Source of the DNA: Escherichia coli
Lineage (GTDB): Bacteria; Pseudomonadota; Gammaproteobacteria; Enterobacterales; Enterobacteriaceae
Strand: one strand, 5' to 3'
DNA length: 64,000 nt
Assembly: GCA_022969815.1 (NCBI GenBank)
Contig: GCA_022969815.1_4535.1
Part shown: one piece after another, positions 1-64,000 of the stretch
How the letters are laid out: the number at the start of each line of letters is the position of its first letter
Position numbering within the stretch: the first letter of the stretch is position 1
Notes under the pieces: model-generated
What the model was told of the DNA's origin: nothing
Database searches by the model: none
The model's input: only the letters and a program-made list of their open reading frames with translations
Translations under genes and position numbers: made by a program

Positions 1-47
1 ACCTCATGCTTACAAGGCAAGTGCTCTACCAACTGAGCTATTGAAGC
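1..47 (-). tRNA. partial tRNA, probably tRNA-Thr (anticodon TGT); 3' half lies outside the window
   Basis: reverse complement gives acceptor GCTTCAA, D-arm GCTC-AGTTGGTA-GAGC and anticodon loop CTTGTAA; T-arm not in window. Confidence 0.45.
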
Positions 48-399
48 GTATTGCGCCCCTTCAGCCATGCTTGATGTTGACCAGAACACAGTTAAACTGT
101 GGGAGGAGGAACACCGCAGGGGGCTTCAGTTGGACGACTTACAGGGAGCGACCCTGTTTCTTTTCTGGGACTCGGCAGGATTCGATACCTGCAATTCCAG
201 AAGCCTCTTGGCAACTGAGGGTTTACCTTAACCCTACAAGTCCATAATTCTTAAATACTTTGGAGCCTTACTGATAAACCGTTAGTTTGTAACATAGCGT
301 ATTTCCATTCTGGGGCACCGCCTGTGAATGTAATTCCAATACAAACTTTCTCAAGATCAAACCAATTATCAAATAACATTACAACCTCCAGTTTGAATT

Positions 400-483
400 T
401 GGTGTGAGATGATGGATTCGAACCACCGCGCCTTTCAGAAGGGATTTACAGTCCCCCGCAATCGACCACTCTGCCAATCTCAC
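400..483 (-). tRNA. tRNA-Tyr (anticodon GTA), long variable arm, CCA encoded
   Basis: reverse complement folds as cloverleaf: acceptor GTGAGAT/ATCTCAC, anticodon stem GGGGA/TCCCT with loop CTGTAAA, T-arm GGTGG-TTCGAAT-CCATC, 3' ACCA. Confidence 0.7.
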
Positions 484-607
484 AAAATTGTTTTTAAAGT
501 AGCCAGTATTCGCGGTACTGACTATGCGGTATCGGAGATGGTGAGAGCCATCTGCCGAAAGTTTACTCTGTTAAAGTAAGAAACAACAAGCTACATTAAA
601 AACAACT

Positions 608-693
608 TGGCGGTAGATGTAGGACTCGAACCTACACGCCGTTTCCGACTACAGTTTAGCAAACTGTTGTGGCTACCATTTCACCAATCTACC
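608..693 (-). tRNA. tRNA-Ser (anticodon GCT), type II long variable arm, CCA encoded
   Basis: acceptor GGTAGAT/ATCTACC, anticodon stem ACAGT/ACTGT with loop TTGCTAA, T-arm GTAGG-TTCGAGT-CCTAC. Confidence 0.7.
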
Positions 694-699
694 TAAATT

Positions 700-789
700 T
701 GGAGGAAGGTAATGGAGTCGAACCATCACCGTATCTCTACAATGGGCCAGGGTTCAAATCTGGTTGCGTACCACTACGCCCTACCTTCC
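700..789 (-). tRNA. tRNA-Ser (anticodon TGA), long variable arm, CCA encoded
   Basis: acceptor GGAAGGT/ACCTTCC, T-arm GATGG-TTCGACT-CCATT, anticodon loop TTTGAAC; one mismatch at loop-closing pair. Confidence 0.6.
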
Positions 790-1024
790 ATACATTTAAT
801 CTAACATAAAACGATGTTGATTGTCAACACCTTTTAAAACATTTTATTATGAATGGTGACTCCACCAACCCCCGTTCTCCACGAACGGTACTCTTCGAGC
901 AATCTACCCTTGCAATCAAACGTTGTACACCGTTAGCTTACTCATGCATATTTGCCTCATTCTCTGCCAACCATGATCAGTGGTAGGGTTCAAATCACTT
1001 GAGCTAATTCATACTAAAATGTTC

Positions 1025-1099
1025 TGGTGTCTTTACAAGGAATCGAACCTTGACTAAGAGTTTAGAAGACTCCTGTGCTATCCATTACACCATAAAGAC
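1025..1099 (-). tRNA. tRNA-Arg (anticodon TCT), CCA encoded
   Basis: acceptor GTCTTTA/TAAAGAC, anticodon stem GGAGT/ACTCT with loop CTTCTAA, T-arm CAAGG-TTCGATT-CCTTG. Confidence 0.75.
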
Positions 1100-1101
1100 G
1101 T

Positions 1102-1176
1102 TGGTGGCCCTGACTGGTTTCGATCCAGTTGCCTATCGGTTATGAGCCGACTGCTCTCCCATTGAGCTACAGGGCC
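1102..1176 (-). tRNA. tRNA with CAT anticodon (Met, fMet or Ile-lysidine not distinguishable), CCA encoded
   Basis: acceptor GGCCCTG/CAGGGCC, D-arm GCTC-AATGGGA-GAGC, anticodon loop CTCATAA, T-arm ACTGG-ATCGAAA-CCAGT. Confidence 0.75.
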
Positions 1177-1387
1177 GTAAATGTGGTAACAGAGACGTTG
1201 AAAGTAGTAGGAAGTAGCTACCATTCCTCGGACGTAAGCCCAACATTCAGCGTAAATGTTCTTGAGCCGAAGCTTTTCCATATGTTCTTTGGTAGCTAAC
1301 CTCCGAACAAGTAGCCTCTAACATCTCCCCGATGCAAATCCGTCTTAACAACAGTCAACGACCCTGTTACCACACTTGATAAAGCGT

Positions 1388-1416
1388 ATCTTAACAAAAT
1401 AAGACACGCTTGTCAA
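1388..1416 (-). promoter_or_regulatory. sigma70-like promoter reading toward the tRNA cluster
   Basis: minus strand TTGACA - 17 nt - TAAGAT between the last small minus-strand gene and the tRNAs. Confidence 0.4.
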
Positions 1417-1433
1417 TACTTATTTCAAATATT

Positions 1434-1682
1434 TTAGGCGTAATCTTGAACCTCTTCAGAGTCACGTTTTTCAAGTAGTGCTATAACAAGTGCTTCAGCA
1501 TTTTGCCAAGAGTTCTCCAGGTCCATTTGACGCATAAGAGCCAGGAAATCGATAACTTTAACGTCCTCGTTGATGACGATCCTAACACCGTCTTCACTCT
1601 CGGTAACATACTTCTCTGGGTTGAACATGAAGATTGCTCCACCTTCACCGTCAGTCAACACATGTTTTTCTACTAAAGACAT
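1434..1682 (-). CDS. hypothetical protein (82 aa)
   Basis: six-frame ORF; GGAGGA Shine-Dalgarno 8 nt upstream of ATG; no motif recognised. Confidence 0.5.
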   Translation of the reverse strand: MSLVEKHVLTDGEGGAIFMFNPEKYVTESEDGVRIVINEDVKVIDFLALMRQMDLENSWQNAEALVIALLEKRDSEEVQDYA

Positions 1683-1693
1683 ATTGATTCCTC

Positions 1694-1909
1694 CTAATCG
1701 ATTGTTTGTTCGTCCTCCATTACATTAGAAATGAGAACGTCTGTTATACCTTGATGCTGATAGACCCTTTCGGGGCTGTCGTCAAATGCCAAGCCTGTAC
1801 ATATCGAACAGAGATCTGACTCTTGAATAATTCCATTTTTATCACGTCTGGAATGGTTAGTCAAGTGTCTGTTACAAGCCCGACAACGAAAATAAAAATT
1901 GTTTTGCAT
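1694..1909 (-). CDS. hypothetical Cys-rich (zinc-ribbon-like) protein; start moved to internal ATG with SD (ORF track extends to 1954)
   Basis: CxxC ... CxxC spacing in translation; GAAGGA upstream of ATG at 1909. Confidence 0.4.
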   Translation of the reverse strand: MQNNFYFRCRACNRHLTNHSRRDKNGIIQESDLCSICTGLAFDDSPERVYQHQGITDVLISNVMEDEQTID

Positions 1910-1983
1910 AAATCCTTCGAACCCCAAAATGGGGAGTAATCGGCATCTCCTCACTTTTAGTGTAGCACGAAGGTTATGTTAAG

Positions 1984-2175
1984 TCAACTGGGAATAATCT
2001 TATCGCGTTTTGTTTCGTAACCTGTCCACTCAAGATCTCCCCAACCCTCATCACCATCCATCAAGTTATCTTCATCATCGTAAGATGAAATGTTGTAAAT
2101 TGACTTCGGATTACAAGACATACAATCTTTGATTGGGATGTGGTGCCACTTGCACGGATTCTCGCTGGTACTCAT
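1984..2175 (-). CDS. hypothetical acidic protein (63 aa)
   Basis: six-frame ORF with AGAGGAG SD upstream; first gene of a short minus-strand operon. Confidence 0.5.
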   Translation of the reverse strand: MSTSENPCKWHHIPIKDCMSCNPKSIYNISSYDDEDNLMDGDEGWGDLEWTGYETKRDKIIPS

Positions 2176-2491
2176 GTTAATCTCCTCTGTTATCGTGTTC
2201 TTGGGATGAACTCTAACATATGTAAGATCTAAAAGTCAACTAATTCTTTTAACTACTAACTAATAATAATTATTTTCTTTTTTGTTAGTTAGTTTGTTGA
2301 TCAGTATAGAGCAGATCTGTTACTATCTAACTGTCTTTAAGATCTTTAAAACCTAAGTCTTTTAGATCGAGCATATACTTAACCAATAAAAACAAGACCT
2401 TAACTCGCTGCGCTCGTTAATAGGTTTTTAGGGTATCACATTTCGATAATCAAAGTCAAGACAATTTTCAAATTATTTTCATTGTGCAAAG

Positions 2492-2520
2492 CTTGTGTTC
2501 TTTGGTGTATGTGTTATAGT
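2492..2520 (+). promoter_or_regulatory. possible promoter for the plus-strand gene block
   Basis: TATAGT -10-like hexamer with weak -35 (CTTGTG) 17 nt upstream, in the AT-rich divergent intergenic region. Confidence 0.3.
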
Positions 2521-2550
2521 GAATAAACTTAAACAAGAGAGGAGATATAA

Positions 2551-2763
2551 ATGAGTATTGCTAAGACAGCCAAACAACGTATGAAAGAAGGTATCAACCT
2601 AACACCACGACCTAAGCCTGGAGGTCACTATGTAACACATGCAAAAACTTACTGGGTTGATCAGATAGTCGGTAGTCGTGAAGTGGACAGTCCAAAAGAG
2701 TTCGACCGCCTGTGTTATGGGTACAGCGATATGGAAGACTTCATAGATCGCATTGTGGATTGA
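2551..2763 (+). CDS. hypothetical protein (70 aa)
   Basis: ORF with AGAGGAG SD; first gene of plus-strand block. Confidence 0.55.
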   Translation: MSIAKTAKQRMKEGINLTPRPKPGGHYVTHAKTYWVDQIVGSREVDSPKEFDRLCYGYSDMEDFIDRIVD

Positions 2764-2835
2764 TTAAGGTGCGAGGTAAGGTGATTTATCATCTTCATTT
2801 AAATAGTACGTTAGAGACGCATTTAGGAGGGTAGG

Positions 2836-3162
2836 ATGAGGTTTACAAGACAAGAGGTGGTTGTACTGGACGAGGTAATGACAATGATCGTCTTTTACTA
2901 TGAAGATATCTTCTGTGCAGCGTATCATTTAAACGACATTCAAATTGAATGGCAGCAGATAGCATTCCTGTTGGACAAGAGTAATCATCTGGATGGATTT
3001 GAGTATTTGGAATGGGATGGTGCAAGACAAATCAAAATTGTTGGATTAAATCATGATCAGCTTGTTGACATTGATTGCAAGCTGTGTCATTATCAGTTCT
3101 CAAACAAAGTTAAACTCGAAAGACAATTGGAGGTAGTTAAAGATGATAGCACTAATCAGTGA
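2836..3162 (+). CDS. hypothetical protein (108 aa)
   Basis: ORF with AGGAGG SD; no motif recognised. Confidence 0.55.
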   Translation: MRFTRQEVVVLDEVMTMIVFYYEDIFCAAYHLNDIQIEWQQIAFLLDKSNHLDGFEYLEWDGARQIKIVGLNHDQLVDIDCKLCHYQFSNKVKLERQLEVVKDDSTNQ

Positions 3163-3259
3163 TCACCCATACCTGGCAACATTTGTTCTGATTTTTGCCC
3201 TTGCTGTAATTCACGATGTTCTGATAAGTTATTTTGACAACAAAGGAGGTAAGAAATGA
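3143..3259 (+). CDS. possible small hydrophobic (single transmembrane helix) protein, 38 aa, not in ORF track
   Basis: ATG preceded by GGAGG; hydrophobic core FVLIFALAVI; stop overlaps next ATG (ATGA). Confidence 0.3.
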   Translation: MIALISDHPYLATFVLIFALAVIHDVLISYFDNKGGKK

Positions 3260-3450
3260 AAGATGTTATTCAAATGATTTTCCGTGTCACCCTTGATGAT
3301 AATCATGTTGTTAAAGGCACCCAGAACTACACAGAAGCGAAAGAACATTTCCTGGAATGGATTGAGACGTTGAAGACACAAAACGTGTCCTACAGTCGCG
3401 TTACGCTCTCTGGCGACCATATGCCGATCATGGAGTATACAAAGAAATGA
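3256..3450 (+). CDS. hypothetical protein (64 aa)
   Basis: ORF with AAAGGAGG SD. Confidence 0.55.
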   Translation: MKDVIQMIFRVTLDDNHVVKGTQNYTEAKEHFLEWIETLKTQNVSYSRVTLSGDHMPIMEYTKK

Positions 3451-3686
3451 GTAAATATCCAATTACAGGTGTGACCTACTCGTGCGTAGGTAAAGGTGGT
3501 TTGTATTCGGTTGTGGAATTTCCAAAACCTGCTGGAGTATCTAAAGTCTTCGATCCAATCGTTATCTATGAAGACTTACGTACTGGACAACACTACTGGC
3601 GTTTCCAGGGTGATTTTTTAGATCGTATGGAGGTAGTTAATGGCGACAACACCGAAGAAGTCATCAAAAACAAAAACCGCTACTAA
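3447..3686 (+). CDS. hypothetical protein (79 aa)
   Basis: ORF; start overlaps upstream stop (ATGA coupling). Confidence 0.5.
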   Translation: MSKYPITGVTYSCVGKGGLYSVVEFPKPAGVSKVFDPIVIYEDLRTGQHYWRFQGDFLDRMEVVNGDNTEEVIKNKNRY

Positions 3687-3996
3687 GAAACCCAAGAAGA
3701 ACGAAGTTCTGAAGGTTGCTAAATCAGTCCCTAAGAAAGATAAATTTGATACGGAGGCATTCGTCTTTGACACAGCTATCGAGAAAATTGAAGAAGCGTT
3801 GCAGCGTCTTGAGGAGCAGGAGGCAGACCCAATGGCTGAACCACTCACCCAAGATCAACTCTACTGGTGGGGAGTATGGACCTTGCAAATGCCAGACGCA
3901 AAAAGACGAGGAATGACTTCAGTTCCTACTTGTGCAAAAGAGGCTGCTGTGTTAGGCTTGTACGAGAAATCCAAGAAAGGGGGTAAAAAGAAATGA
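3640..3996 (+). CDS. lysine-rich basic protein, possibly nucleic-acid binding (118 aa)
   Basis: N-terminal KKSSKTKTATKKPKK... lysine run; GGAGG SD. Confidence 0.5.
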   Translation: MATTPKKSSKTKTATKKPKKNEVLKVAKSVPKKDKFDTEAFVFDTAIEKIEEALQRLEEQEADPMAEPLTQDQLYWWGVWTLQMPDAKRRGMTSVPTCAKEAAVLGLYEKSKKGGKKK

Positions 3997-4274
3997 CCAA
4001 GACTTTCCTGAAGTGTGTAAAAGCAAAAGAGAACGAATGGTACTCTGGACTCTTTACTGTAGGCAAGAAGTACGAGATCCTCAACGGGACAGGTAAGAAG
4101 TTTTCTCTTGTTGTAAACGACGAAGGTGCGGAGCAAATGGTATTTGCTGAAAGCTCTGTCTACGGTATCTTTGAAGTAGTGCAAGAAGGTTCTCCATTAG
4201 TCCTGGAGTATCTCGGCACTAATCAACCATACACTGCCCTGGATGTTATCAACAACAAGAAGGATGCAAAATGA
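3993..4274 (+). CDS. hypothetical protein (93 aa)
   Basis: ORF, translationally coupled to neighbours. Confidence 0.5.
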   Translation: MTKTFLKCVKAKENEWYSGLFTVGKKYEILNGTGKKFSLVVNDEGAEQMVFAESSVYGIFEVVQEGSPLVLEYLGTNQPYTALDVINNKKDAK

Positions 4275-4453
4275 TTCTGCTTTATTCCGGTAAGGCAAAA
4301 TACATGCAAGGTGTTAAGCGTGTAGAGGTTACTAAGACGGTTACAATTGGAAAGTCTTTCGTGGTATACTGCTTCCTTGTTAACGGAACAGAGTATGCTG
4401 TTGCAAAGACTTTGGTTGATAATGGTAAAACTTGGAAAGTGGAGGCACTATGA
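4271..4453 (+). CDS. hypothetical protein (60 aa)
   Basis: ORF, start overlaps upstream stop. Confidence 0.45.
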   Translation: MILLYSGKAKYMQGVKRVEVTKTVTIGKSFVVYCFLVNGTEYAVAKTLVDNGKTWKVEAL

Positions 4454-4647
4454 TCAGTGTGGCTGGATGGGTTGTACTGGCAACCCTCAATGGGAATGTC
4501 ACCGTGGAGACTAAAACAATCTTCAAAGCACCAGAAGATTGTTATAACTCTCTGGTGGCATGGCCTCGTGATGAGGATGATAAGGCAGAGTATCAGTGTT
4601 TTTACATTGAAGCTCAACCTGTTGAATTTGAGGTTAAAGTGAAATGA
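4432..4647 (+). CDS. hypothetical protein (71 aa)
   Basis: ORF in gene-dense run; overlaps upstream gene end. Confidence 0.45.
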   Translation: MESGGTMISVAGWVVLATLNGNVTVETKTIFKAPEDCYNSLVAWPRDEDDKAEYQCFYIEAQPVEFEVKVK

Positions 4648-5129
4648 AAATAAAAATTACTAAAGCAGAGGTAGATAATCCACAATTCTTTTCTTTGAAT
4701 AAAAGCTACGATATTAAAAACGGAGACGAGTTTGATGTTGTAGATATTGTAACAGAGGCTGATGGTGTAGACATTGGATATATGATTGTTCCGCCTTGTG
4801 GTGGTAGTCCTATTATCGTATTGCGTGACGAAGCTGTAGAGGTATGTTCCGATGAACCTCCATATGACAGCCCATACATGACAGAGTGGGTTGTTGCTGT
4901 GGATGTTGGAGGTATGGTTTCTGTACTGAAAGCTCCTAATCTCCACCCTGGCTTCACAGAGAACGGTAAGACAGCTTTGGATTACGGGTTGCCGGAAGAT
5001 GTTGACAATACACCGCCAGGTATGTATCGTTGGATCTGCTCTTTCCACGAAGAGAAGGATTGGGAATCAGGTCTTGTGGATGATTGGCATTTCGAAGTGG
5101 AGAGTTCCTTTTTAATCATGCCAGCTTAG
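4644..5129 (+). CDS. hypothetical protein (161 aa)
   Basis: ORF, start overlaps upstream stop. Confidence 0.55.
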   Translation: MKIKITKAEVDNPQFFSLNKSYDIKNGDEFDVVDIVTEADGVDIGYMIVPPCGGSPIIVLRDEAVEVCSDEPPYDSPYMTEWVVAVDVGGMVSVLKAPNLHPGFTENGKTALDYGLPEDVDNTPPGMYRWICSFHEEKDWESGLVDDWHFEVESSFLIMPA

Positions 5130-5139
5130 AGGAGGTTAT

Positions 5140-5496
5140 ATGGGTGCTATTATTTGGCTTGACGATTTACGTGATCCGAAAGATTACGGTTGTCCAGATG
5201 CAATCTGGTTTAAAACATCACAGGAACTTCTTGCCTCTCGTTACATGAATGAGGTGCAGAAGGGTTATCGTTCTGTAGACGAGTGGCATTTTGACAATGA
5301 TTTAGGAGAAGACTCTGATCAAGAGGGGTACGATGTTTTCTTGCGCTTGGAAGAACTTCTGTTTTTCGGTAAGCCTTGTTTTGGCAATCCTCTTATTTTT
5401 GTACATACTTCTAACCCAGCAGCGGCAGAGAAGTTTATGCTTGCAGAGGAATCTATGTTGAGGTATGGTATTGAAATGATTCGTGTGAACTATTAA
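5140..5496 (+). CDS. hypothetical protein (118 aa)
   Basis: ORF with GAGGAGG SD. Confidence 0.55.
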   Translation: MGAIIWLDDLRDPKDYGCPDAIWFKTSQELLASRYMNEVQKGYRSVDEWHFDNDLGEDSDQEGYDVFLRLEELLFFGKPCFGNPLIFVHTSNPAAAEKFMLAEESMLRYGIEMIRVNY

Positions 5497-5505
5497 GGAG
5501 GTGTT

Positions 5506-5640
5506 ATGCTTTATGTTATTTGGGTAGATGAAGGGGATGGGTTTTATGTATACAAACACACTAACCACTGGCCCGATGTAGAAAAAGCACTTGCAACTTT
5601 TGAAGATTGCTTTTACGATATACATACAGACGAAGAGTAA
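5506..5640 (+). CDS. possible small protein (44 aa), not in ORF track
   Basis: ATG with AAGGAGG SD fills the gap between flanking genes. Confidence 0.35.
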   Translation: MLYVIWVDEGDGFYVYKHTNHWPDVEKALATFEDCFYDIHTDEE

Positions 5641-5651
5641 GGAGAAACCTA

Positions 5652-6008
5652 ATGAGCAGTCTTGATCATAACATTTGTCACCAACCTCTCACCTGGATTG
5701 GTGAGGGTCATTATGCGCAACGTGTTATCGTCTGTGCTGCGAATAAGTATATTCTGAATAATGGTGAAGAGTTAATTATCCCTTGCGTTCGACATGCAAA
5801 TCCTGTACTATATGCACAGTTAAGCGTGTTGAAAGAAGCAGGTGCGATCAGCAAAACTTTGTGCACGCCAGATAATCAAGGCTTTATCGATCAGTATTAC
5901 AATTGGTGGAGTCGTGAGGATGCTTACATCATCGCGGAAAATGCTGACCAGATTGACCATGAGCGTAATGGTCACGACCATGAACTATTTAGCGAGGGAT
6001 TATACTAA
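5652..6008 (+). CDS. hypothetical protein; start at internal ATG with AAGGAGA SD
   Basis: ORF track 5607..6008; upstream part overlaps previous small ORF. Confidence 0.5.
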   Translation: MSSLDHNICHQPLTWIGEGHYAQRVIVCAANKYILNNGEELIIPCVRHANPVLYAQLSVLKEAGAISKTLCTPDNQGFIDQYYNWWSREDAYIIAENADQIDHERNGHDHELFSEGLY

Positions 6009-6553
6009 TGTTTATTACAAGCGATTTGCATTTTATGCACAAACGTATTCGAGAGTTTGCTCCTGAATATCGTCCGTGGGAAGATATGGACCACATGACA
6101 GAAGCTCTGATTGAAGCATGGAACAAATGTGCTACTACTCCTGGTGTTAAGATGTGGCATTTGGGCGACTTCTGTTTCGGGACTGAAGAAGATACCCGTA
6201 AGATTGCTTCCCGTCTCCAAGGAGATATCACTTATCTTGTTGGGAACCATGATTACAGCAAGCACCGAGAAGTGCTTGCAGAGTATGGCGAAGTGGTGTA
6301 TTATGACGAAGTGAAATACCAGAAGCTGTTCTTCGTCTTAAGTCATTACCCTATTGCCTCCTGGAACAAACAGGGTCGCGGTAGCATAATGCTCCACGGA
6401 CATTCTCACGGATCTTTCCCTGATGAAGCCTACGGTAAGATGCTTGACGTTGGTTGGGATGCACATGGCAAGATCCTGCACTTTGATGAAGTTATTGAAA
6501 TGATGGAAAAACGAGAAGTCATCACTGTAGACCATCATAAAATTATCCGATAG
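6008..6553 (+). CDS. calcineurin-like metallophosphoesterase
   Basis: phosphoesterase motif series DLHF..H, GDFCFG, GNHDY, HGHSH in translation. Confidence 0.6.
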   Translation: MFITSDLHFMHKRIREFAPEYRPWEDMDHMTEALIEAWNKCATTPGVKMWHLGDFCFGTEEDTRKIASRLQGDITYLVGNHDYSKHREVLAEYGEVVYYDEVKYQKLFFVLSHYPIASWNKQGRGSIMLHGHSHGSFPDEAYGKMLDVGWDAHGKILHFDEVIEMMEKREVITVDHHKIIR

Positions 6554-6561
6554 GAGGAACA

Positions 6562-6888
6562 ATGCAAATTTATACAGATGATCGTAAGTACGAAACGATT
6601 CTTGACGAAGATACTGGACGAATCACAATCTTGCGCCACGGGGAAGAGTGGCGAGATGAAACTGGGGATAATTATATCTTATCTCTGATTCATCTTGTTG
6701 AACAGATGCGTGACGACTACACCGAACTTCATTACGAAAATGAATTGAATAAGGTGAAGTTTGAAAACGAGATTGAAGAGAAAAACTTTGAAATCCTACA
6801 GCTTAAAGAAGAAAATCTTCGTCTTGAAGAAGAGATTGATGCTCTCCAGGAAGAGATTTACGAACTCAACAACGAACTGAATGCTTAA
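6562..6888 (+). CDS. hypothetical coiled-coil protein
   Basis: C-terminal heptad-like ENLRLEEEIDALQEEIYELNNEL. Confidence 0.5.
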   Translation: MQIYTDDRKYETILDEDTGRITILRHGEEWRDETGDNYILSLIHLVEQMRDDYTELHYENELNKVKFENEIEEKNFEILQLKEENLRLEEEIDALQEEIYELNNELNA

Positions 6889-6897
6889 GGAGGAAAA

Positions 6898-7050
6898 ATG
6901 GCAACAATCTATATTTTGTTTGCTCTTTGGAGTCATGGTAGTAATGATTATACACAAGAATTCGGATCGCAAGGGGCTTGTGAGATGGCTTTAGCAGAAG
7001 GCATCCGTAAGAATGTATTTGATCGTGGATTCTGCACACCTAAAGGTTAA
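6898..7050 (+). CDS. possible small protein (50 aa), not in ORF track
   Basis: ATG with AAGGAGG SD in otherwise empty gap. Confidence 0.3.
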   Translation: MATIYILFALWSHGSNDYTQEFGSQGACEMALAEGIRKNVFDRGFCTPKG

Positions 7051-7059
7051 GGAGAAAAC

Positions 7060-7251
7060 ATGAAGAAAGATATCGTTGTTGTTGGTTGGCTGACTTGCCC
7101 TTGTGGTAGTAATGACATAACTGTAAACACAGAGGGTGATAAAAATTATTTATTCTACGGTGATAAAATCACTTGCAATACCTGTGGACGTGTTGGTATT
7201 ATAGAAACCGATGATTGTTGTGCTTTTGAATCTTGGGATGAAGAGGAATGA
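7060..7251 (+). CDS. hypothetical zinc-ribbon-like protein (63 aa)
   Basis: CPCG ... CNTCG cysteine pairs; AAGGAGA SD. Confidence 0.5.
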   Translation: MKKDIVVVGWLTCPCGSNDITVNTEGDKNYLFYGDKITCNTCGRVGIIETDDCCAFESWDEEE

Positions 7252-7475
7252 GTACTGCATTTTATGTACGTAACGAGGATGAAGATTTCCTTGCTTCTTT
7301 CGACGACGATTGCGATCTTGAAGAAATGTATGAAGACATGTTGGATTATGCCAAAGGTCAACGCTTTACGAGTGTTGATCATATGTTGGCAACTTCAACC
7401 ATAATCTTGGATCAAGATTTAGATGAGATCTGCAATCGATTAAAAATTGCATTATTTACTTGGGACGAAACATAA
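7248..7475 (+). CDS. hypothetical acidic protein (75 aa)
   Basis: ORF, start overlaps upstream stop. Confidence 0.5.
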   Translation: MSTAFYVRNEDEDFLASFDDDCDLEEMYEDMLDYAKGQRFTSVDHMLATSTIILDQDLDEICNRLKIALFTWDET

Positions 7476-7699
7476 TGGCAACAACATTCTATTTTGAAGG
7501 TAGTGAGAAAAAGACTTCCATTACCTTTCAAAGAAACACACCAGCAGAAGATTTCTTATGGATGATAATCGATCATCTGAGAAGCGAAGGTATTCACCAT
7601 ATAGACGAGTATTTCGCAGAGTCTACAGACTGGCAAAACGTTGTTATGGAAGATGTTATTTTCGAACTACACCATATTATTACGGAGGAAGGAATTTGA
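7475..7699 (+). CDS. hypothetical protein (74 aa)
   Basis: ATG overlapping upstream stop (TAATG). Confidence 0.45.
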   Translation: MATTFYFEGSEKKTSITFQRNTPAEDFLWMIIDHLRSEGIHHIDEYFAESTDWQNVVMEDVIFELHHIITEEGI

Positions 7700-8811
7700 A
7701 ACAGACGAATCAAACACTTTACGGTAAAGACTCAAATGGCAAACTGAAGCAATGGACTGTTTTCACAGACGGTGCAACAGTTACTGTAGCTCACGGTAAA
7801 GTTGGTGGAAAGATTACACAAAAATCATACGAAGCGGAAGCTAAAAATACTGGACGTGCAAATGCAACCACTCCAGAAGAACAAGCAGAAGCTGAAGCTT
7901 TTGCCAAGTGGACAAAACAACTGAAAAATGGTTATTATAAAACTATGGAAGAGGCGGAGAACCACGTCCCATCCACACCTATGAAATGCCAGGACTATAA
8001 AGATTTTGCGCATAAGGTGGTCTTCCCTGGATATGCACAATACAAACTGAATGGCTTACGTTCAATGATCAACATGAAGGGCGAATGTTTGTCTAAAGCT
8101 GGAGAAGTTTACAAACTCCCTCCGCACTGGCAAGGTATTCCAAACTTCATCAGCGAAGTTGTTGGTCATCCTCTGGATGGGGAAGTGTTCGCTGGTCTTG
8201 GTGTTCTTAGTTTGCAACAGATTAATAGTGCATGGAAAAAGCACAATGAGAACACGCCGCTCCTGAACTATTATGTTTATGATGTTCCTGTGGCAGATAT
8301 GCCATTTGAGAAGCGTGTTGAAGTATTGGCGGCTCTTAAGGCTGTAGCTGAAGAGAGTGGTCTGGATGAACTGATCTGTGTAGTACATACAGAGTATATT
8401 GAAAATCAAGAACAGTTGGATGCATTTTATGCTAAAGCTTTGCTTGAAAAAGCTGAAGGTATTGTGTATCGTAATGCTCATGGTGTCTATGAGTTTGATA
8501 AACGTTCCTATGACGTGATCAAACGAAAACCGCGCCAGACTTTGGAAGTTAAAGTTATTTCTATGCGTTCTGATAAAAATAACGATGGGGTGTTGACAGG
8601 TGAGATGGAGAATGGTAAACTTGTTGAGTTCTTGATGCGAAAAGATGCTCACGAAACTATCAACTACCGTAAAGCAGAAAATGCCGAAACTTTGATTGAT
8701 CAGTTTGTTGAGATTGAGTATGAAGAATTTTCTGACGAAGGTATCCCAACTAAACCAGTCGGTGTACGTCTTCGTAAAATGATCCCAGGGACTTGGGAGC
8801 CAGCAGAATAA
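7696..8811 (+). CDS. ATP-dependent DNA ligase-like nucleotidyltransferase (TTG start overlapping upstream stop)
   Basis: motif I KLNGLR (KxDG-type active-site lysine), DGEV, EGIVYR (motif V-like), KRK; GGAGGAAGG SD before TTG. Confidence 0.6.
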   Translation: MKQTNQTLYGKDSNGKLKQWTVFTDGATVTVAHGKVGGKITQKSYEAEAKNTGRANATTPEEQAEAEAFAKWTKQLKNGYYKTMEEAENHVPSTPMKCQDYKDFAHKVVFPGYAQYKLNGLRSMINMKGECLSKAGEVYKLPPHWQGIPNFISEVVGHPLDGEVFAGLGVLSLQQINSAWKKHNENTPLLNYYVYDVPVADMPFEKRVEVLAALKAVAEESGLDELICVVHTEYIENQEQLDAFYAKALLEKAEGIVYRNAHGVYEFDKRSYDVIKRKPRQTLEVKVISMRSDKNNDGVLTGEMENGKLVEFLMRKDAHETINYRKAENAETLIDQFVEIEYEEFSDEGIPTKPVGVRLRKMIPGTWEPAE

Positions 8812-8821
8812 AGGAGGTTGT

Positions 8822-9010
8822 ATGTTGATTTTAACAGTGTATATCTTGTTGTCAGTATTGGCTGTATGCTGTATGTTTCTTAGCTGTTGCAAAGATAAGA
8901 CACTTTTAGTCTCTGTAGCAAAAACTATAGATGCGATAATGGCGGGTGTTGGGTACGCAGCAGTGATCTACATTTTCTGTTTTTACTTTGTGGCTGAATG
9001 GGTTAATTAA
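8822..9010 (+). CDS. small membrane protein
   Basis: two hydrophobic segments; AAGGAGG SD. Confidence 0.45.
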   Translation: MLILTVYILLSVLAVCCMFLSCCKDKTLLVSVAKTIDAIMAGVGYAAVIYIFCFYFVAEWVN

Positions 9011-9019
9011 GGGGGATTT

Positions 9020-9208
9020 ATGGGTGTTGAAGTTTTTCTGATTCTTTTGTTGCTTTCTATTGTGGCTTGTGGTATTATTATGGCTTCTACATTCCCATTA
9101 AACACTTGGTGGCGAAAATTAAGTCTGATGCTTATATACTGTGCAGCAGGTGCACAAATGGGTTCGGTTGTTGTCTACTTGACTGAACTCGCAAAAAACT
9201 ATTTTTAA
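9020..9208 (+). CDS. small membrane protein
   Basis: hydrophobic throughout; GGGGGA SD. Confidence 0.45.
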   Translation: MGVEVFLILLLLSIVACGIIMASTFPLNTWWRKLSLMLIYCAAGAQMGSVVVYLTELAKNYF

Positions 9209-9221
9209 TAAGGAGAACAAG

Positions 9222-9950
9222 ATGATCGAGAACTTTTTTAAAGAGATTAAGGTAGATGTGGACTTCTATAAGAAAGCAGCTAAACATGTAATCGATTGGA
9301 ATGCAAAAGCGCGTGGCGGAGAACAGCCGGAATTTGACCAGGCAATGTTTGTTTCCCAAATCGGGTTTGTTCGTGAAGAACTGAAAGAGTATGAAGAAGC
9401 CGCTAAAACTAATGATCACGTTGAACTCCTGGATGCAGCCGCCGATGTATTCGTTGTTTCCAGTTACCTGGTGTACATGTTCTTTGGTGAAGAAGCAACT
9501 CTGAAGTTCCTTGAGAATCAGGTTGGTACTGTCTTCACAGAAACAATCTACACCGATTTCGACAACATGGAAGCTACCTTTACTGATCCTGTTCAGATGG
9601 CAGTATTGAGTGCTGGTATTATGAACCTTGCGCGTGATACGCTGGTGCGTTCTGTCTATGCAGACAAAAAGATTATGAAAGAAGTTCTTGACAGTAATGA
9701 TTCTAAGTACCCTACTAAGAAGCAACTGCTGGCTGTATGGAATACTTCCGATATTGATCTTGCAATTTCACAAGAATGCGCAGCGATTGAAGAGCGTAAT
9801 GCCAATCGTCCTGAAGGTGCTTACACTGGCGTACATGCCACGTACAATGAAAAACAGAAAGTTTATGTGTTCTTTGATGATAAAGGTAAGATCATGAAAC
9901 CTTCTACCTTTGTTAAACCTGATATTGCAAAAATCATTGCTAAGAAATAA
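9222..9950 (+). CDS. MazG-like nucleoside triphosphate pyrophosphohydrolase (tentative)
   Basis: EELKEYEEA ... ELLDAAADV acidic helix pair typical of MazG/HisE fold. Confidence 0.45.
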   Translation: MIENFFKEIKVDVDFYKKAAKHVIDWNAKARGGEQPEFDQAMFVSQIGFVREELKEYEEAAKTNDHVELLDAAADVFVVSSYLVYMFFGEEATLKFLENQVGTVFTETIYTDFDNMEATFTDPVQMAVLSAGIMNLARDTLVRSVYADKKIMKEVLDSNDSKYPTKKQLLAVWNTSDIDLAISQECAAIEERNANRPEGAYTGVHATYNEKQKVYVFFDDKGKIMKPSTFVKPDIAKIIAKK

Positions 9951-9956
9951 TCTGTA

Positions 9957-9980
9957 AGCCGCCCTTCGGGGCGGTTATTG
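9957..9980 (+). terminator. intrinsic terminator
   Basis: CCGCCC-ttcg-GGGCGG hairpin followed by TTATT. Confidence 0.6.
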
Positions 9981-10007
9981 TGAGAGTTAAATAATAGGAG
10001 GAAATAT

Positions 10008-10886
10008 ATGTTCGTTAAATCTTTTAAATCTGCACTTCCGATGGTTGCTGGTGATAATGCTTCTGTAGCGTCTCTGAACGAGTTCAACGAATTTCCGATT
10101 GACTTTGTACCTGCCGAAGGATCTCAAGCCCATACTATTGGTCTGGTTCGTTTTGAAGATGATGGGAAATACGTAAAAGAGTTCTCCGATCTGGAACTCC
10201 TCCAGGTTGGTCAATCTGTTAAGAAAGTTGACAAGAAGAAAGTTAAACGTCTTCTTAATGAACGCTTGGAAGAAATTCGAGTAGATATGGAAAGCCAAGG
10301 TCAAGAATTCTTTGTCGCTAAAGAAGACATGAAAGTCCTGAAAGCTGATATTGAATTTGGTCTGCTCCCAGAAACCGAACCGGAAGATTTCTTCAATTAT
10401 GTGGTTCTGGATAAAACAACCAACCTGTTCTATGTGATCAATGGTAGTAAGAAAGTAGCGGAAGCTATTACTTGCTTCTTCCGTAATGTTTTGGGGACTT
10501 TCCCCTCTGTAGGTTTTAGTGTGCACGAAGAAGCAATTGTCAAAGGTTTTGGTACATTGCTGAAAGAACACGAAGCTGATCGCCTTACTCTTGGCAATTA
10601 CATTAAACTGGAAGATAGTGAAGGTGTTGTTGTCTGGACGAAAGAATCTCTTTACGATTCCAAAGCAATCGAACTTAAAGAAGATGGTAAAGATGTTGTC
10701 GCTATTGGCTTGGAGTACGATGGTGTGCTGGAGTTTGTCGTAGATAAAGAGTTGAAGTTGAGCAAGCTTCGTTTCCCTAAATACTTCAACGATGACGAAG
10801 GCTCTATTGAAGCATCTACTCTACTTTGCTTCAACGAGATTCGTGGTTTGATGGCAGATCTGACGAAAGCAACTATTCTTAAATAA
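10008..10886 (+). CDS. hypothetical protein (292 aa); weak resemblance to RdgC-type recombination-associated proteins
   Basis: ORF with AGGAGG SD; resemblance is by overall length and N-terminal pattern only. Confidence 0.5.
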   Translation: MFVKSFKSALPMVAGDNASVASLNEFNEFPIDFVPAEGSQAHTIGLVRFEDDGKYVKEFSDLELLQVGQSVKKVDKKKVKRLLNERLEEIRVDMESQGQEFFVAKEDMKVLKADIEFGLLPETEPEDFFNYVVLDKTTNLFYVINGSKKVAEAITCFFRNVLGTFPSVGFSVHEEAIVKGFGTLLKEHEADRLTLGNYIKLEDSEGVVVWTKESLYDSKAIELKEDGKDVVAIGLEYDGVLEFVVDKELKLSKLRFPKYFNDDEGSIEASTLLCFNEIRGLMADLTKATILK

Positions 10887-10890
10887 GTGC

Positions 10891-10919
10891 TTGACTTGCA
10901 GACTTCATTGTGATACTAT
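10891..10919 (+). promoter_or_regulatory. sigma70-like promoter
   Basis: TTGACT - 17 nt - TACTAT with TG two nt upstream of -10. Confidence 0.55.
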
Positions 10920-10957
10920 GCCTACCTACTCAACGAGGTAGGCTTTTAGGAGGTGTT

Positions 10958-11167
10958 ATGAAAAAGACAATTGTGGCGTTACTGTTGGCAACAAGTTTCT
11001 CGGCAGCGGCTGGACAAACTACTCTCATTCTTTCGGATGAGGAAGTTAGCGGCAATACTAAATATTGTTTCTATTCCAACTCCATCTACGACAAAGTTAT
11101 CCAGATCTCTGCGAGTCGGCAATGTCCTTACACAAAAACATTCAGTACGGATGATGACGATGAATAA
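10958..11167 (+). CDS. small secreted protein (signal peptide)
   Basis: MKKTIVALLLATSFSAAAG N-terminus; AGGAGG SD; ORF track start 10910 is upstream GTG. Confidence 0.5.
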   Translation: MKKTIVALLLATSFSAAAGQTTLILSDEEVSGNTKYCFYSNSIYDKVIQISASRQCPYTKTFSTDDDDE

Positions 11168-11211
11168 TAGGGGGAATTATCAGCGGGTATATTTTAATAA
11201 AACCAGAAGAT

Positions 11212-12303
11212 TTGCACAAGTATGTTGACCTAAACACTGTTGTGGTTATCGATTATGACCAAGTGGCTTTCCAAGCAGCTTCTGCTGTAGAGAAGCGTCG
11301 TATCTTGGCTAAACATGCAGCCTCCGGTTCCGAAAAAGAATTTGACAATAAGACAGAGTTTTGGGGTAAGAGTAAAACTGAAATTGGTGGTTGGCTTGGA
11401 GCATTGAATGCTAAACGAGAAGAGCAGGGTAAACGTCCTTTCACCAAAGAAGAGTTTGAAATTGTCGATGTGCAGTACGTACCAGACACTTTGTCACATG
11501 CTTTTCAAGCAGCTAAAACAAAAGTTCAAGCGATCTTAAAGCATTTAAGTTTAGAAAAATATTGCGGAGTTATCGGTGTAGGGAAAACCTTCCGACATGA
11601 TTTTAAGATGCCTACCGAATATAAATCTGAACGATCTGACATTAAGCCTTTACAACTATCCGATACCAAAGACTACTTGGTAGAGCAACACAATGGGGAT
11701 GTTGTTACGGTTATCGAAGCCGATGATGAATTAGAGAAGTACGGTTTCCAAGGCTACAAAGATTACAAACGCACAGGAAAATTCTCTTACATCCTGGCGT
11801 CAATAGATAAAGACAGCCTATCCACTCCAAGCATCCTCTTTAACTTCTACAAAGAAGACGGTGTATTCAAGAATCCAGATATCATCTTGATAGACGAGTC
11901 CATCGGAGACTTGTGGATTGTTGAAAAGGGCAAGAAAAAAGAGGTGAAGGGTTGGGGATCTTTCTGGTTGGCCTATCAGATGCTGATGGGAGATAAAACG
12001 GATAGCATCCGTCCTTACCAGGATTTTGGTATTAAGTTTGGAGACGTTTCTTGCTTCAACTTGATATCTGAATGCAAGACCCAAGCTGAACTTTTCCAGA
12101 AAGTGAAAGATACATTTTATACCTGGTTCCCTGAAGGTGTTAAATTTACATCTTGGGATGGGGAAGCAGTAGAATTAACAACCGATCAATGGATCGAGAC
12201 AATATTCCAACTTGTTTACATGAAGCGTTGGGATAACGATAACACAACTTTTGAGAGTATGCTTCAAGCGTACATTTCACAACAGGAGACAATTAATGAG
12301 TAA
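11212..12303 (+). CDS. T4 RNase H-like 5'-3' exonuclease / flap endonuclease (TTG start)
   Basis: VVVIDYDQVAF and TFRHDFKMPTEYKSER segments match the pattern of T4 rnh (ICLIDFSQIAL, YWRRDFAYYYKKNR) from memory. Confidence 0.55.
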   Translation: MHKYVDLNTVVVIDYDQVAFQAASAVEKRRILAKHAASGSEKEFDNKTEFWGKSKTEIGGWLGALNAKREEQGKRPFTKEEFEIVDVQYVPDTLSHAFQAAKTKVQAILKHLSLEKYCGVIGVGKTFRHDFKMPTEYKSERSDIKPLQLSDTKDYLVEQHNGDVVTVIEADDELEKYGFQGYKDYKRTGKFSYILASIDKDSLSTPSILFNFYKEDGVFKNPDIILIDESIGDLWIVEKGKKKEVKGWGSFWLAYQMLMGDKTDSIRPYQDFGIKFGDVSCFNLISECKTQAELFQKVKDTFYTWFPEGVKFTSWDGEAVELTTDQWIETIFQLVYMKRWDNDNTTFESMLQAYISQQETINE

Positions 12304-13261
12304 ATTAACAACAGAGCAGAAAGTAGAAATCATTAGCCTTAAAACACAAGGTCTTTCTTCTCGCCAGATCGCTGCATTAGTTCTCGGTAGCGCGACAAAG
12401 AAAAGTACAGTGAACGATTTCTTGGTTCGTGAAAACTCTGCCAACGCTGGAACTCCTAAAGTTAAACCAGAAGGTCCAGTAGTTAAAATTATTGACGTTG
12501 AAACAGCGCCAGAAATTGCGTATACTTTCCGTCGATTCAAAGCTTTTATCTCTCCTGATCAGGTGATTCGCCGTGGTTACTTGTTGTCCTACTCTTCCGC
12601 AGATCTGCGTACTGCTGAAGTTGAAGGTAAGAACTTGGCAAGCTACCCTCTGTTCGATATTGATCACACAGACGATTGGGAACTGTGCCAAGACATTTGG
12701 AAGCTTTTGGATGAAGCTGATATCGTTGTAGCTCACAACGGTGTTAAATTTGACCGTGCTTATATTAACCAGCGTTTCGCATACCACGGAATGGTTCCTC
12801 CGTCGAACTATGTTGTGGTCGATACTCTGAAAGCGGCTAAGAAACAATTCTTCTTACCGTCTAATTCTCTGAAAGAGATGGGTGCTTACTTTGAAACAGA
12901 GAGCGAAAAACTTGATAACGAAGGGTTCCCGTTGTGGAAGGCTTGTTGTGAAGGTGATCGTGATGCGTTTGAACGTATGCAAACTTACAACGATGGTGAT
13001 GTAGTTTCTCTGCGAGATCTGTACATTAAGATTCTGGCGTGGATTCCGCAACATCCTAACGTATCTGCTTACTACGAAGATACTAAAGTTCGTTGCTCTC
13101 GTTGTGGCAGTGCACATGTGAATGTACTGGCAGATAAGAAGTACCACACAGCAGTAAGTTCTTTTGATATTATTCGTTGTGAAGATTGTGGTGGACTTTC
13201 TCGTGGACGTGTTAACAGCCGTTCCAAAGATAAGATGAAAAATACCATTGTCGGGATTTAA
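12296..13261 (+). CDS. DEDD-family 3'-5' exonuclease with N-terminal helix-turn-helix and C-terminal Cys cluster
   Basis: IDVETAP, AHNGVKFD, YNDGD motifs; CSRCG ... CEDCGG; start at ATG 12296 with AGGAGA SD. Confidence 0.5.
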   Translation: MSKLTTEQKVEIISLKTQGLSSRQIAALVLGSATKKSTVNDFLVRENSANAGTPKVKPEGPVVKIIDVETAPEIAYTFRRFKAFISPDQVIRRGYLLSYSSADLRTAEVEGKNLASYPLFDIDHTDDWELCQDIWKLLDEADIVVAHNGVKFDRAYINQRFAYHGMVPPSNYVVVDTLKAAKKQFFLPSNSLKEMGAYFETESEKLDNEGFPLWKACCEGDRDAFERMQTYNDGDVVSLRDLYIKILAWIPQHPNVSAYYEDTKVRCSRCGSAHVNVLADKKYHTAVSSFDIIRCEDCGGLSRGRVNSRSKDKMKNTIVGI

Positions 13262-13265
13262 TAAG

Positions 13266-13289
13266 AAAGGGGCTTCGGCCCCTTTTTTC
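13266..13289 (+). terminator. intrinsic terminator
   Basis: AAAGGGGC-ttcg-GCCCCTTT hairpin plus T6. Confidence 0.75.
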
Positions 13290-13298
13290 ATTTAAGTG

Positions 13299-13327
13299 TT
13301 GACACAGAGAACTAATTGCGATACAAT
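13299..13327 (+). promoter_or_regulatory. sigma70-like promoter
   Basis: TTGACA - 17 nt - TACAAT. Confidence 0.6.
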
Positions 13328-13370
13328 CTTTATCAACAAGGCATACCGCCTTAAACAAGAGGAGACTATC

Positions 13371-13829
13371 ATGAGTAAGAATATTATTGTTTTTCGTAAC
13401 GCTGCTGATTTCCGTAATTATGCCGCAGAATCTGGTCGTAACAATGCAGCCCGTGCTTTGTATCGTCAGTTCTTACGTTTAAATAATCTGGACCGTAACG
13501 AGCTAATCCAGGATTCCTCTGGTTTGACAGTAGGGAAAGATAACCGTCAACAGGTACTTATCGGAGGTTGCCTGTACGGTGTGTCTGTGAACGATAAAGG
13601 TGATTGCCGTCAGTACGACAGTGACTATGTTGGTCTGATTAATATCTCCCCGACTACGGGCAGAGTTCTACTGGCATTCACTAACGATTTGTCTTTACAC
13701 AAGAAACCAAACTTGATCCGCACAAAAGGAAACAATGCATCTTATAACGCTGCTCTTAGCGAAGATGCTTCTGTAGAGCTTGAAAACTTTAAAATCTGGG
13801 ATAACACCACTCCAGAACAGAATTACTAA
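13371..13829 (+). CDS. hypothetical protein (152 aa)
   Basis: ATG with AAGAGGAG SD downstream of promoter. Confidence 0.55.
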   Translation: MSKNIIVFRNAADFRNYAAESGRNNAARALYRQFLRLNNLDRNELIQDSSGLTVGKDNRQQVLIGGCLYGVSVNDKGDCRQYDSDYVGLINISPTTGRVLLAFTNDLSLHKKPNLIRTKGNNASYNAALSEDASVELENFKIWDNTTPEQNY

Positions 13830-13838
13830 GGGGGTTGA

Positions 13839-14066
13839 ATGAGCATTACATTAACGGGTAATGAAATTTTTGAATTATTTGAAATGTTAGGGATGAGTTA
13901 TTCTATTGACAAAGACCCTGATCTTCTAAATGTGGAGATCACCGTTTTAGAGAATGGTGAACTTCTTGATGATAACGGTAATGTTATGTACCGTGGTCGC
14001 GTTGCTTATTACACAGACTACCCTGAAGAAGGTGGAGTCGGAATCCAGGAGGAAAATTATGTCTAA
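13839..14066 (+). CDS. hypothetical protein (75 aa)
   Basis: ORF with GGGGG SD. Confidence 0.45.
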   Translation: MSITLTGNEIFELFEMLGMSYSIDKDPDLLNVEITVLENGELLDDNGNVMYRGRVAYYTDYPEEGGVGIQEENYV

Positions 14067-14457
14067 TGCATTTAATGATCAAGTTGACGGACACCATTAC
14101 ACAGATATGGTAATGCAACCTATAGAGTTGGCTTATCTTGTAGGTGGCACACCTTGTTTCTGCAAGCTTGCTAAATATTCTACTCGTGTCAAGGGTGATC
14201 GCATGATCAACTTGGACAAAGCTATTCATTGCATCGCACTGGAAGCTACCATGATGGAGAACCATAGTTTCATGGTACAGGAAAACTACCCAGCAGCCAC
14301 AAGTAAGGCCAAAACTGATCAAGCCATGTTGCTGATTGACTTTTTCACAAAAGATCCCTTAATCCGCGAAGCTTTGAAGTGTATGTATTGTTCTTACTAC
14401 CAAGATGCAATGATAGCTATCAGAAAACTTAAGGAACAAATTAGTAATGGCGAATAA
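14059..14457 (+). CDS. hypothetical protein (132 aa)
   Basis: internal ATG with CAGGAGGA SD; overlaps upstream stop. Confidence 0.5.
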   Translation: MSNAFNDQVDGHHYTDMVMQPIELAYLVGGTPCFCKLAKYSTRVKGDRMINLDKAIHCIALEATMMENHSFMVQENYPAATSKAKTDQAMLLIDFFTKDPLIREALKCMYCSYYQDAMIAIRKLKEQISNGE

Positions 14458-14638
14458 CACAAAACAGTACGGAGAAGGTGAGGTTTATAAAATTTATAAC
14501 CGTAAAGGGGATAAGCTTTTAGTAACTATCACCATCCCAGAAAATATGTGCAAGGCAGGTTTGGATCGCCTGTTGTTCTTTAAACACAATATTCCACCTG
14601 GTGAATACACAATCAAGAAGGTGCCAATTGTCAAGTAA
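14447..14638 (+). CDS. hypothetical protein (63 aa)
   Basis: ORF overlapping upstream stop. Confidence 0.45.
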   Translation: MANNTKQYGEGEVYKIYNRKGDKLLVTITIPENMCKAGLDRLLFFKHNIPPGEYTIKKVPIVK

Positions 14639-14651
14639 AGAACCTAAAGTA

Positions 14652-15206
14652 ATGTGGGGCGAAGGAACGCCCTGGAAAACCCAATCGGAGTTCTATACAT
14701 ATTTACGTGGATGTTTACGTCAAGCATGGATGCGACACCCAAACAAAATCAAAGTTCTTCAAGCTAAACGTTACAAAGTTGACCGCCTTGACAAAGACGG
14801 AAATGTGATGTTAGATAAGAAGACGGGTAAACCAAAACAAGTTTGGAACTGCAAATGTGAACTTTGTGGACATACAGGAGGAATGAAAGACTTCCAGGTT
14901 GACCACATTCATGCAGCTAAAGCCTTGCAATGTTTTCAGGATATTCCTGACTTTGTTTTGCGTTTGATTTATGTCAAAGAAGAAGATTTGCGTATGGTTT
15001 GTAAGCTTTGCAACTCTATCTTAGCCTATGCAGATAAGCAGGGCATCTCCTTCGAGGCAGCAGCCGTTGAGAAGGAAGCTATTGCGATCTGTCAAGCGAA
15101 GAAAGATAAGAAGTGGTTGGAGTCCAAAGGTGTGACACCTGAATCCACAGCAGCAAAACGACGCAAACAAATAGTCCAAATCTTATTGACCGAAAGAGGT
15201 CTTTGA
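14652..15206 (+). CDS. HNH / endonuclease VII-like nuclease
   Basis: CKCELCGH ... FQVDHIHAAKA His-Me finger-like motif. Confidence 0.5.
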   Translation: MWGEGTPWKTQSEFYTYLRGCLRQAWMRHPNKIKVLQAKRYKVDRLDKDGNVMLDKKTGKPKQVWNCKCELCGHTGGMKDFQVDHIHAAKALQCFQDIPDFVLRLIYVKEEDLRMVCKLCNSILAYADKQGISFEAAAVEKEAIAICQAKKDKKWLESKGVTPESTAAKRRKQIVQILLTERGL

Positions 15207-15237
15207 GGTACTATGAAATAACTGGAGAGGAGGGATT

Positions 15238-15855
15238 ATGAAGATAGTTTGTGATTGGGATCTGGTGGTTGCTCCACTGGATGTTGCTTGGCTGGAATGG
15301 TTGGTTAAAGTTAGCGGAGATTGTGTAGGCTTCTGCGGAGCTGTCAAAAATGTTGACTACGATCTTACTAAATACTTCCCAGGTTTCCGTGAGAAGTTTA
15401 ACATCGATCCTTACGGCTTTCTGGATAATTCCCATCTCTACGATACAATGGGATGTATCAAACCCATGGCTAACTTCTTAGAAGGTGTTGTGAAAGAGGG
15501 AGATAATGCACTTATTGCAAGTGTGACTAAAGGTGGACACCTTAGCTCAAAACACAAACATGTTTTAAGAACTTTGCCAACCATCGATTTTGGTAAAGGT
15601 TCTGGTAATGGTTTCTTTGCCACAAAAGAAAAATACCTATTGCCTTGTGATATTGCCATAGATGACAGGGCAGAAAACCTGTTGTATTTTCCAGATCATG
15701 TTGTTAAGATTTACTACAATACGATGTATAAAGATTTGTATTTGGAAGAATTAAAAAAGAAACCAAATGTAGTTGTCACAGGTTTGTACAATCAAGCAGA
15801 AACCTGTTGGCAAGTTTATTCAATGTTAAAAGAACGAGGAGAAATTAATGTCTAA
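15238..15855 (+). CDS. HAD-superfamily phosphatase, possibly 5'(3')-deoxyribonucleotidase
   Basis: N-terminal CDWDLV (DxD), downstream T/K and IAIDDRAEN (DD) motifs. Confidence 0.45.
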   Translation: MKIVCDWDLVVAPLDVAWLEWLVKVSGDCVGFCGAVKNVDYDLTKYFPGFREKFNIDPYGFLDNSHLYDTMGCIKPMANFLEGVVKEGDNALIASVTKGGHLSSKHKHVLRTLPTIDFGKGSGNGFFATKEKYLLPCDIAIDDRAENLLYFPDHVVKIYYNTMYKDLYLEELKKKPNVVVTGLYNQAETCWQVYSMLKERGEINV

Positions 15856-16843
15856 TATCAGTGCACAAGTCATCGCCCAGTCTATGAACGCAGAAGGGCA
15901 AGTGATTACAACTTTCGAACTGGAATACCCACGTATCATCCATTCTGAGTTGATGACGCACCGCTTATTCTCCCGCAACGCGGCTTCAAGCCGTGCTATT
16001 CCGGTGAAGACCCTGATTGAAATGGTTCGCAAAGAACCTGCTGCACCTGTTCGTTTTGGTCAACACCAACCTGGAATGCAGGATCAAGGCGTAGAATATG
16101 ATGCTCTTATTGGGGCAGGTTACTCAGGTCGTGAGTGGTGGAATTTAGCTGCGCTTAGTGCAGCAAACTTTGCAGAACAAATGGCGGAAGCTGGTTACGC
16201 GAAGCAGGTTTGTAATCGCCTTCTTGAACCATTCCAGAGAATGAAGACGGTTCTGACAGCAACCGAGTATGAAAACTTCTGGTGGCTACGTGATGACGCT
16301 GATGCTGATCCGACTATTGAAGCTTTAGCTAAAGTTATGTTTGAAGCTTATGAAGCCTCTACTCCAGAACTGCTGGCTCCAGGACAATGGCATACGCCTT
16401 ACGTAGATCACGTCTACGAGAACATCGGTCTGGAAGGTGATGATGTTTTGGTATTCGCTGGGTATAGCACTACAGATGAAAATGGCAATACTGTCATGCT
16501 GTCGCTGGAAGAAGCACTTGCAATCTCTTCTTCTTGTTGCGCACAAGTGAGCTATCGTCGTCTGAATGCAACTAAAGACAAAGCTTTGGATATCTACGGA
16601 CGTTTGCTTACTGGTCGTAAAGTCCACGCTTCTCCGTTTGAACATCAAGCTACACCTATGCAAGCAACCTTTGAACTTCTTGGTGAGAATGCGTCTGAAG
16701 ATATTCTTATTAACGTTCCGTGGTATGCAGCTTCTTGGGAAGTAGGTATTACTCACAGTGATCGTAACGAAAAACTGTGGTCTGGAAATTTCAAAGGATT
16801 TATCCAGCACCGTCAGCTTTTAAATAATCATACTAAATGGTGA
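15848..16843 (+). CDS. thyX: flavin-dependent thymidylate synthase ThyX-like
   Basis: MTHRLFSRNAASSRAIP matches ThyX signature (R)HR-x-x-S-x4-S-x-R. Confidence 0.7.
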   Translation: MSNISAQVIAQSMNAEGQVITTFELEYPRIIHSELMTHRLFSRNAASSRAIPVKTLIEMVRKEPAAPVRFGQHQPGMQDQGVEYDALIGAGYSGREWWNLAALSAANFAEQMAEAGYAKQVCNRLLEPFQRMKTVLTATEYENFWWLRDDADADPTIEALAKVMFEAYEASTPELLAPGQWHTPYVDHVYENIGLEGDDVLVFAGYSTTDENGNTVMLSLEEALAISSSCCAQVSYRRLNATKDKALDIYGRLLTGRKVHASPFEHQATPMQATFELLGENASEDILINVPWYAASWEVGITHSDRNEKLWSGNFKGFIQHRQLLNNHTKW

Positions 16844-16859
16844 TTCGAGTAAATTCTTA

Positions 16860-16889
16860 TTGACTTTAGTATGAGATTTAGTGTAGTAT
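16860..16889 (+). promoter_or_regulatory. sigma70-like promoter
   Basis: TTGACT then TAGTAT about 18 nt downstream; followed by GGGGGA...TCCCCC hairpin in 5' leader. Confidence 0.45.
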
Positions 16890-16939
16890 AGCAAAACGTT
16901 GGGGGAGGTGAGATTCCCCCTTTACAAAAGGAGAAAATT

Positions 16940-17350
16940 ATGTCATTAGTAAACACTACCACTTGGGCTACCGTGAGCATGTCTACCGTTAAGTCTACCC
17001 CAATCTGGAAGCAAGAGTCAGAAAAATACCGTGGTCATATTCCTCACGATCGTCACGCAGATGTACTTCGTGCCGCTCTGGTGTTCCTTGGTATGAACGA
17101 AGATGGCAACTTCTCTGTTGAGCGTAATGTTAACATTCGTAGTAACAACGACAACAGTCTGGTTTATATCAACACAACTCTTTATACTTTTGCTGTTAAA
17201 GAAAGCTGTCCTTTCAAACATATCTACCAAAAGAATGATATTTTTCATTATGGTGATGAAGAATTTGGCGGTTGGGGTGTGACTCACACAAAAATGGACG
17301 ATTTCGGTAATTCCTACGATCCTGCAAGAGCAGAAGACAATTCACTTTAA
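16940..17350 (+). CDS. hypothetical protein (136 aa)
   Basis: ORF with AAGGAGA SD. Confidence 0.5.
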   Translation: MSLVNTTTWATVSMSTVKSTPIWKQESEKYRGHIPHDRHADVLRAALVFLGMNEDGNFSVERNVNIRSNNDNSLVYINTTLYTFAVKESCPFKHIYQKNDIFHYGDEEFGGWGVTHTKMDDFGNSYDPARAEDNSL

Positions 17351-17360
17351 GAGAGGGATA

Positions 17361-17606
17361 ATGACCGATAATAAATACGAAGGCTGTGAGATTGAAGTTT
17401 ACTTTGATGAGACAGTAGGCTGTAATGTTACAGTGATTTTAGATACTTCCAAACGCTTATCACCAAAACGACAAGAAGCAGATCGCAAAGCTAAAGCGAA
17501 AGGTTTCCACGATATAAATCATTTTGAAGGGTTCCTTTATGCGAACGGACTGTTTAACGAAATGAAATTTGGATACGATGTAGACGTGCTTGGGATTCAT
17601 AGTTAA
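17361..17606 (+). CDS. hypothetical protein (81 aa)
   Basis: ORF with AGAGGGA SD. Confidence 0.5.
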   Translation: MTDNKYEGCEIEVYFDETVGCNVTVILDTSKRLSPKRQEADRKAKAKGFHDINHFEGFLYANGLFNEMKFGYDVDVLGIHS

Positions 17607-17620
17607 GATAGGGAGGAGAA

Positions 17621-19867
17621 GTGATTCGATACGTTACTAAATCAAATGGCAAGACAGAAGAGTTTAATCCTGAAAAACTGCGTAAATGGTCTGAATTTGC
17701 AGCAGGGAAACTGAACTGGTCGGAAATTGAATTAGAAGCTGTGAAACGTTGTTACGATGGGGTGTCTACTCGTGATTTACATAAAGCTATGATCGCCGCA
17801 TGTATTGACAAAAAGACCCAAGCGTATAGCGACATGGCAGGTCGATTGCTTCTCGGTATGATTTACAAACAGGCTCACGGGGGATACCACAGTATCCCTT
17901 CCCTGTACACCTTCTACCAGGATATGGTGAAGCGTGGACATTGGGCTAAGATGGATTATACCGAAGAAGAAATCAAAGAGATTGGTAAGATTGTCAAACA
18001 CAACAAGAATCTAACCTACGGTTATTCCGTTCTTCGTCAGATGGCAGATAAATACCTGGTTCGTGATGCTGTGAATGATGTTGTTCATGAGTCACCGCAA
18101 TTCCTGTTTATTGGTGTGGCAATGCGTGTTATGGAGATCCAGCCTAAAGATCGTCGTATTGACGATATCAAAAAGCTGTACACATATGTAAGTGATCTTC
18201 AGATTAACTTACCATCTCCATATCTGACAACGTTACGTACTCCGATCAAGGGTAGCGCGTCTTGTTGTTTATTCCGTGCAGACGATACAGCAGAGTCTTT
18301 GGCTATTGCAAACTATCTGGCACACGAATACACGTTAAATAATGCAGGGATTGGTGTTAACCTCCAGACCCGTGCAACGGGACAGGGTGTTAAGAACAAC
18401 CGTATCATTCATGGTGGTCTTCTCCCTTACCTGAAGTGGATGGAAGATAGTGTAGGAGCTTCTAAACAAGCGAGTCGTGGTGGTAGTGCAACGGTTACGT
18501 TCACAATCTTGGAGCCAGATTTTGAAGATCTGATTCGACTGAAGAACCCAACCACTCCGATCGATAAGCGTGTTGATAAGCTGGATTATTCTGTTGTTGT
18601 AAACCGCTCCTTCCTTCGCCGTGCTGCTAAAGGTGAAGAGTGGATGCTTGTGAGTTGTGACGAAGCACCGGAACTTTACGAAGCACTGTACAAAAGTGAA
18701 GAAGAGTTCGATGCTGTCTACGATAAAGTTAGTCGCCGTCGCATCAAAAAGAAAATTGTTAAGGCTCGTGACCTGTTGACTGAAATCATTGTTCAACGTG
18801 CAGAGACTGGACGTATTTATATGTTCTTCGCTGACAACGTAAACAATCACACTCCTTTCCTGGATACCGTGTATCAGTCGAACTTATGTCAGGAGATCTT
18901 TTTACCTACTAAAGCGTTCCATAAAATGACGGATCTCTTTACTGGTGAAAACACAGAAGATCAAGAATTGGCTTTATGCTTCTTGTCCTCTATCGTTGCT
19001 GGGCGAGTTACGCCGGAGCAATACGAAGATGTTGCGTACTACACTGTATTGACGATTGATAACGTTATTGAGACGATGGAATACCCATTCAAACATAACG
19101 AGATCACAGCTAAGGCTCGCCGCTCTATTGGCGTAGGTATTACAAACCTTGCACATTATCTGGCAAGCAACTTTGTAACCTATTCTGATCCTTATGCGAA
19201 GAAGCTGATGCATGAATTAGCAGAACGTCATTACTTCTGGTTGGCACAAGCCTCTCTGCGCTTGGCGAAAGAGAAAGGTAATGCCGAGTGGATGGATAAA
19301 ACTAAGTGGCCTCAAGGTTGGCTCCCTATTGACACCTACGCTAAAGCAGTAGATACTATTGGGGACTTTGAACTGAAGCTGGATTGGGAAGGCTTACGTG
19401 CTGGTATCATTGAACAAGGCGGTATCCGTAACAGTGTGCTTGCAGCAGTGGCCCCGAACGAATCAAGTAGCTTGGTGAGTAACACTACCAACTCACTCTA
19501 CCCTGTACGTGACACGATCATGTACAAACAGAGTCAGAAAGGTAACGTACTGTTTATCGTACCGGATTACGAAAAACTGAAAATGTTCTATCAGTCGGCG
19601 TGGGATACCCCGTCTAAAGATATTGCCGAGATGTACGGACTCTTCACTAAGTTTACGGATCAGGGTATCTCCTGTGATGCTTGGTTGGATTATTCCAAAA
19701 TGGAAGGTGGACGTTTATCAGTGAAAGCCGAGATGCAGTTTATCTTGACATTTGCAAAACTTGGTGGTAAATCTCTTTACTACCTGAACAGCCGAACCAA
19801 ATCAGCGGAATCTATGGCCCAAGAAGACAACCTGAAAGAGTCTGGATGTGAGGGTTGCAGCATGTGA
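17621..19867 (+). CDS. nrdA: ribonucleoside-diphosphate reductase alpha subunit (class Ia), GTG start
   Basis: 748 aa; N-terminal ATP-cone-like VTKSNGKTEEFNPEKL; length and downstream nrdB; AGGGAGGAG SD. Confidence 0.85.
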   Translation: MIRYVTKSNGKTEEFNPEKLRKWSEFAAGKLNWSEIELEAVKRCYDGVSTRDLHKAMIAACIDKKTQAYSDMAGRLLLGMIYKQAHGGYHSIPSLYTFYQDMVKRGHWAKMDYTEEEIKEIGKIVKHNKNLTYGYSVLRQMADKYLVRDAVNDVVHESPQFLFIGVAMRVMEIQPKDRRIDDIKKLYTYVSDLQINLPSPYLTTLRTPIKGSASCCLFRADDTAESLAIANYLAHEYTLNNAGIGVNLQTRATGQGVKNNRIIHGGLLPYLKWMEDSVGASKQASRGGSATVTFTILEPDFEDLIRLKNPTTPIDKRVDKLDYSVVVNRSFLRRAAKGEEWMLVSCDEAPELYEALYKSEEEFDAVYDKVSRRRIKKKIVKARDLLTEIIVQRAETGRIYMFFADNVNNHTPFLDTVYQSNLCQEIFLPTKAFHKMTDLFTGENTEDQELALCFLSSIVAGRVTPEQYEDVAYYTVLTIDNVIETMEYPFKHNEITAKARRSIGVGITNLAHYLASNFVTYSDPYAKKLMHELAERHYFWLAQASLRLAKEKGNAEWMDKTKWPQGWLPIDTYAKAVDTIGDFELKLDWEGLRAGIIEQGGIRNSVLAAVAPNESSSLVSNTTNSLYPVRDTIMYKQSQKGNVLFIVPDYEKLKMFYQSAWDTPSKDIAEMYGLFTKFTDQGISCDAWLDYSKMEGGRLSVKAEMQFILTFAKLGGKSLYYLNSRTKSAESMAQEDNLKESGCEGCSM

Positions 19868-19871
19868 TAAC

Positions 19872-19892
19872 AGGGGCTTCGGCCCCTTTTTA
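19872..19892 (+). terminator. intrinsic terminator
   Basis: AGGGGC-ttcg-GCCCCT hairpin plus TTTTTATT. Confidence 0.75.
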
Positions 19893-19905
19893 TTGAGGAG
19901 AGATT

Positions 19906-20244
19906 ATGAGCACACTTATAGTTTTACCTGGAGTAACCCCAATCTACCGACCTGGGTTTAAGCCTCTGTTGATTCGCCCTGAAGATTTTACCCCTACTTG
20001 GTGTCACCATTATCTTGGTGGGCTTGAAATAGCTAACATGCAGATTTGGGAATCTTTTTATCCAGAAGCCACGGCTTACGCAATAACAAGGGCAAGAAGT
20101 GAAGAAACAGTGACTGTTATACTTGGTAGAAGCGTATGGGAAGCACTGGAAGCTTTCTACCGGAGCAATGATTTTGAGGAAGAAGATATTTTAAGCTTAA
20201 GAGGTTTTTGTGAAATAGTGGAGGATTTAAATGGCAGCAATTAA
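19906..20244 (+). CDS. hypothetical protein (112 aa)
   Basis: ORF between nrdA and nrdB with GAGGAGAG SD. Confidence 0.5.
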   Translation: MSTLIVLPGVTPIYRPGFKPLLIRPEDFTPTWCHHYLGGLEIANMQIWESFYPEATAYAITRARSEETVTVILGRSVWEALEAFYRSNDFEEEDILSLRGFCEIVEDLNGSN

Positions 20245-21316
20245 TTTACATAACGAGACTTACAAAACAGGTAAATATCCAGTTTTCATGGGGGAACAGT
20301 TGGGGATTTTTGATTCTATCAACGTGACTTACCCTGAAATGCACCGTCTGTATAAACTCCAGAAAGCCCAAGATTGGGATGAGAATGAAGTGGATCTTAG
20401 TCAGACCCGTAAAGACTTTGTAGCGTGTTCAAAAAACAACTACGATGTTATGATCAAGAACTTGTCGTTCCAGTGGGAGAATGATTCCCTGGCAAAATCA
20501 ATCATCACTTTGTTCTCTCCGTTTTTGAGCAACAATGAAGCTTGCGCTATGATGATGAAGCAGAGTGAAATGGAAGTGCTTCATGCTCTAACTTACTCGG
20601 AGATCGTTCGCCAGTGTACTCCAAACCCTGTAGAAGTTATTGATCAGATTATGGAGAACGATAAGATCTTCAACCGTATGGGTATCATTGCAGAGATCAT
20701 GGGAGATTTGGAAGAAGCAGGTCACAAATATGCACTTGGTCTGATTGAAGCTGATGATAAACTACGTTTGCTGGTCATGAAAGGTCTGGTAGCCCTGATT
20801 GGTCTGGAAGGTATCCAGTTTATCTCTTCTTTCTCGGCAACGTTCGCCTTGGCAGAACAGCAACTGTTTGTAGGTGCTTGTAAACTGATTCAGAAAATCA
20901 TGTTGGATGAAATCCTGCATGTTAAAATGGACTATGCTGTCATTGATGCTCTGATGCAAGATCCTGTGTGGAAAAAGATCTACGAAGATAACATCGAAGA
21001 ACTTACGACTATTCTGGATACAGTTATCGCTCAAGAAGAGCAGTGGTGTGATTATCTGTTTAGTGAAGGACGTTTTATCGTTGGACTGAATGCTGAACTA
21101 TCCCGTCAATGGGTGTACTTCAATGCGGCTCCAATTTATCGTCGTCTGAAGATGAAGCACAGCTTTAAATCTCCTAAACAGAACCCACTACCTTGGATGG
21201 ACATTTGGTTAAACCCAGATCAGATTCAAGCAGCGGCGCAAGAGATCCAAGTTACAGCTTATAAACTGAACTCGGCTAACAAAGATGTTTCTGATGATAT
21301 GGAGTTTGACTTCTAA
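20231..21316 (+). CDS. nrdB: ribonucleoside-diphosphate reductase beta subunit
   Basis: 361 aa, di-iron ferritin-like E...H helices, adjacent to nrdA. Confidence 0.8.
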   Translation: MAAINLHNETYKTGKYPVFMGEQLGIFDSINVTYPEMHRLYKLQKAQDWDENEVDLSQTRKDFVACSKNNYDVMIKNLSFQWENDSLAKSIITLFSPFLSNNEACAMMMKQSEMEVLHALTYSEIVRQCTPNPVEVIDQIMENDKIFNRMGIIAEIMGDLEEAGHKYALGLIEADDKLRLLVMKGLVALIGLEGIQFISSFSATFALAEQQLFVGACKLIQKIMLDEILHVKMDYAVIDALMQDPVWKKIYEDNIEELTTILDTVIAQEEQWCDYLFSEGRFIVGLNAELSRQWVYFNAAPIYRRLKMKHSFKSPKQNPLPWMDIWLNPDQIQAAAQEIQVTAYKLNSANKDVSDDMEFDF

Positions 21317-21534
21317 TGAAACTTAAATGTGTAGGATTGATCGACACATTCAAAGACGTATTTGACAAAGGGGCTTCCTATGAAGCCTCGGAGTTAAAGA
21401 ACGGTTTTTGTGATGTGCATGGTAAACGTCTTAAGAAAAACGGAGAACCCTGGCTTGGTGTTATGTCTTGTGGTCATATTGTGGTTAACGGTGTTGCAAA
21501 GTTTGAAATCGTAAAGGAGGAAGATAATGAGTGA
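21316..21534 (+). CDS. hypothetical protein (72 aa)
   Basis: ORF abutting nrdB stop. Confidence 0.45.
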   Translation: MKLKCVGLIDTFKDVFDKGASYEASELKNGFCDVHGKRLKKNGEPWLGVMSCGHIVVNGVAKFEIVKEEDNE

Positions 21535-21670
21535 GTTTCGTTTTTGCCCTATTTGTGGTGGTACAGGTAATGCCTTAATTAGTGCGGAGCAGTACAGCCC
21601 GTGTTGGCATTGTTCTGGTAGTGGTTTGGTAGTTGAAGAAAACAAAGAGGAGGAAAAAGATGGGGATTGA
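21527..21670 (+). CDS. possible small zinc-ribbon protein (47 aa), not in ORF track
   Basis: CPICGG ... CWHCSG; AAAGGAGG SD; ATGA overlap with upstream stop. Confidence 0.4.
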   Translation: MSEFRFCPICGGTGNALISAEQYSPCWHCSGSGLVVEENKEEEKDGD

Positions 21671-21986
21671 TATCGAGTGGAAGATGGTGCAAGGCGCACC
21701 ATATAAGAAATGGGAAGAAGTGTTTAAAGGCGATCCGCAGATTGAAGATCAATTCGATGGGGATTTCAACTGGTTTCTTTACGAAGGTATTGGACTGGTA
21801 AGCGTATCCCCGTGGTTTGATGCAGATCCTGAAGATTGTGTTTTTGGTATTGAACTTGCGTCAGGATGCAGCGCACGGGCAATAGACCTCACAAGTTTGG
21901 ATAAAAAAGCCAATGAGATCTATTTTGAACTGCTTAATAAGTATAACATTGAAACTGAAACGTTAGTATCACAAAACGTCTGGTAA
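21660..21986 (+). CDS. hypothetical protein
   Basis: internal ATG with GAGGAGGA SD (ORF track 21633..21986). Confidence 0.5.
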   Translation: MGIDIEWKMVQGAPYKKWEEVFKGDPQIEDQFDGDFNWFLYEGIGLVSVSPWFDADPEDCVFGIELASGCSARAIDLTSLDKKANEIYFELLNKYNIETETLVSQNVW

Positions 21987-21995
21987 GGAGATTAA

Positions 21996-22193
21996 ATGAA
22001 AGACCAAATGATTAATGGACCTCGTGTAACAGTCAGTCCTAAAACTTTTGCATCTCTTCTGGACGACACTGGTGAGGTTTATACTTACACAAGAGATTCA
22101 CTGCCTCTGCCTGAAAGTGCACAGGGTTCACGTTCGCTTTTTTATAAAGGTGTTCTTTTTACGGAAGCAAAAGAAGACAAGGAGACTAAATGA
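21996..22193 (+). CDS. hypothetical protein (65 aa)
   Basis: ORF with AAGGAGA SD. Confidence 0.45.
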   Translation: MKDQMINGPRVTVSPKTFASLLDDTGEVYTYTRDSLPLPESAQGSRSLFYKGVLFTEAKEDKETK

Positions 22194-23182
22194 GATACCT
22201 GGTAACAGGTGGTCTTGGTTTCATTGGGAGCGCCGTAGTGCGCTCTCTTTGTCAAGATCCTAATAACGAAGTTTTTGTTATTGATAAAATGGGCTACGCA
22301 GCCGATATTGAAAATGTAGGGGATATCACTCACGCCAAACTAAGTATGACAGATTTGGCAAACGAAGCACAGGTCAAAAGTTTAGTGGTAGAATGCAACC
22401 CTGATTTCATCATTCATTTAGCGGCAGAGAGTCATGTGGACAACTCTATCAAGAATCCACGAGCTTTCATCGACTCCAATATCATCGGTACATATAATCT
22501 GTTAGAAGCTGCAAGGCTTCTTCCTAAGAACAAGCTGAAGATGTTTGTACACGTCTCTACAGACGAAGTGTACGGTGATATGGAGGACTCTGGTGCTCCA
22601 TTTACCGAAGAGACAGCTTATGCTCCTTCAAGCCCATACAGCGCGTCTAAGGCGGCATCTGATCACCTTGTCAAAGCTTGGCACCGTACTTACGATTTGC
22701 CTGTAGTGATAACCAACTGTTCCAATAACTTTGGGCCTTACCAACACCCTGAAAAATTGATTCCGAAAGTGATCACGAACATCTTGACAAGCAAAGAAAT
22801 TCCAGTGTACGGTAAAGGCGATCAAGTAAGAGATTGGCTTTTTGTTGAGGACCATGCGCGAGCTATTCTTCAAGTAGCTTCTGGCGGCGAACCTGGACAA
22901 ACTTACAACGTAGGCACACGTAATCCTAAAACCAATATGGAGATCATCTATATGATTTGTGATTACATGGATGCCGTACACCCGCAAAGTGGAACCTACC
23001 CGTCTTCGAGTTTAATAACTTTTGTTGAAGATCGTAAAGGACATGACTTGCATTATGAAATCAACCCTGCTAAGATTGAATCTGAACTGGGTTGGAGTGC
23101 AAACTCCACATTTGAACAAGACCTTTACTCTACGATAGAGTGGTATTTAAACAACCCTCAATGGTGGAGAGAAAAGATTTAA
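22190..23182 (+). CDS. rmlB: dTDP-glucose 4,6-dehydratase
   Basis: TGGLGFIGS Rossmann motif, YSASKAASD (YxxxK), [14 protein letters not shown] segment characteristic of RmlB. Confidence 0.8.
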
Positions 23183-23190
23183 GGAGGGTT

Positions 23191-24069
23191 ATGAAAGGTA
23201 TTATTTTGGCGGGAGGAAGTGGAACCCGCCTACACCCTGTAACACGCAGTGTGAGCAAGCAATTGCTCCCTGTGTATGACAAACCTATGATTTATTATCC
23301 TTTATCAGTCTTGATGTTGGCAGATATTAAGGATATCTTAATCATCACAACCCCAGGCGATCAGGAAGATTTTGAGTATCTTCTTGGAGATGGATCTATG
23401 TTTGGGATAAAAATCACTTACGCAATGCAGTCTGAACCACGAGGTCTTGCAGATGCTTTCATCATCGGTAAAGATTTTATTGAGGAAGATTCCGTTGCCC
23501 TTATTTTAGGGGATAACTTGTTCTTCGGACAAAGTTTCGGAAAACTTCTTATCCAAGCCAGCGAAATGGTGGATGTTTGGGGTGGAGCTTGTATCTTCGG
23601 GTATCTGGTGAAAGATCCTGAACGATTCGGTGTTGTTGAGTTCGGAAGTAATCGCCAAGCTATCTCTATTGAAGAGAAACCGGAACATCCTAAATCAGAC
23701 TATGCCGTCACGGGTTTGTATTTCTATGACAACTCTGTTGTTCAACGTGCATTGGAAGTAACTCCTTCTGATCGTGGAGAACTGGAGATCACAGATATCA
23801 ATCGCAGCTACCTCGAAGACAGAAAGTTACAAGTTGAAGTTCTTGGAAGAGGATTCACTTGGCTGGATACAGGGACACACGCCAGTCTAATGGAAGCAGG
23901 TCAATTCGTGCAGACTATTGAGAACTGCCAAGGATTGAAGATTGCGTGCCTGGAAGAGATTGCTTTCAAAAAAGGGTGGATTTCTTTAGAGACTTTGGTG
24001 TATCATGGCAACTCATTGAAGAAAACAGAGTACGGGCAATATCTGTTAAAATTAGCGGAGGGTAAATGA
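23191..24069 (+). CDS. rmlA: glucose-1-phosphate thymidylyltransferase
   Basis: [19 protein letters not shown]-terminus; AAGGAGGG SD; ORF track start 23140 is upstream. Confidence 0.85.
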
Positions 24070-24626
24070 AAATAAAAGAATTAAGTATTCCTGGTCTGGT
24101 TGTCTTTAAACCTCAAGTTTACAAAGATGATCGTGGTTCCTTCACGGAGACGTTTAACGAGAAGATTTACGAAGAGGTTATTGGCAAACAAACGTTTGTT
24201 CAGGATAACCATTCATTCTCTACTTTAGGTGTTCTTCGCGGAATGCACTTTCAAGTAAATAACCCGCAAGGTAAGCTTGTACGTTGCACACGAGGTGAAG
24301 TTTTTGACGTGGCTGTAGATCTTCGTGAAGGTAGTCCAACCTTCGGACAATGGGAAGGTGTGATTCTTAGTGGGTGTAACAATAAACAGTTGTGGATTCC
24401 ACCTGGCTTTGCACATGGTTTTGTTGTAACCTCTTATGAAGCCAACTTTGAATACAAGTGCACCAACTACTACGATCCGGCATCTGAACGTAGTTTGTTG
24501 TGGAACGATCCTACTGTGAATATTGATTGGGGTTTTGATATGATTTTCAATGATGAGAATTTTGTACCTATCATTTCGGAAAAGGATGCACAAGCTAAAA
24601 CACTGAAGGAGCTTATGGAATCATGA
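24066..24626 (+). CDS. rmlC: dTDP-4-dehydrorhamnose 3,5-epimerase
   Basis: 186 aa cupin-like; [11 protein letters not shown] and HFQ...Q..KLV motifs; position between rmlA and rmlD. Confidence 0.75.
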
Positions 24627-25465
24627 AAACATATTTAGTATTGGGTGGTAATGGTCAATTAGGTCAGGCACTGCGTAAAGTGGTGCCGGAGAATGTGACT
24701 TTGGTGTATCCAGAAAAGCGTGTAGATATCACCAGTTTTGAAGCTGTAAGAAAAGCGATCATGGACACCCCAAATATTAACGGTGTTATCAACTGTGCGG
24801 CATACACTGCGGTGGACAAAGCAGAGACAGATGTTGATGCAGCTATGGCTGTAAATTTACACGGGGCAGCTAATATTGCTGCCTTCTGTAAGGCTTGGGA
24901 TATTGACATGGTGCATATTTCTACTGACTATGTGTTCAACAGCGATAAACCGTTGTTCCATCAGGATGAACCCAACCCTATCAATGTTTACGGGTTATCT
25001 AAAAGTTTGGGTGAAGCTGCTGTTCGTGGTATCTACCATAAAGCTTTTATTATCCGCACGGCTTCTGTGTATAGCGAGTTTGGTAACAACTTCCTGAAGA
25101 CTATGGTATCTCGTTACAACGATGGTCAAAGAGACTTCTCGGTAGTTGCAGATCAAACATCTCGACCAACTTATGCCCCAGATTTGGCTAAGATGATTTT
25201 CCAAGTGTTGGAAACAGGATATAACACCCGTACTTTGCATTACGCTGGGAACATCACTGTTTCGTGGCACCAGTTCGCAAAAATGATATTGACACGTATG
25301 CCTGAATCTGTTATTATACACCCGACCTCTGCTGCAACCTATAATTCGGCAGCGATGCGACCAGCAAAGTCTATACTAATTACGTCTGGTTGGAACGAAC
25401 CTTCAAGCGTCAGACAAGGTATTGAAGAATCTTTAGCAGTATTACTTAATAAGGAGAGAGCATGA
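24623..25465 (+). CDS. rmlD: dTDP-4-dehydrorhamnose reductase
   Basis: LVLGGNGQLG Rossmann motif, YGLSKSLGE (YxxxK), 280 aa, last gene of rml set. Confidence 0.7.
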   Translation: MKTYLVLGGNGQLGQALRKVVPENVTLVYPEKRVDITSFEAVRKAIMDTPNINGVINCAAYTAVDKAETDVDAAMAVNLHGAANIAAFCKAWDIDMVHISTDYVFNSDKPLFHQDEPNPINVYGLSKSLGEAAVRGIYHKAFIIRTASVYSEFGNNFLKTMVSRYNDGQRDFSVVADQTSRPTYAPDLAKMIFQVLETGYNTRTLHYAGNITVSWHQFAKMILTRMPESVIIHPTSAATYNSAAMRPAKSILITSGWNEPSSVRQGIEESLAVLLNKERA

Positions 25466-25722
25466 ATTTTGTAATTTACGGCAAACCAAATTGCCAGTTC
25501 TGTGAAATGTCCAAACAACTCTTAACTATGCGTGAAAAAGAGTTTGAATATCTGACATTAGATCAGGATTATGATTTTGAAGTGATGACTCAAGCAGTGA
25601 TCGCAGCAACAGGAATTGCACCTCGCACCTTCCCGCAGATTTTTGTGGAAGAGCTTGGAGCAGTAACCCACGTAGGCGGTTTTACCGAACTGCGTGATTT
25701 CATGGCTCAAATTGCGGAGTAA
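25462..25722 (+). CDS. glutaredoxin-like thioredoxin (T4 NrdC-type)
   Basis: YGKPNCQFCEMSKQLL CxxC active site, about 86 aa. Confidence 0.65.
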   Translation: MNFVIYGKPNCQFCEMSKQLLTMREKEFEYLTLDQDYDFEVMTQAVIAATGIAPRTFPQIFVEELGAVTHVGGFTELRDFMAQIAE

Positions 25723-25727
25723 TATAA

Positions 25728-25877
25728 ATGAAAAGTAAACAGAAACGTAAGATCTTTTCTCGTGCTTTAGCAAACGAGCTTAAGTCCAACACAAAGAAGA
25801 CGAAACCGAAACGTGAGACTTCTCCTGAACATTTACTGTTTGACGAACTGGATCACGGAGTAGAGGACGACGAATAA
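25728..25877 (+). CDS. possible small basic protein (49 aa), not in ORF track
   Basis: ATG fills gap; lysine/arginine rich. Confidence 0.3.
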   Translation: MKSKQKRKIFSRALANELKSNTKKTKPKRETSPEHLLFDELDHGVEDDE

Positions 25878-25885
25878 AGGAAAAC

Positions 25886-26389
25886 ATGGCTAAAAAAGTA
25901 GTAGATGAGTTTGACATGTTGGCTGTTGATGAAGGACTGAAGCTGACTGTTTACCCAGACACCTTGGGATATTGGACAGTCGGCATTGGACACCTCTTAA
26001 CTAAAAAGAAAGATAAGGCGGAAGCTATTCGTATTCTGGATGCTCTTGTTGGTCGCAAGACTAACGGAGTTATCACAGAGAAAGAAGCCCGTGCTATCTT
26101 TGCTGACGATGTTGAAAAGGCGAAAAAACAGATTAAAAACAGTTCCATTCTTGCCCCAATTTATGATAAGGTGAGTGAAACCCGTAAACTGGCAATCATC
26201 AATATGGTGTTCCAGTTGGGGTTAACCGGAACGGAAGGCTTTAAAAATAGCTTGACTTTAATCAGTAATTCGTACTATACTCAAGCTGGTAAAAACATGA
26301 GAGCCAGTAAATGGTACTCTCAAACGCCAAACCGTGCAGAACGAGTAATCAAGGTTCTAACATCTGGGACTCTTGATTCTTACAACTAA
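25886..26389 (+). CDS. T4-type lysozyme (glycoside hydrolase family 24 endolysin)
   Basis: DEGLKLTVYPDTLGYWTVGIGHLLTKK and NGVITEKEA, MVFQLG, WYSQTPNRAERV closely follow T4 gene e lysozyme. Confidence 0.85.
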   Translation: MAKKVVDEFDMLAVDEGLKLTVYPDTLGYWTVGIGHLLTKKKDKAEAIRILDALVGRKTNGVITEKEARAIFADDVEKAKKQIKNSSILAPIYDKVSETRKLAIINMVFQLGLTGTEGFKNSLTLISNSYYTQAGKNMRASKWYSQTPNRAERVIKVLTSGTLDSYN

Positions 26390-26391
26390 CA

Positions 26392-26413
26392 AAGGGGCGC
26401 AAGCCCCTTCTAT
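26392..26413 (+). terminator. terminator-like hairpin
   Basis: AAGGGGC-gcaa-GCCCCTT followed by short T-containing tract. Confidence 0.5.
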
Positions 26414-26426
26414 AAGGAGTGCTACT

Positions 26427-27182
26427 ATGGGAAAAACAGCTACCGCTAAATCACCGCGCCAGAAGTTAGCTTCTAATGCGAAAGTAGAAAGTCGTTATGC
26501 TGCAAAAGCAGTTGGAAATGATGACTATCGTTTAGATGGGTTTTCACCAGAAGGAGATCAGCAACAAATCGTTCAAAGTATGATCTGGAATGATCTTACA
26601 GTCGTAAATGCTCCAGCAGGGACAGGCAAGACTTCCGTGACTTTATGGAAAGCTTTGCAGATGCTTCGAGCAGGAGATTTCCGTAAGCTTCTTTTTATTA
26701 AAAACCCGACTGAAGTTGGTGATGATCAGATTGGTTTCCTTTCAGGAGATAAAACTGATAAACTGGCGGCGCACTACGAATCAACCAAACGAATCTTCCA
26801 GCAGTTTATGACTGCAAACAAATTAGAGAATGATATTGGTTCCGGTAAGATTGAACTTAATATCCCGAACTACCTACTGGGTGCTACCCTGGACAACACT
26901 ATCGTGATCATTGATGAAGCACAGCTTATGTCTCCAGAAACATTAAAACTTCTGGTAGAGCGTGCAGGGATCAACACTCATGTTGTTGTTCTTGGAGATG
27001 TTCGTCAAACCTACGCTATCAAAAAGCGTGCAAACGGTTTGAAAGATCTTCTTGACAAAGTTGCCCCTGAAGGTGAAGATGGTGTTCGTGTCCCTCTGGT
27101 AGACTTTATCGGTTATGTGCAGTTAACCACAGATGACAACAAACGATCTCGTTTGTCTAAGTTCATCACGGAAATTTATTAA
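26427..27182 (+). CDS. phoH: PhoH-like ATPase
   Basis: Walker A NAPAGTGKTSVTL, Walker B IVIIDEAQ; AAGGAG SD. Confidence 0.75.
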   Translation: MGKTATAKSPRQKLASNAKVESRYAAKAVGNDDYRLDGFSPEGDQQQIVQSMIWNDLTVVNAPAGTGKTSVTLWKALQMLRAGDFRKLLFIKNPTEVGDDQIGFLSGDKTDKLAAHYESTKRIFQQFMTANKLENDIGSGKIELNIPNYLLGATLDNTIVIIDEAQLMSPETLKLLVERAGINTHVVVLGDVRQTYAIKKRANGLKDLLDKVAPEGEDGVRVPLVDFIGYVQLTTDDNKRSRLSKFITEIY

Positions 27183-27220
27183 TAACAAAAAGCAAGGATG
27201 CTTTATTAAAGGGAGGGTCG

Positions 27221-27718
27221 ATGGTACAGACAATTATAGATCGGACTGGTATTGATGAATGTTACCAAACTGGGCTTGTGAAGCCTAACGAGTTCCGACA
27301 GATTTGCGTGAATCATATTGAGAAAGAAATTGCACTAACTTTGGAGAACCTTACCCTCCGAGACAAGCTGTCAATGTTTGTGGCTTGGTGTAAAGGTGAA
27401 GATTGGTTATTGGCCCATTTTCAAGAACTTTCTGATAGTCAAGAAGGCTTATATGAATGTATAATAGGAATAGCTGGCTCCAATCCTGAACTTCTCCATT
27501 TGGAAGAAGAAGAGGCGAAGTTACTGTTCTTAAGCAACATGTTCAATCGTAAAGCATTGCTTGTTCGTGAGTGTAGTGATCTTTTAAATCATCCACTGGC
27601 GATCACAAACGAAATACTGGTTGACAAAGAGACATTACGTGCGATAGACTATCTGCGCAAGTATGTCAACGGCGGGAAAGCAGTTCTTAAAACATTAACA
27701 GAGGAGGAAGCAGAATGA
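27221..27718 (+). CDS. hypothetical protein (165 aa)
   Basis: ORF with AAGGGAGGG SD, coupled to downstream HslV-like gene. Confidence 0.5.
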   Translation: MVQTIIDRTGIDECYQTGLVKPNEFRQICVNHIEKEIALTLENLTLRDKLSMFVAWCKGEDWLLAHFQELSDSQEGLYECIIGIAGSNPELLHLEEEEAKLLFLSNMFNRKALLVRECSDLLNHPLAITNEILVDKETLRAIDYLRKYVNGGKAVLKTLTEEEAE

Positions 27719-36228: not shown

Positions 36229-36893
36229 TGACCCATTTAAAACCTTTTGGTGGAAAACCTATTGTGGCGTATCAAGTAGATCGTGATGATTGGGAAGGCA
36301 GTGTAGTTGTCTTTGGTAATCATTTCTTTGCTGTGCGTCGTAAAGGCGCAAGTATGTTGGATTGTGAGGAGGAGTATTGTCATGTCTCCCGCGCCAAAGA
36401 ATTCGACCAGTATGCAGAAAAAGGTTTTGTGCCTGTCAAAGCTTTACTGGAGGCAGGATGGTGGATACACTCTGCTCATGATGGTGTTAGACTTGACGAG
36501 TCTGTAGATAATCTTGAGGCAGATTTTGACGAATGGGAAGATGGCATGTATGTTGAGGAGGATCTTGTATTTTCCCTTGACGAGAAAAGTGTGTGGAAGA
36601 ACTGGGAAGAAATGGAACGTCACGCGCATTTTATCAACAACGCTTTGATTCGTAAAGCCTGGTTCACGGAGGCGGTGAAGATAGCGTATCCGCAATTCAC
36701 CTTTACAGAGGTTTGGGGCGGTCCCCACCACATCACCCATACAGCATTTTTCGACTTCCCTGGTTCACGTTACAAAGGTAATGTAATGTGGGACTGGGAT
36801 GAGAATGAAGTACCATCTGTTCAAGACTTTCGTTGTTATGTTTGCCAAGGCGATCAAGAAGCCCTTGACAAATACCTGCAAAGTCTGGTATAG
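36225..36893 (+). CDS. hypothetical protein (222 aa)
   Basis: ORF overlapping upstream stop; last gene before terminator. Confidence 0.5.
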   Translation: MMTHLKPFGGKPIVAYQVDRDDWEGSVVVFGNHFFAVRRKGASMLDCEEEYCHVSRAKEFDQYAEKGFVPVKALLEAGWWIHSAHDGVRLDESVDNLEADFDEWEDGMYVEEDLVFSLDEKSVWKNWEEMERHAHFINNALIRKAWFTEAVKIAYPQFTFTEVWGGPHHITHTAFFDFPGSRYKGNVMWDWDENEVPSVQDFRCYVCQGDQEALDKYLQSLV

Positions 36894-36910
36894 TGCAAGC
36901 AACTGAACAA

Positions 36911-36938
36911 AGCCTCCTTTTCAGGGGGCTTTTCTTTT
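36911..36938 (+). terminator. intrinsic terminator
   Basis: AGCCTCC-ttttca-GGGGGCT hairpin plus TTTCTTTTAT. Confidence 0.65.
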
Positions 36939-36950
36939 ATGGGAGGAAAT

Positions 36951-37445
36951 ATGTTTCAAGTAGAAATTCATGTGCACGACAGTTGTTCAAATTGCGAAAC
37001 TTGTGGTTACAATAGTTCAACCATGATCACTATTAGCGGAGACTTAGGACATGCTAAGTTTGGCGAAGTCGCAAGCTGCTTCGGCGGAGAGGATGCAGAT
37101 TGGCATGATATTGCTTTGTGGCTATGCGGAAGACTGAATGTAAATTGTAAAGACTTCCCTGAACTGTTGAGCCGAAATCTTGTCGATAGTCGGGAACAAG
37201 CCTACAATATTTATGCCGCTTCTGTTTATGTTGATCATAAATGGGTAGAAGATGAAGAAGCTGAACGTTTGCTACGCCTCTACTATGAAGCAGAGGAAGC
37301 TTATGATAACTATTACAGCATGTCCAACATCCTGCGTTTGTTTGCAGAGTTTGATATTTACTTTGAAGTGAGTTATTCTGAAGATGAAGTGTATGATTTT
37401 GATGACGATGATTACGAGGAGGATGAAGAATGCCAAGACGATTAA
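36951..37445 (+). CDS. Cys-cluster protein with strongly acidic C-terminal tail (partner of Sir2-like gene)
   Basis: HDSCSNCETCGY near N-terminus; C-terminal DEVYDFDDDDYEEDEECQDD; GGGAGGAAA SD. Confidence 0.5.
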   Translation: MFQVEIHVHDSCSNCETCGYNSSTMITISGDLGHAKFGEVASCFGGEDADWHDIALWLCGRLNVNCKDFPELLSRNLVDSREQAYNIYAASVYVDHKWVEDEEAERLLRLYYEAEEAYDNYYSMSNILRLFAEFDIYFEVSYSEDEVYDFDDDDYEEDEECQDD

Positions 37446-38233
37446 TAGTGATCAGCGGCGCTGGTCTAAGCGCCGATAGCGGTGTACAAACATTCCGTAC
37501 AGAAACAGAGAGTGGAAAAGCCTTATGGGACGAGTACGATTTAGAGGAGGTTTGTAATATTGGGGCATTCCAGGCAGGTTATCGTAGACGTACATGTCCC
37601 GATTTACCTGTTATCGGAGGTGAGGATGAGGAAGGATACAACCTCTACAACAAGACCCATGATTTCTATAACAAGCGTCGTATAGAGTTGGATAATATAG
37701 ATCCAAACGCTGCACATCGTCTGATTGCTCGTTTATACTCAGAGTATGGCGCTGATCGTATTTTAAACATCACCACTAACGTGGACGATCTTTTGGAACG
37801 TGCTGGTGTTGTTCACGAAGATGTTCTGCATGTGCATGGCTACCTACCAGAAATTGTAGTGGATCGGAAGTTTATTAAAGAAATCGGTTATGCAAGTGTG
37901 GATGTGGATAAGTACGATTACGTGAAACCTAACGTTGTCTTCTTCGGGGAATCTGCTCCGCTGTACACAGAGATGTACCATATGCTCGATAATCTCACAT
38001 CTCAGGATATGGTGATTGTTGTAGGTTGCTCTAATCAAGTGATCAACTTCAACTGGGAGTTGTTCCCAGCCCTCAATACAGGAACAAAGATGGTCGTAGT
38101 TAATCCTGGGGTTAATTACGAAGAAACACTTCTCTATGAAGATCGTGGAGTTTTTGTTTACCGAGAAAAAGCTGCAACAGCCTTCAGTAATGAAGGTTTC
38201 ATTAAAATGATCGAAGACCACTTAAACAAATAA
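37430..38233 (+). CDS. Sir2-family NAD-dependent deacylase / ADP-ribosyltransferase-like protein
   Basis: GAGLSADSGVQTFR (GAGxS..SGI..FR), ITTNVDDL (TQNxD-like), HVHG (catalytic His), VVGCSNQV (G-T/S-S-like) in canonical order. Confidence 0.7.
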   Translation: MPRRLIVISGAGLSADSGVQTFRTETESGKALWDEYDLEEVCNIGAFQAGYRRRTCPDLPVIGGEDEEGYNLYNKTHDFYNKRRIELDNIDPNAAHRLIARLYSEYGADRILNITTNVDDLLERAGVVHEDVLHVHGYLPEIVVDRKFIKEIGYASVDVDKYDYVKPNVVFFGESAPLYTEMYHMLDNLTSQDMVIVVGCSNQVINFNWELFPALNTGTKMVVVNPGVNYEETLLYEDRGVFVYREKAATAFSNEGFIKMIEDHLNK

Positions 38234-38240
38234 ACCAACC

Positions 38241-38266
38241 AAGGGGCTACGGCCCCTTTCTTATTA
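38241..38266 (+). terminator. intrinsic terminator
   Basis: AAGGGGC-tacg-GCCCCTT hairpin plus TCTTATT. Confidence 0.7.
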
Positions 38267-38276
38267 GGAGATTACT

Positions 38277-38549
38277 ATGCAACAAGAAACTTTCGATTTT
38301 TATCTCGCCAATTATGTCTACTACTTCTCTAATGGTACACAGAAAGGGGAAGGCAACCTTTATCTGGCTACCAACACTGGAGCAGGTGTTCGTAAAGCCA
38401 ATATTGATTTAGCAAGAGAAACAGTTCGTTCTGGACTGGAAGAGACGCTTGAAACTCCGGTTGTTGTGGTTATACAAACTATCAGTTACCTTGCAACCTG
38501 TACTAAAGAGGATTTTGAGGCTCCTCAAACACAATCTAACGAAGCATAA
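38277..38549 (+). CDS. hypothetical protein (90 aa), last plus-strand gene
   Basis: ORF with AGGAGA SD. Confidence 0.5.
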   Translation: MQQETFDFYLANYVYYFSNGTQKGEGNLYLATNTGAGVRKANIDLARETVRSGLEETLETPVVVVIQTISYLATCTKEDFEAPQTQSNEA

Positions 38550-38552
38550 AAG

Positions 38553-38585
38553 AAAGGCACCCAAGTGGGTGCCTTTTCTATTTTA
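38553..38585. terminator. bidirectional intrinsic terminator at convergence of plus and minus blocks
   Basis: AAAGGCACCC-aagt-GGGTGCCTTTT: A-run upstream and T-run downstream of the hairpin. Confidence 0.65.
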
Positions 38586-38618
38586 GAGCGTCTCTGTGTG
38601 ATTTAAGGGGGTTCTCGG

Positions 38619-38849
38619 CTATTTGTGAAGTGCTCTCTCGTACAACTCAATAATCAACTCGTCTTCGGCAGTAATACGGGCCATTTGATCTGTCTTCAGG
38701 ATTGCTGGTTGGTAATGATGCATTTCACTGCTCAAGATACACTCCCACTCATCTTCCCCTACTCTCTCACCTACGTGAATCTTCACAGGATACCAGAAAG
38801 GATTGTCCACCAGGAATGCCATACAACCTTCTTCGATTTTGCTCAACAT
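38619..38849 (-). CDS. hypothetical protein (76 aa)
   Basis: ORF with AAAGGAGA SD; last gene of minus block. Confidence 0.5.
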   Translation of the reverse strand: MLSKIEEGCMAFLVDNPFWYPVKIHVGERVGEDEWECILSSEMHHYQPAILKTDQMARITAEDELIIELYERALHK

Positions 38850-38871
38850 AGTAATCTCCTTTGTTCAGATA

Positions 38872-38895
38872 TGAAAAAACCCGCCGAAGCGGGTT
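38872..38895 (-). terminator. intrinsic terminator (minus strand)
   Basis: ACCCGC-cgaa-GCGGGT hairpin with A6 on plus strand (U-run on minus transcript). Confidence 0.6.
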
Positions 38896-38939
38896 CATGT
38901 GCTGCGGTAGGATCAGTATCCTACAACAAGAATTGTTTG

Positions 38940-39224
38940 TCAACGTTTAGAGTAGAAAAACTCCTCGTATTCTGATCGTGTGACTATTGCTGGGCGACCT
39001 TTAGTGCCGAAGAAGTTTGCGCTTGGGCCTTGTGCCATACCTTTATTGAACAAGCAGTAATCCCCACGCATATAAATCCCAGAGAATGTTTCAACAACAT
39101 CGTATTTGCCAACGCTGGAGAACTTAATTTCTCCATCTGCATCTCGAACTGCGATCACAGCTTGTTCAGGCCATTCTTCGTTGAGAGCTTTAAGACCGTT
39201 GTAAACTTCTTGTACGAGTTCCAT
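38940..39224 (-). CDS. hypothetical protein (94 aa)
   Basis: ORF with AAGGAGG SD. Confidence 0.5.
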   Translation of the reverse strand: MELVQEVYNGLKALNEEWPEQAVIAVRDADGEIKFSSVGKYDVVETFSGIYMRGDYCLFNKGMAQGPSANFFGTKGRPAIVTRSEYEEFFYSKR

Positions 39225-39233
39225 ATTACCTCC

Positions 39234-39407
39234 TTAAAGTACGATTTTTTCTTCGTCTGGTTTGTCATAATTTGGAGAGTAGACATGTGAAGGGTTGAAA
39301 CCCTTGAAGCTACCACGTCCTTTACGAGGACAGTTGAAAGTACGAGCCTGATGATCACCGAAAGACTTACCACAATGCACACATTTGAAGTTGGTAACTT
39401 TATTCAT
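39234..39407 (-). CDS. small zinc-ribbon-like protein; start moved to internal ATG with AAGGAGA SD
   Basis: CVHCGKSF ... FNCPRKGRG; ORF track start 39437 is a GTG inside a hairpin. Confidence 0.45.
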   Translation of the reverse strand: MNKVTNFKCVHCGKSFGDHQARTFNCPRKGRGSFKGFNPSHVYSPNYDKPDEEKIVL

Positions 39408-39462
39408 GTTCTTCTCCTTTAGGTTAATAGGCTGCACCTATTAAGATGCAGCTTTTGATAGA

Positions 39463-39564
39463 TTATTTAGATGAGTCCAGAATATCTTTTACTTTGGCGA
39501 TGATAACATCTTGATACTTATGGATGTGATATCCTACTACTAAACCTACGATAAATGCAATCAT
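39463..39564 (-). CDS. possible very small membrane protein (33 aa), not in ORF track
   Basis: ATG with GGAGAAAA SD; hydrophobic MIAFIVGLVVGY. Confidence 0.3.
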   Translation of the reverse strand: MIAFIVGLVVGYHIHKYQDVIIAKVKDILDSSK

Positions 39565-39580
39565 TATTTTCTCCTATTAT

Positions 39581-40162
39581 TTAAAATGAAGCTTGCACTG
39601 GCATATCGAACCAGTAGAAAGATTGCGCCTGTTGCGGCGTAACTTTGCTATTGGTTGCTACAGCCAACACTCCAACATTGATACCTATCTGATCGTCGTC
39701 GATCTTATAATCTGAAGACCAGAGCTTAAGAGTCAACGGTGTTTTTCCAACGAGAAGATCAAGTCCTGCGTTTCCCCAGAGATTCACTTCAATCGCCTCG
39801 TCTTGAGATACATCTTGCTCTACTTCCTGTAGTTTGTCAAACACTTTCTGCACATCTTTTGGGTTAAGACGGATACTGTGCAGATAGTCAAACATGTTCA
39901 CAAAATCTTGTGCTCGTTTTGTGTTTTTAGATACAGGATGAAGACAGTGTGGCACTAACGGCGACACACGAATATACCCGCCCTCATCATACCAACGCAC
40001 AATAAACACGTCTCGACTTGGCTGACGGTCTTTCGCTAAGATCGTAACTTCTTGACCCTCTTCAATGGATGGGTAGTCTGGATCATACGCTGATGCACCA
40101 TAGACCAAAGCTATGTGTCCAACATCCAAAGGTGTTTTTCCGTCCCAATAAGTTGTTTCCAT
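39581..40162 (-). CDS. hypothetical protein (193 aa)
   Basis: ORF with AGGAGGG SD. Confidence 0.55.
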   Translation of the reverse strand: METTYWDGKTPLDVGHIALVYGASAYDPDYPSIEEGQEVTILAKDRQPSRDVFIVRWYDEGGYIRVSPLVPHCLHPVSKNTKRAQDFVNMFDYLHSIRLNPKDVQKVFDKLQEVEQDVSQDEAIEVNLWGNAGLDLLVGKTPLTLKLWSSDYKIDDDQIGINVGVLAVATNSKVTPQQAQSFYWFDMPVQASF

Positions 40163-40170
40163 TTTCCCTC

Positions 40171-40434
40171 CTAAATAAGATCTGTGAAGTAGTGAATAAC
40201 TTCAATATTATGGAAAAGCGTTTTACGCTCTTTTGTGTATTCTGTTGTCGTGACAGTCACCTTAGCCACCCCAAAATCTTTCATAGGGAACGTGGGTGCC
40301 TCTTTCAGAATATTCTGTACTGTTTGAATGGCTTCAAATTCTGTCTCCCAATAACTGAAGTAACCTTCGTCGTCCGTGACGAGATTCCTGCCTTCCAAGT
40401 TCACGAAACAATAAAACTCTCGCGGTGTTGTCAT
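40171..40434 (-). CDS. hypothetical protein (87 aa)
   Basis: ORF; ATGA overlap with upstream small ORF. Confidence 0.5.
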   Translation of the reverse strand: MTTPREFYCFVNLEGRNLVTDDEGYFSYWETEFEAIQTVQNILKEAPTFPMKDFGVAKVTVTTTEYTKERKTLFHNIEVIHYFTDLI

Positions 40435-40589
40435 TCCACCTTCTCCAGAGCTTTCTTGAAGAATGTGGCATGTAATAGATGACCCTCTGCATCAAACCAT
40501 GTCACTTTACAGGAGTCCCCGTAGTCCTCTGTGACGGTCATGATAACGGCTTCCCCACGTAAGGTTACAACATCACCTACTGTAATCAT
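40431..40589 (-). CDS. possible small protein (52 aa), not in ORF track
   Basis: start and stop both overlap neighbours by 4 nt (ATGA coupling); GGAGG SD upstream. Confidence 0.4.
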   Translation of the reverse strand: MITVGDVVTLRGEAVIMTVTEDYGDSCKVTWFDAEGHLLHATFFKKALEKVE

Positions 40590-41032
40590 AAATCCTCCGG
40601 TGTGCCAGCACGTAAAGCAGCTAAAGGTTCAGCCACAGCTTCCAGGGCAGCTTCAATCTGATCTTCAATCACATCACGAACCATTGCAATACGCTCATCG
40701 ATATGCACAACGAAAGCATCGTTATAAGCACCAACTAACGTATTGTAAAATGTTTCTTGTGCGCTTAACGCGCCACTAAGAATGAAATTACGTTGATCTT
40801 CAGGTAGTTGTTGGTGCTCTTCATATTTGGCAAACGTTTCACGGTTGATTTCCAACAGAGTCCCCATCATAAGGTCAAACTGCAACTCTTTGTCTGAGGG
40901 ATTTCCCATTACAATGGTATTGTAAATGTTCAGCAAGCTGGTGCTAACACGAGCATTGTTTTCTACACCTTCCATCTGACGGAAAATAGTTAACACATCA
41001 ATAGTTTCTTCAATCTTTTCGTTTTGGTTCAT
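40586..41032 (-). CDS. hypothetical protein (148 aa)
   Basis: ORF with GAGGAGA SD. Confidence 0.55.
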   Translation of the reverse strand: MNQNEKIEETIDVLTIFRQMEGVENNARVSTSLLNIYNTIVMGNPSDKELQFDLMMGTLLEINRETFAKYEEHQQLPEDQRNFILSGALSAQETFYNTLVGAYNDAFVVHIDERIAMVRDVIEDQIEAALEAVAEPLAALRAGTPEDL

Positions 41033-41210
41033 ATACGTTCTCCTCTATCATTGGAAGATATCCTGTAGTTTTACAGGGATTGCACTCATAAAGCTGGCCT
41101 ACATCAACCATAACGTAGCCTAAACCTCCACAATATGGACACTCCATAGGGGTACAAGGCACAGGTGTTGTTGTGGTTACATCTGCAACACAGGCAATTC
41201 TCATTCCCAT
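41010..41210 (-). CDS. small zinc-ribbon-like protein
   Basis: CPYCGG ... CNPCKTTG. Confidence 0.45.
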   Translation of the reverse strand: MGMRIACVADVTTTTPVPCTPMECPYCGGLGYVMVDVGQLYECNPCKTTGYLPMIEENVYEPKRKD

Positions 41211-41452
41211 TCTCCTATAAGCTGGGGATTCAAGGCGAATTGTGACATACGTTCAGTGGGAGAGTATAAGTACGGAGGTGTAATTTGCTCCAACACCTTA
41301 GCTGCACGTACCTCATCTTCCACTCCAATATGAAGCCCACGCTCCATAGTTAATACACCATGATCGTTAAGAAGGAATAGAGATTCTACCCCATCCACCT
41401 TATCAATTGCAACATAAAGTTTAGTCATATTGTCTCCGTTACCATTCGGCAA
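41201..41452 (-). CDS. hypothetical protein; paralog of next gene (shared C-terminal PQLIGEW)
   Basis: C-terminal FALNPQLIGEWE versus FAVKPQLIAEW in 41439..41654. Confidence 0.5.
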   Translation of the reverse strand: MPNGNGDNMTKLYVAIDKVDGVESLFLLNDHGVLTMERGLHIGVEDEVRAAKVLEQITPPYLYSPTERMSQFALNPQLIGEWE

Positions 41453-41654
41453 TCAGTTGAGGTTTGACAGCAAAAGCTTGAAAGGTAGTAATATCGTAAA
41501 GAAAAACATTATCCAATTCCTTAAGTTTAGCCGTCATGCCAGCTTTAGTTTCTCCGTCCCACGGGAAGATAGCAACACCATGTTCCCCGACCAACCACCA
41601 GTGATAATTGCCGTCACGAAGATCTTTTGCTTTATAAAGATAATTAGTAATCAT
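41439..41654 (-). CDS. hypothetical protein; start at internal ATG with GGGAG SD (ORF track extends to 41744 TTG)
   Basis: paralog of 41201..41452. Confidence 0.45.
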   Translation of the reverse strand: MITNYLYKAKDLRDGNYHWWLVGEHGVAIFPWDGETKAGMTAKLKELDNVFLYDITTFQAFAVKPQLIAEW

Positions 41655-41817
41655 TGCCACGTTTCTCCCATCTTTGCATCGCCTGTAACCAGCCCTCGGC
41701 TCTTTCCCTGGTTTCGAAGTAGACAGGAATACCCGTCCCTGCAAATGTGACCCACCAAGTGAAGATCCACCAACCTGTTTTTATGCGATATCCTGTTTCA
41801 TATTCGACCACTTTCAT
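41644..41817 (-). CDS. possible small Trp-rich membrane protein (57 aa), not in ORF track
   Basis: ATG with AAGGTGA SD; GWWIFTWWVTFAGTGIPV hydrophobic core; conflicts with 5' extension of 41439..41744. Confidence 0.35.
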   Translation of the reverse strand: MKVVEYETGYRIKTGWWIFTWWVTFAGTGIPVYFETRERAEGWLQAMQRWEKRGNDY

Positions 41818-42006
41818 GAGTCACCTTTAAAATCGTCTCACTATATCATTTACTATGTATGTCTGTCAAGTTTTTCTTGGGGAAGAAGAGATCACAACAA
41901 TGAATGCAGAAAAGTTCCACCAAAGCCTCCTCCTGTACGACAAACACGGCTCATCTTATTATTTTACATTAAAACCTGGATAACAGCCATCAGACAAATC
42001 TTAGTA

Positions 42007-42171
42007 TCATCTTATGGCTACAAGGTAGAAACATAGAACACACCCAACCACACTTACTAAGAAACTGACATAAACAACAAGCTTGTTATCGTCCACAATA
42101 ACCACAGCTAATGCGGCAGATGTTATCACGAAAAGAACCATCAACAGAATATCCCTGTTTACTACATCCAT
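42007..42171 (-). CDS. possible small membrane protein (54 aa), not in ORF track
   Basis: ATG with GAGGAGGTG SD; two hydrophobic stretches. Confidence 0.35.
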   Translation of the reverse strand: MDVVNRDILLMVLFVITSAALAVVIVDDNKLVVYVSFLVSVVGCVLCFYLVAIR

Positions 42172-42457
42172 AGACACCTCCTCTTGTTAGTTACAGAAAG
42201 TATAATACCGGAACGTTACGATTACAACTACGAAGAACGGGTGATTTTGATTGATAGGTAGGACTTATCTGAAAGGAATAATTGATAGGGAACTCTGTAT
42301 TGACTTTTGCGAAAAAACATGCTACCCTAAACATATGTTTACGAGCGATAGCGAGTAGTGATTTGTATAGTATTATTGCATGTTACTCACGATAGGGAGT
42401 AAGCAATGTTAGTGAGGTAGACAGACTATGATCAACCATCTACCTACTAACTATCTA

Positions 42458-42661
42458 TTACTCAGAGAAGGTACATTCGAATACAGTCCAGACTAATATT
42501 ACAGTCCAAGATGCTAACAGTATTCTGAAGATAGTCCACCAACTAAACACATCTACCGTAATCCAGTGTCCAGCTACCAGTGATCCTGCTAACCAACCTC
42601 CTACAACACTAATAATCCAAATAATAAAAGCTATTACTGAATACGTAGCAAATTTCATCAT
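42458..42661 (-). CDS. small membrane protein (67 aa)
   Basis: hydrophobic throughout; AGGAGGTG SD. Confidence 0.45.
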   Translation of the reverse strand: MMKFATYSVIAFIIWIISVVGGWLAGSLVAGHWITVDVFSWWTIFRILLASWTVILVWTVFECTFSE

Positions 42662-42939
42662 ACACCTCCTCTGTAAAGTTTGTCTTCCCGTTTAACTTCA
42701 ATATTACCATCCTTGTCTACAAGAATCAACACTGAACATGAGTAATATCCTTCTGCAACAGTCTCGATCTGTTCTTCCAGATCCTTCGTCAATTCTTCTC
42801 CCATAAGATAGAAGGCAAACTTCGTGCAATGTAATAACTCTTCCTTGAAGTTAACCATCTTGTAGATGTTCATCCCAGTCTTATGTTCATCTACTGTCCA
42901 ACCGCTTGATCGAAGTCTGACTGCTGCATTATGTCTCAT
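42658..42939 (-). CDS. hypothetical protein (93 aa)
   Basis: ORF; stop overlaps next start. Confidence 0.5.
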   Translation of the reverse strand: MRHNAAVRLRSSGWTVDEHKTGMNIYKMVNFKEELLHCTKFAFYLMGEELTKDLEEQIETVAEGYYSCSVLILVDKDGNIEVKREDKLYRGGV

Positions 42940-43075
42940 CGTCCGTTACCATTCAATTGATCACGTAGCTTTTCTGCATCTCGTTTCTGTGGGAACGTGG
43001 CAACAGAGACATTGAACTCATTAACAACAGAAAAGGACTTGTCCAGGTTTTCACGGATAGTAAAAGGTTTCTTGC

Positions 43076-43429
43076 TCATAGTCTTCCTCCATCTTTAAGA
43101 CGACTCTTAACCCAGTGCAGACGATCTGGATCTGTGTGTTGTGAAGCATTTTCCGAATCAAGTAAGTAAGCCTTTCTTCCGAACGGGTAGGTTTCACATA
43201 AACCTGCTTCAATAAACTGATTATACATCTCTTTCATAGTGTTTTCGATTAAATACCAGTTACCTTCTGGAAGGTCTAAATCATACAACCAATACTCAAG
43301 ATTACCACACAACCCTACAGAAGAGCTAAACACGTCTTCCATAACAAGGCCCGTCTCGTCTCCATTTTCAGCCCAAGATAACCAAGCCTGATAAAAATCT
43401 AAAAGTAATTTACTTGATGCAATCTTCAT
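43076..43429 (-). CDS. member of 10-copy paralogous small-protein family (function unknown)
   Basis: FYQAWLSWAENG ... GLCGNL ... YPF ... HTDPDRLHWVKSRL; start at ATG with AGGAGAG SD. Confidence 0.55.
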   Translation of the reverse strand: MKIASSKLLLDFYQAWLSWAENGDETGLVMEDVFSSSVGLCGNLEYWLYDLDLPEGNWYLIENTMKEMYNQFIEAGLCETYPFGRKAYLLDSENASQHTDPDRLHWVKSRLKDGGRL

Positions 43430-43431
43430 GC

Positions 43432-43617
43432 TCACTCTCCTACACTTTCTGGTGTGCCATCCCAAGCACCTAAGACTTCTTTCAGGTGTGCACGGGGTTC
43501 TTTAAAATACTCTTCCATTTTATCCAGAAGATCGTCTGTGTTTGGGCTGTATCCCAACATCCCACGTAAAACTCTTTCTTCTTGCAAGACCAACCATCTA
43601 TGATAGCTTCGAATCAT
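43432..43617 (-). CDS. hypothetical protein (61 aa); start at internal ATG with GGAGG SD
   Basis: ORF track 43432..43749 would overlap upstream gene by about 150 nt. Confidence 0.4.
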   Translation of the reverse strand: MIRSYHRWLVLQEERVLRGMLGYSPNTDDLLDKMEEYFKEPRAHLKEVLGAWDGTPESVGE

Positions 43618-44071
43618 AATATTCCTCCAGGAGTTTCTCAATTCTCTGAACGGTCTTAGTATCCCAATAAACCTTCTTAAAGTCAAGTGTTCCGTGTGCA
43701 TTTCTTTTTGTTTCGAAGTAATAACCACCTTCGCGCTCCAAGCGATCACGGATCACTTCTATAAGATGATTTTTAGAGTTTTTTGTCAAGCAATAGTCAT
43801 ACTCTCCTTTTAAGAGATCTATAGAAGGTTGACGGTTATCTCCGACCTGGGAAATCTTCCAGCTAACCAGCGATCCTTGGATACCAACATCTGTCTGCTT
43901 CACAGAGAAGCCTTTTGAACCCCAGCCTCCCAATGTGACCATTGTTAGTGGTTCTCCTGTTAGAGAGCGGCTAAGGGTGTCATTACGTGGTCCACCTAAA
44001 GTGGAAAACCATTTGAAAATCTTCTTAAACATTTTATGCTCCTCTCGTTCAACATGCACAAACAATAACAC
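43598..44071 (-). CDS. hypothetical protein (157 aa)
   Basis: ORF with GAGAGGAG SD. Confidence 0.5.
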   Translation of the reverse strand: MLLFVHVEREEHKMFKKIFKWFSTLGGPRNDTLSRSLTGEPLTMVTLGGWGSKGFSVKQTDVGIQGSLVSWKISQVGDNRQPSIDLLKGEYDYCLTKNSKNHLIEVIRDRLEREGGYYFETKRNAHGTLDFKKVYWDTKTVQRIEKLLEEYYDSKLS

Positions 44072-44093
44072 CCTCCGAAGAGGGTGTCAATGA

Positions 44094-44321
44094 TTATTCG
44101 ATCACAAAAAACGTAGCATTCAAACGTCTGAATGTCGCAGGGCTATATCCGTGATCACACTCTTCAATGAACTGATCTGTAGTCTGATCGTAACTATAAT
44201 ACTGATCATTTTGGAAATGGAAGGACGCACAGAACAAATCATCTCCTACAGTCCACACTGCCACAAAGTTCTTACCGAACGGATAACCTTCAACTGCTTT
44301 CATTTTCCCTCCTCTTACCAA
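44094..44321 (-). CDS. hypothetical protein (75 aa)
   Basis: ORF with GAGGAGGG SD. Confidence 0.5.
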   Translation of the reverse strand: MVRGGKMKAVEGYPFGKNFVAVWTVGDDLFCASFHFQNDQYYSYDQTTDQFIEECDHGYSPATFRRLNATFFVIE

Positions 44322-44584
44322 GAAACATACATAGAGTAAACAAGATCATTACAGTCTGTCGAGAACGTAGCACTGCAACCTTGAGATCTTAATTTGTCAC
44401 AAATCCCGCGTACAATCGAAGCTTGTAGTTCTTTACCTTGCGGTAGACCTAAAGCTTTCACTGGGTGTTGAATCTGTATGTTGTAGTAACCCTCTTCGGC
44501 TGCTGTTGTGATTAAGGTTTTTGCTCGTTGGATATACTCAAAGTTCACAGAGTCTGCCAAAGCGTGTAAAGAATATGCGTCCAT
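44315..44584 (-). CDS. hypothetical protein (89 aa)
   Basis: ORF with GAGGAGG SD. Confidence 0.5.
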   Translation of the reverse strand: MDAYSLHALADSVNFEYIQRAKTLITTAAEEGYYNIQIQHPVKALGLPQGKELQASIVRGICDKLRSQGCSATFSTDCNDLVYSMYVSW

Positions 44585-44593
44585 GTTACCTCC

Positions 44594-44929
44594 TCAAGAA
44601 CGATCGAGTTTCATTAAAAATACAATCATAGCTGCACGCAGGGGTTTATCGTCTCCACGGGACGGTACACCTTCTGTTTTCGCAAGCCAACCGCGAGGAA
44701 AACCATCTTCCCCTGTTACAGGGCTGATACAAATCCTGTGTTTTACTATGATAGCCCAAGCATCTGCTGGATCATTGCAGTAATCATACCAAGTGTAATT
44801 GCCGTTGCAGTCATTTCCCACCGATCGTCCATCCGCATTGTGCGGATAACCTAAAGGCTTGACACCGTGGACTGCTGCAAACACACGTTTGTTGATTTCA
44901 AAATCACTCATTACTCCATATTCTGTCAT
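44594..44929 (-). CDS. hypothetical Cys/Trp-rich protein (111 aa)
   Basis: ORF with AGGAGAA SD. Confidence 0.5.
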   Translation of the reverse strand: MTEYGVMSDFEINKRVFAAVHGVKPLGYPHNADGRSVGNDCNGNYTWYDYCNDPADAWAIIVKHRICISPVTGEDGFPRGWLAKTEGVPSRGDDKPLRAAMIVFLMKLDRS

Positions 44930-45255
44930 GTTTTCTCCTTGTTTTTGGATACTGGAAGGATGTTGATCATAACTACACCGTTATAATCATAAGTATCGTT
45001 AATTTGAGTCTCTACTTCCCGAATATCATCCAGAGTGGGAGGCCAATTTGTAAATTGTACATCAATATTCCCCACACCCAGACTCTTACCCTCCCTCGGC
45101 CTGTAGTTGTACACAAAAACCGTATTGTAGGAGAGTTTTTGATGTTTGTTACGCTTCTTAAAAGTGCGGTCTAAGGCATAGATGCTTCCTATGACACATA
45201 CCGCTACAGCAACAACAACAATGTTAAAATAAAGTTCTTGTAAAATTGCACTCAT
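44926..45255 (-). CDS. hypothetical protein with N-terminal transmembrane helix
   Basis: NIVVVAVAVCVIGSIYAL hydrophobic segment. Confidence 0.5.
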   Translation of the reverse strand: MSAILQELYFNIVVVAVAVCVIGSIYALDRTFKKRNKHQKLSYNTVFVYNYRPREGKSLGVGNIDVQFTNWPPTLDDIREVETQINDTYDYNGVVMINILPVSKNKEKT

Positions 45256-45257
45256 TG

Positions 45258-45587
45258 TTATTTACCCCCTTTCAGTTTTGATTTAACCCATGCCAACCGT
45301 TCTTTGTTCATATGTTGCGTGCCGTGCTCATAATCCTGCATATAAGCTAAGTCACCAAATGGGTACAAGGTGTCTTGGAAATCTTTGAAAAGCATTTCTG
45401 CAAATGCTTCGGTAACTTCGTCAATTTCTTTTAATGAAAACCCTTGTTCCAGTAACCAGTAAGACAAGGAGTCGCAAAGCCCAACAAGTGTGCTGAAGGG
45501 TTTGACATTCTCTCTTTTCGGAGCCACTTCAGCCCAGGCCAACCATGCCTTAAGAAATTGTTGGATAATCACTTCGTTCTTTGTCAT
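45258..45587 (-). CDS. member of 10-copy paralogous small-protein family
   Basis: FLKAWLAWAEVAP ... GLCDSL ... YPF ... HMNKERLAWVKSKL. Confidence 0.55.
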   Translation of the reverse strand: MTKNEVIIQQFLKAWLAWAEVAPKRENVKPFSTLVGLCDSLSYWLLEQGFSLKEIDEVTEAFAEMLFKDFQDTLYPFGDLAYMQDYEHGTQHMNKERLAWVKSKLKGGK

Positions 45588-45595
45588 TTTAGCTC

Positions 45596-46276
45596 CTATT
45601 TAATGTTCAGTTTGTTAAGCAGACGTTGAACCGTATAAGGGTGCCATGTGGTACTGCCACGAACAGTTTCAATTTTCTCTTCAGTAAAGATCTCTGCAAT
45701 TCGAGTCAGAGATGCTCCTGCTTTCCTCATTAACGTAACTTTATCACGAAGCTTCTCGGCATACAAGGTGCTTTTATCATTTTTTCGAGATTGTCTGTAA
45801 TCTTTACGAGACTCTTTATATTTTGGAGATGCAGATCCTAAGAGAATACCTTTGCTCTTAGCTACTGCCAAACCTTTTTTGATACGATCTGCCATACCAC
45901 GTACTTCCTGTTCTGCAAGGACAGATAGAAGCTGAATAACCATCTTGTCTGCATCCGGCATGATCGCAATCTTAACGTCAATCATTTCCAAGAGGATTGC
46001 TACCGAGGCGTTGTTACGACCTAAACGGTCCACTTTAGCTACCAAAAGCGTTGCTCCGGTAGCTTTACACATCTCAACAGCCTTGACAAGTTCTTTACGT
46101 TGCTTCCAGTCGCCTTTACCTGAATAAAATTCAGAAAACTCTCCGATCACTTCAGCCTCCGGCACAGATTCCAAGAAATAACGGATATCGTTTTCCTGGC
46201 TCTGCATACCATACTGGGCTTCACCTTTCTTCTGTTTAGACAAACGGCTGTAAACAACAAACTTTTTCATGATCAA
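45596..46276 (-). CDS. serine recombinase (resolvase/invertase family) with C-terminal helix-turn-helix
   Basis: N-terminal VVYSRLSKQKK...QSQ (catalytic Ser context), LLVAKVDRLGRN, C-terminal basic HTH; GAGGAG SD. Confidence 0.7.
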   Translation of the reverse strand: MIMKKFVVYSRLSKQKKGEAQYGMQSQENDIRYFLESVPEAEVIGEFSEFYSGKGDWKQRKELVKAVEMCKATGATLLVAKVDRLGRNNASVAILLEMIDVKIAIMPDADKMVIQLLSVLAEQEVRGMADRIKKGLAVAKSKGILLGSASPKYKESRKDYRQSRKNDKSTLYAEKLRDKVTLMRKAGASLTRIAEIFTEEKIETVRGSTTWHPYTVQRLLNKLNIK

Positions 46277-46303
46277 CTCCTCAATCGTTATCAGGATTCC
46301 ATT

Positions 46304-46507
46304 TTACAAACTTGAAGCAGTTATTGTCAAGGAATTTATTGGCATCTTTTCCTGTTTCCAAACGGTGCATTGTTCTTTAAGGGCTATCTGCTCATTCTGC
46401 ACGTCTGATACCGCATTAGCAAAGAGGATCAGAAATCCCAAAAAGACCAACATCAATAACAGATTAAAGAAAGTTTGAAAACTCATGCATCCTCCCATTT
46501 GATCCAC
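46304..46507 (-). CDS. small membrane protein (67 aa)
   Basis: LLLMLVFLGFLILFA hydrophobic segment. Confidence 0.45.
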   Translation of the reverse strand: MDQMGGCMSFQTFFNLLLMLVFLGFLILFANAVSDVQNEQIALKEQCTVWKQEKMPINSLTITASSL

Positions 46508-46737
46508 AGAATCATTTCTTCAACGTAAACCTCTTTACCTTTGTTATTGATGAAAGTGTATTCTATGAACTCCGCTGTATACTTTTTGTTGTATTGCTCC
46601 GCTGCTGGGATCGGACACTTTGTCATACGTGTCTCAACCCATTGACGATGAATCGTTGCCTTGTTTTTGGGGTCAAACGGGTGTAAATAGTGCGGTTCTC
46701 CCTCTTGACTATGCCCCATTTTATTCTTCTTCGCCAT
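46483..46737 (-). CDS. hypothetical protein; start at internal ATG with GGAGGAGGTG SD
   Basis: ORF track 46483..46857 otherwise overlaps upstream paralog gene. Confidence 0.45.
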   Translation of the reverse strand: MAKKNKMGHSQEGEPHYLHPFDPKNKATIHRQWVETRMTKCPIPAAEQYNKKYTAEFIEYTFINNKGKEVYVEEMILWIKWEDA

Positions 46738-47065
46738 GCTGCACCTCCTCCAGACGGTCATACACCCAAGCAAGACGATCGAAGTTTTTGTGTTGGGTGC
46801 CGGACTTCTTCTCAATCCAATAACAAGGAATCCAACCTGACAGATCCCACTCGCCATCGAACGGATAGTTCCATTCTAAACCTTCCGCTTCAAACTGCTC
46901 TACCATTTCATCAGAGAGGGAAAGATACAAATCTTGGTCTTCCCCGCAATACACTTCCACTGCATGACACAAACCGCAAGCTTTGATGTTTTCGGGTGGA
47001 TTTTGACTCATAGCTTGATCCAACCACCACTCATAGAATTCCAACAACATGATACTTGATTTCAT
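46721..47065 (-). CDS. member of 10-copy paralogous small-protein family (divergent)
   Basis: FYEWWLDQAMSQNPPEN ... GLCHAV ... YPF ... HKNFDRLAWVYDRL. Confidence 0.5.
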   Translation of the reverse strand: MKSSIMLLEFYEWWLDQAMSQNPPENIKACGLCHAVEVYCGEDQDLYLSLSDEMVEQFEAEGLEWNYPFDGEWDLSGWIPCYWIEKKSGTQHKNFDRLAWVYDRLEEVQHGEEE

Positions 47066-47433
47066 TTGTCTTCCCCTTTCTCCATAAGCGGCGAAGCCGC
47101 GATCATCGACTTATAGACAACTTCGGCTGTTCGGGTTAGCCCCGTCCAGTCCTTCGCTGCCTCCAACATTTCTGGGGTAGGCTCTTTCGGGACCAAGACA
47201 TACCCTTCTGGGATACACATTCCACTCTCTTTCTTTTCGGCTTCTTCCGACATAACTTGCCACACTCCGTAGCTGCAATTCTCGAACAAACAGTAGAGTT
47301 CAGATCCTTCATCATCCACGACAATGAAACAGTTCTCATCTGCTACTTTGGCGTTGTAAATCCGACCTATGGTCAAATAGTCTCGGACATTAATAAACTT
47401 AGAGGCAAGAAACTTCACACGAATGTTTTTCAT
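47062..47433 (-). CDS. hypothetical protein (123 aa)
   Basis: ORF, coupled to neighbours. Confidence 0.5.
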   Translation of the reverse strand: MKNIRVKFLASKFINVRDYLTIGRIYNAKVADENCFIVVDDEGSELYCLFENCSYGVWQVMSEEAEKKESGMCIPEGYVLVPKEPTPEMLEAAKDWTGLTRTAEVVYKSMIAASPLMEKGEDK

Positions 47434-47669
47434 TTCTTAAACTCCGAAAAGCAACCCAAAGAGATGACCCCGCCATTATAGACGATAGCAAACTGGCACC
47501 CTGTTTTTGTGTCTGTGATGATGTAATCTAAAGCCCCAGTCATGCCAGTTTGAACAAAGCGATCCTTGGTTACAACTTTTGAGTCCGAGAAGCCGTTAAC
47601 TTTCGGCACAGTGTCTGCCATAACAGCAGGAGTCACCAGAAACAATGCGATCAGTAATGCCTTTTTCAT
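47430..47669 (-). CDS. small secreted protein (signal peptide)
   Basis: MKKALLIALFLVTPAVMA N-terminus; GGAGGA SD. Confidence 0.5.
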   Translation of the reverse strand: MKKALLIALFLVTPAVMADTVPKVNGFSDSKVVTKDRFVQTGMTGALDYIITDTKTGCQFAIVYNGGVISLGCFSEFKK

Positions 47670-47690
47670 AAATCCTCCAGTAACCTTTGG

Positions 47691-48005
47691 TTAGCCTTGA
47701 AATGAATTGCGACGACCAATACGGGCACAGCGATCACCTTCATAAGAGGTGAAATCCAAACTCACTCGGAAGCCAGGGTGGGTATCAGAGATCCCCACAT
47801 TCTTCACCCACATCTCGAAACTGCCAATATGTAAGGTCATAATGTTTACATACCATTCCAGCGTCACTTCTGTGCCGTCTACACCTGTGATGTAAAACTC
47901 ACGAGCGAAATGGGTGTCGTGCTTCTCTTTCTGACGCTCATACTTAGCGATTGCACCTTTCTCAACAGCCGCTTTCAGGATCACTTCTAATTCTTCTATT
48001 TGCAT
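47691..48005 (-). CDS. hypothetical protein (104 aa)
   Basis: ORF with AGAGGAGAGAG SD downstream of promoter. Confidence 0.5.
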   Translation of the reverse strand: MQIEELEVILKAAVEKGAIAKYERQKEKHDTHFAREFYITGVDGTEVTLEWYVNIMTLHIGSFEMWVKNVGISDTHPGFRVSLDFTSYEGDRCARIGRRNSFQG

Positions 48006-48035
48006 GTTCTCTCTCCTCTTGTTGTTGATGCAATC

Positions 48036-48064
48036 ACTATAATATGTCTGACACTCTCTGTCAA
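48036..48064 (-). promoter_or_regulatory. sigma70-like promoter (minus strand)
   Basis: minus strand TTGACA - 17 nt - TATAGT upstream of 47691..48005. Confidence 0.5.
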
Positions 48065-48276
48065 ATGTTTTCTGCTTCCAGTACTACTCTCTGGATCTGC
48101 ACGTCATCAATGTTTGCAAGACAAGTCCCTAAGATAAGCCCTGCTCGGAAAGGGGCTTGGAATTTGGAGGAAGCCCCCACTCGAATAGAGTATTCCACAC
48201 CACACATGGTGTAATCTACACGATACATATTCAAACCCATGAACATCAGTTCTTCTTCCGACTCTTCGATTTGCAT
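48061..48276 (-). CDS. hypothetical protein (71 aa)
   Basis: ORF with AGAGGAGA SD. Confidence 0.45.
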   Translation of the reverse strand: MQIEESEEELMFMGLNMYRVDYTMCGVEYSIRVGASSKFQAPFRAGLILGTCLANIDDVQIQRVVLEAENI

Positions 48277-48288
48277 TTTTATCTCCTC

Positions 48289-48843
48289 TTAGTTCCAACT
48301 AACGATGATGTGTTTGATAACCCCAAAAACGCTATATTCCGCTGTTGTCAACGTTACATCTAAACCTTTTGCACGCAACATTGTGGCTACTACATTCACC
48401 CCTTCTTTCTGTTTATCCATCTCTTCGTAAGAAGAAGGGCTGTTACACAAACCAAAACTCGAAGGTTCAAAATATTTTTGGAATTTCCCCTGTTCTGCAT
48501 AATCTTCAATCTCCGGCAGAATACAGTCTACCATTTCAGTAAAATGGGAATTTGCTTGCAGTGCTTTACTACGTAGTTTATCACGTAAACTTCCCACAAA
48601 CCCTTCCTGATCTTCTGTTTGCTCTTCTTCACAGAAAGGATGAAGTTCAGCCCAGTCCCAAACGTCTCCCTCTAAAGCAAACGTTGTGTTGTAGTTGAAG
48701 AAGGTGCAACGTGGAAGTTCCCCGTTGAAAGAGTCCTTCAGCAAAATATATTTCTTACCATTTGCGTGGAAGAGTTCCCCTTTGATAACCTTGCCTTTCT
48801 CGATATCGCTGTTGGTGGAACGGGTGCAGATAAACTGTTTCAT
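48289..48843 (-). CDS. hypothetical protein (184 aa)
   Basis: ORF with AGAGGAGAA SD. Confidence 0.55.
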   Translation of the reverse strand: MKQFICTRSTNSDIEKGKVIKGELFHANGKKYILLKDSFNGELPRCTFFNYNTTFALEGDVWDWAELHPFCEEEQTEDQEGFVGSLRDKLRSKALQANSHFTEMVDCILPEIEDYAEQGKFQKYFEPSSFGLCNSPSSYEEMDKQKEGVNVVATMLRAKGLDVTLTTAEYSVFGVIKHIIVSWN

Positions 48844-48897
48844 GATTTTCTCCTCTCTGTTTCGATGAGATGATTATGACAAAGACAAATCCCTCTG

Positions 48898-49224
48898 TCA
48901 ACCAATTATTTCTTCTGCTACACGTTCTTTTACCCAGTTCACGCGATCCACATTCAAATGACAACGGCTTCTTTCTGCTTCTAAGGTGTACTTTCCAAAA
49001 TTACTGTTGAAAGGCAGCACCATAACCAAACCTTTGTGGTAGAACTGCTCATGCATTTCATCCAGTACAGGTTCGTATCGTTCGCTTTCTCCCATATCGT
49101 AAAAATCATAGAGGTTCGTGCACAAACCTGTGCAACGGGTGAACGGTTCGCCTTCAGGAGCACCAGCTTCCAACCATGCCAAATACGTGCGGTAAAATGT
49201 TAATAGTTCTTCGCTCATTTCCAC
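48898..49224 (-). CDS. member of 10-copy paralogous small-protein family
   Basis: FYRTYLAWLEAGAPEGEPF ... GLCTNL ... LPFN ... HLNVDRVNWVKERV. Confidence 0.55.
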   Translation of the reverse strand: MEMSEELLTFYRTYLAWLEAGAPEGEPFTRCTGLCTNLYDFYDMGESERYEPVLDEMHEQFYHKGLVMVLPFNSNFGKYTLEAERSRCHLNVDRVNWVKERVAEEIIG

Positions 49225-49427
49225 TCTCCTTCATGATAGTAAACCTCAAAAGAATAGTAAGTGAACATGCTCATTGTAACACCTGCCATTTCTGGATCAA
49301 AGGGGGTGTTGTTATACATGTCAACTACTGCCTGACCCGCTGCTTTGGCATGTGCTGCTGAATCACAGGCACAAACATCTTTCTCCCACGGAAACTTGCC
49401 ATCATACTTAAGACGGACAATCCACAT
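49215..49427 (-). CDS. hypothetical protein (70 aa)
   Basis: ORF with GGAGGAA SD. Confidence 0.45.
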   Translation of the reverse strand: MWIVRLKYDGKFPWEKDVCACDSAAHAKAAGQAVVDMYNNTPFDPEMAGVTMSMFTYYSFEVYYHEGEWK

Positions 49428-49429
49428 GC

Positions 49430-49657
49430 TTATTCCTCCATCTCAAACCATTCAGGAAACACTTTACGGAAGACACGGGTTGTTTCCAAAAGGAATTCCA
49501 ATTCTTTTTCCAGATCTGCGTTCCAATCGTGCACTTTAACATTGATCGCCAATGCACTTGCACGACGACTCAATTCTTGACAGATGGGGTCGCGCAACAC
49601 TATTGAATCATAAAACTGACAAACAGCTTCAAGTTCATACCAATTATAAGCAGCCAT
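49430..49657 (-). CDS. hypothetical protein (75 aa)
   Basis: ORF with GAGGAGGATG SD. Confidence 0.45.
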   Translation of the reverse strand: MAAYNWYELEAVCQFYDSIVLRDPICQELSRRASALAINVKVHDWNADLEKELEFLLETTRVFRKVFPEWFEMEE

Positions 49658-49983
49658 TATTCATCCTCCTCTGCAATACGATCTCTCACCCAATTAATCC
49701 TGTCCACGTTCAGGTGACAGGCATCTGCGTCTGACTCTAAAACATATGCATCATAGTTCTCATTGAAAGGGAGTTCTTGACTCAACCCTTTATAGTGGAA
49801 CTGCGCGTGCATTTCATCTGATAAGGTTGTTATAATAGGATTGTAATTATCTCTGTGCACGTAATCGAACAAATTGGCACACAAACCACAATTTGGCAGA
49901 AACGGTCTACCGTAAGGGGCACCATCTTCGATCCAGGCAAGGTACTTTTTGTAAAACTTCATCAGATCTTTACTTGTTTTCAT
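49657..49983 (-). CDS. member of 10-copy paralogous small-protein family
   Basis: FYKKYLAWIEDGAPYGRPF ... GLCANL ... LPFN ... HLNVDRINWVRDRI. Confidence 0.55.
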   Translation of the reverse strand: MKTSKDLMKFYKKYLAWIEDGAPYGRPFLPNCGLCANLFDYVHRDNYNPIITTLSDEMHAQFHYKGLSQELPFNENYDAYVLESDADACHLNVDRINWVRDRIAEEDE

Positions 49984-50221
49984 TTAGCCACCTCGTCAGT
50001 TTTTCTTGCTCTTTGTTTGCGCGTTCTAAGCTTCTAAACTTTGAACAAAGGGAAAGAGTATCCATACCCATGCACAAGCTTTCATCTAAACTGTGCTCCC
50101 CGACCAACCAAAGAGAATATGTTTGAACATCTAACCCGTAGTTTCTGTCTTTCCATAATCTGACCCCAACAACATCAAAAGGCGCTTCCGTGACTAAAGA
50201 AAGAAACCGATCTTTATTCAT
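49970..50221 (-). CDS. hypothetical protein (83 aa)
   Basis: ORF with GAGGTGG SD. Confidence 0.45.
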   Translation of the reverse strand: MNKDRFLSLVTEAPFDVVGVRLWKDRNYGLDVQTYSLWLVGEHSLDESLCMGMDTLSLCSKFRSLERANKEQEKLTRWLNENK

Positions 50222-50222
50222 G

Positions 50223-50567
50223 TTACACCACCTCTACCACATGAATGGACACATCGTCACGGTAGTATTTATCATCCCCGTAAATCTGACCCAAACGTAC
50301 ACATGCGTCGTAGATAGAAAGGGCTGGGATCTGATAAGTTTTAATACTGCCGTTATCTTTTGTATATCGGATTTCGAAAAGACGCATCTCATTTTCAGCT
50401 ACCACCTCAAAAGTGGCGCAGCCCATTCTCAACTCAATAACACAATCTGTTCCGTCATCACTATTGATCCAGTAGTAATCTACATCCTCGTCCGTATTTG
50501 TCACAGGGTATTGCTTACCAACAGTGAAATATGGAACGGAAGATGATACGCACAAAAGTTTAGTCAT
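50223..50567 (-). CDS. hypothetical protein; start at internal ATG with AAGGAGAG SD
   Basis: ORF track extends to 50624. Confidence 0.5.
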   Translation of the reverse strand: MTKLLCVSSSVPYFTVGKQYPVTNTDEDVDYYWINSDDGTDCVIELRMGCATFEVVAENEMRLFEIRYTKDNGSIKTYQIPALSIYDACVRLGQIYGDDKYYRDDVSIHVVEVV

Positions 50568-50627
50568 TTTTCTCTCCTTATTGTCTTGATGTGGTAAGCA
50601 TACCATACAGAAATCAGGTGTCAAGCT

Positions 50628-50828
50628 TTATCGACACAGATAGTTGTAACGATCTGCTTTATCCTCTGCTTCAGCAAAGTCAGCAATCAAGGAAGTTTTG
50701 AGTTCTTCCAACTCTTTCACCCAAGAGTCGTAATCACTCTGTGTTTCCCCAATGGTTTGGAGAAAACAATCGTCGTAGCCGATAGACATGGCTAACTCGA
50801 TAATACGTTCCAGTTTTTCTTCCATCAT
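50628..50828 (-). CDS. hypothetical acidic protein (66 aa)
   Basis: ORF with AGGAGAGAA SD. Confidence 0.45.
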   Translation of the reverse strand: MMEEKLERIIELAMSIGYDDCFLQTIGETQSDYDSWVKELEELKTSLIADFAEAEDKADRYNYLCR

Positions 50829-51349
50829 TTCTCTCCTTCTACAGATTCTTGCTTAATATGATAATAGGCACCCCGTGCCAGATACACTTCGTGTTCTACA
50901 TCGCTGATCGGGAACCCATCAAGATTGGAAAGTCCTTGCTCAATAGTGAGAATAAGGCTTCGCAAACTAAGAGCCAGCAATTCTATACGTGCTTCAAGCA
51001 CACGGTTGTGTTTACGAGAAATGTCGTAGTTGCACTGTGCTTCCTTCCATTGTTCAACGGCATGTTCCAGACTACGGAGAAGGGTAGCTTTCTCCTGTTC
51101 AGCTTTAGATACTTCCCAGTTCACAGAAGTGTCGGCAGGAACAAGAATGAAAGGTTCTTCTTTCTCTCCCACAATAGACCAACACCCCAGCTTACTATCT
51201 TTCAATGTATCCCACGCATAGTCCCCATCATCACAAGTAAATCGGAATACCTCTCCTACCTTGGCCTCCCATTCAGCCTCGTAAGTTTTACCAGTGGTAA
51301 CAAAGGAATGCTTAGAGAGACTACAGTAAACAGCGAATACCTTGCTCAT
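50825..51349 (-). CDS. hypothetical protein (174 aa)
   Basis: ORF with GAGGAGG SD. Confidence 0.55.
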   Translation of the reverse strand: MSKVFAVYCSLSKHSFVTTGKTYEAEWEAKVGEVFRFTCDDGDYAWDTLKDSKLGCWSIVGEKEEPFILVPADTSVNWEVSKAEQEKATLLRSLEHAVEQWKEAQCNYDISRKHNRVLEARIELLALSLRSLILTIEQGLSNLDGFPISDVEHEVYLARGAYYHIKQESVEGEK

Positions 51350-51591
51350 TCTACCTCCTCATTAGAGATTACAGACAAAGAGAGCGTAGCAAAACCTACA
51401 GAGATTGCTCGCCCCTCGTCAATAGCTTCGTTAAGCATATAACTTACCAAACTGGTAGTGGCAAAATCACCATCTTCCGTAAGGCGAAACACTTCTTGAT
51501 CCGGTTCGGTAATGAAAGGCAGAAGGTATTCTTTCTTTGTATCCAGGAAACGTACTACATGGAATAAACGGGTTTTATTTCCGTAAGACAT
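51346..51591 (-). CDS. hypothetical protein (81 aa)
   Basis: ORF with GAGAGAAAG SD. Confidence 0.5.
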   Translation of the reverse strand: MSYGNKTRLFHVVRFLDTKKEYLLPFITEPDQEVFRLTEDGDFATTSLVSYMLNEAIDEGRAISVGFATLSLSVISNEEVE

Positions 51592-52042
51592 TCTTTCTCT
51601 CCTTTACTTTGGGATACTCCCAACCCTCTGGGAGATCTTCGTTAAGCATCCACTCAAAAGGCCAGCGACAATAGCTATGCCACTTTCCATCCAAGTAGAG
51701 GCAATCTTCATCTACTGGTCCACAAGGATTGATAACTACAACACACCCTTTTGCTCGCCAATACTGAACTATTTCGGGGTAAAAACAAGAAACGTCAGTC
51801 CACTCCCAAACACGTTCATCATTCAGACGATATGCTGCTGGTAATGTTTCTTTCATAGTATTAAACCTGAACCAAGGAATCACGCCAATCTTTACTGCTA
51901 CCCACGCCAAGGAAGTAATAGTCTGAGGTACTAACAGAAGTACGCCAAGCATGAATCCAATCAGGAACCTCCGGCTTATGGCTGTAGCCATAGCGATCAC
52001 CACTTGAGTCTGTTGCGATGTAATTGACAAACTCTGGCACAT
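51575..52042 (-). CDS. hypothetical Trp/Cys-rich protein; 5' limit uncertain, conflicts with 51861..52307
   Basis: C-terminal two thirds protein-like; overlaps upstream ORF by about 180 nt in another frame. Confidence 0.3.
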   Translation of the reverse strand: MCQSLSITSQQTQVVIAMATAISRRFLIGFMLGVLLLVPQTITSLAWVAVKIGVIPWFRFNTMKETLPAAYRLNDERVWEWTDVSCFYPEIVQYWRAKGCVVVINPCGPVDEDCLYLDGKWHSYCRWPFEWMLNEDLPEGWEYPKVKERKNVLRK

Positions 52043-52307
52043 CTAAAGTTTCACCTTGATACTCTACACGCTTGAAGCCATCTTCCACTTGTTCCTCCCC
52101 TTCCACCAGAAGGGCAAGAAGCTGAATATGTGGACAAGTGAAGTCTTGCCCTGGATAACGGGAGCGGATATCTGTTAACAGTGCGATCACTGCCTTCGAC
52201 ACGGTTTCATAATCTTCATACTTCACGTATGTCCCTTCTGTCGGATCATCCGAGCACATAAGCCAAGCGTCGTTGGGATTTACACCATAATGTTTCACTT
52301 TACTCAT
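51861..52307 (-). CDS. hypothetical protein; 3' limit uncertain
   Basis: strong TAGGAGGT SD at start; 3' end overlaps 51575..52042. Confidence 0.45.
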   Translation of the reverse strand: MSKVKHYGVNPNDAWLMCSDDPTEGTYVKYEDYETVSKAVIALLTDIRSRYPGQDFTCPHIQLLALLVEGEEQVEDGFKRVEYQGETLDVPEFVNYIATDSSGDRYGYSHKPEVPDWIHAWRTSVSTSDYYFLGVGSSKDWRDSLVQV

Positions 52308-52380
52308 TTAAACCTCCTACTCGTACATTAAGAAACCTAAAATAATAATCAGGACAACGAAAATAATAGTCTCTATCATA

Positions 52381-52626
52381 TTACCAAGCCGCCACGACCC
52401 CAGTGCGCAGGGTTTCTTCATAACCCCAAATATCTGCACCAATTGCCACTGCAACCCACGAGGTGTCCCATTCCAAACCTGTCGTATTAGACAAAGAGAG
52501 AGCTTCAATCTTCAAAGCCGCTGGATCAAGGGCTGCACGCATTTTAACAATCTCTTTTTCGATCTCAATACGCTCTTCTCCGGTAATCGGTGTTCCTACA
52601 CGATCAGTAGTAAAAATATGTAACAT
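52381..52626 (-). CDS. hypothetical protein (81 aa)
   Basis: ORF with GAGGAGGGG SD. Confidence 0.5.
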   Translation of the reverse strand: MLHIFTTDRVGTPITGEERIEIEKEIVKMRAALDPAALKIEALSLSNTTGLEWDTSWVAVAIGADIWGYEETLRTGVVAAW

Positions 52627-52635
52627 ATCCCCTCC

Positions 52636-52848
52636 TCACTTATTCATAGAAGCAGGAAGAATCGAGTGACACTTCCTGCACACTTTCACTTTAACAAGAT
52701 TATCACTACATTCTGCGTAAATCAAGGCTTCTTTCAACTTATTCCCACATGAACAATACCCTGTTAGGTCCAGAGGAACATCAAAAAGCCCATAATCACT
52801 CTCATATTGCTTTTCACACAACGAAATAACTCTTGTAAAGTAAGACAT
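52636..52848 (-). CDS. hypothetical Cys-rich protein (70 aa)
   Basis: CSCGNK ... CRKCH; AAGGAT SD. Confidence 0.5.
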   Translation of the reverse strand: MSYFTRVISLCEKQYESDYGLFDVPLDLTGYCSCGNKLKEALIYAECSDNLVKVKVCRKCHSILPASMNK

Positions 52849-52851
52849 TTC

Positions 52852-53007
52852 CTATCCTTCTGCTTGATTAATTAATTCTTTACACCGTAAGGCAAACTCT
52901 CGTGTAGACTGGAAGTGGACGTAAGCTGTTGACCACTTTTGGAGTTCTTCTCTACCAAGGGCTATCAACTCTTTATCTGTAAGTTTCATAGCTTCTTGTA
53001 TTGTCAT
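52852..53007 (-). CDS. possible small protein (51 aa), not in ORF track
   Basis: ATG with GAGGAA SD; fills the only gap between 52848 and 53012. Confidence 0.4.
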   Translation of the reverse strand: MTIQEAMKLTDKELIALGREELQKWSTAYVHFQSTREFALRCKELINQAEG

Positions 53008-53011
53008 TGGG

Positions 53012-53233
53012 TTATTCCTCGATCACTTCCACATCCCAAGAGAAGAATACATAGTCACAACCTTCCCAAACATCATCTTCCAGGATCTCACAACCTTCCA
53101 CTTTAGCCATCTCCTCTTGGGAAACGAAGAATGTTTGCAGATCATCACTGAAAAGGTGTGCTTCAACAATAAAAGGAAGTTGAACATTTTCAAAACCTAC
53201 GTAGCCTGTAACATCGATAACTTTAATCTTCAT
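53012..53233 (-). CDS. hypothetical acidic protein (73 aa)
   Basis: ORF with AAGGAGAA SD. Confidence 0.5.
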   Translation of the reverse strand: MKIKVIDVTGYVGFENVQLPFIVEAHLFSDDLQTFFVSQEEMAKVEGCEILEDDVWEGCDYVFFSWDVEVIEE

Positions 53234-53445
53234 GAGGGTTCTCCTTTATAAAGTAAACCTCTTAGTTCACATTCCGCAACCAATAGACGGTTAGCTTGAT
53301 TGTCCATAGACACGTCTATCTCCACACTCCAAGCATTAATATACACTTCGTTGATCTTTGCGTCAAGCATTTGTGCAACTAAAGCTACCGCTCCGGCGTA
53401 CTCCAGTTTAATCTCTATAATCATTTGAGATGATCCCTTGCCCAT
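53230..53445 (-). CDS. hypothetical protein (71 aa)
   Basis: ORF overlapping neighbours. Confidence 0.5.
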   Translation of the reverse strand: MGKGSSQMIIEIKLEYAGAVALVAQMLDAKINEVYINAWSVEIDVSMDNQANRLLVAECELRGLLYKGEPS

Positions 53446-53708
53446 TGGATACGGACAGCATTGAGATGAGAACCATCTTCCTTATACTCTCTCGCGTAAT
53501 CATCCCAATCTTTATTGAACGGGAGTTCTGGGTCCAACCCCGCAGCTTCGAACTGCTTTGACATTTCATATAGCAAATCATCATCACAATAACCGAAGAA
53601 ATAGAGATTAGTGCATAAACCCCACTCACGGCGGAAAGGATTGCCGTCTGGTGCTCCCGCGTCCACCCAATCTGCGTAAGCTTGATAGAACTCTCGTAAT
53701 GTTTTCAT
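53421..53708 (-). CDS. member of 10-copy paralogous small-protein family
   Basis: FYQAYADWVDAGAPDGNPF ... GLCTNL ... LPFN ... HLNAVRIQWARDHL. Confidence 0.55.
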   Translation of the reverse strand: MKTLREFYQAYADWVDAGAPDGNPFRREWGLCTNLYFFGYCDDDLLYEMSKQFEAAGLDPELPFNKDWDDYAREYKEDGSHLNAVRIQWARDHLK

Positions 53709-54061
53709 CGTTTAATGTTCTCCATCAAAAATTTGATAGCCTCTGCCTGGTCTTGACGGTGATCCAGATATTCTTTATCCCAATTTATATTGTAACCACC
53801 CTGAATACAAGGGTGAATGACCCCACGAATCAGATCGTAGTTATCAATCAGACGGATAACCTTAATATCATCGATCAGAATCCTCCAACCTGGCGGCAAA
53901 TCTACAGGAACGCCGAGAAACAATGGCAGATCCTTAGTAGGCTCCTGATAAAGAGCAATCAGGTCTTCCAGGGTTTCAATTAAAAGCTGTGCAGTGACCG
54001 ATGGATTTGAGAGACTCATGTAAGCATCACGTAGGTTTTCGTAGTAAGCTAATGTTTTCAT
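53705..54061 (-). CDS. hypothetical protein; start at internal ATG with AAAGGAGAAAA SD
   Basis: ORF track start 54097 would overlap upstream paralog. Confidence 0.5.
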   Translation of the reverse strand: MKTLAYYENLRDAYMSLSNPSVTAQLLIETLEDLIALYQEPTKDLPLFLGVPVDLPPGWRILIDDIKVIRLIDNYDLIRGVIHPCIQGGYNINWDKEYLDHRQDQAEAIKFLMENIKR

Positions 54062-54369
54062 TGGTTTTCTCCTTTTTCTAAGTGGTTTCTTACCCAAGCA
54101 ATACGATTAGGGTCAAGGTGCATGTTGTTTTGGTCCAAACATAAATCAAAAGCTTCTTCCCCGAAAGGATAGGCAGCAGAGAGTCCCGCATCTTCAAACT
54201 GATCGGCAAGTTGACGCTCTAAGCGAGTAAGTATCAAGATATTGTCAGCGCCAGTGTAATATCGAAGATTGCTACACAGCCCTACACCACGGGAGAAAGG
54301 TCGGTAAGGCGGAGCGCCATTATCTAACCAATCTGCGTATGCCTTGTAATACCCTTCTAATGTTTTCAT
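54058..54369 (-). CDS. member of 10-copy paralogous small-protein family
   Basis: YYKAYADWLDNGAPPYRPF ... GLCSNL ... YPF ... HLDPNRIAWVRNHL; ATG with AAGGGG SD. Confidence 0.55.
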   Translation of the reverse strand: MKTLEGYYKAYADWLDNGAPPYRPFSRGVGLCSNLRYYTGADNILILTRLERQLADQFEDAGLSAAYPFGEEAFDLCLDQNNMHLDPNRIAWVRNHLEKGENQ

Positions 54370-54524
54370 AACCACCCCTTATCTTGATAACCTTTAGAAA
54401 ACCCTTCTTCCCACTCTTGAAACTTTTCAGGATGTTTATTGGGATCGTAAGGATTGTGGCGGCAAAACATACCGAATTTATAACCCTGTGCGTAGCCTTT
54501 ATCGAATGCGTTCTTACTCTCCAT
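54366..54524 (-). CDS. possible small protein (52 aa), not in ORF track
   Basis: ATG with AAGAGGAGAG SD; stop overlaps downstream ATG. Confidence 0.4.
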   Translation of the reverse strand: MESKNAFDKGYAQGYKFGMFCRHNPYDPNKHPEKFQEWEEGFSKGYQDKGWL

Positions 54525-54536
54525 TGTTCTCTCCTC

Positions 54537-54809
54537 TTATTCAACGTTCCAGAAAACACCACGTTTGTCTGTAATGTCTATATGATACTCCTCCCACATC
54601 TTAGTTACAAGAGGTCTTTCCACATAACCATGAAAATAAACTTCAGAATGCACCCCGTAAGCTGTGTAATTGTCAACAGTCCCTTCTACCTTGAAGATCA
54701 CCATGTCCCCACCTAAAAATCTTTCAAAGACCAAGGTGAAACAGTCGAACTTAACAACGTCTCCCTCGGAGAGGGAGATATCTTTCACCTTACAGAAATG
54801 TCCGATCAT
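54537..54809 (-). CDS. hypothetical protein (90 aa)
   Basis: ORF with AAGGAGAGAA SD. Confidence 0.5.
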   Translation of the reverse strand: MIGHFCKVKDISLSEGDVVKFDCFTLVFERFLGGDMVIFKVEGTVDNYTAYGVHSEVYFHGYVERPLVTKMWEEYHIDITDKRGVFWNVE

Positions 54810-54818
54810 TTTCTCTCC

Positions 54819-55010
54819 TTAATACACATCACCTACAAACCAGATTTCTGGATCGCCATACTGATCCTTCTCGTAAGATTTGTAGACACTACAGCAATAT
54901 TTCAAAACACCGTCCACAAGGATTGTTGATCTTTCTTCTGGAATCTCTGTGATCTCCCCTTTACGGGTTTCGAAGATGGTATCACCCTTTTCAATCAGTC
55001 GGATTTTCAT
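54819..55010 (-). CDS. hypothetical protein (63 aa)
   Basis: ORF with GAAGGAGG SD. Confidence 0.45.
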   Translation of the reverse strand: MKIRLIEKGDTIFETRKGEITEIPEERSTILVDGVLKYCCSVYKSYEKDQYGDPEIWFVGDVY

Positions 55011-55011
55011 A

Positions 55012-55209
55012 TCATACCTCCTTCAATGCGATCAGTGCGTTAATCAGATTATCAACACCTTGATCATCCAGTGCAATAACATCAAAGTTAAACCCTGTAT
55101 CAGTTGGTACTTTACGTGTTATGGTGTAATAGTCCCCTTGATGACGTTCAACATATGCGTATGGGTAACTGGTGTTCGGATCATGTTTTACGCGAATAGA
55201 TGTTTTCAT
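55012..55209 (-). CDS. hypothetical protein (65 aa)
   Basis: ORF with AAAGAGGAG SD. Confidence 0.45.
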   Translation of the reverse strand: MKTSIRVKHDPNTSYPYAYVERHQGDYYTITRKVPTDTGFNFDVIALDDQGVDNLINALIALKEV

Positions 55210-55679
55210 GTTTTGTTCTCCTCTTTAGTTGCAACACGGAACTTATTAGCTTCTCTCACCTGGAACATGAAGTCTTTCTTCTTCATAATCCCGATGGACA
55301 TTTCATCCAGTTCTTCTGGATGGATCTGGAGATTACGGCGATCGGACAGGAACCAAGATTTCTCCCACCAGAAGCGTTGATCCTCCTCCTTGTGGTGTTT
55401 GTACTCCTCTTTTTCTTTTTCTGTGAGGATCTTGAAGCGATTCTTTCCTTCCCAACGCATTGCTGTGTTAAAAGGAATACCGTTATCCCCATTATACACT
55501 GCGGAAGTAGGAAGGCAATAGCCAGTTTCTGCGTCGATCATTTGGTAATGGAACTCACATTCCAGTTCAACGTATTCTAAATCACCATAAAAATCACTGA
55601 TCAAGAAAGCAATGTAAGTTTCACCATGTTCGGGAACAAATTCTTGCTTTGTCAACATCTCCAACTTTAAACCTGCCAT
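55206..55679 (-). CDS. hypothetical protein (157 aa)
   Basis: ORF with AAGGAGAAAG SD. Confidence 0.55.
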   Translation of the reverse strand: MAGLKLEMLTKQEFVPEHGETYIAFLISDFYGDLEYVELECEFHYQMIDAETGYCLPTSAVYNGDNGIPFNTAMRWEGKNRFKILTEKEKEEYKHHKEEDQRFWWEKSWFLSDRRNLQIHPEELDEMSIGIMKKKDFMFQVREANKFRVATKEENKT

Positions 55680-55691
55680 TGCTTTCTCCTT

Positions 55692-55943
55692 TTAGTCGAA
55701 CCAGTTATATTCAGAAGGGTAACGAGTATAGTTTGGTTTATACCCCAGCCTTTTCATCTTAACAGCCATACGAGTGAAGCCAAAAGTTTTTTTACCTTTA
55801 GACATAAACTTCTTCCCACTCTTCATTGGCTTCTTAGGATCTTTGATCGTCTGGTTTAACGCTCGCGCAAGCCACAAAGTGTATGCGCTCGGCACTTGAT
55901 TAACTTTCATCTTGTTACCTTTCATTATTTCACCTCCGACCAA
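55692..55943 (-). CDS. hypothetical basic protein (83 aa)
   Basis: ORF overlapping upstream gene end. Confidence 0.45.
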   Translation of the reverse strand: MVGGEIMKGNKMKVNQVPSAYTLWLARALNQTIKDPKKPMKSGKKFMSKGKKTFGFTRMAVKMKRLGYKPNYTRYPSEYNWFD

Positions 55944-56224
55944 TCAACAGTGATCCACTCGTATGCCCCGTTCGCGTCCTTTTCTTTATAAACAACAAGG
56001 CCACGCTCACGGAGGATTTCCACTGCTTCATCCATCCACTTCACCTGATTGTGGATCTGCTCTGGGTGGGTGGGAGAATTATTCAGACCAAAATCGGATG
56101 GCGTGAAATTTCTTGAAGAGTTTCCTGCCCGTGCTTCAGCGAAACATGTCTCAATCACCTCTTCAATAGGGAATTGGAAGGAAGCCTCTTTTGCAATACG
56201 GCGCAGTTGATCAGTCAAATTCAT
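55925..56224 (-). CDS. hypothetical protein (99 aa)
   Basis: ORF with GAGAGGAGAA SD just downstream of promoter. Confidence 0.5.
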   Translation of the reverse strand: MNLTDQLRRIAKEASFQFPIEEVIETCFAEARAGNSSRNFTPSDFGLNNSPTHPEQIHNQVKWMDEAVEILRERGLVVYKEKDANGAYEWITVDWSEVK

Positions 56225-56255
56225 TTCATTTCTCCTCTCATTTGTGTATGCAATG

Positions 56256-56284
56256 ATTATCTACCAACGTGATCCCTATGTCAA
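56256..56284 (-). promoter_or_regulatory. sigma70-like promoter (minus strand) with GGATC in spacer
   Basis: minus strand TTGACA-tagGGATCacgttggta-GATAAT. Confidence 0.5.
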
Positions 56285-56289
56285 GCTAT

Positions 56290-56802
56290 TTATTCAAAAT
56301 AAACTTTAACTTGTGCCGTGCTGTAGCGATTGTAAATCTCGACCACGGCTTTAGCGTTATCTTCTTTATAGGATTGTGCCAGATCTTCCGCATCTCGGAT
56401 ATTTCCGGCAACGCCCACAAGAACAAGATCCACCATTACAAGATATTTTTTATCTTCTGGACTCTCTTGAGAAGGCTCTTGTACTGGCTCTTCCTTTGGT
56501 TCTGGTGGCAAACCAACCTCTGCCTCAACATAAGAGTCAAACCAAGTGATATCGTTAAAATGCTTTAACTCATGTTTGGACAGCAGCATACCACAATCAA
56601 CGAAAGCACCTGCATTAGCTTCAAAGACATGCCCTTCAAATGTTTGGAACTTAACCACATCCCCTTTTTCTGTTGTCTCCAACACCAGGAAGTGTTTTGG
56701 ACCCAGCAGATCTGAAATCTTTCGGTTCAGATTGACAGCTTCACGGAACGCATTGTACTCTTTTGTATTTTTGAATTTATAGGAATGCCCTTGAATAAAC
56801 AT
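56290..56802 (-). CDS. hypothetical protein; tandem paralog of 56815..57333
   Basis: shared N-terminal MF.xG..Y.F and C-terminal VD.V.V ... VEIY ... ST pattern. Confidence 0.55.
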   Translation of the reverse strand: MFIQGHSYKFKNTKEYNAFREAVNLNRKISDLLGPKHFLVLETTEKGDVVKFQTFEGHVFEANAGAFVDCGMLLSKHELKHFNDITWFDSYVEAEVGLPPEPKEEPVQEPSQESPEDKKYLVMVDLVLVGVAGNIRDAEDLAQSYKEDNAKAVVEIYNRYSTAQVKVYFE

Positions 56803-56814
56803 AATAGTCTCCTC

Positions 56815-57333
56815 TTAGTCAAATATCACATTACTTACGAGTTTCGCTGTGCTACGCAGAGTATAAATCTCCACAAGCTTCCCTGGACTCTCTTTCTTCG
56901 CTTTCGTGGCTCTTTCTTGTGCCTCTGAAAAAGATGATACAGTATGCACTACTACGTAGTCAACAATAACTGCAAACTTTTTAGGCACAATATCTGCATC
57001 AGGGCGATCGTCGTGCGCGGAAACATCCTTACCTGGCTGCGGTGCCAGCGGCGGCAAGCCTACCATTAACAACGGACCTCCGTCAAAGAAATATCCGATC
57101 TCATCATGTCCAATAAGGAAGCGATCCATTTGAGCATCACCTACTCCTTGATCCCAAAACAGCTTCTTATCTTCTACGAAGATGATAAGAGATAGGACAT
57201 TCCCGTAAGCGTCTGTTTTGACTACTTCAAACCAAAACTCTCCGATCGCTTCAGCCAACTTTTTAGAAATTGATTGAAACAACTCTTGGTAAGTGCCTTG
57301 TCTGAAACGATAGATATTACCTGGTTTAAACAT
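56815..57333 (-). CDS. hypothetical protein; tandem paralog of 56290..56802
   Basis: see paralog pattern; AAGAGGAGA SD. Confidence 0.55.
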   Translation of the reverse strand: MFKPGNIYRFRQGTYQELFQSISKKLAEAIGEFWFEVVKTDAYGNVLSLIIFVEDKKLFWDQGVGDAQMDRFLIGHDEIGYFFDGGPLLMVGLPPLAPQPGKDVSAHDDRPDADIVPKKFAVIVDYVVVHTVSSFSEAQERATKAKKESPGKLVEIYTLRSTAKLVSNVIFD

Positions 57334-57355
57334 TAGTGTCTCCTCTTATGTTAAA

Positions 57356-57814
57356 TTATTGTTCTACTTCACGCAACCACGCTAAAGCCTCTTCTGGAGA
57401 TTTATCGAAGTCGTTGAGCAGTTCCTGCTCCAACTCCTCTTTCATTTCATTTAGCACTTGTAGTTGACGTGCCTTTTTCCACAAGGCTACACGATAATCA
57501 ACACCTTGTGGTGCTTCTTCTGCCACTTTTACATTACCTGTCGGGCAGCGAGGAAGATAGTCTTCAATATCTTCCAAGGCACGGCGATAATTGGGGTCCA
57601 TGTAGTTCACACGAACACGATTACATTCTAACAAAGTGGCACGGAACACTTCATAACGTGTTTCGGATAGAATGTGTTTCACACAGACAGCACCAGTATC
57701 TTCTGAAATTACACTATACACTTCCAGTAGGCTGGAGTTTCTCTTGACATAATCTGTAACACATTGCACATATGCTCCCAATATTGTGGAAGCTCTCACT
57801 GGTTTTTCGCTCAT
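57356..57814 (-). CDS. hypothetical protein (152 aa)
   Basis: ORF with GGGGAGGTAG SD. Confidence 0.55.
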   Translation of the reverse strand: MSEKPVRASTILGAYVQCVTDYVKRNSSLLEVYSVISEDTGAVCVKHILSETRYEVFRATLLECNRVRVNYMDPNYRRALEDIEDYLPRCPTGNVKVAEEAPQGVDYRVALWKKARQLQVLNEMKEELEQELLNDFDKSPEEALAWLREVEQ

Positions 57815-58050
57815 TTTCTACCTCCCCATAATGCCACCATTTTATTAAAGATGGAAGCGCGTCGTGCGCGAGATGCTAACATACGATTGGCTTCTTCGTA
57901 GCCATCGAACAAACGATCTGTCAATACCAACGCCAGTGTCTTCTCTTGCAGAGACTGGCAATTATGTTCAGGACGACAGTCGTGCCCTGCATCGAAGTAC
58001 AGATTGTTCAGATAATTGTTTGCTCTCTCATTCTGCTTTGCAGTGATCAT
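57811..58050 (-). CDS. hypothetical protein (79 aa)
   Basis: ORF with AAGGAAGAG SD. Confidence 0.5.
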   Translation of the reverse strand: MITAKQNERANNYLNNLYFDAGHDCRPEHNCQSLQEKTLALVLTDRLFDGYEEANRMLASRARRASIFNKMVALWGGRK

Positions 58051-58059
58051 ATCTCTTCC

Positions 58060-58290
58060 TTAGTGAACAATTTCATATTCATGAGGAAGGAAAACATAAT
58101 CTTCCCCTTCACCTGCATCTTCTTCATCCCAGAAGAAACCTGGTATCTCAATCATCTTCGAAAAGCGCACATGCGCCAACCCACTATACCCTATCTGTGC
58201 ATTCAGCACAACGGGTAACTCTGCACCAGTCAGACCTACATACCCGCAAGCGGTTTCAATACGAATTTTCATACGTTTCATGTTATGCAT
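58060..58290 (-). CDS. hypothetical protein (76 aa)
   Basis: ORF, coupled to neighbours. Confidence 0.5.
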   Translation of the reverse strand: MHNMKRMKIRIETACGYVGLTGAELPVVLNAQIGYSGLAHVRFSKMIEIPGFFWDEEDAGEGEDYVFLPHEYEIVH

Positions 58291-58492
58291 CTTTCATACT
58301 CTCCATGAAGTGACGAGCAACAGGGTTCCCGTAGAAATATTCATTGATGAAATCGATCACACACGTTTCACTGCCTGTCACAACGGACGGTGCGAAGTTT
58401 CGGAACTGCACGAGTACACGACTTGCGTTAGCAAGGGTGTGCACACGATCAGTGTTAGCTAAATACAAGGATACAGTTTTCATATTTGACAT
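58283..58492 (-). CDS. hypothetical protein (69 aa)
   Basis: ORF with GAGGAGATTG SD. Confidence 0.5.
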   Translation of the reverse strand: MSNMKTVSLYLANTDRVHTLANASRVLVQFRNFAPSVVTGSETCVIDFINEYFYGNPVARHFMESMKDA

Positions 58493-58551
58493 TTCAATCT
58501 CCTCATTGGCTATCTGTTATGCGCGGTATGCAAACCACTATACAGACATTT

Positions 58552-58905
58552 TTATTCAATGCAAGCATTATTTACATCTTCGATGCGATCTTTCACCCAC
58601 TGAATACGGCGTGCGTTTTCATGACTCTTATTAGCGTCACACTCTAATGCATAATCCCCATAACCGTAGTTGAACGGAAAGTTGTAGTCCAGTTTTGCAC
58701 ATTCAAACTGTTTCCTCATTTCATATTTCAGACTGTTCAACATGTTGGCACGCCATCTTTCAGTTGAAGCACTGTAACTCCCCACATACGCTTCCAGACA
58801 ATTACACAGTCCATTCGTCGTGCGATCCATTTCAGGATGGTTTGCCATCCATGCTTTGTAGAAACGAAGCAATGTTGCACTGCTCAACGGAATGTTACTT
58901 TTCAT
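58552..58905 (-). CDS. member of 10-copy paralogous small-protein family
   Basis: LLRFYKAWMANHPE ... GLCNCL ... FPFN ... HENARRIQWVKDRI; ATG with GAAGGAGG SD. Confidence 0.55.
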   Translation of the reverse strand: MKSNIPLSSATLLRFYKAWMANHPEMDRTTNGLCNCLEAYVGSYSASTERWRANMLNSLKYEMRKQFECAKLDYNFPFNYGYGDYALECDANKSHENARRIQWVKDRIEDVNNACIE

Positions 58906-59260
58906 TATTACCTCCTTCACAATCCTGGATACGATCTTCTACCCATTGCACACGCAGTTTGTTGATATGACATTTTCTGTTTTCACATTCTTCCTCGTAG
59001 TCGAAGAAGTTAGTATTGAAAGGTGTGCTTTTAGACAACCCTGCATAGATAAACTGTATCATCATTTCATCACCTAAAGCTTCACGCATCTCCCAGAACA
59101 TATCCACATCTGCACCATGCTTCGGATACAATACTTCCCATGCAAAATTGCCTAAACATACGCACAAGCCATTCGCTGTGTTCGCCAACTCACTACGGTT
59201 AGCCATCCAATTCTTATAGAACAGCAGAAGAGTATCACTACTCAAGGGAATATTTTTCAT
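58895..59260 (-). CDS. member of 10-copy paralogous small-protein family
   Basis: LLLFYKNWMANRSE ... GLCVCL ... TPFN ... HINKLRVQWVEDRI. Confidence 0.55.
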   Translation of the reverse strand: MKNIPLSSDTLLLFYKNWMANRSELANTANGLCVCLGNFAWEVLYPKHGADVDMFWEMREALGDEMMIQFIYAGLSKSTPFNTNFFDYEEECENRKCHINKLRVQWVEDRIQDCEGGNNEK

Positions 59261-59261
59261 A

Positions 59262-59642
59262 TCAGGCTCCTTTACGATTATGCAAACAATCTTTCACTCG
59301 TTCTTGCACCCACTCTACACGAAGCTTGTTTTCATGCGCTCTGCTGTGGTTATGCTCTCGCACATATTCTTCGTAGTTCACATTAAAGGGAACACTGACA
59401 GACAATCCTGCACAACGGAATTGTTTCTTCATTTCTTTTAATGTTGCATCACTTATGGCACAAAGCTGTTTTGCCTGTTCCTCGCTGAAATTACTGTCCC
59501 ACATCTCATCCCAGATAAAGGTATCCAAGCATACACATAACCCATGCCTTGTGCGCTCTTTGGTATGATGATCAGCAAGCCAACTTTCATAGAAGGCTAA
59601 CAACACTGGACTACTCAACGGAACATTTTTACTCTCTTGCAT
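59262..59642 (-). CDS. member of 10-copy paralogous small-protein family
   Basis: LLAFYESWLADHH ... GLCVCL ... VPFN ... HENKLRVEWVQERV; ATG with AGAGAGGAGA SD. Confidence 0.55.
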   Translation of the reverse strand: MQESKNVPLSSPVLLAFYESWLADHHTKERTRHGLCVCLDTFIWDEMWDSNFSEEQAKQLCAISDATLKEMKKQFRCAGLSVSVPFNVNYEEYVREHNHSRAHENKLRVEWVQERVKDCLHNRKGA

Positions 59643-60488
59643 GATAATCTCCTCTCTTGGTTTCATGACAAACATCGTAACTCTCAACGAGGAACATCAT
59701 ACGATCAATCCTCGGCAATTACAATTCATTTATCATTGGTATTCCCTATCAATTATTCCATATATACCTGTTATTTTTGACACCCCTTTTGGTCAAATAT
59801 TAATCGGCAAAATATCTACGGGACGGTTCTTTGAACCTCCCCTCTGTTCCTGCGATTTATCGGCAAGAATATCATCGGCAAAGAGATGGAAAAGCCTTTG
59901 GTAGCAAGGATTTATGGCGAGTACGTCAGGACTGCTGAACGCGAATTTTCCGGCCCCTCCACTTCTGCGCGCCGGAATCCTCAAATATCAATGAGAATAA
60001 TTATCATTATCATTCGCATTCAATAACTTAGGCGATCTTTTCCCCTGCAATAAGGTTGGGCCTAACTTAACCATCACTTTTCAAACAATCCTTTATAAAT
60101 TAACTACTTAACAACCTAAACATATGATTACTACGGTGTAAAGGTGCCGCCCATAACAGACCGCCTATAAAATAAATGAGAATGATTATTATTCAGACAA
60201 TTCTTACAACAAATCGACCAATAAATCAAGATTTTTCTGATTTTATTTACGTTTAAGAGAACGTGCTCAACATATCCGCCATAGGCGGCTATCTTTCCCC
60301 GCAAACATTAAGCCTTTATCTTTCATCTTCCTGTATATCTGTACAGTGTGCAAGGTATCGCTACACGCTCGCCTTGCCCCCCGCATAATCCTTGACCGTG
60401 CTAATGATGATCACACTGAACGATAGTGATAACTCATGTAATAATTACATTGATTATTATATTACGCTTAACTATTCTTACATACAAT

Positions 60489-60615
60489 GCTAATAATAAG
60501 CCAGCGTAATTAGTGTAAGCGTAATACGCTTGCAATAATTGCAAGCTACATAATCACAAGAAATAACTATCACCGATAGTTATGATTGTGGGGGTGTAGT
60601 TGGCTTATTATTAGC
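60489..60615. repeat. inverted-repeat element: perfect 15-bp inverted repeats (GCTAATAATAAGCCA / TGGCTTATTATTAGC) flanking about 97 bp with two internal palindromes
   Basis: internal palindromes GCTTGCAAT-a-ATTGCAAGC and ATAACTATC-acc-GATAGTTAT; 14-bp direct repeat CGTGCTAATGATGA lies outside each end. Confidence 0.6.
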
Positions 60616-60659
60616 TCGCTACGTGTCCGGCGTAGCGTGCTAATGATGAGGCTTGGAAT

Positions 60660-61060
60660 GATTCATTTTGCAATTATTACAGTCTTCACTATTTCGGCAA
60701 TAGGCACTATTTTACTAATAGTTGTTATTTTAATGGTTTCATTTGTTATCGTTAGTTAGTTGGTTGTTTTGTAGTGTTATCGTTATCTTGCTTAGTATTC
60801 ATCATGGTTTGATTGTTTGTCGTTATCAATCATCTTTCTATTATTCCTTTGATTATGATTAGTTTGCTTATTGTTTTAGGTTGTTGGTGGATTAGTTGTT
60901 GCGAACTATTATCAACATTATAGTTATGCACTTATATTGCATAGATACGCAAGGATAGATGATAATGGTTATCATTGCACTGGAAAGGAGGAAAACAGCC
61001 TTTTTCGGTTGTTTGTTGTTGGTTGTTGATCGATTTTAACCGCTCTAAATAGCTCTCTAA
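60660..61060. repeat. strand-skewed T/G-rich iteron-like region (C-poor on plus strand)
   Basis: recurring GTTATCGTTA, GGTTGTT, TTATCAACA (DnaA-box-like) words; no ORF of 60 aa or more on the minus strand. Confidence 0.5.
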
Positions 61061-61182
61061 CAGCCTGTTGCCCTGGGAGGTATGGTTATTCGTTTGCTGG
61101 TTGATTAGCTCGATACCGCGATTTATTCATTTTTGTTCTGTGTCGGTTTTTCATAGGCGGAAGCTATCAACATTGTTCGGGC

Positions 61183-61220
61183 AAAAAGAAAGGGCGCTTG
61201 GTGCGCCCCTTGTTTTGTTG
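61183..61220. terminator. bidirectional intrinsic terminator
   Basis: GGGCGC-ttggt-GCGCCC hairpin with AAAAAGAAA upstream and CTTGTTTTGTTG downstream. Confidence 0.6.
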
Positions 61221-61224
61221 TCAA

Positions 61225-61644
61225 TTATAACGCTTCATATATTGAGTAGATCCGGTTTGCCAGGTCATTACGAAAGCGGAATTTTTCATCACGTTTAATC
61301 ATCAGATCCTTAAAACCGCATTCTTTCAATGCTTCGTTAACTTTACTGCGGCATACTTTCATATTGTCCTGCGCGTCACCAATAAACTTATTGCTATGAT
61401 GCATTGCTTTGATCTCTTCCTCCAGGACCAGGGCAACTACACGGATCGGATCAAGCTGATACGCGGTAACATCCATGCGGCATTGTAAACGGCTTTTAAC
61501 GTCTGCCACCGGATATACTGCAACCTCTTCCCCGTCAACGTTCACGATAACCAGTTTACCATCAATTTCGAAGCCTTTCGCGGCGCTACCGTGGCAAAAA
61601 GCGTTATCGAAGGAGTAAGCCGGATTATTTGATTTAATGTTCAT
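61225..61644 (-). CDS. hypothetical protein (139 aa)
   Basis: ORF with AAAGGACAAC SD-like, own promoter and terminator. Confidence 0.5.
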   Translation of the reverse strand: MNIKSNNPAYSFDNAFCHGSAAKGFEIDGKLVIVNVDGEEVAVYPVADVKSRLQCRMDVTAYQLDPIRVVALVLEEEIKAMHHSNKFIGDAQDNMKVCRSKVNEALKECGFKDLMIKRDEKFRFRNDLANRIYSIYEAL

Positions 61645-61689
61645 GTTGTTGTCCTTTGTTTCGTTTCGTTGTTTGCTGCCAGTGAGTTA

Positions 61690-61718
61690 AATATAATATA
61701 ACGCCGATCCCCTGTCAA
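61690..61718 (-). promoter_or_regulatory. sigma70-like promoter (minus strand) with GGATC in spacer
   Basis: minus strand TTGACA-ggGGATCggcgttatat-TATATT. Confidence 0.5.
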
Positions 61719-61750
61719 TAGGGGATAGCGCATTATTTACATTTCTTTAC

Positions 61751-61777
61751 GTTAAAGGGCGCTTAGTGCGCCCTTGT
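61751..61777 (-). terminator. terminator-like hairpin (near copy of 61183..61220)
   Basis: GGGCGC-ttagt-GCGCCC; T-run weaker. Confidence 0.45.
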
Positions 61778-61783
61778 ACAATC

Positions 61784-62152
61784 TTACTTTGTGCGGTTGT
61801 AAACGTTATCGCGTTCAACCATCAAAGCAAGGCGGATCAGTTGATCAGTTGTATCGCGTAAGCTGTCAGGCCATGTTTTATTGTTCCAGCTATCTAAATT
61901 TGATTGAATATAGGTTTCAATGGCTTGATCCATATTGTCGAACAAGTTTGCCTCCAGGCTCTCGGCTGTTTCACACTGGAAAGCATCAGCGACACTATTA
62001 ATCAATAAGCAAGCCAGTAAATCAGCGTTGCGCCAATTTTTACGGATAGTTTCATCTTTCAGATAACCAACGAGATCAACCTTTGCGCCAGTGGTGGACG
62101 TTGCGATCACTTCTTGCGCTTTTTCAACTGCTTTAATTGCTGATTTGCTCAT
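61784..62152 (-). CDS. hypothetical protein (122 aa)
   Basis: ORF with AGAGGAAAG SD. Confidence 0.5.
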   Translation of the reverse strand: MSKSAIKAVEKAQEVIATSTTGAKVDLVGYLKDETIRKNWRNADLLACLLINSVADAFQCETAESLEANLFDNMDQAIETYIQSNLDSWNNKTWPDSLRDTTDQLIRLALMVERDNVYNRTK

Positions 62153-62230
62153 TTTACTTTCCTCTTTGTGGGCTTGCTGTATTGCTCGCCCTACGCAATA
62201 ACTATAAGTTAACAGGGTATATAAAGCAAG

Positions 62231-64000: not shown

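Follow-up and report, generated by a model that had tools for sequence, protein, structure and literature searches.

A complete pathway for an activated deoxysugar, placed among the nucleotide-metabolism genes of a bacteriophage, raises the question of what the phage uses the sugar for. The locus lies in a 64,000-nucleotide stretch of DNA, referred to here as the window, which derives from a Phapecoctavirus-like Escherichia coli myovirus (Stephanstirmvirinae) and is 97% identical to phage phiWec179. An initial annotation recognized an rmlB-rmlA-rmlC-rmlD set in this DNA and offered hypermodification of phage DNA, glycosylation of virion proteins and remodeling of host surface polysaccharide as possible roles. 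No experimental function for phage rml genes was found in the searchable literature. The reading favored here, with moderate confidence, is that a working rml pathway supplies dTDP-L-rhamnose, that a phage glycosyltransferase (GT) cassette is its most likely user, and that a rhamnose glycan is placed on a non-DNA acceptor. The GT cassette outside the window, the two-module structure of the cluster and the case against bulk DNA glycosylation are the new elements.

Identity and layout of the four genes

The four genes are contiguous and co-oriented (Table 1) and are predicted to encode all steps of dTDP-L-rhamnose synthesis which, as judged from the sequence, form a complete and intact pathway. 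Glucose-1-phosphate and dTTP would be converted via dTDP-glucose, dTDP-4-keto-6-deoxyglucose and dTDP-4-keto-L-rhamnose to dTDP-L-rhamnose. The initial annotation placed the set at 22190-25465, and all four open reading frames (ORFs) were found there on the plus strand, each scoring above the cut-off of its NCBIfam equivalog model. RmlB reaches 431.6 bits (cut-off 365.1), and the next non-RmlB models follow at 140 (LegB), 123 (GalE) and 98 bits (CDP-glucose dehydratase). It keeps the GGxGFIG Rossmann motif, the catalytic TDE and the YxxxK motif (PYSASK), and STDEVYGD is conserved in the alignment with S. enterica RmlB (PDB 1G1A, 374 bits); the scores against the S. enterica RmlB and E. coli RffG structures are nearly equal. 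RmlA, of the short form, reaches 465.6 bits (cut-off 360.65), with 410 bits against PDB 4HO0 and 398 bits against E. coli RffH (1MC3). Its scores against the E. coli RffH and RmlA structures are also nearly equal, and the motifs GGSGTRL, LGDN, EEKP and WLDTG of 4HO0 are kept. Against the enterobacterial-specific model PRK15480, RmlA scores 408, below the cut-off of 588, and it is therefore not an orthologue of E. coli RfbA. RmlC scores 243.6 bits (cut-off 155.75) and 209 bits against PDB 2IXI/1RTV, and its catalytic His (RGMHFQ), Lys (QGKLVR), Tyr (FEYK) and Asp (WNDP) align with those of P. aeruginosa RmlC (2IXI). The hallmarks quoted earlier, the Rossmann and YxxxK motifs of RmlB and GGSGTRLHP of RmlA, are present. 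UDP- or GDP-sugar enzymes in place of Rml proteins were ruled out by the far lower scores of the GalE, CDP-glucose, GDP-mannose and UDP-sugar models, and the earlier choice of Rml over UDP-sugar epimerase/dehydratase families stands.

By these scores, RmlD has the weakest family assignment of the four. It passes TIGR01214 narrowly, by 20 bits (244.6, cut-off 224.05), and reaches only 107 against the enterobacterial RmlD model PRK09987 (cut-off 308). In the PDB, B. anthracis RfbD matches best (3SC6, 172 bits), with STDYVF and YGLSK kept, compared with 93 bits for S. enterica RmlD (1KBZ). The best bacterial matches are 37-43% identical and all from Bacteroidota among the 80 loci listed in a pattern-limited scan, and no bacterial donor was assigned. 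Among the matches listed, Firmicutes and Bacteroidota enzymes are closer to the phage RmlD than the enterobacterial one is. Given the narrow pass and the identity of about 40% among the matches listed, the last step could yield a different 6-deoxyhexose epimer, so that the end product would be another dTDP-6-deoxyhexose, e.g., 6-deoxy-L-talose, made through an RmlD-like reductase or the divergent RmlC allele; RmlC and RmlD also form the fast-evolving, recombining half of the cluster. This is considered distinctly unlikely, as both proteins score above curated equivalog cut-offs and keep all catalytic residues, and the three divergent alleles (window, ukendt and phi92) share the same family assignment in their records. 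As regards the C4 stereochemistry of the product, L-rhamnose versus 6-deoxy-L-talose, RmlD is not reliably told from Tll-type reductases by sequence alone.

Table 1. Features of the rml region in window coordinates.
Feature	Coordinates	Strand	Remarks
Small ORF upstream of rmlB, 65 aa	21996..22193	+	Stop overlaps rmlB start codon (ATGA)
rmlB, dTDP-glucose 4,6-dehydratase, 330 aa	22190..23182	+	TIGR01181
rmlA, glucose-1-phosphate thymidylyltransferase, 292 aa	23191..24069	+	TIGR01207
Approximate recombination breakpoint	24070..24100	.	Inside the cluster, after rmlA
rmlC, dTDP-4-dehydrorhamnose 3,5-epimerase, 186 aa	24066..24626	+	TIGR01221
rmlD, dTDP-4-dehydrorhamnose reductase, 280 aa	24623..25465	+	TIGR01214
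Glutaredoxin	25462..25722	+	PF00462, 41.8 bits; coupled to rmlD (ATGA overlap)
Phage lysozyme	25886..26389		PF00959; after glutaredoxin

As had been described, the set lies inside a phage nucleotide-metabolism block, with nrdA, nrdB and a ThyX-like gene on its 5' side and glutaredoxin and then lysozyme directly 3'. The dTTP-producing genes around rml comprise nrdAB, the ThyX-like gene and an NT5C-like gene, and rml is probably co-expressed with them, the timing being read from position only. The glutaredoxin probably serves ribonucleotide reductase rather than the sugar pathway. Translational coupling was borne out: ATGA overlaps occur at the upstream ORF/rmlB, rmlA/rmlC, rmlC/rmlD and rmlD/glutaredoxin junctions, and the 8-nt gap between rmlB and rmlA is bridged by a Shine-Dalgarno (SD) sequence. 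For rmlA, the ATG at 23191 is preceded by the SD sequence TAAGGAGGGTT and yields the 292 aa annotated in relatives; the GTG at 23140, a mechanical ORF call, was dropped in its favor. The small upstream ORF has a counterpart in phi92 (gp068), and its stretch gives no alignment with phage ukendt. A promoter and terminator scan returned counts equal to the shuffled expectation, and of the hairpins, just those at 19872-19887 and 28408-28423 resemble genuine terminators.

Conservation and modular structure of the cluster

The cluster is already known as a published hallmark of the phage subfamily: it is annotated in more than 60 GenBank records and has been discussed in print since 2020 (PMC7552041, PMC8594841, PMC10844046). 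For this subfamily, the pathway is textbook material, and therefore no new kind of system is added. The four genes are syntenic in relatives, with the same order and the same flanks (nrdB on the 5' side; glutaredoxin, lysozyme and PhoH on the 3' side) in Phapecoctavirus (e.g., phAPEC8, JX561091), phi92 (NC_023693)/Justusliebigvirus and the unclassified Klebsiella phage 05F01, three genus-level lineages, and in other Stephanstirmvirinae. Nucleotide identity over the rml block is 97% to phiWec179/186 and 83% to phAPEC8-type phages. The cluster is an old, vertically kept Stephanstirmvirinae module between nrdB and glutaredoxin. The earlier remark that a full deoxysugar pathway is unusual in a phage holds for phages overall, as RmlC had tblastn matches in 170 of 50,697 phage records, but not for the subfamily, where it is universal.

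Since rml genes are typically bacterial, the segment might also come from the host, result from a chimeric assembly or be decaying cargo without a phage function; nothing else supports this, and its probability is negligible. Among 5,426 E. coli genomes, the best match covers at most 46% of the block, at 63-66% nucleotide identity, and the gene order in the E. coli matches is rfbB-D-A-C instead of B-A-C-D. In addition, position and order are the same in the three phage lineages, the ORFs are intact with coupled starts and SD sites, and the GC content of the block equals that of the rest of the window (42.4% versus 41.8% for the window). A host origin of the segment is refuted by the genome comparison and by the synteny across phage lineages.

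The enterobacterial rfb/rml operon (rmlBDAC) and rffG/rffH of the enterobacterial common antigen (ECA) contain the same four enzyme families with the same chemistry. Apart from order and identity (at most 66%), the phage cluster differs in that it comes without Wzx/Wzy and without adjacent O-unit GTs. It does not read as an O-antigen rfb cluster, as it is flanked by nrdB and glutaredoxin and Pfam revealed neither a GT nor a polytopic membrane protein in the window.

The cluster itself consists of two modules, rmlB-rmlA and rmlC-rmlD. Compared with phAPEC8-type phages, protein identity is 94/97% for RmlB/RmlA and 62/65% for RmlC/RmlD, and the clade of the window (phiWec179/181/186/188 and PsgM04F) carries a divergent rmlC-rmlD-grx allele. 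Nucleotide identity to ukendt, in 200-nt windows of a MAFFT alignment, goes from 83-92% in rmlB-rmlA to 63-72% in rmlC-rmlD-grx and back to about 80% past 25700; the glutaredoxin gene thus shares the divergent recombination segment. In phage ESCO37, exactly rmlB and rmlA are lost, and rmlC, rmlD and the GT cassette are retained. As rmlB/rmlA-like genes are present in all 5,426 E. coli genomes examined, host RffG/RffH can stand in for the missing pair. Only rmlC-rmlD would be indispensable for dTDP-L-rhamnose supply, because the first two steps can be carried out by RffH/RffG, which every E. coli has. The retention of rmlC-rmlD in ESCO37 indicates that the end product L-rhamnose matters, and not dTTP consumption or an ECA precursor.

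A glycosyltransferase cassette outside the window

No GT had been recognized in the window, and the Pfam scan detected none either, covering coding-strand ORFs of 100 aa or more (plus, 2.8-38.2 kb; minus, 38.6-64 kb) outside 17.6-26 kb; for 17.6-26 kb, separate identification covered the larger ORFs but not two short ones (19906-20244 and 21633-21986). 'Serglycin' matches in the Pfam scan were artefacts of the GS linkers joining concatenated ORFs. As a feature of the phage, the absence of GTs is a window-boundary artefact: in relatives whose rml block is 83-97% identical, a run of four neighboring GT genes lies about 70 kb from rml. The cassette occurs in ukendt, phiWec188 and others, and in all close relatives it adjoins primase/helicase and DNA polymerase genes. 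It encodes two GT-B/GT4-like proteins, one DxD GT-A protein and one short GT-A-like protein, which PHROG and Pfam place in GT families. Megablast returned 71 records each for the rml block and the GT block, and tblastn at an identity of at least 60% returned GT1 in 128 records and RmlC in 132. From these counts and the organism breakdowns of hit lists that were not intersected, the cassette and rml appear to occur in essentially the same phage group.

AlphaFold models (pLDDT 88 and 94) show one GT-A fold and one GT-B/GT4-like fold. The GT3 model matches generic GT-A folds only (STIV A197, vaccinia H3, TarP and viral GT2/GT25-like proteins), and the GT1 model matches generic GT4-type folds, among them the protein O-glycosyltransferases Gtf3, GtfC and SdgB. 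A PDB sequence search with GT1 and GT3 gave no match. Reading acceptor specificity from the two models was abandoned, as neither discriminates DNA, protein or lipid acceptors. At the sequence level, GT3 weakly resembles Pfam TAGT (E=1.3e-3, 19 bits, below the 27.5 cut-off) and phrog_842, the T-even beta-glucosyl-HMC alpha-glucosyltransferase (E=3e-7, over 63 residues only); this similarity is confined to the generic nucleotide-binding/DxD region.

That the GTs and rml apparently occur in one phage group suggests a link between the GTs and rhamnose; the folds do not reveal donor specificity. Small phages also carry distant homologues of the GT-A and GT-B pair, and no rml gene is seen within the visible neighborhood of roughly 21 kb; the GTs can therefore work with other donors. 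The contexts of the distant homologues are mixed: in L087 they lie in a replication module, in L090 at the head of an operon of packaging/structural genes, and in L092 on a bacterial chromosome. The small proteins that flank them are unrelated to GT4 and GT3. In several lineages, the GT cassette lies next to replication genes, as a DNA-modifying system would look.

DNA, host envelope or protein as destination

T-even phages have a gp42 hydroxymethylase and alpha- and beta-glucosyltransferases for DNA glucosylation, and they use host UDP-glucose and are not known to encode a sugar-nucleotide pathway. GTs near replication genes and a sugar-nucleotide donor from the nucleotide pool are shared with the rml phages, and the analogy has been made in the literature (PMC7552041), where DNA rhamnosylation, the usual guess in print, was proposed by Olsen et al. 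2020. The phage GTs would rhamnosylate a modified base in phage DNA and so evade DNA-targeting defences, like T-even glucosyl-hmC. The position of rml among nucleotide-metabolism genes agrees with this, as does that of the GTs beside primase/helicase and DNA polymerase and in the replication module of a distant soil phage. A C5-methyltransferase-like gene is also present (35545-36228). On the other side, the Pfam scan of the window turned up neither a ThyA-type hydroxymethylase nor a TET/JBP dioxygenase nor any other enzyme that would activate a base, and the full RefSeq genome of ukendt has none annotated. The sole thymidylate-synthase-like gene is of the ThyX type, and its product, a candidate hydroxymethylase, had no PDB sequence match at E<0.01. 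Against the weak matches of GT3 to TAGT and the T-even PHROG stand its fold search, which gives no DNA glycosyltransferase, and the GT4-like nature of GT1; in the fold search, the phage GTs showed no homology to T4 alpha- or beta-GT. Unlike T-even phages, phi92-like relatives, which share the rml and GT genes, have been described as 'exceptionally susceptible' to restriction-modification (RM) systems (PMC8594841). HincII also cuts the DNA of relatives: in an RFLP study, 39 of 42 new isolates were cut, and its Phapecoctavirus and Justusliebigvirus isolates were not among the three uncut ones (PMC10269720). On these grounds, bulk DNA glycosylation is unlikely, rhamnosylation of a modified base is judged improbable, and DNA hypermodification, named first in the initial annotation, becomes the least supported of its three roles.

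In Enterobacteria, dTDP-rhamnose normally feeds O-antigen and dTDP-4-keto-6-deoxyglucose feeds ECA. The phage pathway might likewise boost the dTDP-sugar pool for these host enzymes, or buffer or sink dTTP, with the GTs being unrelated. Such a use is unlikely. It would suit a cluster within a dTTP-producing block, but many of these phages were isolated on K-12, which makes no O-antigen owing to its rfb defect, and still keep the genes. The distance between the rml and GT blocks, which do not form a single operon, and the GT homologues in phages without rml visible nearby would also fit; the near-equal GT and rml record counts would then be a coincidence. Furthermore, the loss of rmlB-rmlA with rmlC-rmlD kept suggests that it is the end product L-rhamnose that counts, and a strictly lytic phage has little time for envelope turnover.

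With a rhamnose glycan on a non-DNA acceptor, the favored reading, the phage would gain its own dTDP-L-rhamnose supply in any E. coli host, whatever its O-serotype. The sugar would most likely be used by the four-gene GT cassette for assembling a short rhamnose-containing glycan, attached to a protein of phage or host or to a glycan that is lipid-linked or part of the envelope; among acceptors, a protein or glycan is most likely. Mycobacteriophages glycosylate virion proteins with virus-encoded GT sets, and giant viruses encode complete rhamnose or other deoxysugar pathways that are used for virion protein glycosylation. The likeness to these systems would lie in the virus-encoded GT set and, for giant viruses, also in the deoxysugar pathway. 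No glycoprotein has been reported in these coliphages in the literature searched.

A more speculative and rather doubtful possibility is that rml and the four GTs form one system, which places a rhamnose oligosaccharide on virion or host proteins or on sparse, site-specific DNA positions, too few to block the RM systems tested. If so, the acceptor would be one not previously known as glycosylated in coliphages, selection on the sugar end product would explain why rmlC-rmlD recombines independently, and the glycan could aid a very broad host range, defence evasion or evasion of immune recognition. The search is narrowed by a GT cassette in the phage group of rml (by record counts), by rmlC-rmlD as the indispensable half and by the disfavoring of bulk DNA modification. 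A phage-made glycan could affect host range, defence evasion and the immunogenicity of therapeutic preparations; phAPEC8, phi92, BASEL Bas60-62 and many therapy candidates have host ranges among the broadest of coliphages.

The rml genes and their phage origin

The genes rmlB, rmlA, rmlC and rmlD are part of a tight gene series on the + strand at 19-29 kb (ORF listing; see the table). All four products score above the NCBIfam equivalog cut-offs, the Pfam result agrees with these calls, and alignment to solved structures shows that the catalytic residues are all kept. RmlB aligns with 1G1A (374 bits; TDE and YxxxK present), RmlA with 4HO0 (410 bits; GGSGTRL, LGDN, EKP and WLDTG), RmlC with 2IXI (209 bits; the His/Lys/Tyr/Asp set) and RmlD with 3SC6 (172 bits; T...YxxxK). 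RmlD is the weakest assignment, with a narrow TIGR01214 pass and failure of the enterobacterial model PRK09987. In NCBIfam, the Rml models outscore those of GalE and of the CDP-glucose, GDP-mannose and UDP-sugar enzymes several-fold, and a better fit to UDP-sugar families, named in the initial annotation as grounds for rejecting the set, was not found. The rml genes are translationally coupled, as had been proposed: the junctions are ATGA overlaps, except for an 8-nt gap between rmlB and rmlA, and all carry Shine-Dalgarno sequences. The start of rmlA is the ATG at 23191, and the GTG at 23140 of the mechanical ORF is not the true start. The complete four-gene set is thus confirmed by equivalog scores, structure alignments and junctions, and the enzymology of the four proteins is near certain. 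Three or four small ORFs are present between nrdB and rmlB, and a 49-aa ORF separates the glutaredoxin and lysozyme genes (ORF listing). Two terminator-like hairpins, GC-rich and followed by T-runs, are the sole convincing sites of this kind flanking the nrdB-rml-grx-lysozyme-PhoH block, in a scan whose totals equal the shuffled expectation.

Features of the window, with protein identity to ukendt, a phAPEC8-type relative with a complete RefSeq genome
Feature	Coordinates	Strand	Basis or size	Identity to ukendt
Five tRNA genes	400-1176	-	Tyr-GTA, Ser-GCT, Ser-TGA, Arg-TCT, Met-CAT	
cREC_REC protein and adjoining metallophosphoesterase	5140-5496, 6008-6553	+	PF20274, E=5e-12 (cREC_REC)	
ThyX-like protein	15848-16843	+	331 aa; Pfam Thy1, 33 bits; phrog_85	
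nrdA	17621-19867	+	ORF listing	
Terminator-like hairpin after nrdA	19872-19887	+		
nrdB	20231-21316	+	ORF listing	86-89% (range with lysozyme and PhoH)
rmlB	22190-23182	+	TIGR01181, 431.6 bits (cut-off 365.1)	94%
rmlA	23191-24069	+	TIGR01207, 465.6 bits (cut-off 360.65)	97%
rmlC	24066-24626	+	TIGR01221, 243.6 bits (cut-off 155.75)	62%
rmlD	24623-25465	+	TIGR01214, 244.6 bits (cut-off 224.05)	65%
Glutaredoxin (grx)	25462-25722	+	ORF listing	76%
Phage lysozyme	25886-26389	+	ORF listing	86-89% (range with NrdB and PhoH)
PhoH	26373-27182	+	ORF listing	86-89% (range with NrdB and lysozyme)
Terminator-like hairpin after HslV-like gene	28408-28423	+		
Small DNA-methyltransferase-like gene	28868-29377	+	169 aa; NPPF; phrog_799	
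C5-type DNA-methyltransferase-like gene	35545-36228	+	227 aa; FDGSG, PPC, ENP; phrog_757	
222-aa gene	36225-36893			
Paralogous small ORFs 1-5	43076-43465, 45258-45587, 48898-49224, 49657-49983, 53421-53708	-		
Paralogous small ORFs 6-9	54058-54375, 58552-58920, 58895-59260, 59262-59687	-		
Serine recombinase/resolvase	45596-46276	-	PF00239, E=2e-15	
First further paralogue pair	48289-48843/55925-56224			
Second further paralogue pair	56290-56802/56815-57333			
AT-rich repeat region	~60000-61200		GC 35% in 60001-61000	

By megablast, the rml block matches 71 of 50,697 phage records, and most of these 71 annotate the rml genes as such. Identity is 97.4% to the Escherichia phages phiWec179 and phiWec186, 95.8% to phiWec188 and phiWec190, 92.6% to 'Pseudomonas' phage PsgM04F and ~83% to phAPEC8, ESCO5, ukendt and others. 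The phiWec179-type, PsgM04F and phAPEC8-type relatives are ~150 kb myoviruses of the genus Phapecoctavirus (Stephanstirmvirinae). The same synteny is found in phi92 (Justusliebigvirus) and Klebsiella phage 05F01 (unclassified Stephanstirmvirinae). The possibility of a host-derived segment, raised in the initial annotation, does not apply: the 5,426 complete E. coli genomes all have a weak match (rfb or rff genes) but none above ~66% identity or 46% coverage, the GC content of the block (42.4%) is close to that of the window (41.8%), and the gene order B-A-C-D differs from rfbB-D-A-C of the E. coli rfb operon. The best bacterial relatives of RmlD among the matches listed in a pattern-limited scan, in which no donor was identified, are 37-43% identical and belong to the Bacteroidota. 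The records MG065650 ('Campylobacter phage B15'), MG065656, OR584014 ('Pseudomonas phage PsgM04F') and OP562383 ('Acinetobacter phage ABPW7') carry host labels that look doubtful; they are 92-99% identical to E. coli Phapecoctavirus/Justusliebigvirus over the rml or glycosyltransferase blocks.

Distribution and two-module structure of the cluster

The rml cluster is a hallmark of the Stephanstirmvirinae that has been described already. The genes were treated by Olsen et al. 2020 (PMC7552041), who proposed rhamnosylation of DNA, and by Maffei et al. (PMC8594841), and the idea of a 'rhamnose modification' was repeated, with the same caveat, by Vitt et al. 2024 (PMC10844046). A literature search for an experimental test of phage rml function found none. 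The pathway is rare across phages, with RmlC present in 170 of 50,697 records by tblastn, ~132 of them from Stephanstirmvirinae; other carriers are Synechococcus phages, an Acinetobacter jumbo phage, Sphingomonas phage PAU and gut-metagenome fragments.

A new detail is that the cluster consists of two modules. In a 200-nt profile, nucleotide identity to ukendt is 83-92% over 22300-24099, drops to 63-72% over 24100-25699 and recovers to ~80% beyond, and the protein identities follow the same division. This pattern shows that recombination exchanged the rmlC-rmlD-grx segment and that the breakpoint lies where rmlA meets rmlC. The alleles of phi92 are about as far from those of the window as from those of ukendt. 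ESCO37 was described as being without rmlA and rmlB in the collection paper of the Bertin group (PMC10269720). Its genome has a clean deletion of exactly rmlB and rmlA, with rmlC, rmlD, grx and the glycosyltransferase cassette kept. In ECA synthesis, RffH and RffG give dTDP-4-keto-6-deoxyglucose in every E. coli, which is consistent with the rfb or rff matches in all 5,426 genomes, and RmlC and RmlD are found only in some E. coli serotypes. Read most simply, these findings mean that the phage requires the end product L-rhamnose whatever the host; in that case rmlCD, the recombining half, would be the indispensable one and rmlBA a booster.

The glycosyltransferase cassette and its possible acceptors

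The statement that the window holds no glycosyltransferase was borne out by a Pfam scan of coding-strand ORFs (100 aa or longer) outside 17.6-26 kb; inside this interval the larger ORFs were assigned individually. The scan found an ATP-dependent DNA ligase, RdgC, an RNase H-fold exonuclease, a ThyX-like thymidylate synthase, an NT5C-like nucleotidase, PhoH, an HslV-like peptidase, metallophosphatases, DUF7275/7277, Sir2, a resolvase and NinX. A partner cassette was located beyond the window, which is part of what this analysis adds. In ukendt, four neighbouring genes (gp216-219, 145.5-148.7 kb; here GT1-GT4) are annotated 'glycosyltransferase', ~73 kb from rml and directly adjoining primase/helicase, N6-adenine methyltransferase and DNA polymerase I genes. 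Other carriers of the cassette include phAPEC8, phi92 and ESCO37, as well as phiWec188 (3805-6945 of its locus, L005) and phiWec186, whose rml regions are 96-97% identical to that of the window. A megablast search for the cassette gives 71 records, the same total as for the rml block, and at 60% identity or more tblastn finds GT1 in 128 records and RmlC in 132. The co-occurrence was judged from matching record counts and organism breakdowns, and the link between rml and the cassette, drawn from the presence of both in the same phage group, is moderately supported. In Stephanstirmvirinae, the cassette and a SleB-like endolysin adjoin a 'tellurite-resistance-like' set of TerC/TelA/TerD/vWA-TerF (a Logan contig of SRR10097270, L086; ukendt 1-7 kb).

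GT1 (314 aa) and GT2 (315 aa) are paralogues (phrog_7162; Pfam Glyco_trans_1_2/1_4), and the AlphaFold model of GT1 (pLDDT 94) has a GT-B fold nearest to the retaining enzymes of family GT4, namely GlgM, MshA, BshA, Gtf3/GtfC, PglA, TarM, SdgB and WaaG. GT3 (227 aa) carries two motifs, YGFED and an invariant DDD; its model (pLDDT 88) shows a GT-A fold, and the nearest structures are STIV A197, vaccinia H3 and TarP, together with viral GT2/GT25-like proteins. Matches of GT4 (187 aa) are confined to phage glycosyltransferase PHROGs. A transmembrane-grade hydrophobic segment is absent in all four proteins.

The initial annotation had offered phage DNA, virion proteins or the host envelope as targets. 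Bulk rhamnosylation of phage DNA would fit the genomic settings, with rml among nucleotide metabolism genes and the glycosyltransferases by replisome genes; a replication-module setting is also seen in a relative at 49% identity and in a soil phage, and the window has a C5-methyltransferase-like gene. GT3 is weakly similar to TAGT and to the T-even beta-glucosyl-HMC alpha-GT PHROG, but this similarity is sub-threshold and limited to the nucleotide-binding region, and fold searches with the glycosyltransferase models return generic enzymes. Moreover, no hydroxymethylase or TET/JBP was found by Pfam in the window or annotated in the ukendt genome, and relatives are sensitive to RM (PMC8594841). 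In HincII RFLP typing, from a study that includes Phapecoctavirus and Justusliebigvirus isolates, 39 of 42 isolates were cut, and the three uncut ones do not belong to these two genera (PMC10269720). Bulk modification is therefore improbable, and assembling this case against a popular reading is a further addition of this work; a sparse or site-specific DNA modification may occur.

Folds like those of families GT4 and GT2 serve in the O-glycosylation of proteins and in making lipid-linked oligosaccharides or LPS cores, and a distant phage has the GT-A/GT-B pair at the head of its packaging and structural operon. The modelled folds and the context would be compatible with glycosylation of virion or host proteins or with remodelling of envelope glycans, and prove neither. 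In the best-supported account, towards which we lean slightly, the phage would secure a dTDP-L-rhamnose supply independent of host serotype, which would feed its own glycosyltransferase cassette, which in turn would glycosylate a non-DNA acceptor, the nature of which we infer. The functional question would gain weight if the acceptor proved novel.

Other features of the window

Both methyltransferase-like genes were missed by Pfam, and the C5-type gene is translationally coupled to the 222-aa gene. The ThyX-like protein is long and divergent, with the signature THR...S.R, not RHR, and at E<0.01 its sequence matches nothing in PDB. The tRNA genes are part of a cluster known in the phage group (compare ukendt). 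The metallophosphoesterase adjoining the cREC_REC 'cyclic-phosphate processing receiver' protein carries that annotation in phiWec179. The phosphoesterase of ukendt has an RNA ligase beside it, whereas phiWec179, the closest relative, has no gene of such size annotated at this place.

Nine small paralogous ORFs (~95-140 aa) with a common W..W/GLC..L/PF/H...R..WV pattern and no Pfam family are scattered in a - strand block of small genes, taken as early genes. Two more paralogue pairs are present, and the serine recombinase/resolvase stands amid small genes of a lytic phage. The AT-rich region, which might have a regulatory role or serve as an origin, has few ORFs and a number of short repeats, both direct and inverted, among them 31-nt units at 60724-60825 and four copies of AATGAGAATxATTATxAT.

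Follow-up and report, generated by a model that had tools for sequence, protein, structure and literature searches.

Ten long-diverged copies of an N4 gp3-like gene in the small-gene block of a phAPEC8/phi92-type phage

Why would a phage carry ten diverged copies of one small gene? The question is raised by the stretch of 64 kb analysed here (the window), in which such an array belongs to a phAPEC8/phi92-type myovirus (Stephanstirmvirinae) with about 98% identity to Escherichia phage phiWec188. The initial annotation had listed ten ORFs as a paralogous family, and all of them are present on the minus strand at the coordinates of Table 1, coding for proteins of 95–126 aa. The family is real: the copies align over their full length (alignment A1), and their shared motifs are positionally conserved. 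A family HMM run against every six-frame ORF of the window gave exactly ten matches (E from ~1e-24 to ~1e-54), while the next-best ORF had E = 0.04; similarity of this degree is well outside what chance would give, and the window holds no eleventh copy. The ten frames are intact, each with an SD-like motif upstream. The last three genes are in tandem as described, copies 8 and 9 overlapping by 11 nt and copies 9 and 10 lying one base apart, and the other seven are interspersed with unrelated small genes. The proposed starts stand, apart from that of copy 4, where ATG 49218 (106 aa), the start annotated in relatives (P0058), is more likely than GTG 49224. Ten is the top copy number among the genomes sampled; in relatives the counts are 10, 10, 9, 7, 7, at least 4, and at least 2.

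Table 1. Coordinates and properties of the ten family genes and of associated sequence elements in the window
Feature	Coordinates	Strand	Product (aa)	pI	Family HMM E	phrog_2510 E	Remarks
Copy 1	43076..43429	-	117	4.5	9.5e-32	1.5e-24	
Copy 2	45258..45587	-	109		1.1e-24	1.6e-21	
Copy 3	46721..47065	-	114	4.2	3e-32		
Copy 4	48898..49224	-	108 (from GTG 49224)		5.9e-31	1.8e-31	
Copy 5	49657..49983	-	108		2.2e-34		
Copy 6	53421..53708	-	95		3.1e-27		dN/dS 0.07–0.12
Copy 7	54058..54369	-	103		5.5e-25		missing in phiWec179
Copy 8	58552..58905	-	117		7.4e-54		third in promoter-proximal tandem trio
Copy 9	58895..59260	-	121		1.6e-46		second in trio
Copy 10	59262..59642	-	126		2.4e-48		first gene of leftward block
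12-nt ATGAAAACATTA	53697..53708	-					5' end of copy 6; recombination-junction partner; alignment A5
12-nt ATGAAAACATTA	54358..54369	-					5' end of copy 7; other junction partner; direct repeat D2
18-nt motif GGAATAATTGATAGGGAA	59742..59759	-					about 100 nt upstream of first copy

All ten genes belong, as paralogues that separated long ago, to the phage-specific family PHROG 2510 (pVOG VOG7392, 'N4 gp3-like'), whose PHROG and pVOG entries are labelled 'unknown function'. The phrog_2510 profile is matched by all ten copies (E 1.3e-18 to 1.8e-31) at positions of about 4–113, that is, over roughly the first half of its 219 positions; PHROGs 6418, 27059, and 2176 are its sisters. The domain is modular, with natural two- and three-fold tandem fusions and a fusion to DUF551 among members elsewhere, whereas the window copies are single-domain proteins. 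An exhaustive search returned 1,699 homologous clusters (50% identity), with members in N4-like, T7-like, large myovirus, and temperate phages, among them gp006 and gp010 of phi92 and inny_220/221/229/233. Most genomes have a single copy, usually close to a genome end. The family is phage-restricted: among 72,556 plasmids there was one match, situated amid phage-type accessory genes and adjoining a Phd/Doc pair.

The initial annotation could not name a domain for these proteins, and Pfam, NCBIfam, and PDB gave no match either. For the ten copies and 125 diverse members nothing in Pfam or NCBIfam came near the cut-offs (best E 0.011–0.17, to unrelated families), and sequence and fold searches of the PDB found no relative of the family. 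In the PDB there was likewise no sequence or fold similarity to solved anti-defence proteins (Ocr, ArdA, anti-CRISPRs, Acb2, Tad1/2, Gad1, and others), the genomic contexts examined showed no association with known anti-defence genes, and PADLOC models gave no match, merely two single-member scores at chance level (E 0.0072 and 0.04). The literature search found no paper giving a function, partner, or phenotype for any family member, and no published description of the ten-copy array.

The motifs originally proposed for the family proved approximate. Of the ten copies, 8 have F-Y, 6 have the W that closes the first motif, 8 have QF-x-x-x-GL, and 3–4 have GAP-x-G-x-PF; in the ten-copy alignment G-L-C, P-F, H, R, W, and the F of QF form the invariant columns. 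Family-wide conservation was computed from the column entropies of 204 domains, drawn from 188 proteins. In this set Cys (203/204), Arg (202/202), and Pro-Phe (202/203) are near-invariant, and G-L-C, P-F, R, and W are retained in 96–100% of the domains. The neighbours of Cys are less strict (Gly 198/204, Leu 194/204), E, Q, and N are each kept in 87–91%, and at the conserved His position 157/202 domains have H and 16 have Y, while some carry R or W. A Cys-His hydrolase of papain-like or amidotransferase-like type was considered and rejected, given this incomplete conservation of His, the all-helical fold in place of the alpha/beta or alpha+beta fold of that class, and the lack of any enzyme neighbour. 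Three segments are hypervariable (profile columns 23–31, 38–62, and 81–95, with insertions up to 16 residues), and two of them vary in length too.

The genes encode soluble, mostly acidic proteins of about 100 aa (pI 4.2–5.4 in 8 of the ten), which makes binding to DNA unlikely, and the two copies that were modelled have a confidently predicted five-helix fold. The AF2 models of copy 4 (pLDDT 92.6) and copy 2 (pLDDT 93.2), proteins 22% identical to each other, have the five helices in the same order. Helix 1 carries F-Y...W, G-L-C-x-N-L opens helix 2, and helix 3 has E-M-x-x-Q-F; the rest of the shared core consists of P-F, Y, and then H/Y-x-N-x-x-R-x-x-W-V within helix 5. In a Foldseek search of BFVD, the copy-4 model superposed on family members of unrelated phages, namely those of Rhizobium, Burkholderia, Achromobacter, Delftia, Klebsiella, and Erwinia (query-normalised TM 0.75–0.84).

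The array is not the product of a recent burst, as the copies are only 18–49% identical and, for nine of them, 1–19 foreign clusters outscore the best sister copy in the window; by these sequence comparisons they are old, distinct lineages. The most divergent is copy 2 (18–34% identity to the other nine), which has no QF...GL motif, whereas the nearest paralogue of copy 4 is copy 5 (49% identity). Orthologues are distributed mosaically between phAPEC8 and ESCO13: copy 3 (dN/dS about 0.2) has one in ESCO13 (87%) and none in phAPEC8, copy 4 one in phAPEC8 (96%) and none in ESCO13, copy 5 one in each (83%; dN/dS 0.11–0.15), and copy 1 no close one in either, its orthologues being those of PsgM04F and phiWec179 (94–98%; dN/dS 0.05–0.12). 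The diversifying selection suggested initially finds no support at the level of whole genes. Gene-wide orthologue dN/dS is 0.05–0.32, i.e., purifying, with values of 0.18–0.24 for copy 2, 0.26–0.32 for copy 8 (orthologues in three genera, 64–68% identity), and 0.21 for copy 9 against PsgM04F; the sole exception, 0.71 for copy 9 against phiWec179, comes from only 21 changes. Purifying selection maintains every copy. The evolutionary rate of the variable segments is about double that of the conserved ones (pooled pN/pS 0.42 vs 0.20), and only in the tandem trio next to the promoter (0.62–0.77 in copy 8) do these segments come near to neutrality.

Copy number shifts when adjacent copies recombine at their similar 5' ends, and one such loss was mapped by sequence comparison. 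phiWec179 has a single gene in which the upstream sequence of copy 7 is joined to the coding body of copy 6, the switch lying inside a 12-nt identity, ATGAAAACATTA. The deletion removes copy 7 together with the 130-aa gene at 53705–54097.

The small-gene block had been described as early-like, and both its position and its relatives give it the look of an early or accessory region. Copy 10 is preceded by about 1.5 kb without a long ORF, and in three genera a long non-coding region is followed by a block that opens with family members; in phAPEC8, ESCO13, and inny, too, the block is headed by members of the family, and the equivalent block of phi92 begins directly after the left terminal repeat. 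The 18-nt motif GGAATAATTGATAGGGAA is found at the equivalent position, with 0–3 mismatches, in PsgM04F, phiWec179, phAPEC8, ESCO13, and inny, and also upstream of phi92 gp001, and probably serves the block as a promoter or operator element. At 59724–59696 there is a sigma-70-like site (TTGTAA-17-TATGAT), and the block contains 62 such sites vs 40.9 ± 6.9 expected. In 17 of the 24 listed records under 80 kb the family gene is within 10% of a record end; in the T7-like members Ralstonia RSB1 and phiAp1 it is in the first 3–5 kb, in a 43.5-kb phage contig it opens an operon, and in a temperate-phage contig its operon adjoins a CI/Cro-like switch. Early expression of the block is suggested by these positions.

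Among the closest known relatives is gp3 of N4 (YP_950481.1, NC_008720 1214–1528), a true homologue by the family HMM (E 2e-19) and by BLASTP (25–34% identity to 8 of the ten copies). It resembles the copies in size (104 aa) and in its G-L-C, P-F, and H-L-N-x-x-R-I-x-W motifs, and differs in being present in a single copy. Counted from the left end of N4 it is gene number three, placed in the early region between the early genes gp2 and gp15/16 (PMC4496689). As N4 gp3 itself has no assigned function, the match informs the position of the family in the infection programme and not its mechanism.

As a working model, to which we give a probability of about 0.4, the family proteins are early, host-directed proteins with a constant core and variable surfaces. 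They would be made early in infection, from a block headed by family members, and would act in the host cytoplasm as stoichiometric modulators. The constant core would supply the fold and perhaps one common contact, and the variable segments would let each paralogue address a target, or target variant, of its own, be it a host housekeeping or a defence protein; the array would then serve to provide many specificities and not to increase gene dosage. Anti-defence is the leading, though unproven, sub-case. The genes are unlikely to determine host range in the sense of receptor binding, because the products are predicted to be small, mostly acidic, and fully helical and their genes lie in a small early-region gene block. 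T7 class I early proteins, e.g., Ocr (gp0.3), are also small, acidic, and encoded at the first-expressed genome end. The likeness to Ocr is one of position, size, and acidity alone, the PDB searches having revealed no sequence or structural similarity between it and the family.

About seven polar positions (C, N, E, Q, H/Y, N, and R) are strongly conserved over the 204 domains, a pattern that would be expected of a catalytic or ligand-binding pocket sooner than of a scaffold used purely for binding. If this conserved site is the functional one, the chemistry would be the same in all ten copies, and the reading of one target per copy weakens. Such residues could form the shared pocket of a small thiol-dependent enzyme or of a small-molecule or metal binder, with a nucleophile, a metal or cofactor site, or a site sequestering a signalling nucleotide, the variable segments tuning localisation or substrate. 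This reading, possible although rather improbable, draws on a Cys stricter than its Gly and Leu neighbours and kept in every domain of the tandem fusions, on the invariant Arg and well-kept E, Q, and N, and on the predicted location of Cys at the N-terminus of helix 2 in the models of copies 2 and 4, a helix N-terminus being the classic location for a reactive Cys thiol. On the other hand, the substitutions of His argue against a Cys-His dyad, helical periodicity places Cys next to the hydrophobic stripe of helix 2 (L34/L38/F41), where it may be a core residue, and the 125 diverse members gave not so much as a weak but consistent signal in Pfam or NCBIfam. A new-fold adaptor or inhibitor scaffold is more doubtful still; its Cys/Arg/Glu/Gln/Asn face would bind a common partner or ligand (an immune signalling molecule, a phage effector, or a host machine, e.g., a protease or the RNA polymerase), and its variable segments would recruit or block different host proteins.

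Less probable again is a role internal to the phage, with the proteins assisting, for example, early-to-middle transcription, replication, or DNA entry as cofactors and the paralogues serving different promoters or partners. N4 gp3 directly adjoins gp1 and gp2, the cofactors of N4 RNAPII (PMC4496689), and the promoter-proximal position of family members is conserved in three genera; however, the mosaic presence of copies and their differing number and identity among close relatives are typical of accessory and not of core genes, the phage types sharing the family differ in transcription strategy, the acidity of the proteins speaks against DNA binding, and among N4 gp1–gp14 only gp3 matches a window ORF. 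That the genes are decaying duplicates, chance ORFs, or selfish filler is effectively refuted: related phages annotate them solely as hypothetical proteins, and one copy is dispensable in phiWec179, but the low orthologue dN/dS, the intact frames with SD-like motifs, the confident fold predictions, and the spread of homologous clusters over many phage groups all tell against it.

On the adaptor or inhibitor reading, the ten-copy array would be the bacterial-virus equivalent of host-range multigene families in large eukaryotic viruses, with N4 gp3 and the other relatives as single-specificity versions of the same device. The poxvirus ankyrin/PRANC host-range genes comprise many diverged paralogues with a constant and a variable module, and their copy number varies between relatives. 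The analogy is one of logic only, as there is no homology and the folds differ, and a common partner of the constant part is hypothetical in the phage family. No new mechanism is demonstrated, though the array makes a good experimental target.

For the block as a whole, an invertible segment of the Hin/Gin type, controlled by a serine invertase, was considered: a perfect 18-nt inverted repeat encloses the block, which contains a serine recombinase ORF. However, across these flanks the order is collinear in six related genomes; in phAPEC8, ESCO13, and inny the left site of the inverted repeat is absent and the right site is kept.

The window carries an uncharacterised phage early or accessory family that has undergone paralogue expansion. 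The ten minus-strand open reading frames listed in the initial annotation are all present in the ORF table (copies 1–10, numbered by rising window coordinate), and their products align from end to end, with G-L-C, the F of QF, P-F, H, R and W invariant, which upholds the positional conservation of the shared motifs. The motifs are real, only their original wording was approximate, GAP-x-G-x-PF occurring in just 3–4 copies. A family profile made from the ten copies and 38 database relatives, scored against every six-frame ORF of the window, matched exactly ten ORFs (E 1e-24 to 7e-54), the next ORF having E = 0.04; thus the window holds ten copies and no more, and their similarity is not due to chance. 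A Shine-Dalgarno-like motif lies ca. 15 nt or less from the start of each copy (10/10). The ORF of copy 4 is present as well, its start being probably ATG at 49218, as in the 106-aa orthologues, and less likely the originally given GTG at 49224. Copies 8, 9, and 10 form a tandem trio, as annotated, in which copies 8 and 9 overlap by 11 nt and copies 9 and 10 are one base apart, and the remaining seven are indeed interleaved with unrelated small genes.

Coordinates of the family copies and of other features of the window
Feature	Position (nt)	Strand	Remarks
Copy 1	43076-43429	minus	
Copy 2	45258-45587	minus	
Copy 3	46721-47065	minus	
Copy 4	48898-49224	minus	
Copy 5	49657-49983	minus	
Copy 6	53421-53708	minus	
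Copy 7	54058-54369	minus	
Copy 8	58552-58905	minus	
Copy 9	58895-59260	minus	
Copy 10	59262-59642	minus	
Paralogue pair	41201-41452 / 41439-41744	minus	BLASTP
Paralogue pair	48289-48843 / 55925-56224	minus	BLASTP
Paralogue pair	53012-53233 / 58060-58290	minus	BLASTP
Paralogue pair	56290-56802 / 56815-57333	minus	BLASTP
Serine recombinase ORF	45596-46276	minus	'DNA invertase'
tRNA cluster	400-1176	minus	Tyr-GTA, Ser-GCT, Ser-TGA, Arg-TCT, Met-CAT
18-nt inverted repeat, left arm	42275-42292	plus	
18-nt inverted repeat, right arm	59742-59759	minus	
Fur-box-like sites	59993-60011; 60958-60976		
31-nt repeat, three copies	60724-60825		non-coding
15-nt inverted repeat	60489-60503 / 60601-60615		perfect

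All ten copies match PHROG 2510, labelled 'unknown function' (E 1e-18 to 1e-31), and more weakly its sisters PHROGs 6418, 27059, and 2176; their membership in this N4 gp3-like family is borne out by profile match, motif, and fold alike. In the record of the related phage inny the family members are tagged pVOG VOG7392. The earlier failure to assign a named domain proved justified: the ten copies have no Pfam, NCBIfam, PADLOC, or PDB-sequence match, and 125 diverse members gave no consistent named-domain signal in Pfam and no PDB-sequence match. The HMM building and Pfam/PHROG searches proposed in the initial annotation thus led to PHROG 2510 and to no Pfam family. Nor does any of the ten copies belong to the solved anti-defence families, the PADLOC defence components, or the Cys-His hydrolases. 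GenBank already lists the ten genes, as hypothetical proteins, and catalogues include the family, while the searched literature contained no description of the family itself, of the ten-copy array, of its variation among relatives, or of the family conservation pattern.

The family is large and essentially restricted to phages. When 1.84 billion representative proteins were searched exhaustively with the profile, 1,699 clusters (at 50% identity) had E <= 1e-3 and 630 of these E <= 1e-10; a second, word-indexed search with the 125 diverse members added only about ten clusters and no informative name. With three copies as tblastn queries against 50,697 phage records, the family was found in 135–249 records, including N4 and N4-like phages of Escherichia, Achromobacter, Erwinia, Klebsiella, and Alcaligenes, the T7-like Ralstonia phages RSB1 and phiAp1, Rhizobium phages, the 45–48-kb phages IME207, Akira, Phleasolo, and Bas80, as well as PTXU04, Yersinia phage JC221 (175 kb), and an Erwinia jumbo phage; BFVD structure matches added phages of Burkholderia (JG068, BcepSaruman), Delftia, and Pectobacterium. 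The carriers are phages of Proteobacteria, of N4-like, T7-like, large myovirus, jumbo, and temperate types. Among 72,556 plasmids there was a single match, located amid phage-type accessory genes and adjoining a Phd/Doc pair, and one scan for a prophage context in bacterial genomes found nothing. Of the 24 records shorter than 80 kb among the copy-4 tblastn matches listed, 17 have the family gene within 10% of a record end. It heads an operon in a 43.5-kb phage contig, and in a temperate-phage contig it belongs to an operon adjoining a CI/Cro-like switch. At the phage-type plasmid locus and in two metagenomic phage contigs its neighbours are accessory or early genes, with no known anti-defence gene among them. 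The gp3 of N4 is a bona fide member (HMM E 2e-19) and the only one of the N4 early genes gp1–gp14 with a match in the window. Counted from the left end of N4, it is the third gene, located between gp2 and the RNAPII genes gp15/16. These flanking genes are treated as early products in the Rothman-Denes review of N4, which does not mention gp3 (PMC4496689).

The paralogues are only 18–49% identical to each other (mean 31%), and for 9 of the 10 copies between 1 and 19 foreign clusters (below 70% identity) outscore the best sister in the window, so that the copies represent old lineages and not a recent burst. Copy 4 is 40–45% identical to its homologues in 48–60-kb phages such as Phleasolo and PTXU04, as close as to most of its sisters. 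Recent amplification in situ is rejected, the paralogues being as distant from each other as from the homologues in other phages. HMM counts over the stretch read in each genome gave 10 copies for the window (64 kb read), 10 for PsgM04F (23.5 kb), 9 for phiWec179 (19.2 kb), 7 for phAPEC8 (50 kb), 7 for ESCO13 (22 kb), at least 4 for inny (22 kb), and at least 2 for phi92 (first 30 kb). The presence of single copies across these relatives is mosaic, as in accessory genes: copy 3 has an 87% identical orthologue in ESCO13 and none in phAPEC8, copy 4 a 96% identical one in phAPEC8 and none in ESCO13, and the phiWec-like genus alone has copies 1, 2, 7, and 10. In phiWec179 a single gene combines the upstream sequence of copy 7 with the body of copy 6, the switch lying inside 12 nt, ATGAAAACATTA, common to the 5' ends of both copies; this junction reflects the loss of copy 7 and of the intervening 130-aa gene, or the reciprocal gain.

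The orthologues are under purifying selection, with dN/dS of 0.05–0.32 (Nei-Gojobori) and one value of 0.71 based on 5 synonymous and 16 non-synonymous changes. In pooled data the variable segments have a pN/pS of 0.42 and the conserved segments one of 0.20; for the variable segments of the trio the ratio is 0.4–0.8, apart from one value of 1.24 based on seven changes. Judged by these ratios, every copy is a maintained gene whose variable parts are less constrained. The diversifying selection initially suggested for the copies found no support at the level of the whole gene, where positive selection is rejected on the orthologue dN/dS. Ten old, individually conserved versions in one genome, relatives with 9, 7, at least 4, and at least 2, and one mapped deletion junction make up a natural experiment, and the copy-number series is ready material for asking what each copy is for.

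The AlphaFold2 models of copy 4 (pLDDT 92.6, pTM 0.85) and of the most divergent copy 2 (pLDDT 93.2, pTM 0.87), which are 22% identical to each other, predict the same order of elements, i.e., a long helix 1, a short beta-bridged loop, and helices 2–5. In 204 domains from 188 proteins, Cys of G-L-C is kept in 203/204 and its Gly in 198/204, Pro-Phe in 202/203 each, Phe-Tyr of helix 1 in 198/201 and 194/202, Gln-Phe of helix 3 in 184/203 and 197/203, Glu of the same helix in 176/203, and Arg and Trp of helix 5 in 202/202 and 196/200, respectively. In H-x-N, Asn is kept in 176/202 (with Asp in a further 20) and His in 157/202, with Tyr in 16 and elsewhere Arg or Trp. There are three hypervariable segments, namely profile columns 23–31, with insertions of up to 16 residues, columns 38–62, forming the link of variable length between helices 2 and 3, and columns 81–95. 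Such a pattern points to a very constant core, possibly a pocket, with variable surfaces. The domain is an independent module, as it occurs in natural two- and three-fold tandem fusions (proteins P0043, P0045, P0046, P0049, and P0057), behind a DUF551 domain (P0137), and, in the 194-aa type represented by phi92 gp010 (L003 3307-3891), extended by 70 aa at the C-terminus (PHROG 27059); judging by the fusions, the domains may work side by side. As functional clues the partners are of little help, the longer homologues carrying only DUF551 or PHROGs of unknown function.

The 17-kb region comprising the copies is 97.8% identical to that of Escherichia phage phiWec188, about 94% identical to those of phiWec179/181/186 and 'Pseudomonas phage PsgM04F', and, along roughly one third of its length, 83–88% identical to those of phAPEC8-type phages; the matched relatives are 150-kb myoviruses of Stephanstirmvirinae. 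Several near-identical GenBank records bear implausible host labels: OR584014 (PsgM04F; 94–95% identity over 95–97% of the region), OP562383 (Acinetobacter phage ABPW7; 87% over a third of it), and, with orthologues of family members, MG0656xx (Campylobacter phages A110a, B15, and C3) and MH252123 (Klebsiella phage ZCKP1). These non-Escherichia labels may be due to contamination or misassignment. The five-tRNA cluster at the left edge of the window is expected for phAPEC8/phi92-type phages.

The copies belong to a leftward block of some 75 small minus-strand genes, extending from ca. 59.7 kb down to ca. 38.6 kb, close to the sign change of the GC skew at ca. 38 kb. In every relative the annotation of these genes is 'hypothetical', the exceptions being a serine recombinase and an ORF that bears the label 'DNA ligase'. 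The trio occupies the promoter-proximal end of the block, copy 10 being its first gene, preceded by ca. 1.5 kb without a long ORF. In phAPEC8, ESCO13, and the phi92-like phage inny the equivalent block opens with a tandem family pair after a long non-coding region, and in phi92 the left terminal repeat is directly followed by the start of both the record and the block. The block is rich in sigma-70-like sites (62 observed against 40.9 +/- 6.9 expected); with this layout, it looks like an early or accessory region transcribed by the host RNAP. Among the small genes of the leftward run, BLASTP revealed four further paralogue pairs (E 3e-6 to 1e-10, 26–33% identity), so that duplication is a general feature of the region, in which no other family exceeds two copies.

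No function is stated for any family member in the profile and structure libraries or in the searched literature. Tentatively (a probability of ca. 0.4), the proteins may be early, cytoplasmic, host-directed modulators, in which the constant core would provide the fold, and perhaps also a common contact, while the variable segments would give each paralogue a target of its own, so that the array would act as a repertoire of specificities. Multigene host-range families are known from large eukaryotic viruses, and promoter-proximal anti-restriction genes from T7; the logic of the array resembles both, by analogy and not by homology, and anti-defence may be regarded as the leading sub-case of the host-directed reading. 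The main rival, a thiol-dependent enzyme or a ligand- or metal-binding protein, is doubtful: the Cys, nearly invariant at the start of a helix, together with six other conserved polar positions resembles a pocket more than a scaffold, but it adjoins the hydrophobic stripe of helix 2, the fold has no enzymatic likeness, and the His is replaceable. A Cys-His catalytic dyad is rejected, as His gives way to Tyr, Arg, or Trp in a fifth of the domains. If all copies shared one activity, the Cys would hint at unexplored thiol chemistry early in infection.

A regulatory role internal to the phage would suit the neighbourhood of N4 gp1 and gp2; nevertheless, it is quite improbable, since the proteins are acidic and the family varies in the manner of accessory genes and is spread over phages that differ in transcription strategy, all of which fits it poorly. 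Non-functional ORFs are effectively excluded. There is a small but real chance that the family conceals a new type of adaptor or inhibitor scaffold, and the findings so far contradict no current expectation. The orphan family, with no Pfam entry, merits attention owing to its size, the membership of a gene from the classic model phage N4, the near-invariant Cys, the copy-number variants, and a fold that is predicted with confidence and has no solved structural relative. If the copies did differ in host targets, the family would represent host-takeover or anti-defence proteins of a new class and would partly explain how therapeutic coliphages of broad host range deal with strain diversity.

The entire paralogue block is bracketed by the arms, 17,449 nt apart, of a perfect 18-nt inverted repeat, GGAATAATTGATAGGGAA, which are the only two matching sites of the window when up to 3 mismatches are allowed (0.09 expected), and the serine recombinase ORF lies inside. 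As an invertible segment the block finds no support in six related genomes, which are collinear through the flanks and the block, with no inverted arrangement among them. Three genera have the right-hand arm conserved upstream of the block, so that it is probably a promoter or operator element; the left-hand arm is found only in the phiWec-like genus. The ca. 1.5-kb region upstream of the block gave no Rfam match (window 59500-64000 searched) and contains two Fur-box-like sites. One of them, GATAATGATAATTATTCTC, differs at 2 positions from the 19-bp E. coli Fur consensus GATAATGATAATCATTATC and is matched on both strands (2 and 3 mismatches; 0.05 chance matches expected), and the second candidate, AATGATAACCATTATCATC, is also similar to the consensus. 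These matches may be due to chance, the region being AT-rich; were they real, iron-dependent control of phage early genes would be unusual. The same region comprises an imperfect 31-nt repeat in three head-to-tail copies (71% identity) and further short repeats and palindromes, such as the 15-nt perfect inverted repeat.

Follow-up and report, generated by a model that had tools for sequence, protein, structure and literature searches.

What use does a lytic phage make of a small serine recombinase encoded among its early genes? The question is raised by a DNA stretch of 64,000 nt (hereafter the window), whose identity stands at 98-99% (98.8%) with Escherichia phage phiWec188 and at 94% with phiWec179/181/186 and with the 'Pseudomonas' phage PsgM04F. 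The phiWec188-type group has recently been proposed as the genus 'Wecvirus' within the Stephanstirmvirinae and consists of lytic myoviruses with direct terminal repeats (PMC12695924). Phages of Stephanstirmvirinae type are described as lytic (PMC12695924, PMC10282059). Their direct terminal repeats measure about 340 bp. For the recombinase of the window, an earlier note had offered three possible roles: to drive a DNA inversion switch, to resolve replication multimers or to mark an inserted mobile cassette.

The ORF lies on the minus strand at 45596..46276 and, as that note gave, encodes 226 aa when read from a TTG start. Direct reading of the sequence places GAGGAG (46277-46282) immediately against the TTG at 46276 and 6 nt before an ATG at 46270, and the gene is annotated at 672-675 nt in relatives. 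From this spacing and these lengths, translation almost certainly begins with the ATG at 46270 rather than with the TTG at 46276, and the predicted product has 224 aa (45596-46270; Table 1). Pfam Resolvase (PF00239) matches residues 7-143 with E = 1.8e-16 (61 bits against a cut-off of 23.3) and is matched by all 23 members of the family, while PHROG 125, 'DNA invertase', is matched with E = 7e-32. Several GenBank records already give the gene that same name. In an alignment of the 23 family members, which reaches down to 28% identity, residues Y9, R11, S13, D83, R84, R87, E124 and R131 (226-aa numbering, used throughout) are invariant; they are the equivalents of Y6, R8, S10, D67, R68, R71 and R125 of gamma-delta resolvase, whose LDRLGRD pairs in BLASTP with VDRLGRN of the phage protein. 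The serine-recombinase N-terminus recognised earlier from two motifs is thus confirmed by Pfam, PHROG and alignment, and the catalytic serine and arginines are retained in 23 of 23 sequences. The dN/dS ratio ranges from 0.06 to 0.16 (0.06 against PsgM04F, about 0.15 against ESCO13), indicating purifying selection for its function as an enzyme. Its identity and intactness, as read from sequence, are near certain: a lytic-type phage does carry an intact gene of resolvase or invertase size, and the encoded protein is predicted to be a catalytically competent small serine recombinase.

Table 1. Features of the recombinase gene and of regions discussed with it (window coordinates; residues in 226-aa numbering)
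Feature	Position	Strand	Basis
Small serine recombinase CDS, 224 aa, stop codon included	45596..46270	-	ORF, RBS, PF00239, PHROG 125, dN/dS
Catalytic domain and E helix, residues 3-143	45848..46270	-	Pfam envelope 7-143, secondary structure, Foldseek
Codon TCT, Ser13, predicted nucleophile	46238..46240	-	Invariant S13 in Y9-x-R11-x-S13
C-terminal helical DNA-binding domain (predicted), residues 150-226, HTH_62-like	45599..45829	-	Weak PF07508, family counts, SPbeta alignment
Ribosome-binding site GAGGAG, 6 nt 5' of ATG	46277..46282	-	Sequence read directly
Putative sigma-70-type promoter TTGACA-18-TAAAAT, 11/12 matches	46301..46330	-	Consensus match only; identical sequence kept in ESCO13
'Empty site' with promoter-/RBS-like remnants, AGGAGGGTATT at 29866-29876	29825..29893	+	tblastn of muut/Klebsiella module, junction sequences
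Region homologous to phi92 343-bp direct terminal repeat	59937..60270	.	phi92 annotation, BLAST and alignment, record ends
Single-copy palindrome/stem-loop/GCTAATRATRA cluster including 60489-60615; speculative candidate cis site	60398..60649	.	

To which kind of serine recombinase does the protein belong? Its AlphaFold2 model (pLDDT 90.8) displays a resolvase-type alpha/beta domain followed by a long E helix (E4-12, H22-37, E41-50, H61-73, E76-79, H89-98, E101-103, H111-141) and, beyond it, helices at 152-175, 177-185, 190-199 and 213-223. E124 falls in the E helix. With this model Foldseek matches the catalytic domains of Sin, gamma-delta and TP901-1, and its longest alignments are with large serine integrases. 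A profile of the family compared with PDB sequences scores highest with Gin (4m6f, E = 4e-19) and also finds Tn3/gamma-delta resolvase, the alignments with both breaking off near position 155; an alignment through positions 45-218 is obtained with the SPbeta large serine integrase (9dxh/9dxd) alone. Residues 183-221 give a weak match to PF07508 ('Recombinase'), covering positions 13-50 of this 102-position model. PF07508 is matched by 14 of the 23 family members and PF20552 ('recombinase-like HTH') by four, and HTH_7 by neither the recombinase nor any of the 23 relatives. Zn_ribbon_recom was not found in the protein, which ends about 75 aa past the E helix, and no NCBIfam model reached its cut-off (YneB-like 34 versus 175 bits, XisF 30 versus 375, Mpi 17 versus 272). 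On these matches, the C-terminal domain of about 75 aa is judged homologous to the start of the 'recombinase' domain of large serine recombinases (PF07508/HTH_62). Thus the C-terminal helix-turn-helix announced earlier stands as a predicted helical DNA-binding domain, but not as one of the HTH_7 type of resolvases and invertases. On the domain evidence, the enzyme can be classed with none of the Hin/Gin invertases, Tn3-type resolvases and integrases. Proteins of its architecture have about 215-260 aa, with PF00239 followed by one short helical domain of PF07508/PF20552 type, and by its domains it belongs to an uncharacterised group of short recombinases of phages and small plasmids, which combine the catalytic domain with a recombinase-like HTH.

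The enzyme shares its catalytic domain, E helix, catalytic residues and approximate size with the Tn3/gamma-delta/Sin resolvases and with plasmid multimer-resolution recombinases. Tn3/gamma-delta resolvases, however, possess HTH_7, a multi-subsite res adjoining their gene and a transposase; the phage enzyme has none of the three, and its gene is part of the linear, terminally repeated DNA of a lytic phage. Hin, Gin, Cin and Pin resemble it in being phage-encoded and about 200 aa long, Gin being the best match to its catalytic domain, but they differ by HTH_7, an invertible segment and flanking inverted crossover sites, all missing here. Large serine recombinases (SPbeta SprA/YokA, Bxb1, phiC31, TP901-1) share the first part of the 'recombinase' domain, yet the phage enzyme is less than half their length and lacks the zinc ribbon and coiled coil, which in these proteins set att-site choice and directionality. 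In IS607-type transposases a MerR-like HTH is N-terminal, whereas here the DNA-binding domain follows, at the C-terminus, a catalytic domain that begins at residue 4-7.

Homologues of the gene were found by tblastn in 163 phage records. Amino acid identity is 73% in Phapecoctavirus, 55% in Justusliebigvirus, 50% in Klebsiella relatives and 31-39% in Vibrio and Shewanella phages of 130-140 kb; in some ICP1 isolates a match of 33% concerns the catalytic domain only. Counts of records with the recombinase and with the tail module are equal (107 for Escherichia, five labelled 'Campylobacter', three each for Phapecoctavirus and Justusliebigvirus), consistent with presence of the gene in essentially every member; going by these matching counts, the subfamily as a whole seems to have kept it.

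Its position is not retained. In Justusliebigvirus muut and Klebsiella phage phi1_175008, the recombinase gene is part of a module ordered PhoH, HslV, methyltransferase, recombinase, HisRS-like, NinI and DprA. The PhoH-to-DprA module of the window is collinear with it (26442-33391, plus strand) but without the recombinase, which in the window, ESCO13 and PsgM04F is located about 16 kb from the module, on the opposite strand and among early genes. The 'empty site' left in the window consists of promoter and RBS sequence like that of muut and the Klebsiella phage, ending in AGGAGGGTATT and followed directly by the AGGAGG of the next gene; what is missing, between two RBS-like microhomologies, is thus nothing but the ORF. 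As the recombinase of Shewanella phage 1/40 and Vibrio phage 1.063.O adjoins DprA-like or rIIA/rIIB genes, the position within the module is probably ancestral.

At its present place the gene is surrounded by small minus-strand genes with no assigned function, including a NinX-like gene and phrog_2510 paralogues. The downstream gene (45258-45587) is one of exactly ten phrog_2510 copies in the window, in agreement with the earlier observation that a member of a 10-copy family adjoins the recombinase. Spacing is only 8 nt to the downstream and 33 nt to the upstream gene, leaving no room for an adjoining res- or hix-like site. No transposase or partner gene is present near the recombinase, and a repeat scan of the window detected no direct or inverted repeats flanking it. 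A sigma-70-type promoter of its own, recognised by consensus match, accompanies the gene at every locus examined. This suggests a function independent of the neighbouring DNA and, together with the lack of a conserved position, an action in trans on a distant site.

The nature of that action is best approached from the relatives outside lytic phages. The closest full-length ones are carried by small plasmids (33-38% identity at 97-99% coverage; 105 plasmids, of which 90 are non-mobilizable). In pMaD11 (5.8 kb) and pP18_i (7.3 kb), the only recognisable backbone genes besides the recombinase are rep and parA-type genes. Rep and parA with a lone recombinase are the usual make-up of a plasmid multimer-resolution module, and this context suggests that the plasmid homologues are multimer-resolution recombinases. 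Upstream of the recombinase gene, both plasmids display a 34-36-bp dyad (TGTATAAGAAC...GTTnTTATACA). Transfer of this dyad to the phage was tried and given up, no counterpart being recognised, although the phage genome was not submitted to a dedicated pattern search. Among the other relatives outside lytic phages, one (29%, alignment A1) is carried by a Methylobacterium prophage that has its own tyrosine integrase.

Since these full-length relatives sit as a lone recombinase in backbones of rep and par only, we tentatively consider the phage enzyme as a trans-acting recombinase of resolution type, which would work on replicating phage DNA at a single-copy phage site; we place this reading somewhat below an even chance. 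Host RNA polymerase would probably transcribe the gene early, from its own sigma-70-type promoter. The recombinase would then act in trans on a site elsewhere in the genome. On replicating phage DNA in multimeric or circularised form, it would recombine direct repeats of one phage site with each other, a resolution by deletion or monomerisation. The logic of a single site per replicon, as in small plasmids with their rep/par backbones, would fit such a scheme, and by analogy with these plasmids the multimer resolution listed among the three roles becomes plausible. Against it, no recombination site or product came to light in the data at hand, and the plasmid homologues are only 33-38% identical. 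In the window, dyads with 11-nt arms and 6-18-nt spacers show no excess over shuffled sequence (16 overlapping hits versus 6-14). Moreover, phages with short terminal repeats, such as T7, replicate and package via linear concatemers with no site-specific recombinase, so that no step obviously needs a resolvase. Literature searches returned no experimental work on the gene; its sole published comment is a guess, made without data, of a 'resolvase for concatemers' (PMC10282059).

Could a site for resolution be located? Phage phi92 is annotated with direct terminal repeats of 343 bp, which align to the window at 59938-60030 and 60169-60275, both boundaries being kept in five genomes. Two records, WPEC4 and 10C3_SA_NWU, stop at the equivalents of about 59940 and about 60279 in the window. 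According to this alignment and these record ends, 59937-60270 probably marks the physical end of the genome or the junction between concatemer units. About 220 bp beyond it, within the best-conserved non-coding block of the subfamily, lies the inverted repeat 60489-60615, which the earlier note had put forward as a candidate invertible element. It folds as three hairpins (dG -35.8, z = -9.4) and has one orientation in five genomes of three genera; in phi92 and muut, the outer stem is changed from GCC/GGC to CGC/GCG, and the two inner hairpins show paired substitutions. Its inversion was rejected on this constant orientation and these compensatory stem changes. All four copies of the motif GCTAATRATRA in the window (0.09 expected) fall within 60400-60649, and the 151-kb PsgM04F genome has the motif only at this element. 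An Rfam search of the non-coding region returned no family. By its conservation and predicted folding, we regard 60398-60649 as a conserved, structured, single-copy cis element beside the genome end, and not as an invertible segment.

This single-copy cluster is the only conserved non-coding element found common to all recombinase-bearing genera. One site per genome would permit head-to-tail multimers to be resolved but no inversion to occur. An early recombinase might recombine in trans a single site within approximately 60398-60649, circularising incoming DNA or excising unit circles from concatemers. P1 Cre/loxP offers a precedent, in which a phage site-specific recombinase cyclises terminally redundant DNA and resolves multimers, but the analogy is functional only: Cre belongs to the tyrosine recombinases and to a temperate plasmid-prophage, the enzyme here to the serine recombinases and to a lytic phage. 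No recombination site was found within the terminal repeat. In the cluster itself, some palindromes have an odd-length centre, at odds with the 2-bp staggered cut of serine recombinases, and the cluster, which lies beside the terminal repeat, might just as well serve in packaging or replication, with terminase or a replication protein as its ligand. We hold this scheme as a whole to be decidedly improbable. If true, it would introduce a site-specific step into lytic phage replication, outside the T7/T4 textbook schemes and across a whole subfamily.

Alternatively, the target could be non-phage DNA, such as the host chromosome, a prophage, a satellite or a defence island, which would be rearranged, excised or inactivated early in infection for takeover or counter-defence. 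An early-type promoter of its own, a function independent of locus and the absence of paired sites from the phage genome would all suit a recombinase directed outwards. Relatives in mobile elements are in keeping with it too. A homologue of 41% identity resides in an integrated Aeromonas island of about 12 kb, where it adjoins a 501-aa large serine integrase and a DUF5906 primase-like gene; nothing convincing was found upstream of it when a res-like site was looked for. A JGI homologue (33% identity, alignment A1) adjoins a STAND-like ATPase, in line with a reported association of small serine recombinases with defence loci (PMC13552941). In addition, PinQ and PinR, two invertases of E. coli prophages, have an effect on phage adsorption (PMC12529663). 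Nevertheless, a search of 5,426 complete E. coli genomes gave no DNA match to the recombinase gene region. Homologues in phages of Escherichia, Klebsiella, Vibrio and Shewanella would require a conserved host target, and a C-terminal domain different from the Pin/Gin type makes cross-reaction with Pin/Gin sites unlikely. A non-phage target is in our opinion unlikely.

The relocation described above invites another explanation, in which promoter and recombinase form a selfish or moron-like single-gene module moving between phages and loci with little use to the phage. Genera differ in where the gene lies, although the module around it keeps its order; at the 'empty site' precisely the ORF is gone, with an RBS-like AGGAGG on either side; and the promoter is always carried along. 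In ICP1, the homologue is inside a block of genes without legacy ICP1 gene numbers, flanked by numbered genes; this block may be absent from some isolates. Furthermore, divergence from Phapecoctavirus is greater in the DNA surrounding the gene than in the flank, the ESCO13 match near it being limited to 46744-48000 (91%). Yet flanking direct or inverted repeats and partner genes are lacking, and retention, judged by matching record counts, appears subfamily-wide. Low dN/dS and invariant catalytic residues also speak against such a module, though a selfish recombinase would show the same, and a single relocation in the history of the subfamily amounts to ordinary phage mosaicism. We find this explanation doubtful, slightly more so than a non-phage target. 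The inserted mobile cassette proposed for the locus accordingly holds weakly and in an evolutionary sense: the loci do differ between genera, but the gene has neither flanking repeats nor partner genes, is apparently kept across the subfamily and is under purifying selection.

An invertase driving a switch, either of tail-fibre host range or of the 60489-60615 element, is far less probable and can largely be ruled out already. It is the function implied by the name in PHROG 125 and in the GenBank records, Gin is the nearest solved structure to the catalytic domain by sequence, and at 60489-60615 inverted arms of 15 bp enclose a segment of 97 bp. But 97 bp is a very short synaptic loop, and the orientation and stems of that element have been considered above. 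HTH_7 is absent, and the tail fibres offer no substrate. The window contains no tail-fibre genes, and in phiWec188 they are about 60 kb from the recombinase, in keeping with the earlier remark that the gene is far from any obvious invertible tail-fibre segment. The structural and tail-fibre genes of PsgM04F all share one strand, none of them forming a cassette in opposite orientation, and in 137 phage records the 24-kb tail region of phiWec188 aligns collinearly at a single place per record. Tail-fibre inversion was rejected on this single-strand arrangement and collinearity. A difference in tail-fibre gene order between phiWec188 and phiWec190 has been remarked (PMC12695924). As a rearrangement it was rejected: the phiWec190 tail region is 100% identical to that of phiWec188 in a single piece on the opposite record strand, and the published difference is explained by record orientation.

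The rest of the genome gives the same picture. The window is collinear with PsgM04F and all six close relatives, extra alignment places occurring only at record ends, and no inversion polymorphism was detected in more than 130 genomes. A search for paired crossover-like inverted repeats, by scanning the window and by whole-genome self-BLAST of the 94%-identical PsgM04F, returned no inverted pairs besides terminators. When long and short repeat pairs, inverted or direct, were considered as recombination sites in these two sequences, only terminators and promoter-plus-stem-loop repeats came up. With no inverted cassette, no inversion among relatives and no paired inverted repeats, the inversion switch proposed for this gene had to be abandoned.

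Finally, an integrase permitting lysogeny or a carrier state is hardly credible, since the kinship of the C-terminal domain with that of large serine integrases is offset by the lack of the rest of the recombinase domain, zinc ribbon and coiled coil, by the absence of matches in 5,426 complete E. coli genomes, which argues against integration, and by the description of these phages as lytic (PMC12695924, PMC10282059). This point has a practical side: matches to 'recombinase' are routinely read as a warning of lysogeny in phage-therapy screening, and Phapecoctavirus, Justusliebigvirus and 'Wecvirus' are often proposed for therapy. Recognition of the gene as a short non-integrase recombinase, with no copies in those E. 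coli genomes and no inversion substrate, would remove a false alarm. The enzyme also provides a tractable entry to the role of site-specific recombination in lytic replication or in conflict with host elements.

A segment with homology to the direct terminal repeat (343 bp) of the related phage phi92 is probably the physical end of the phage chromosome, or a concatemer junction (Table). Both borders of this segment are conserved, AACGCGAATTTT lying at 59938 and AAATCAAGATTTTTCTGATTT at 60223-60243, and the records of phages WPEC4 and 10C3_SA_NWU end at positions equivalent to these borders. The two ends of another record, phiWec190 (LC739539.1), share an overlap of ~148 bp located centrally in the early region, equivalent to 44518-44665 of the window; this looks like a circular overlap left by the assembler and not like a true terminal repeat.

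Adjoining the terminal repeat is a single-copy cluster of palindromes (60398-60649), which includes the inverted repeat that an earlier note had proposed as a candidate invertible segment. Its stems covary across three genera, and in phi92 and the Justusliebigvirus phage muut the loop of one hairpin is reverse-complemented (CACCG to CGGTG). The cluster has no Rfam match. It could be a packaging signal, a replication signal or a structured RNA.

The region equivalent to the terminal repeat also harbours a Fur-box-like palindrome, GATAATGATAATTATTCTC, which agrees at 17/19 positions with the E. coli Fur consensus. A related 31-nt repeat occurs at 44844-44874 of phage PsgM04F, in a second non-coding region.

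Table. Coordinates of the features discussed (window positions unless another record is named)
Feature	Position	Strand	Remark
phi92 terminal-repeat homologue	59937-60270		by homology
Fur-box-like palindromes	59993-60011; 60175-60193; 60961-60979	(-);; (-)	
15-bp inverted arms	60489-60503 and 60601-60615		in cluster
19-bp palindrome	60528-60546		in cluster; perfect
21-bp palindrome	60563-60583		in cluster
Hairpin, 14-bp arms	60610-60644		in cluster
GTGCTAATGATGA, two direct copies	60398 and 60637		in cluster
Promoter plus stem-loop units	63979-63998; about 62504	(-); (-)	
Same units, PsgM04F (L003/L004)	47.1-55.2 kb		
Empty recombinase site	29825-29893		gene present here in sister genera
Dyad, Roseobacter plasmids	L019 4308-4341; L020 5008-5043		
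phrog_2510 paralogues	43076, 45258, 46721, 48898, 49657, 53421, 54058, 58552, 58895, 59262	(-)	

In another repeated unit, the stem-loop ACGTAGGGCGGCAATGGTGCCGC comes after TTGACA-N17-TAnAnT; eight near-identical copies precede small early genes just past the window end. These units resemble the PeSL promoter-plus-stem-loop cassettes of T4-type phages. Ten paralogues of the phrog_2510 family (roughly 110 aa) are spread over 43076-59696 of the early region, all on the minus strand, and no DNA-level repeats are common to the ten.

At the empty site, only the recombinase ORF is absent, flanked by two AGGAGG sequences; promoter-like and RBS-like remnants persist there, together with a hairpin at 29847-29874.

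Outside lytic phages, an Aeromonas homologue (L007/L008/L009, 10001-10654; 41% identical) is convergent with the gene of a 501-aa large serine integrase. Both belong to an integrated island of roughly 12 kb that resembles a phage satellite; the island is inserted beside dus and also carries a DUF5906 primase-like gene. A 34-36-bp dyad, TGTATAAGAAC...GTTnTTATACA, is common to two unrelated Roseobacter plasmids; it lies upstream of the homologous recombinase gene in each and is a candidate site of crossover for recombinases of this architecture.

Finally, the host labels of three public records look doubtful. 'Pseudomonas phage PsgM04F' (OR584014.1) is collinear with E. coli phages at 94-95% identity, and the 'Campylobacter' phages C3 (MG065656.1) and A145 (MG065645.1) behave like Justusliebigvirus coliphages in all searches.

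Follow-up and report, generated by a model that had tools for sequence, protein, structure and literature searches.

What purpose is served by the long gene-free gap (59643-61224) that separates two minus-strand genes, 59262-59642 and 61225-61644, in the window examined here (the whole 64-kb stretch of DNA that was analysed)? The window comes from a Phapecoctavirus-like phage (Stephanstirmvirinae) of Escherichia coli, with the terminal repeat collapsed in the assembly. The first-pass annotation had described 59690-61220 as free of genes and rich in repeats, and had offered three options: a replication origin, a packaging or DNA-injection control region, or an invertible or recombinogenic switch. 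The absence of genes was borne out, as the ORFs within the gap are all shorter than 90 aa and none is conserved, and carefully annotated relatives show no features there. When the frames of the gap were compared with distant clades (tblastn, stop-to-stop), no single frame stood out, the matches being spread over several frames of both strands. The best of them, a minus-strand frame at 60935-61126 matching phi92, is not coding (no start codon, in-frame stops in close relatives); a hydrophobic 33-aa plus-strand ORF at 60658-60759 with a GAGG Shine-Dalgarno sequence and the 34-aa ORF of phAPEC8 were rejected as not conserved. An Rfam 15 search of the region gave nothing at gathering score and, at E<=1, a single chance-level match (Mu-gpT-DE, 59640-59693). 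A sigma-70 scan of the gap returned weak sites only (9/12 matches), equal to shuffle expectation.

As judged by homology to relatives, the phage carries short direct terminal repeats (DTRs) and its genome ends lie in the gap. In BI-EHEC and WPEC2, exact 328-bp repeats are found at both record ends, each mapping to 59938-60267 of the window; the annotated DTR of phi92 (DTR-L/DTR-R, 343 bp, exact at both ends) is homologous to the same segment, as are the repeats of Schickermooser (328 bp, PMC6563267) and BME3 (342 bp, PMC12210895), all of one length class. The DTR inferred from this homology is 330 bp long (59938-60267); the window holds one copy of it, and a second copy at the other end is seen in relatives only. 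The DTR had been overlooked at first pass, even though it lies within the region then delimited, and the proposed check for this region at genome or terminal-repeat ends turned out positive (phi92 DTR; BI-EHEC and WPEC2 record ends). Because the region maps to the annotated DTRs and record ends of relatives, two of the three options, an origin and packaging or end control, were looking in the right neighbourhood.

The boundaries of the repeat could be placed precisely. End A (59925-59950, plus strand, boundary between 59937 and 59938), the right physical end in the phi92 orientation, was located from the records of BI-EHEC, WPEC2, BME3, phi1_175008 and phi92, which begin or stop exactly there. 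Its window sequence is GGACTGCTG/AACGCGAATTTTC and its consensus among relatives GAGGTGCT(T)/AACGCGA(A)TTTTC, with the slash marking the boundary. End B (60251-60272, plus strand, boundary between 60267 and 60268), the left physical end, was placed by the relatives' termini and by motif alignment; it reads TTTAAGAGAACGTGCT/CAACA, and GTGCTNAAC occurs once in the 64-kb window, at this end. Both boundaries share the motif GGTGCT/YAAC, kept in all clades examined, and the GTGCT/CAACA module is duplicated in some relatives. Directly inside End B, a hairpin scan found a small plus-strand hairpin, CCGCC-ATA-GGCGG (60276-60288); in Phapecoctavirus relatives the spot is taken by this stem with a changed loop or by another 5-bp stem (ATCGC..GCGAT).

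The DNA on the two sides of the repeat can be assigned by gene coordinates, a frame check and comparison with phi92. The segment 59643-59937 is unique DNA by the left physical end, on the promoter or leader side of the minus-strand gene 59262-59642, which is the first gene of the left gene block; in phi92 the corresponding 355 bp sits between DTR-L and gene 001. The right-end copy of the DTR is adjoined by approximately 950 bp of unique non-coding DNA. The last gene of the right block, 61225-61644, has its minus-strand intrinsic terminator at 61189-61211 (terminator scan, annotated in phAPEC8). The repeats that had first drawn attention sit in this unique DNA, 221-380 bp inside the right-end DTR.

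All of them proved exact as annotated. The 15-nt inverted repeat, GCTAATAATAAGCCA (60489-60503) and TGGCTTATTATTAGC (60601-60615), is complementary at 15/15 positions with 97 nt between its arms; the 19-bp palindrome (60528-60546) has 8-bp arms and a 3-nt centre, and the 21-bp palindrome (60563-60583) has 9-bp arms and a 3-nt centre. An inverted-repeat scan of the window (seed of at least 11 nt, arms at most 200 nt apart) returned five pairs, of which the 60489/60601 pair is the only perfect one of at least 15 nt. A miniature transposable element was considered and rejected, since there is a single copy per window or locus and the direct repeats lie 78 and 20 nt from the inverted-repeat arms; no copy of such an element was found among 5,426 E. 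coli genomes.

On the predicted structure, inverted repeat and palindromes are helices of one strand-specific fold of approximately 150 nt, a three-way junction followed by a trailing hairpin (60489-60637, plus strand). The junction core (60489-60615), drawn from minimum-free-energy and consensus folding, covariation and a covariance model, consists of helix P1 (60489-60503 / 60601-60615), which is the inverted repeat, helix P2a (60506-60512 / 60536-60542) with P2b (60514-60522 / 60526-60534, loop AAT), and helix P3 (60545-60551 / 60594-60600) with P3b (60554-60559 / 60586-60591) and P4 (60563-60571 / 60575-60583, loop ACC). The trailing hairpin P5 (60617-60624 / 60630-60637, loop GTCCG) shows compensatory changes in 3/8 pairs. 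Centroid and minimum-free-energy structure coincide on the plus strand, with an energy of -73.9 kcal/mol and a z of -10.4 relative to dinucleotide shuffles.

The 19-bp palindrome, in turn, appears to be mainly part of a long-range helix and not a local hairpin, a point overlooked at first pass; its loop co-varies with an upstream segment at three columns. RNAalifold applied to an enlarged MAFFT alignment (A5) did switch it to the local hairpin, owing to a different gap placement in the phi92 clade; a manual realignment and the remaining alignments back the long-range helix. The two conformations may alternate.

The pairing is strongly conserved. With 21 sequences aligned by MAFFT, canonical pairing reaches 99.9% over 53 pairs, 14 of which show compensatory changes; none of 500 shuffles (0/500) reached these values. 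When 27 distinct sequences were fitted to the model, canonical pairs filled 99.6% of the pair cells, and compensatory changes appeared in 15 pairs (107 cells); slid controls gave 23-53% pairing versus 99.6-99.9% for the fold. The strand on which the fold is maintained had not been noticed at first pass and is seen in three ways. One-sided changes, found in ten columns, all yield G·U on the plus strand and never A·C; the consensus fold reaches -66 kcal/mol on the plus strand versus -46 on the minus strand, with the plus sense more stable in three lineages (the window, phi92 and bov11CS3); and the covariance model, which finds one copy in the window, scores 195 bits on the plus strand versus approximately 20 on the reverse. 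By this evidence, compensatory evolution maintains the fold on the window's plus strand, the strand whose 5' end lies towards the DTR. Its position is kept as well, 170-390 bp inside End B across all clades (221 nt in the window). In the literature searched, outside whose scope the phi92 genome paper lay, we found no description of the fold or of the shared boundary motif; for the terminal repeats the papers give the length only.

The fold is flanked by two boxes. The 14-nt direct repeat CGTGCTAATGATGA, again exact as first annotated, was located by a repeat finder on the plus strand at 60397-60410, upstream, and at 60636-60649, downstream, where it abuts P5. The upstream box belongs to a module conserved across clades, CCCCGCAAAT..N..TGCTAAT. 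The form GCTAAT[AG]AT occurs five times in the window on both strands, and 4/5 of these copies lie within 60400-60650. The boxes are clustered and close to the DTR boundaries, and their core, TGCT-AA, resembles the boundary motif TGCT-N-AAC.

Downstream of the fold, the plus strand runs through an AT-rich, C-depleted tract (60650-61035; composition, repeat finder). Its scarcity of C, claimed at first pass, was confirmed, with 7-13% C and 33-54% T over approximately 60715-61014, and so were its repeated words: GTTATCGTTA occurs twice, 31 bp apart, these being the only plus-strand copies in the window, and GGTTGTT occurs four times; three 31-nt repeat units occupy 60724-60825. A matching tract is present in every clade with 4-14% C, 65-78% A+T and repeated words; the sequence itself is not alignable between genera, and the words, set in a low-complexity background, differ between them. 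On the plus strand the tract has G>C, opposite in sign to the flanking minus-strand genes. Displaced or non-template strands are expected to gain such a G>C, C-poor pattern, and the same pattern stabilises R-loops. The high identity of the tract to phAPEC8 was rejected as a sign of special constraint, because the larger mosaic block includes neighbouring coding genes. The DnaA-box-like sequence TTATCAACA (60909), to which the first-pass annotation had also pointed, did not hold up: it is not enriched and is not conserved outside the genus, and TTATCNACA is found once in the region and 11 times in the window, from which approximately 0.3 copies would be expected in the region.

Two further elements are shared with other phages. 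A palindromic motif, ATGATAAT..TTATCAT, lies at 60947-60976 as one member of a repeat family, with two more copies inside the DTR (59979-60008 and 60164-60193) and related copies in phi92, FKP3, Tr1, rV5 and the DTR alignment. The non-coding block 61036-61188, containing for example GATTAGCTCGATACCGCGATTTATTCA, is conserved across genera by alignment, and we take this conservation to act at the DNA level because the matches fall in several frames and on both strands.

The same architecture reappears outside the subfamily. Vequintavirus (rV5) has the same kind of fold at the same genomic place, in a "non-coding" box that follows a last gene of approximately 90% identity; a 19-20-nt direct repeat stands in the two positions of the window boxes. 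In contrast, the P1, arm and box sequences are unrelated to those of the window. The rV5 paper (Kropinski et al. 2013, PMC3606486) labels the box only as lacking ORFs. The PhiTE pseudo-ToxI locus, tried as a transcribed counterpart, was dropped because its context differs: the genome is circularly permuted, and the gap there measures 660 bp and contains tRNAs.

Taken together, the conserved Y-shaped fold probably helps to start genome copying or packaging. Our leading reading, to which we would give roughly one chance in three, is that it is a cis-acting replication-priming or origin module that acts as a folded single strand. DNA synthesis would start from such a module at the right genome end, and a polymerase travelling inward from the DTR side would leave the plus strand single-stranded, as a transcript or R-loop RNA or as DNA displaced from the duplex. 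The priming machinery would be brought in by the fold together with the boxes on either side, unwinding or R-loop formation would take place in the AT-rich G>C tract, and an origin just inside one terminal repeat would allow one-directional copying of the whole genome, feeding concatemer junctions. The origin reading draws on the constant position inside End B in every clade, on covariation and G·U-only changes that point to a single-stranded plus-strand form, on the AT-rich, word-repeating downstream tract, which stays C-poor with G>C in all clades despite sequence turnover, and on a fold architecture conserved across subfamilies. T7 primes its origins with transcripts and has two secondary origins close to the genome ends. 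The rV5 paper (PMC3606486) assigns to rV5-like phages a replisome of T7 type, in which a family A polymerase is combined with a gp4-like primase-helicase.

Several observations weigh against an origin. A clade-by-clade search found no promoter at constant distance upstream of P1, and the plus-strand T-run of the terminator (61192-61220) is not conserved in phi92; with neither a conserved sigma-70 promoter nor a conserved T-run, a defined transcript is not supported. The gene neighbourhood of the region has no identifiable initiator gene, and DnaA boxes are, as noted, not enriched. The GC-skew analysis suggested at first pass gave no replication signal, the skew tracking gene orientation across the window; the rV5 authors likewise saw none (PMC3606486). 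Finally, the 3-nt loops, the invariant outer part of P1 and the likeness of the GCTAAT box to the boundary motif would equally fit a DNA-binding protein such as terminase.

This last point leads to a pac-like site, which we regard as almost as likely as the origin module while still tentative. Small terminase would bind the TGCTAAT boxes and the fold region and position the nuclease at GGTGCT/YAAC on both boundaries; packaging would, just as tentatively, start from the right end, since the left end, judging from how genes and promoters are oriented, would seem to enter the cell first. Conserved elements by the termini are packaging sites in most phages studied, and the T3/T7 packaging signal lies at the right end. 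Here too the element stands beside both cut sites in every clade, and the clustering of GCTAAT[AG]AT copies within 250 bp, with a core like the boundary motif, as well as the duplicated GTGCT/CAACA module of some relatives, is in keeping with a protein-binding site. Moreover, no variation is seen in the outer 10 bp of P1, and additional unpaired copies of GCTAATAATA occur in some relatives, which suggests that the sequence as such is recognized. Binding of a protein to duplex DNA would, however, leave unexplained the five-helix pairing, the long-range helix and the one-strand G·U pattern, and the same holds for the conserved C-depleted tract; the flanking boxes of rV5-type phages (CCATGCCATTCGTTTGCAT) are unlike any GTGCT-type motif.

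A less likely reading takes the locus as the gene of a free-standing, trans-acting structured RNA of approximately 150-170 nt or longer, made from the plus strand and regulatory, anti-defence or part of the motor as phi29 pRNA is. The three-way junction with its strong covariation and tolerated G·U pairs, the agreement of minimum-free-energy structure and centroid, and a strongly strand-specific covariance model would all suit an RNA. The pRNA is likewise a three-way junction of approximately 120-170 nt encoded a few hundred bases from the genome end, a placement that resembles the approximately 550-730 nt seen here. It belongs, however, to an unrelated virus family and packaging motor, and inspection by eye revealed no convincing loop-loop complementarity of the pRNA kind. 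The RNA reading further has to contend with the failure to find a conserved promoter and terminator, with the absence of any Rfam match to the fold even at E<=1, and with hairpins whose long perfect stems end in 3-nt loops, as is more usual for DNA palindromes.

Comparison with T7 and T3 raises a further, rather doubtful possibility. Their right end also carries a short exact DTR with repeat- and palindrome-rich unique non-coding DNA just inside it, and T7 shares its family A polymerase and gp4-like primase-helicase with rV5-like phages. The T7/T3 right end combines replication and packaging functions (concatemer junction, packaging signal, the phiOR secondary origin and a hairpin-forming palindrome), and the T7 hairpin end reportedly lies approximately 190 bp left of the concatemer junction (Chung, Nardone and Hinkle 1990). 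By analogy, a nicked plus-strand end could snap back on the fold and prime through the DTR, with the hairpin end later cut off at End B. In agreement with this, the palindromic fold sits in unique DNA a short way inside the right terminal repeat, the replisome of rV5-like phages is of T7 type, and extension of the folding strand would, by its geometry, run towards the DTR. The 3' edge of P1, however, has no conserved nick motif, and a nick at the nearest TGCT box would leave 26 nt as an unpaired flap; such a mechanism would not need a three-way junction, nor would it account for the C-poor tract on the far side. The likeness to T7/T3 has its own limits, as the window region lacks a phage RNA polymerase promoter, the T7/T3 palindrome is simple where the window phage has a conserved three-way junction, and T7 transcription runs outward through the junction while the direction implied here is inward.

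A T5-like injection-stop or ejection-control region is improbable. The T5 injection stop signal does consist of repeat- and palindrome-rich non-coding DNA near the genome end, as is found here, but the present region lies outside the terminal repeat, promoter logic suggests that the opposite end enters first, and strand-specific pairing would be left unexplained; we know of no two-step DNA transfer in the rV5-like/Stephanstirmvirinae group. Last, the invertible switch, in which the perfect 15-bp inverted repeats around the 97-bp segment would be crossover sites for a serine recombinase (the Resolvase-N protein at 45596-46276), is very unlikely, as a single orientation is found in 28/28 aligned homologues from at least five clades and in 133/133 database records, the arms change in compensatory fashion along with three further helices, the inner segment itself pairs with surrounding regions, and the Resolvase-N gene lies 14 kb away with its own nearby inverted repeat.

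Returning to the origin module, close counterparts are the single-strand initiation signals and origins (G4/phiX-type priming sites, sso of rolling-circle plasmids) and ColE1 RNA II, which are likewise multi-helix folds of approximately 150-200 nt, specific in strand and orientation. These folds work only when their strand is single-stranded, and in RNA II the sequence downstream of a structured 5' domain enters a persistent hybrid. For the window fold, no sequence or Rfam similarity was found, nor was a promoter or nick site. To our knowledge, no fold of the single-strand origin type has been known beside the DTR of a large myovirus. The T-shaped ITR of AAV, a parvovirus, has the same layout, with an outer stem around two palindromic arms, 3-nt loops and a size of approximately 125 nt. 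The window fold, by contrast, is internal and single-copy in a double-stranded genome, its orientation is fixed in 133 records with no flip/flop, and its arms are long composite helices, one with long-range pairing.

The wider possibility, which we consider unlikely although well above the T5-like reading, is that the genome ends of rV5-like myoviruses share an element of a new class, a single strand of DNA or RNA folded into a Y and required for regenerating and cutting short DTRs. If true, its role could be that of a self-priming or primase-loading fold, or of a pRNA-like packaging RNA. The group (Stephanstirmvirinae and Vequintavirus) comprises more than 250 sequenced phages, and how short exact DTRs are recognized, cut and duplicated is clear in outline only for T7 and hardly understood in large myoviruses. 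For these widely isolated therapeutic coliphages, the analysis supplies a boundary motif (GGTGCT/YAAC), a delimited strand-specific element and an architectural counterpart of the rV5 type. With base-pair-level predictions attached, an unannotated "non-coding" box becomes directly testable, and practical rules would follow for placing genome starts and for engineering or rebooting such phages without harming a cis-essential site.

The gap under study measures 1.58 kb (59643-61224) and lies between the minus-strand genes 59262-59642 and 61225-61644. Small genes are tightly packed to its left; those to its right are loosely spaced and have strong sigma-70 promoters (CCTATTGACA-N17-TATATT). Near-consensus promoters (CCTATTGACA-N17-TAT(A/T)(T/A)T) are found on the minus strand at 61650-61720 and 62470-62540, upstream of small genes of the right block, which apparently each have their own promoter and often their own terminator. 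The product of gene 61225-61644 had no Pfam domain, shares ~90% protein identity with ORF164 of rV5-type Vequintavirus phages, much more than we would expect between these subfamilies, and has a phi92 homologue annotated 'Gp30.8-like'.

Using megablast and blastn, 59690-61220 was matched to approximately 100-140 phage records, essentially all from Stephanstirmvirinae (Phapecoctavirus, Justusliebigvirus and unclassified relatives), with phiWec188 and phiWec190 being the closest (96% identity). The first-pass annotation had seen no plausible ORF here, which was borne out, as none is conserved among the relatives. Translated gap frames matched distant clades in a scattered manner, over several frames and both strands; the best-looking frame lacks a start codon and contains in-frame stops in close relatives, and the 'hypothetical proteins' recorded in the gap are pipeline-style annotations only. 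A 33-codon plus-strand ORF (60658-60759) follows a GAGG and encodes a highly hydrophobic peptide (MIHFAIITVFTISAIGTILLIVVILMVSFVIVS); since indels break its frame in phAPEC8-type relatives, it probably reflects the T-rich composition.

It had also been proposed to look for the region at genome or terminal-repeat ends, and this is where it lies in phi92, BI-EHEC and WPEC2. Homologous DNA in phi92 overlaps both annotated direct terminal repeats (DTRs), the right and the left, each of 343 bp. The BI-EHEC and WPEC2 records carry an exact 328-bp repeat at each end, both copies of which map to 59938-60267 in the window, and the phi92 right end likewise maps to 59938. DTRs are already known in this phage group: they end all these genomes according to the phiWec paper, and measure 328 bp in Schickermooser (PMC6563267) and 342 bp in BME3, as determined by PhageTerm (PMC12210895). 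The window holds one DTR copy; therefore, the assembly is permuted and the repeat collapsed. If the orientation of phi92 is adopted as natural, the top strand is the window minus strand, and the physical ends would lie at 60267 (left, reading downwards) and 59938 (right).

Both DTR boundaries were aligned in 29 loci. The consensus was GAGGTGCT(T)|AACGCGA(A)TTTTC at End A (59937|59938) and TTTAAGAGAAGGTGCT|CAACA at End B (60267|60268), with the core GGTGCT|YAAC common to both in the same orientation and an inferred DTR length of 320-352 bp over the aligned clades. The only copy of GTGCTNAAC in the 64-kb window is the one at End B. GGTGCT|YAAC is a putative cleavage or nicking site from which both ends would be made. 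Between End B and the fold described below, L008 (WPEC2), L004 (muut), L014 (FKP3), L016 (KP2025), L017 (Tr1) and L033 carry one or two additional GTGCT|CAACA modules; these often include the short hairpin that follows End B and look like a tandem duplication of the cut-site module. Inside the DTR, a block at 60090-60128 (TTATAAATCAAT..TTGGCAAGTCTAAACAT) is kept across clades and includes an inward-facing TATAAAT word on the plus strand, a candidate promoter that might drive transcription towards the fold. An imperfect ~18-bp palindrome (AATGAGAATnATTATCATT / ATGATAATGGTTATCATT), resembling the E. coli Fur box by eye, has three copies, two in the DTR (59979-60008 and 60164-60193) and one at 60947-60976; related copies occur in phi92, FKP3, Tr1 and rV5, and a regulator of host or phage origin may bind it.

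All repeats listed in the first-pass annotation proved exact at the coordinates given there, both by reading the sequence and with a repeat finder. The 15-nt inverted repeat is the sole perfect pair among five in the entire window (seed 11, within 200 nt), and four of the five occurrences of GCTAAT[AG]AT fall within 60400-60650. We aligned 21 homologues from Phapecoctavirus, Justusliebigvirus, Klebsiella phages FKP3, phi1_175008 and KP2025, Citrobacter phage Tr1 and IMG/VR contigs, and added nine more from a metagenome scan. The RNAalifold consensus on the plus strand is a three-way junction followed by a trailing hairpin. Its outer stem P1 (60489-60503/60601-60615) is the 15-nt inverted repeat and encloses a long hairpin arm, P2a (60506-60512/60536-60542) and P2b (60514-60522/60526-60534, tip loop AAT), together with P3 (60545-60551/60594-60600) and P4 (60563-60571/60575-60583), the latter being the 21-bp palindrome; P5 (60617-60624/60630-60637) is the trailing hairpin. 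The minimum-free-energy fold of the window is this consensus plus P3b (60554-60559/60586-60591), which is found in the window's own fold only. Measured inward from End B, the fold begins at 221 nt in the window and at 170-390 nt in relatives.

In the MAFFT alignment, which was not structure-fitted, canonical pairs fill 99.9% of 1000 pair cells and 14 of the 53 pairs show compensatory changes; none of 500 shuffles attained the observed values, and slid controls reached 23-53% pairing. In a model-fitted alignment of 27 distinct sequences, 99.6% of cells are paired and 15 pairs (107 cells) have changed in a compensatory way. P1 exists in four versions, each perfectly complementary (AAGCCA/TGGCTT, AACGCA/TGCGTT, AACACA/TGTGTT and ACCGCA/TGCGGT), and nearly the entire sequence of P4 is replaced between relatives, yet its 9 bp and 3-nt loop are kept. 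P2 covaries as GTAATTA/TAATTGC, GCAATAA/TTATTGC, GCAACAA/TTGTTGC, GTAATGA/TCATTGC and GTAATGG/CTATTGC. The three 'loop' bases of the 19-bp palindrome (60528-60546) covary with a segment 25 nt upstream, so this palindrome chiefly belongs to the long-range helix P2. Its local hairpin may be an alternative conformation: its own stem is invariant, so that covariation speaks neither for nor against it, and RNAalifold favors it with a different gap placement.

The consensus energy was -66.2 kcal/mol (53 pairs) on the plus strand versus -45.9 kcal/mol (44 pairs, with A·C breaks) on the minus strand. The plus sense was more stable in each lineage folded: -73.9 versus -56.3 kcal/mol for the window, -79.7 versus -65.8 for phi92 and -76.0 versus -67.9 for Vequintavirus bov11CS3; DNA parameters narrow the gap to -44.2 versus -38.8 kcal/mol. 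Ten paired columns show one-sided substitutions, which invariably create G·U and never A·C on the plus strand; five of these columns belong to P4, a helix defined independently of strand-aware prediction. A covariance model found exactly one copy in the window and scored 149-198 bits in the plus sense versus ~20-29 bits in reverse. Together, the energies, the G·U-only changes and the strand bias of the model show selection on a single-stranded form of the plus strand, RNA or DNA. Neither a duplex protein-binding site nor a symmetric cruciform fits this pattern.

In every clade, the 400 nt downstream of the fold contain 4-14% C on the plus strand, with G exceeding C, even though the sequences cannot be aligned between genera; the flanking minus-strand genes have the reverse G/C sign. 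This tract has repeated words, among them two copies of GTTATCGTTA, three of a 31-nt unit and, in phi92 and FKP3, words of the TAGATAG type, but against a low-complexity background these are suggestive only. At the structured element (within 60450-60550), identity to phAPEC8 rises abruptly from ~50-77% to 91-99%; it stays high over 60550-62050 across the next two genes and then falls to 30-40%, so that a mosaic (recombination) block boundary coincides with the fold. The 93-98% identity of the tract to phAPEC8 was rejected as a sign of special constraint, since the same block extends to ~62050 through coding genes.

In rV5 and bov11CS3, an ORF164-type gene also precedes a long stretch without annotated genes, labeled just 'non-coding' in the rV5 paper (PMC3606486). 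The covariance model matched this stretch weakly, at full length, equivalent distance and equivalent strand (22-25 bits, E about 1e-5 to 1e-6 over 10 kb). The fold there (z = -9.7) is unrelated to the window's in sequence but alike in architecture: an outer stem of 18 bp (GACATAATATAAAAGCAG/CTGCTTTTATATTATGTC) encloses two long arms, and a trailing hairpin follows. A direct repeat of 19-20 nt (CCATGCCATTCGTTTGCAT) flanks it at the same two positions that CGTGCTAATGATGA occupies in the window. Approximately 120 Vequintavirus records hold it.

The element lies beside the DTR and its boundary motif, folds on the plus strand between two 14-nt boxes (60397-60410 and 60636-60649) and runs into a compositionally asymmetric tract. 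Because the fold is on the plus strand and the downstream plus strand is G/T-rich and C-poor, a polymerase would travel inward from the DTR side with the plus strand unpaired meanwhile. We tentatively propose, at a probability of roughly 35%, that DNA synthesis starts at the element, where a structured transcript or an R-loop could serve as primer; alternatively, priming might occur on the displaced strand. In T7, secondary origins that depend on transcripts lie close to both ends. The rV5-like phages have a T7-type replisome (PMC3606486).

A near-equal rival, itself doubtful, is a terminase recognition site: the element adjoins both cut sites, elements beside termini are usually packaging sites, its clustered TGCTAAT boxes are similar to the boundary core and the outer half of P1 is invariant, but the strand-specific pairing and the skewed tract would be left without explanation. 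A free-standing ncRNA is improbable, a conserved promoter and terminator both being missing. Still less probable is a T7-type fold-back primer for repeat duplication, for which strand and place are right but P1 has no nick site at its 3' edge. An invertible switch, one option in the first-pass annotation, would use the 15-bp repeats as crossover sites; it is disfavored by collinear homologues, covariation of the arms and the distance of the recombinase.

An imperfect 26-nt inverted repeat (46451-46476/46527-46552, 73% complementary) lies ~175-275 nt upstream of the Resolvase-family gene 45596-46276 and might be the recombinase's own site or a regulatory hairpin. Elsewhere in the window, 22190-24069 (plus strand) encodes dTDP-glucose-4,6-dehydratase-like and glucose-1-phosphate thymidylyltransferase-like enzymes, adjoins ribonucleotide reductase, ThyX, ligase and RdgC-like genes and might have a role in DNA or surface sugar modification. 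On the minus strand, 1-1176 contains at least five clustered tRNA genes, one of them cut by the window edge.

Rfam had no match for the boundary motif, the three-way-junction fold with its boxes or the rV5-type counterpart, and the literature, as far as our incomplete coverage reached, contained no description of the motif, the strand-specific fold with flanking boxes or the counterpart. We class the element among the cis-acting genome-end elements of phages. The functions considered here are not mutually exclusive, and the right-end region of T7 unites them.
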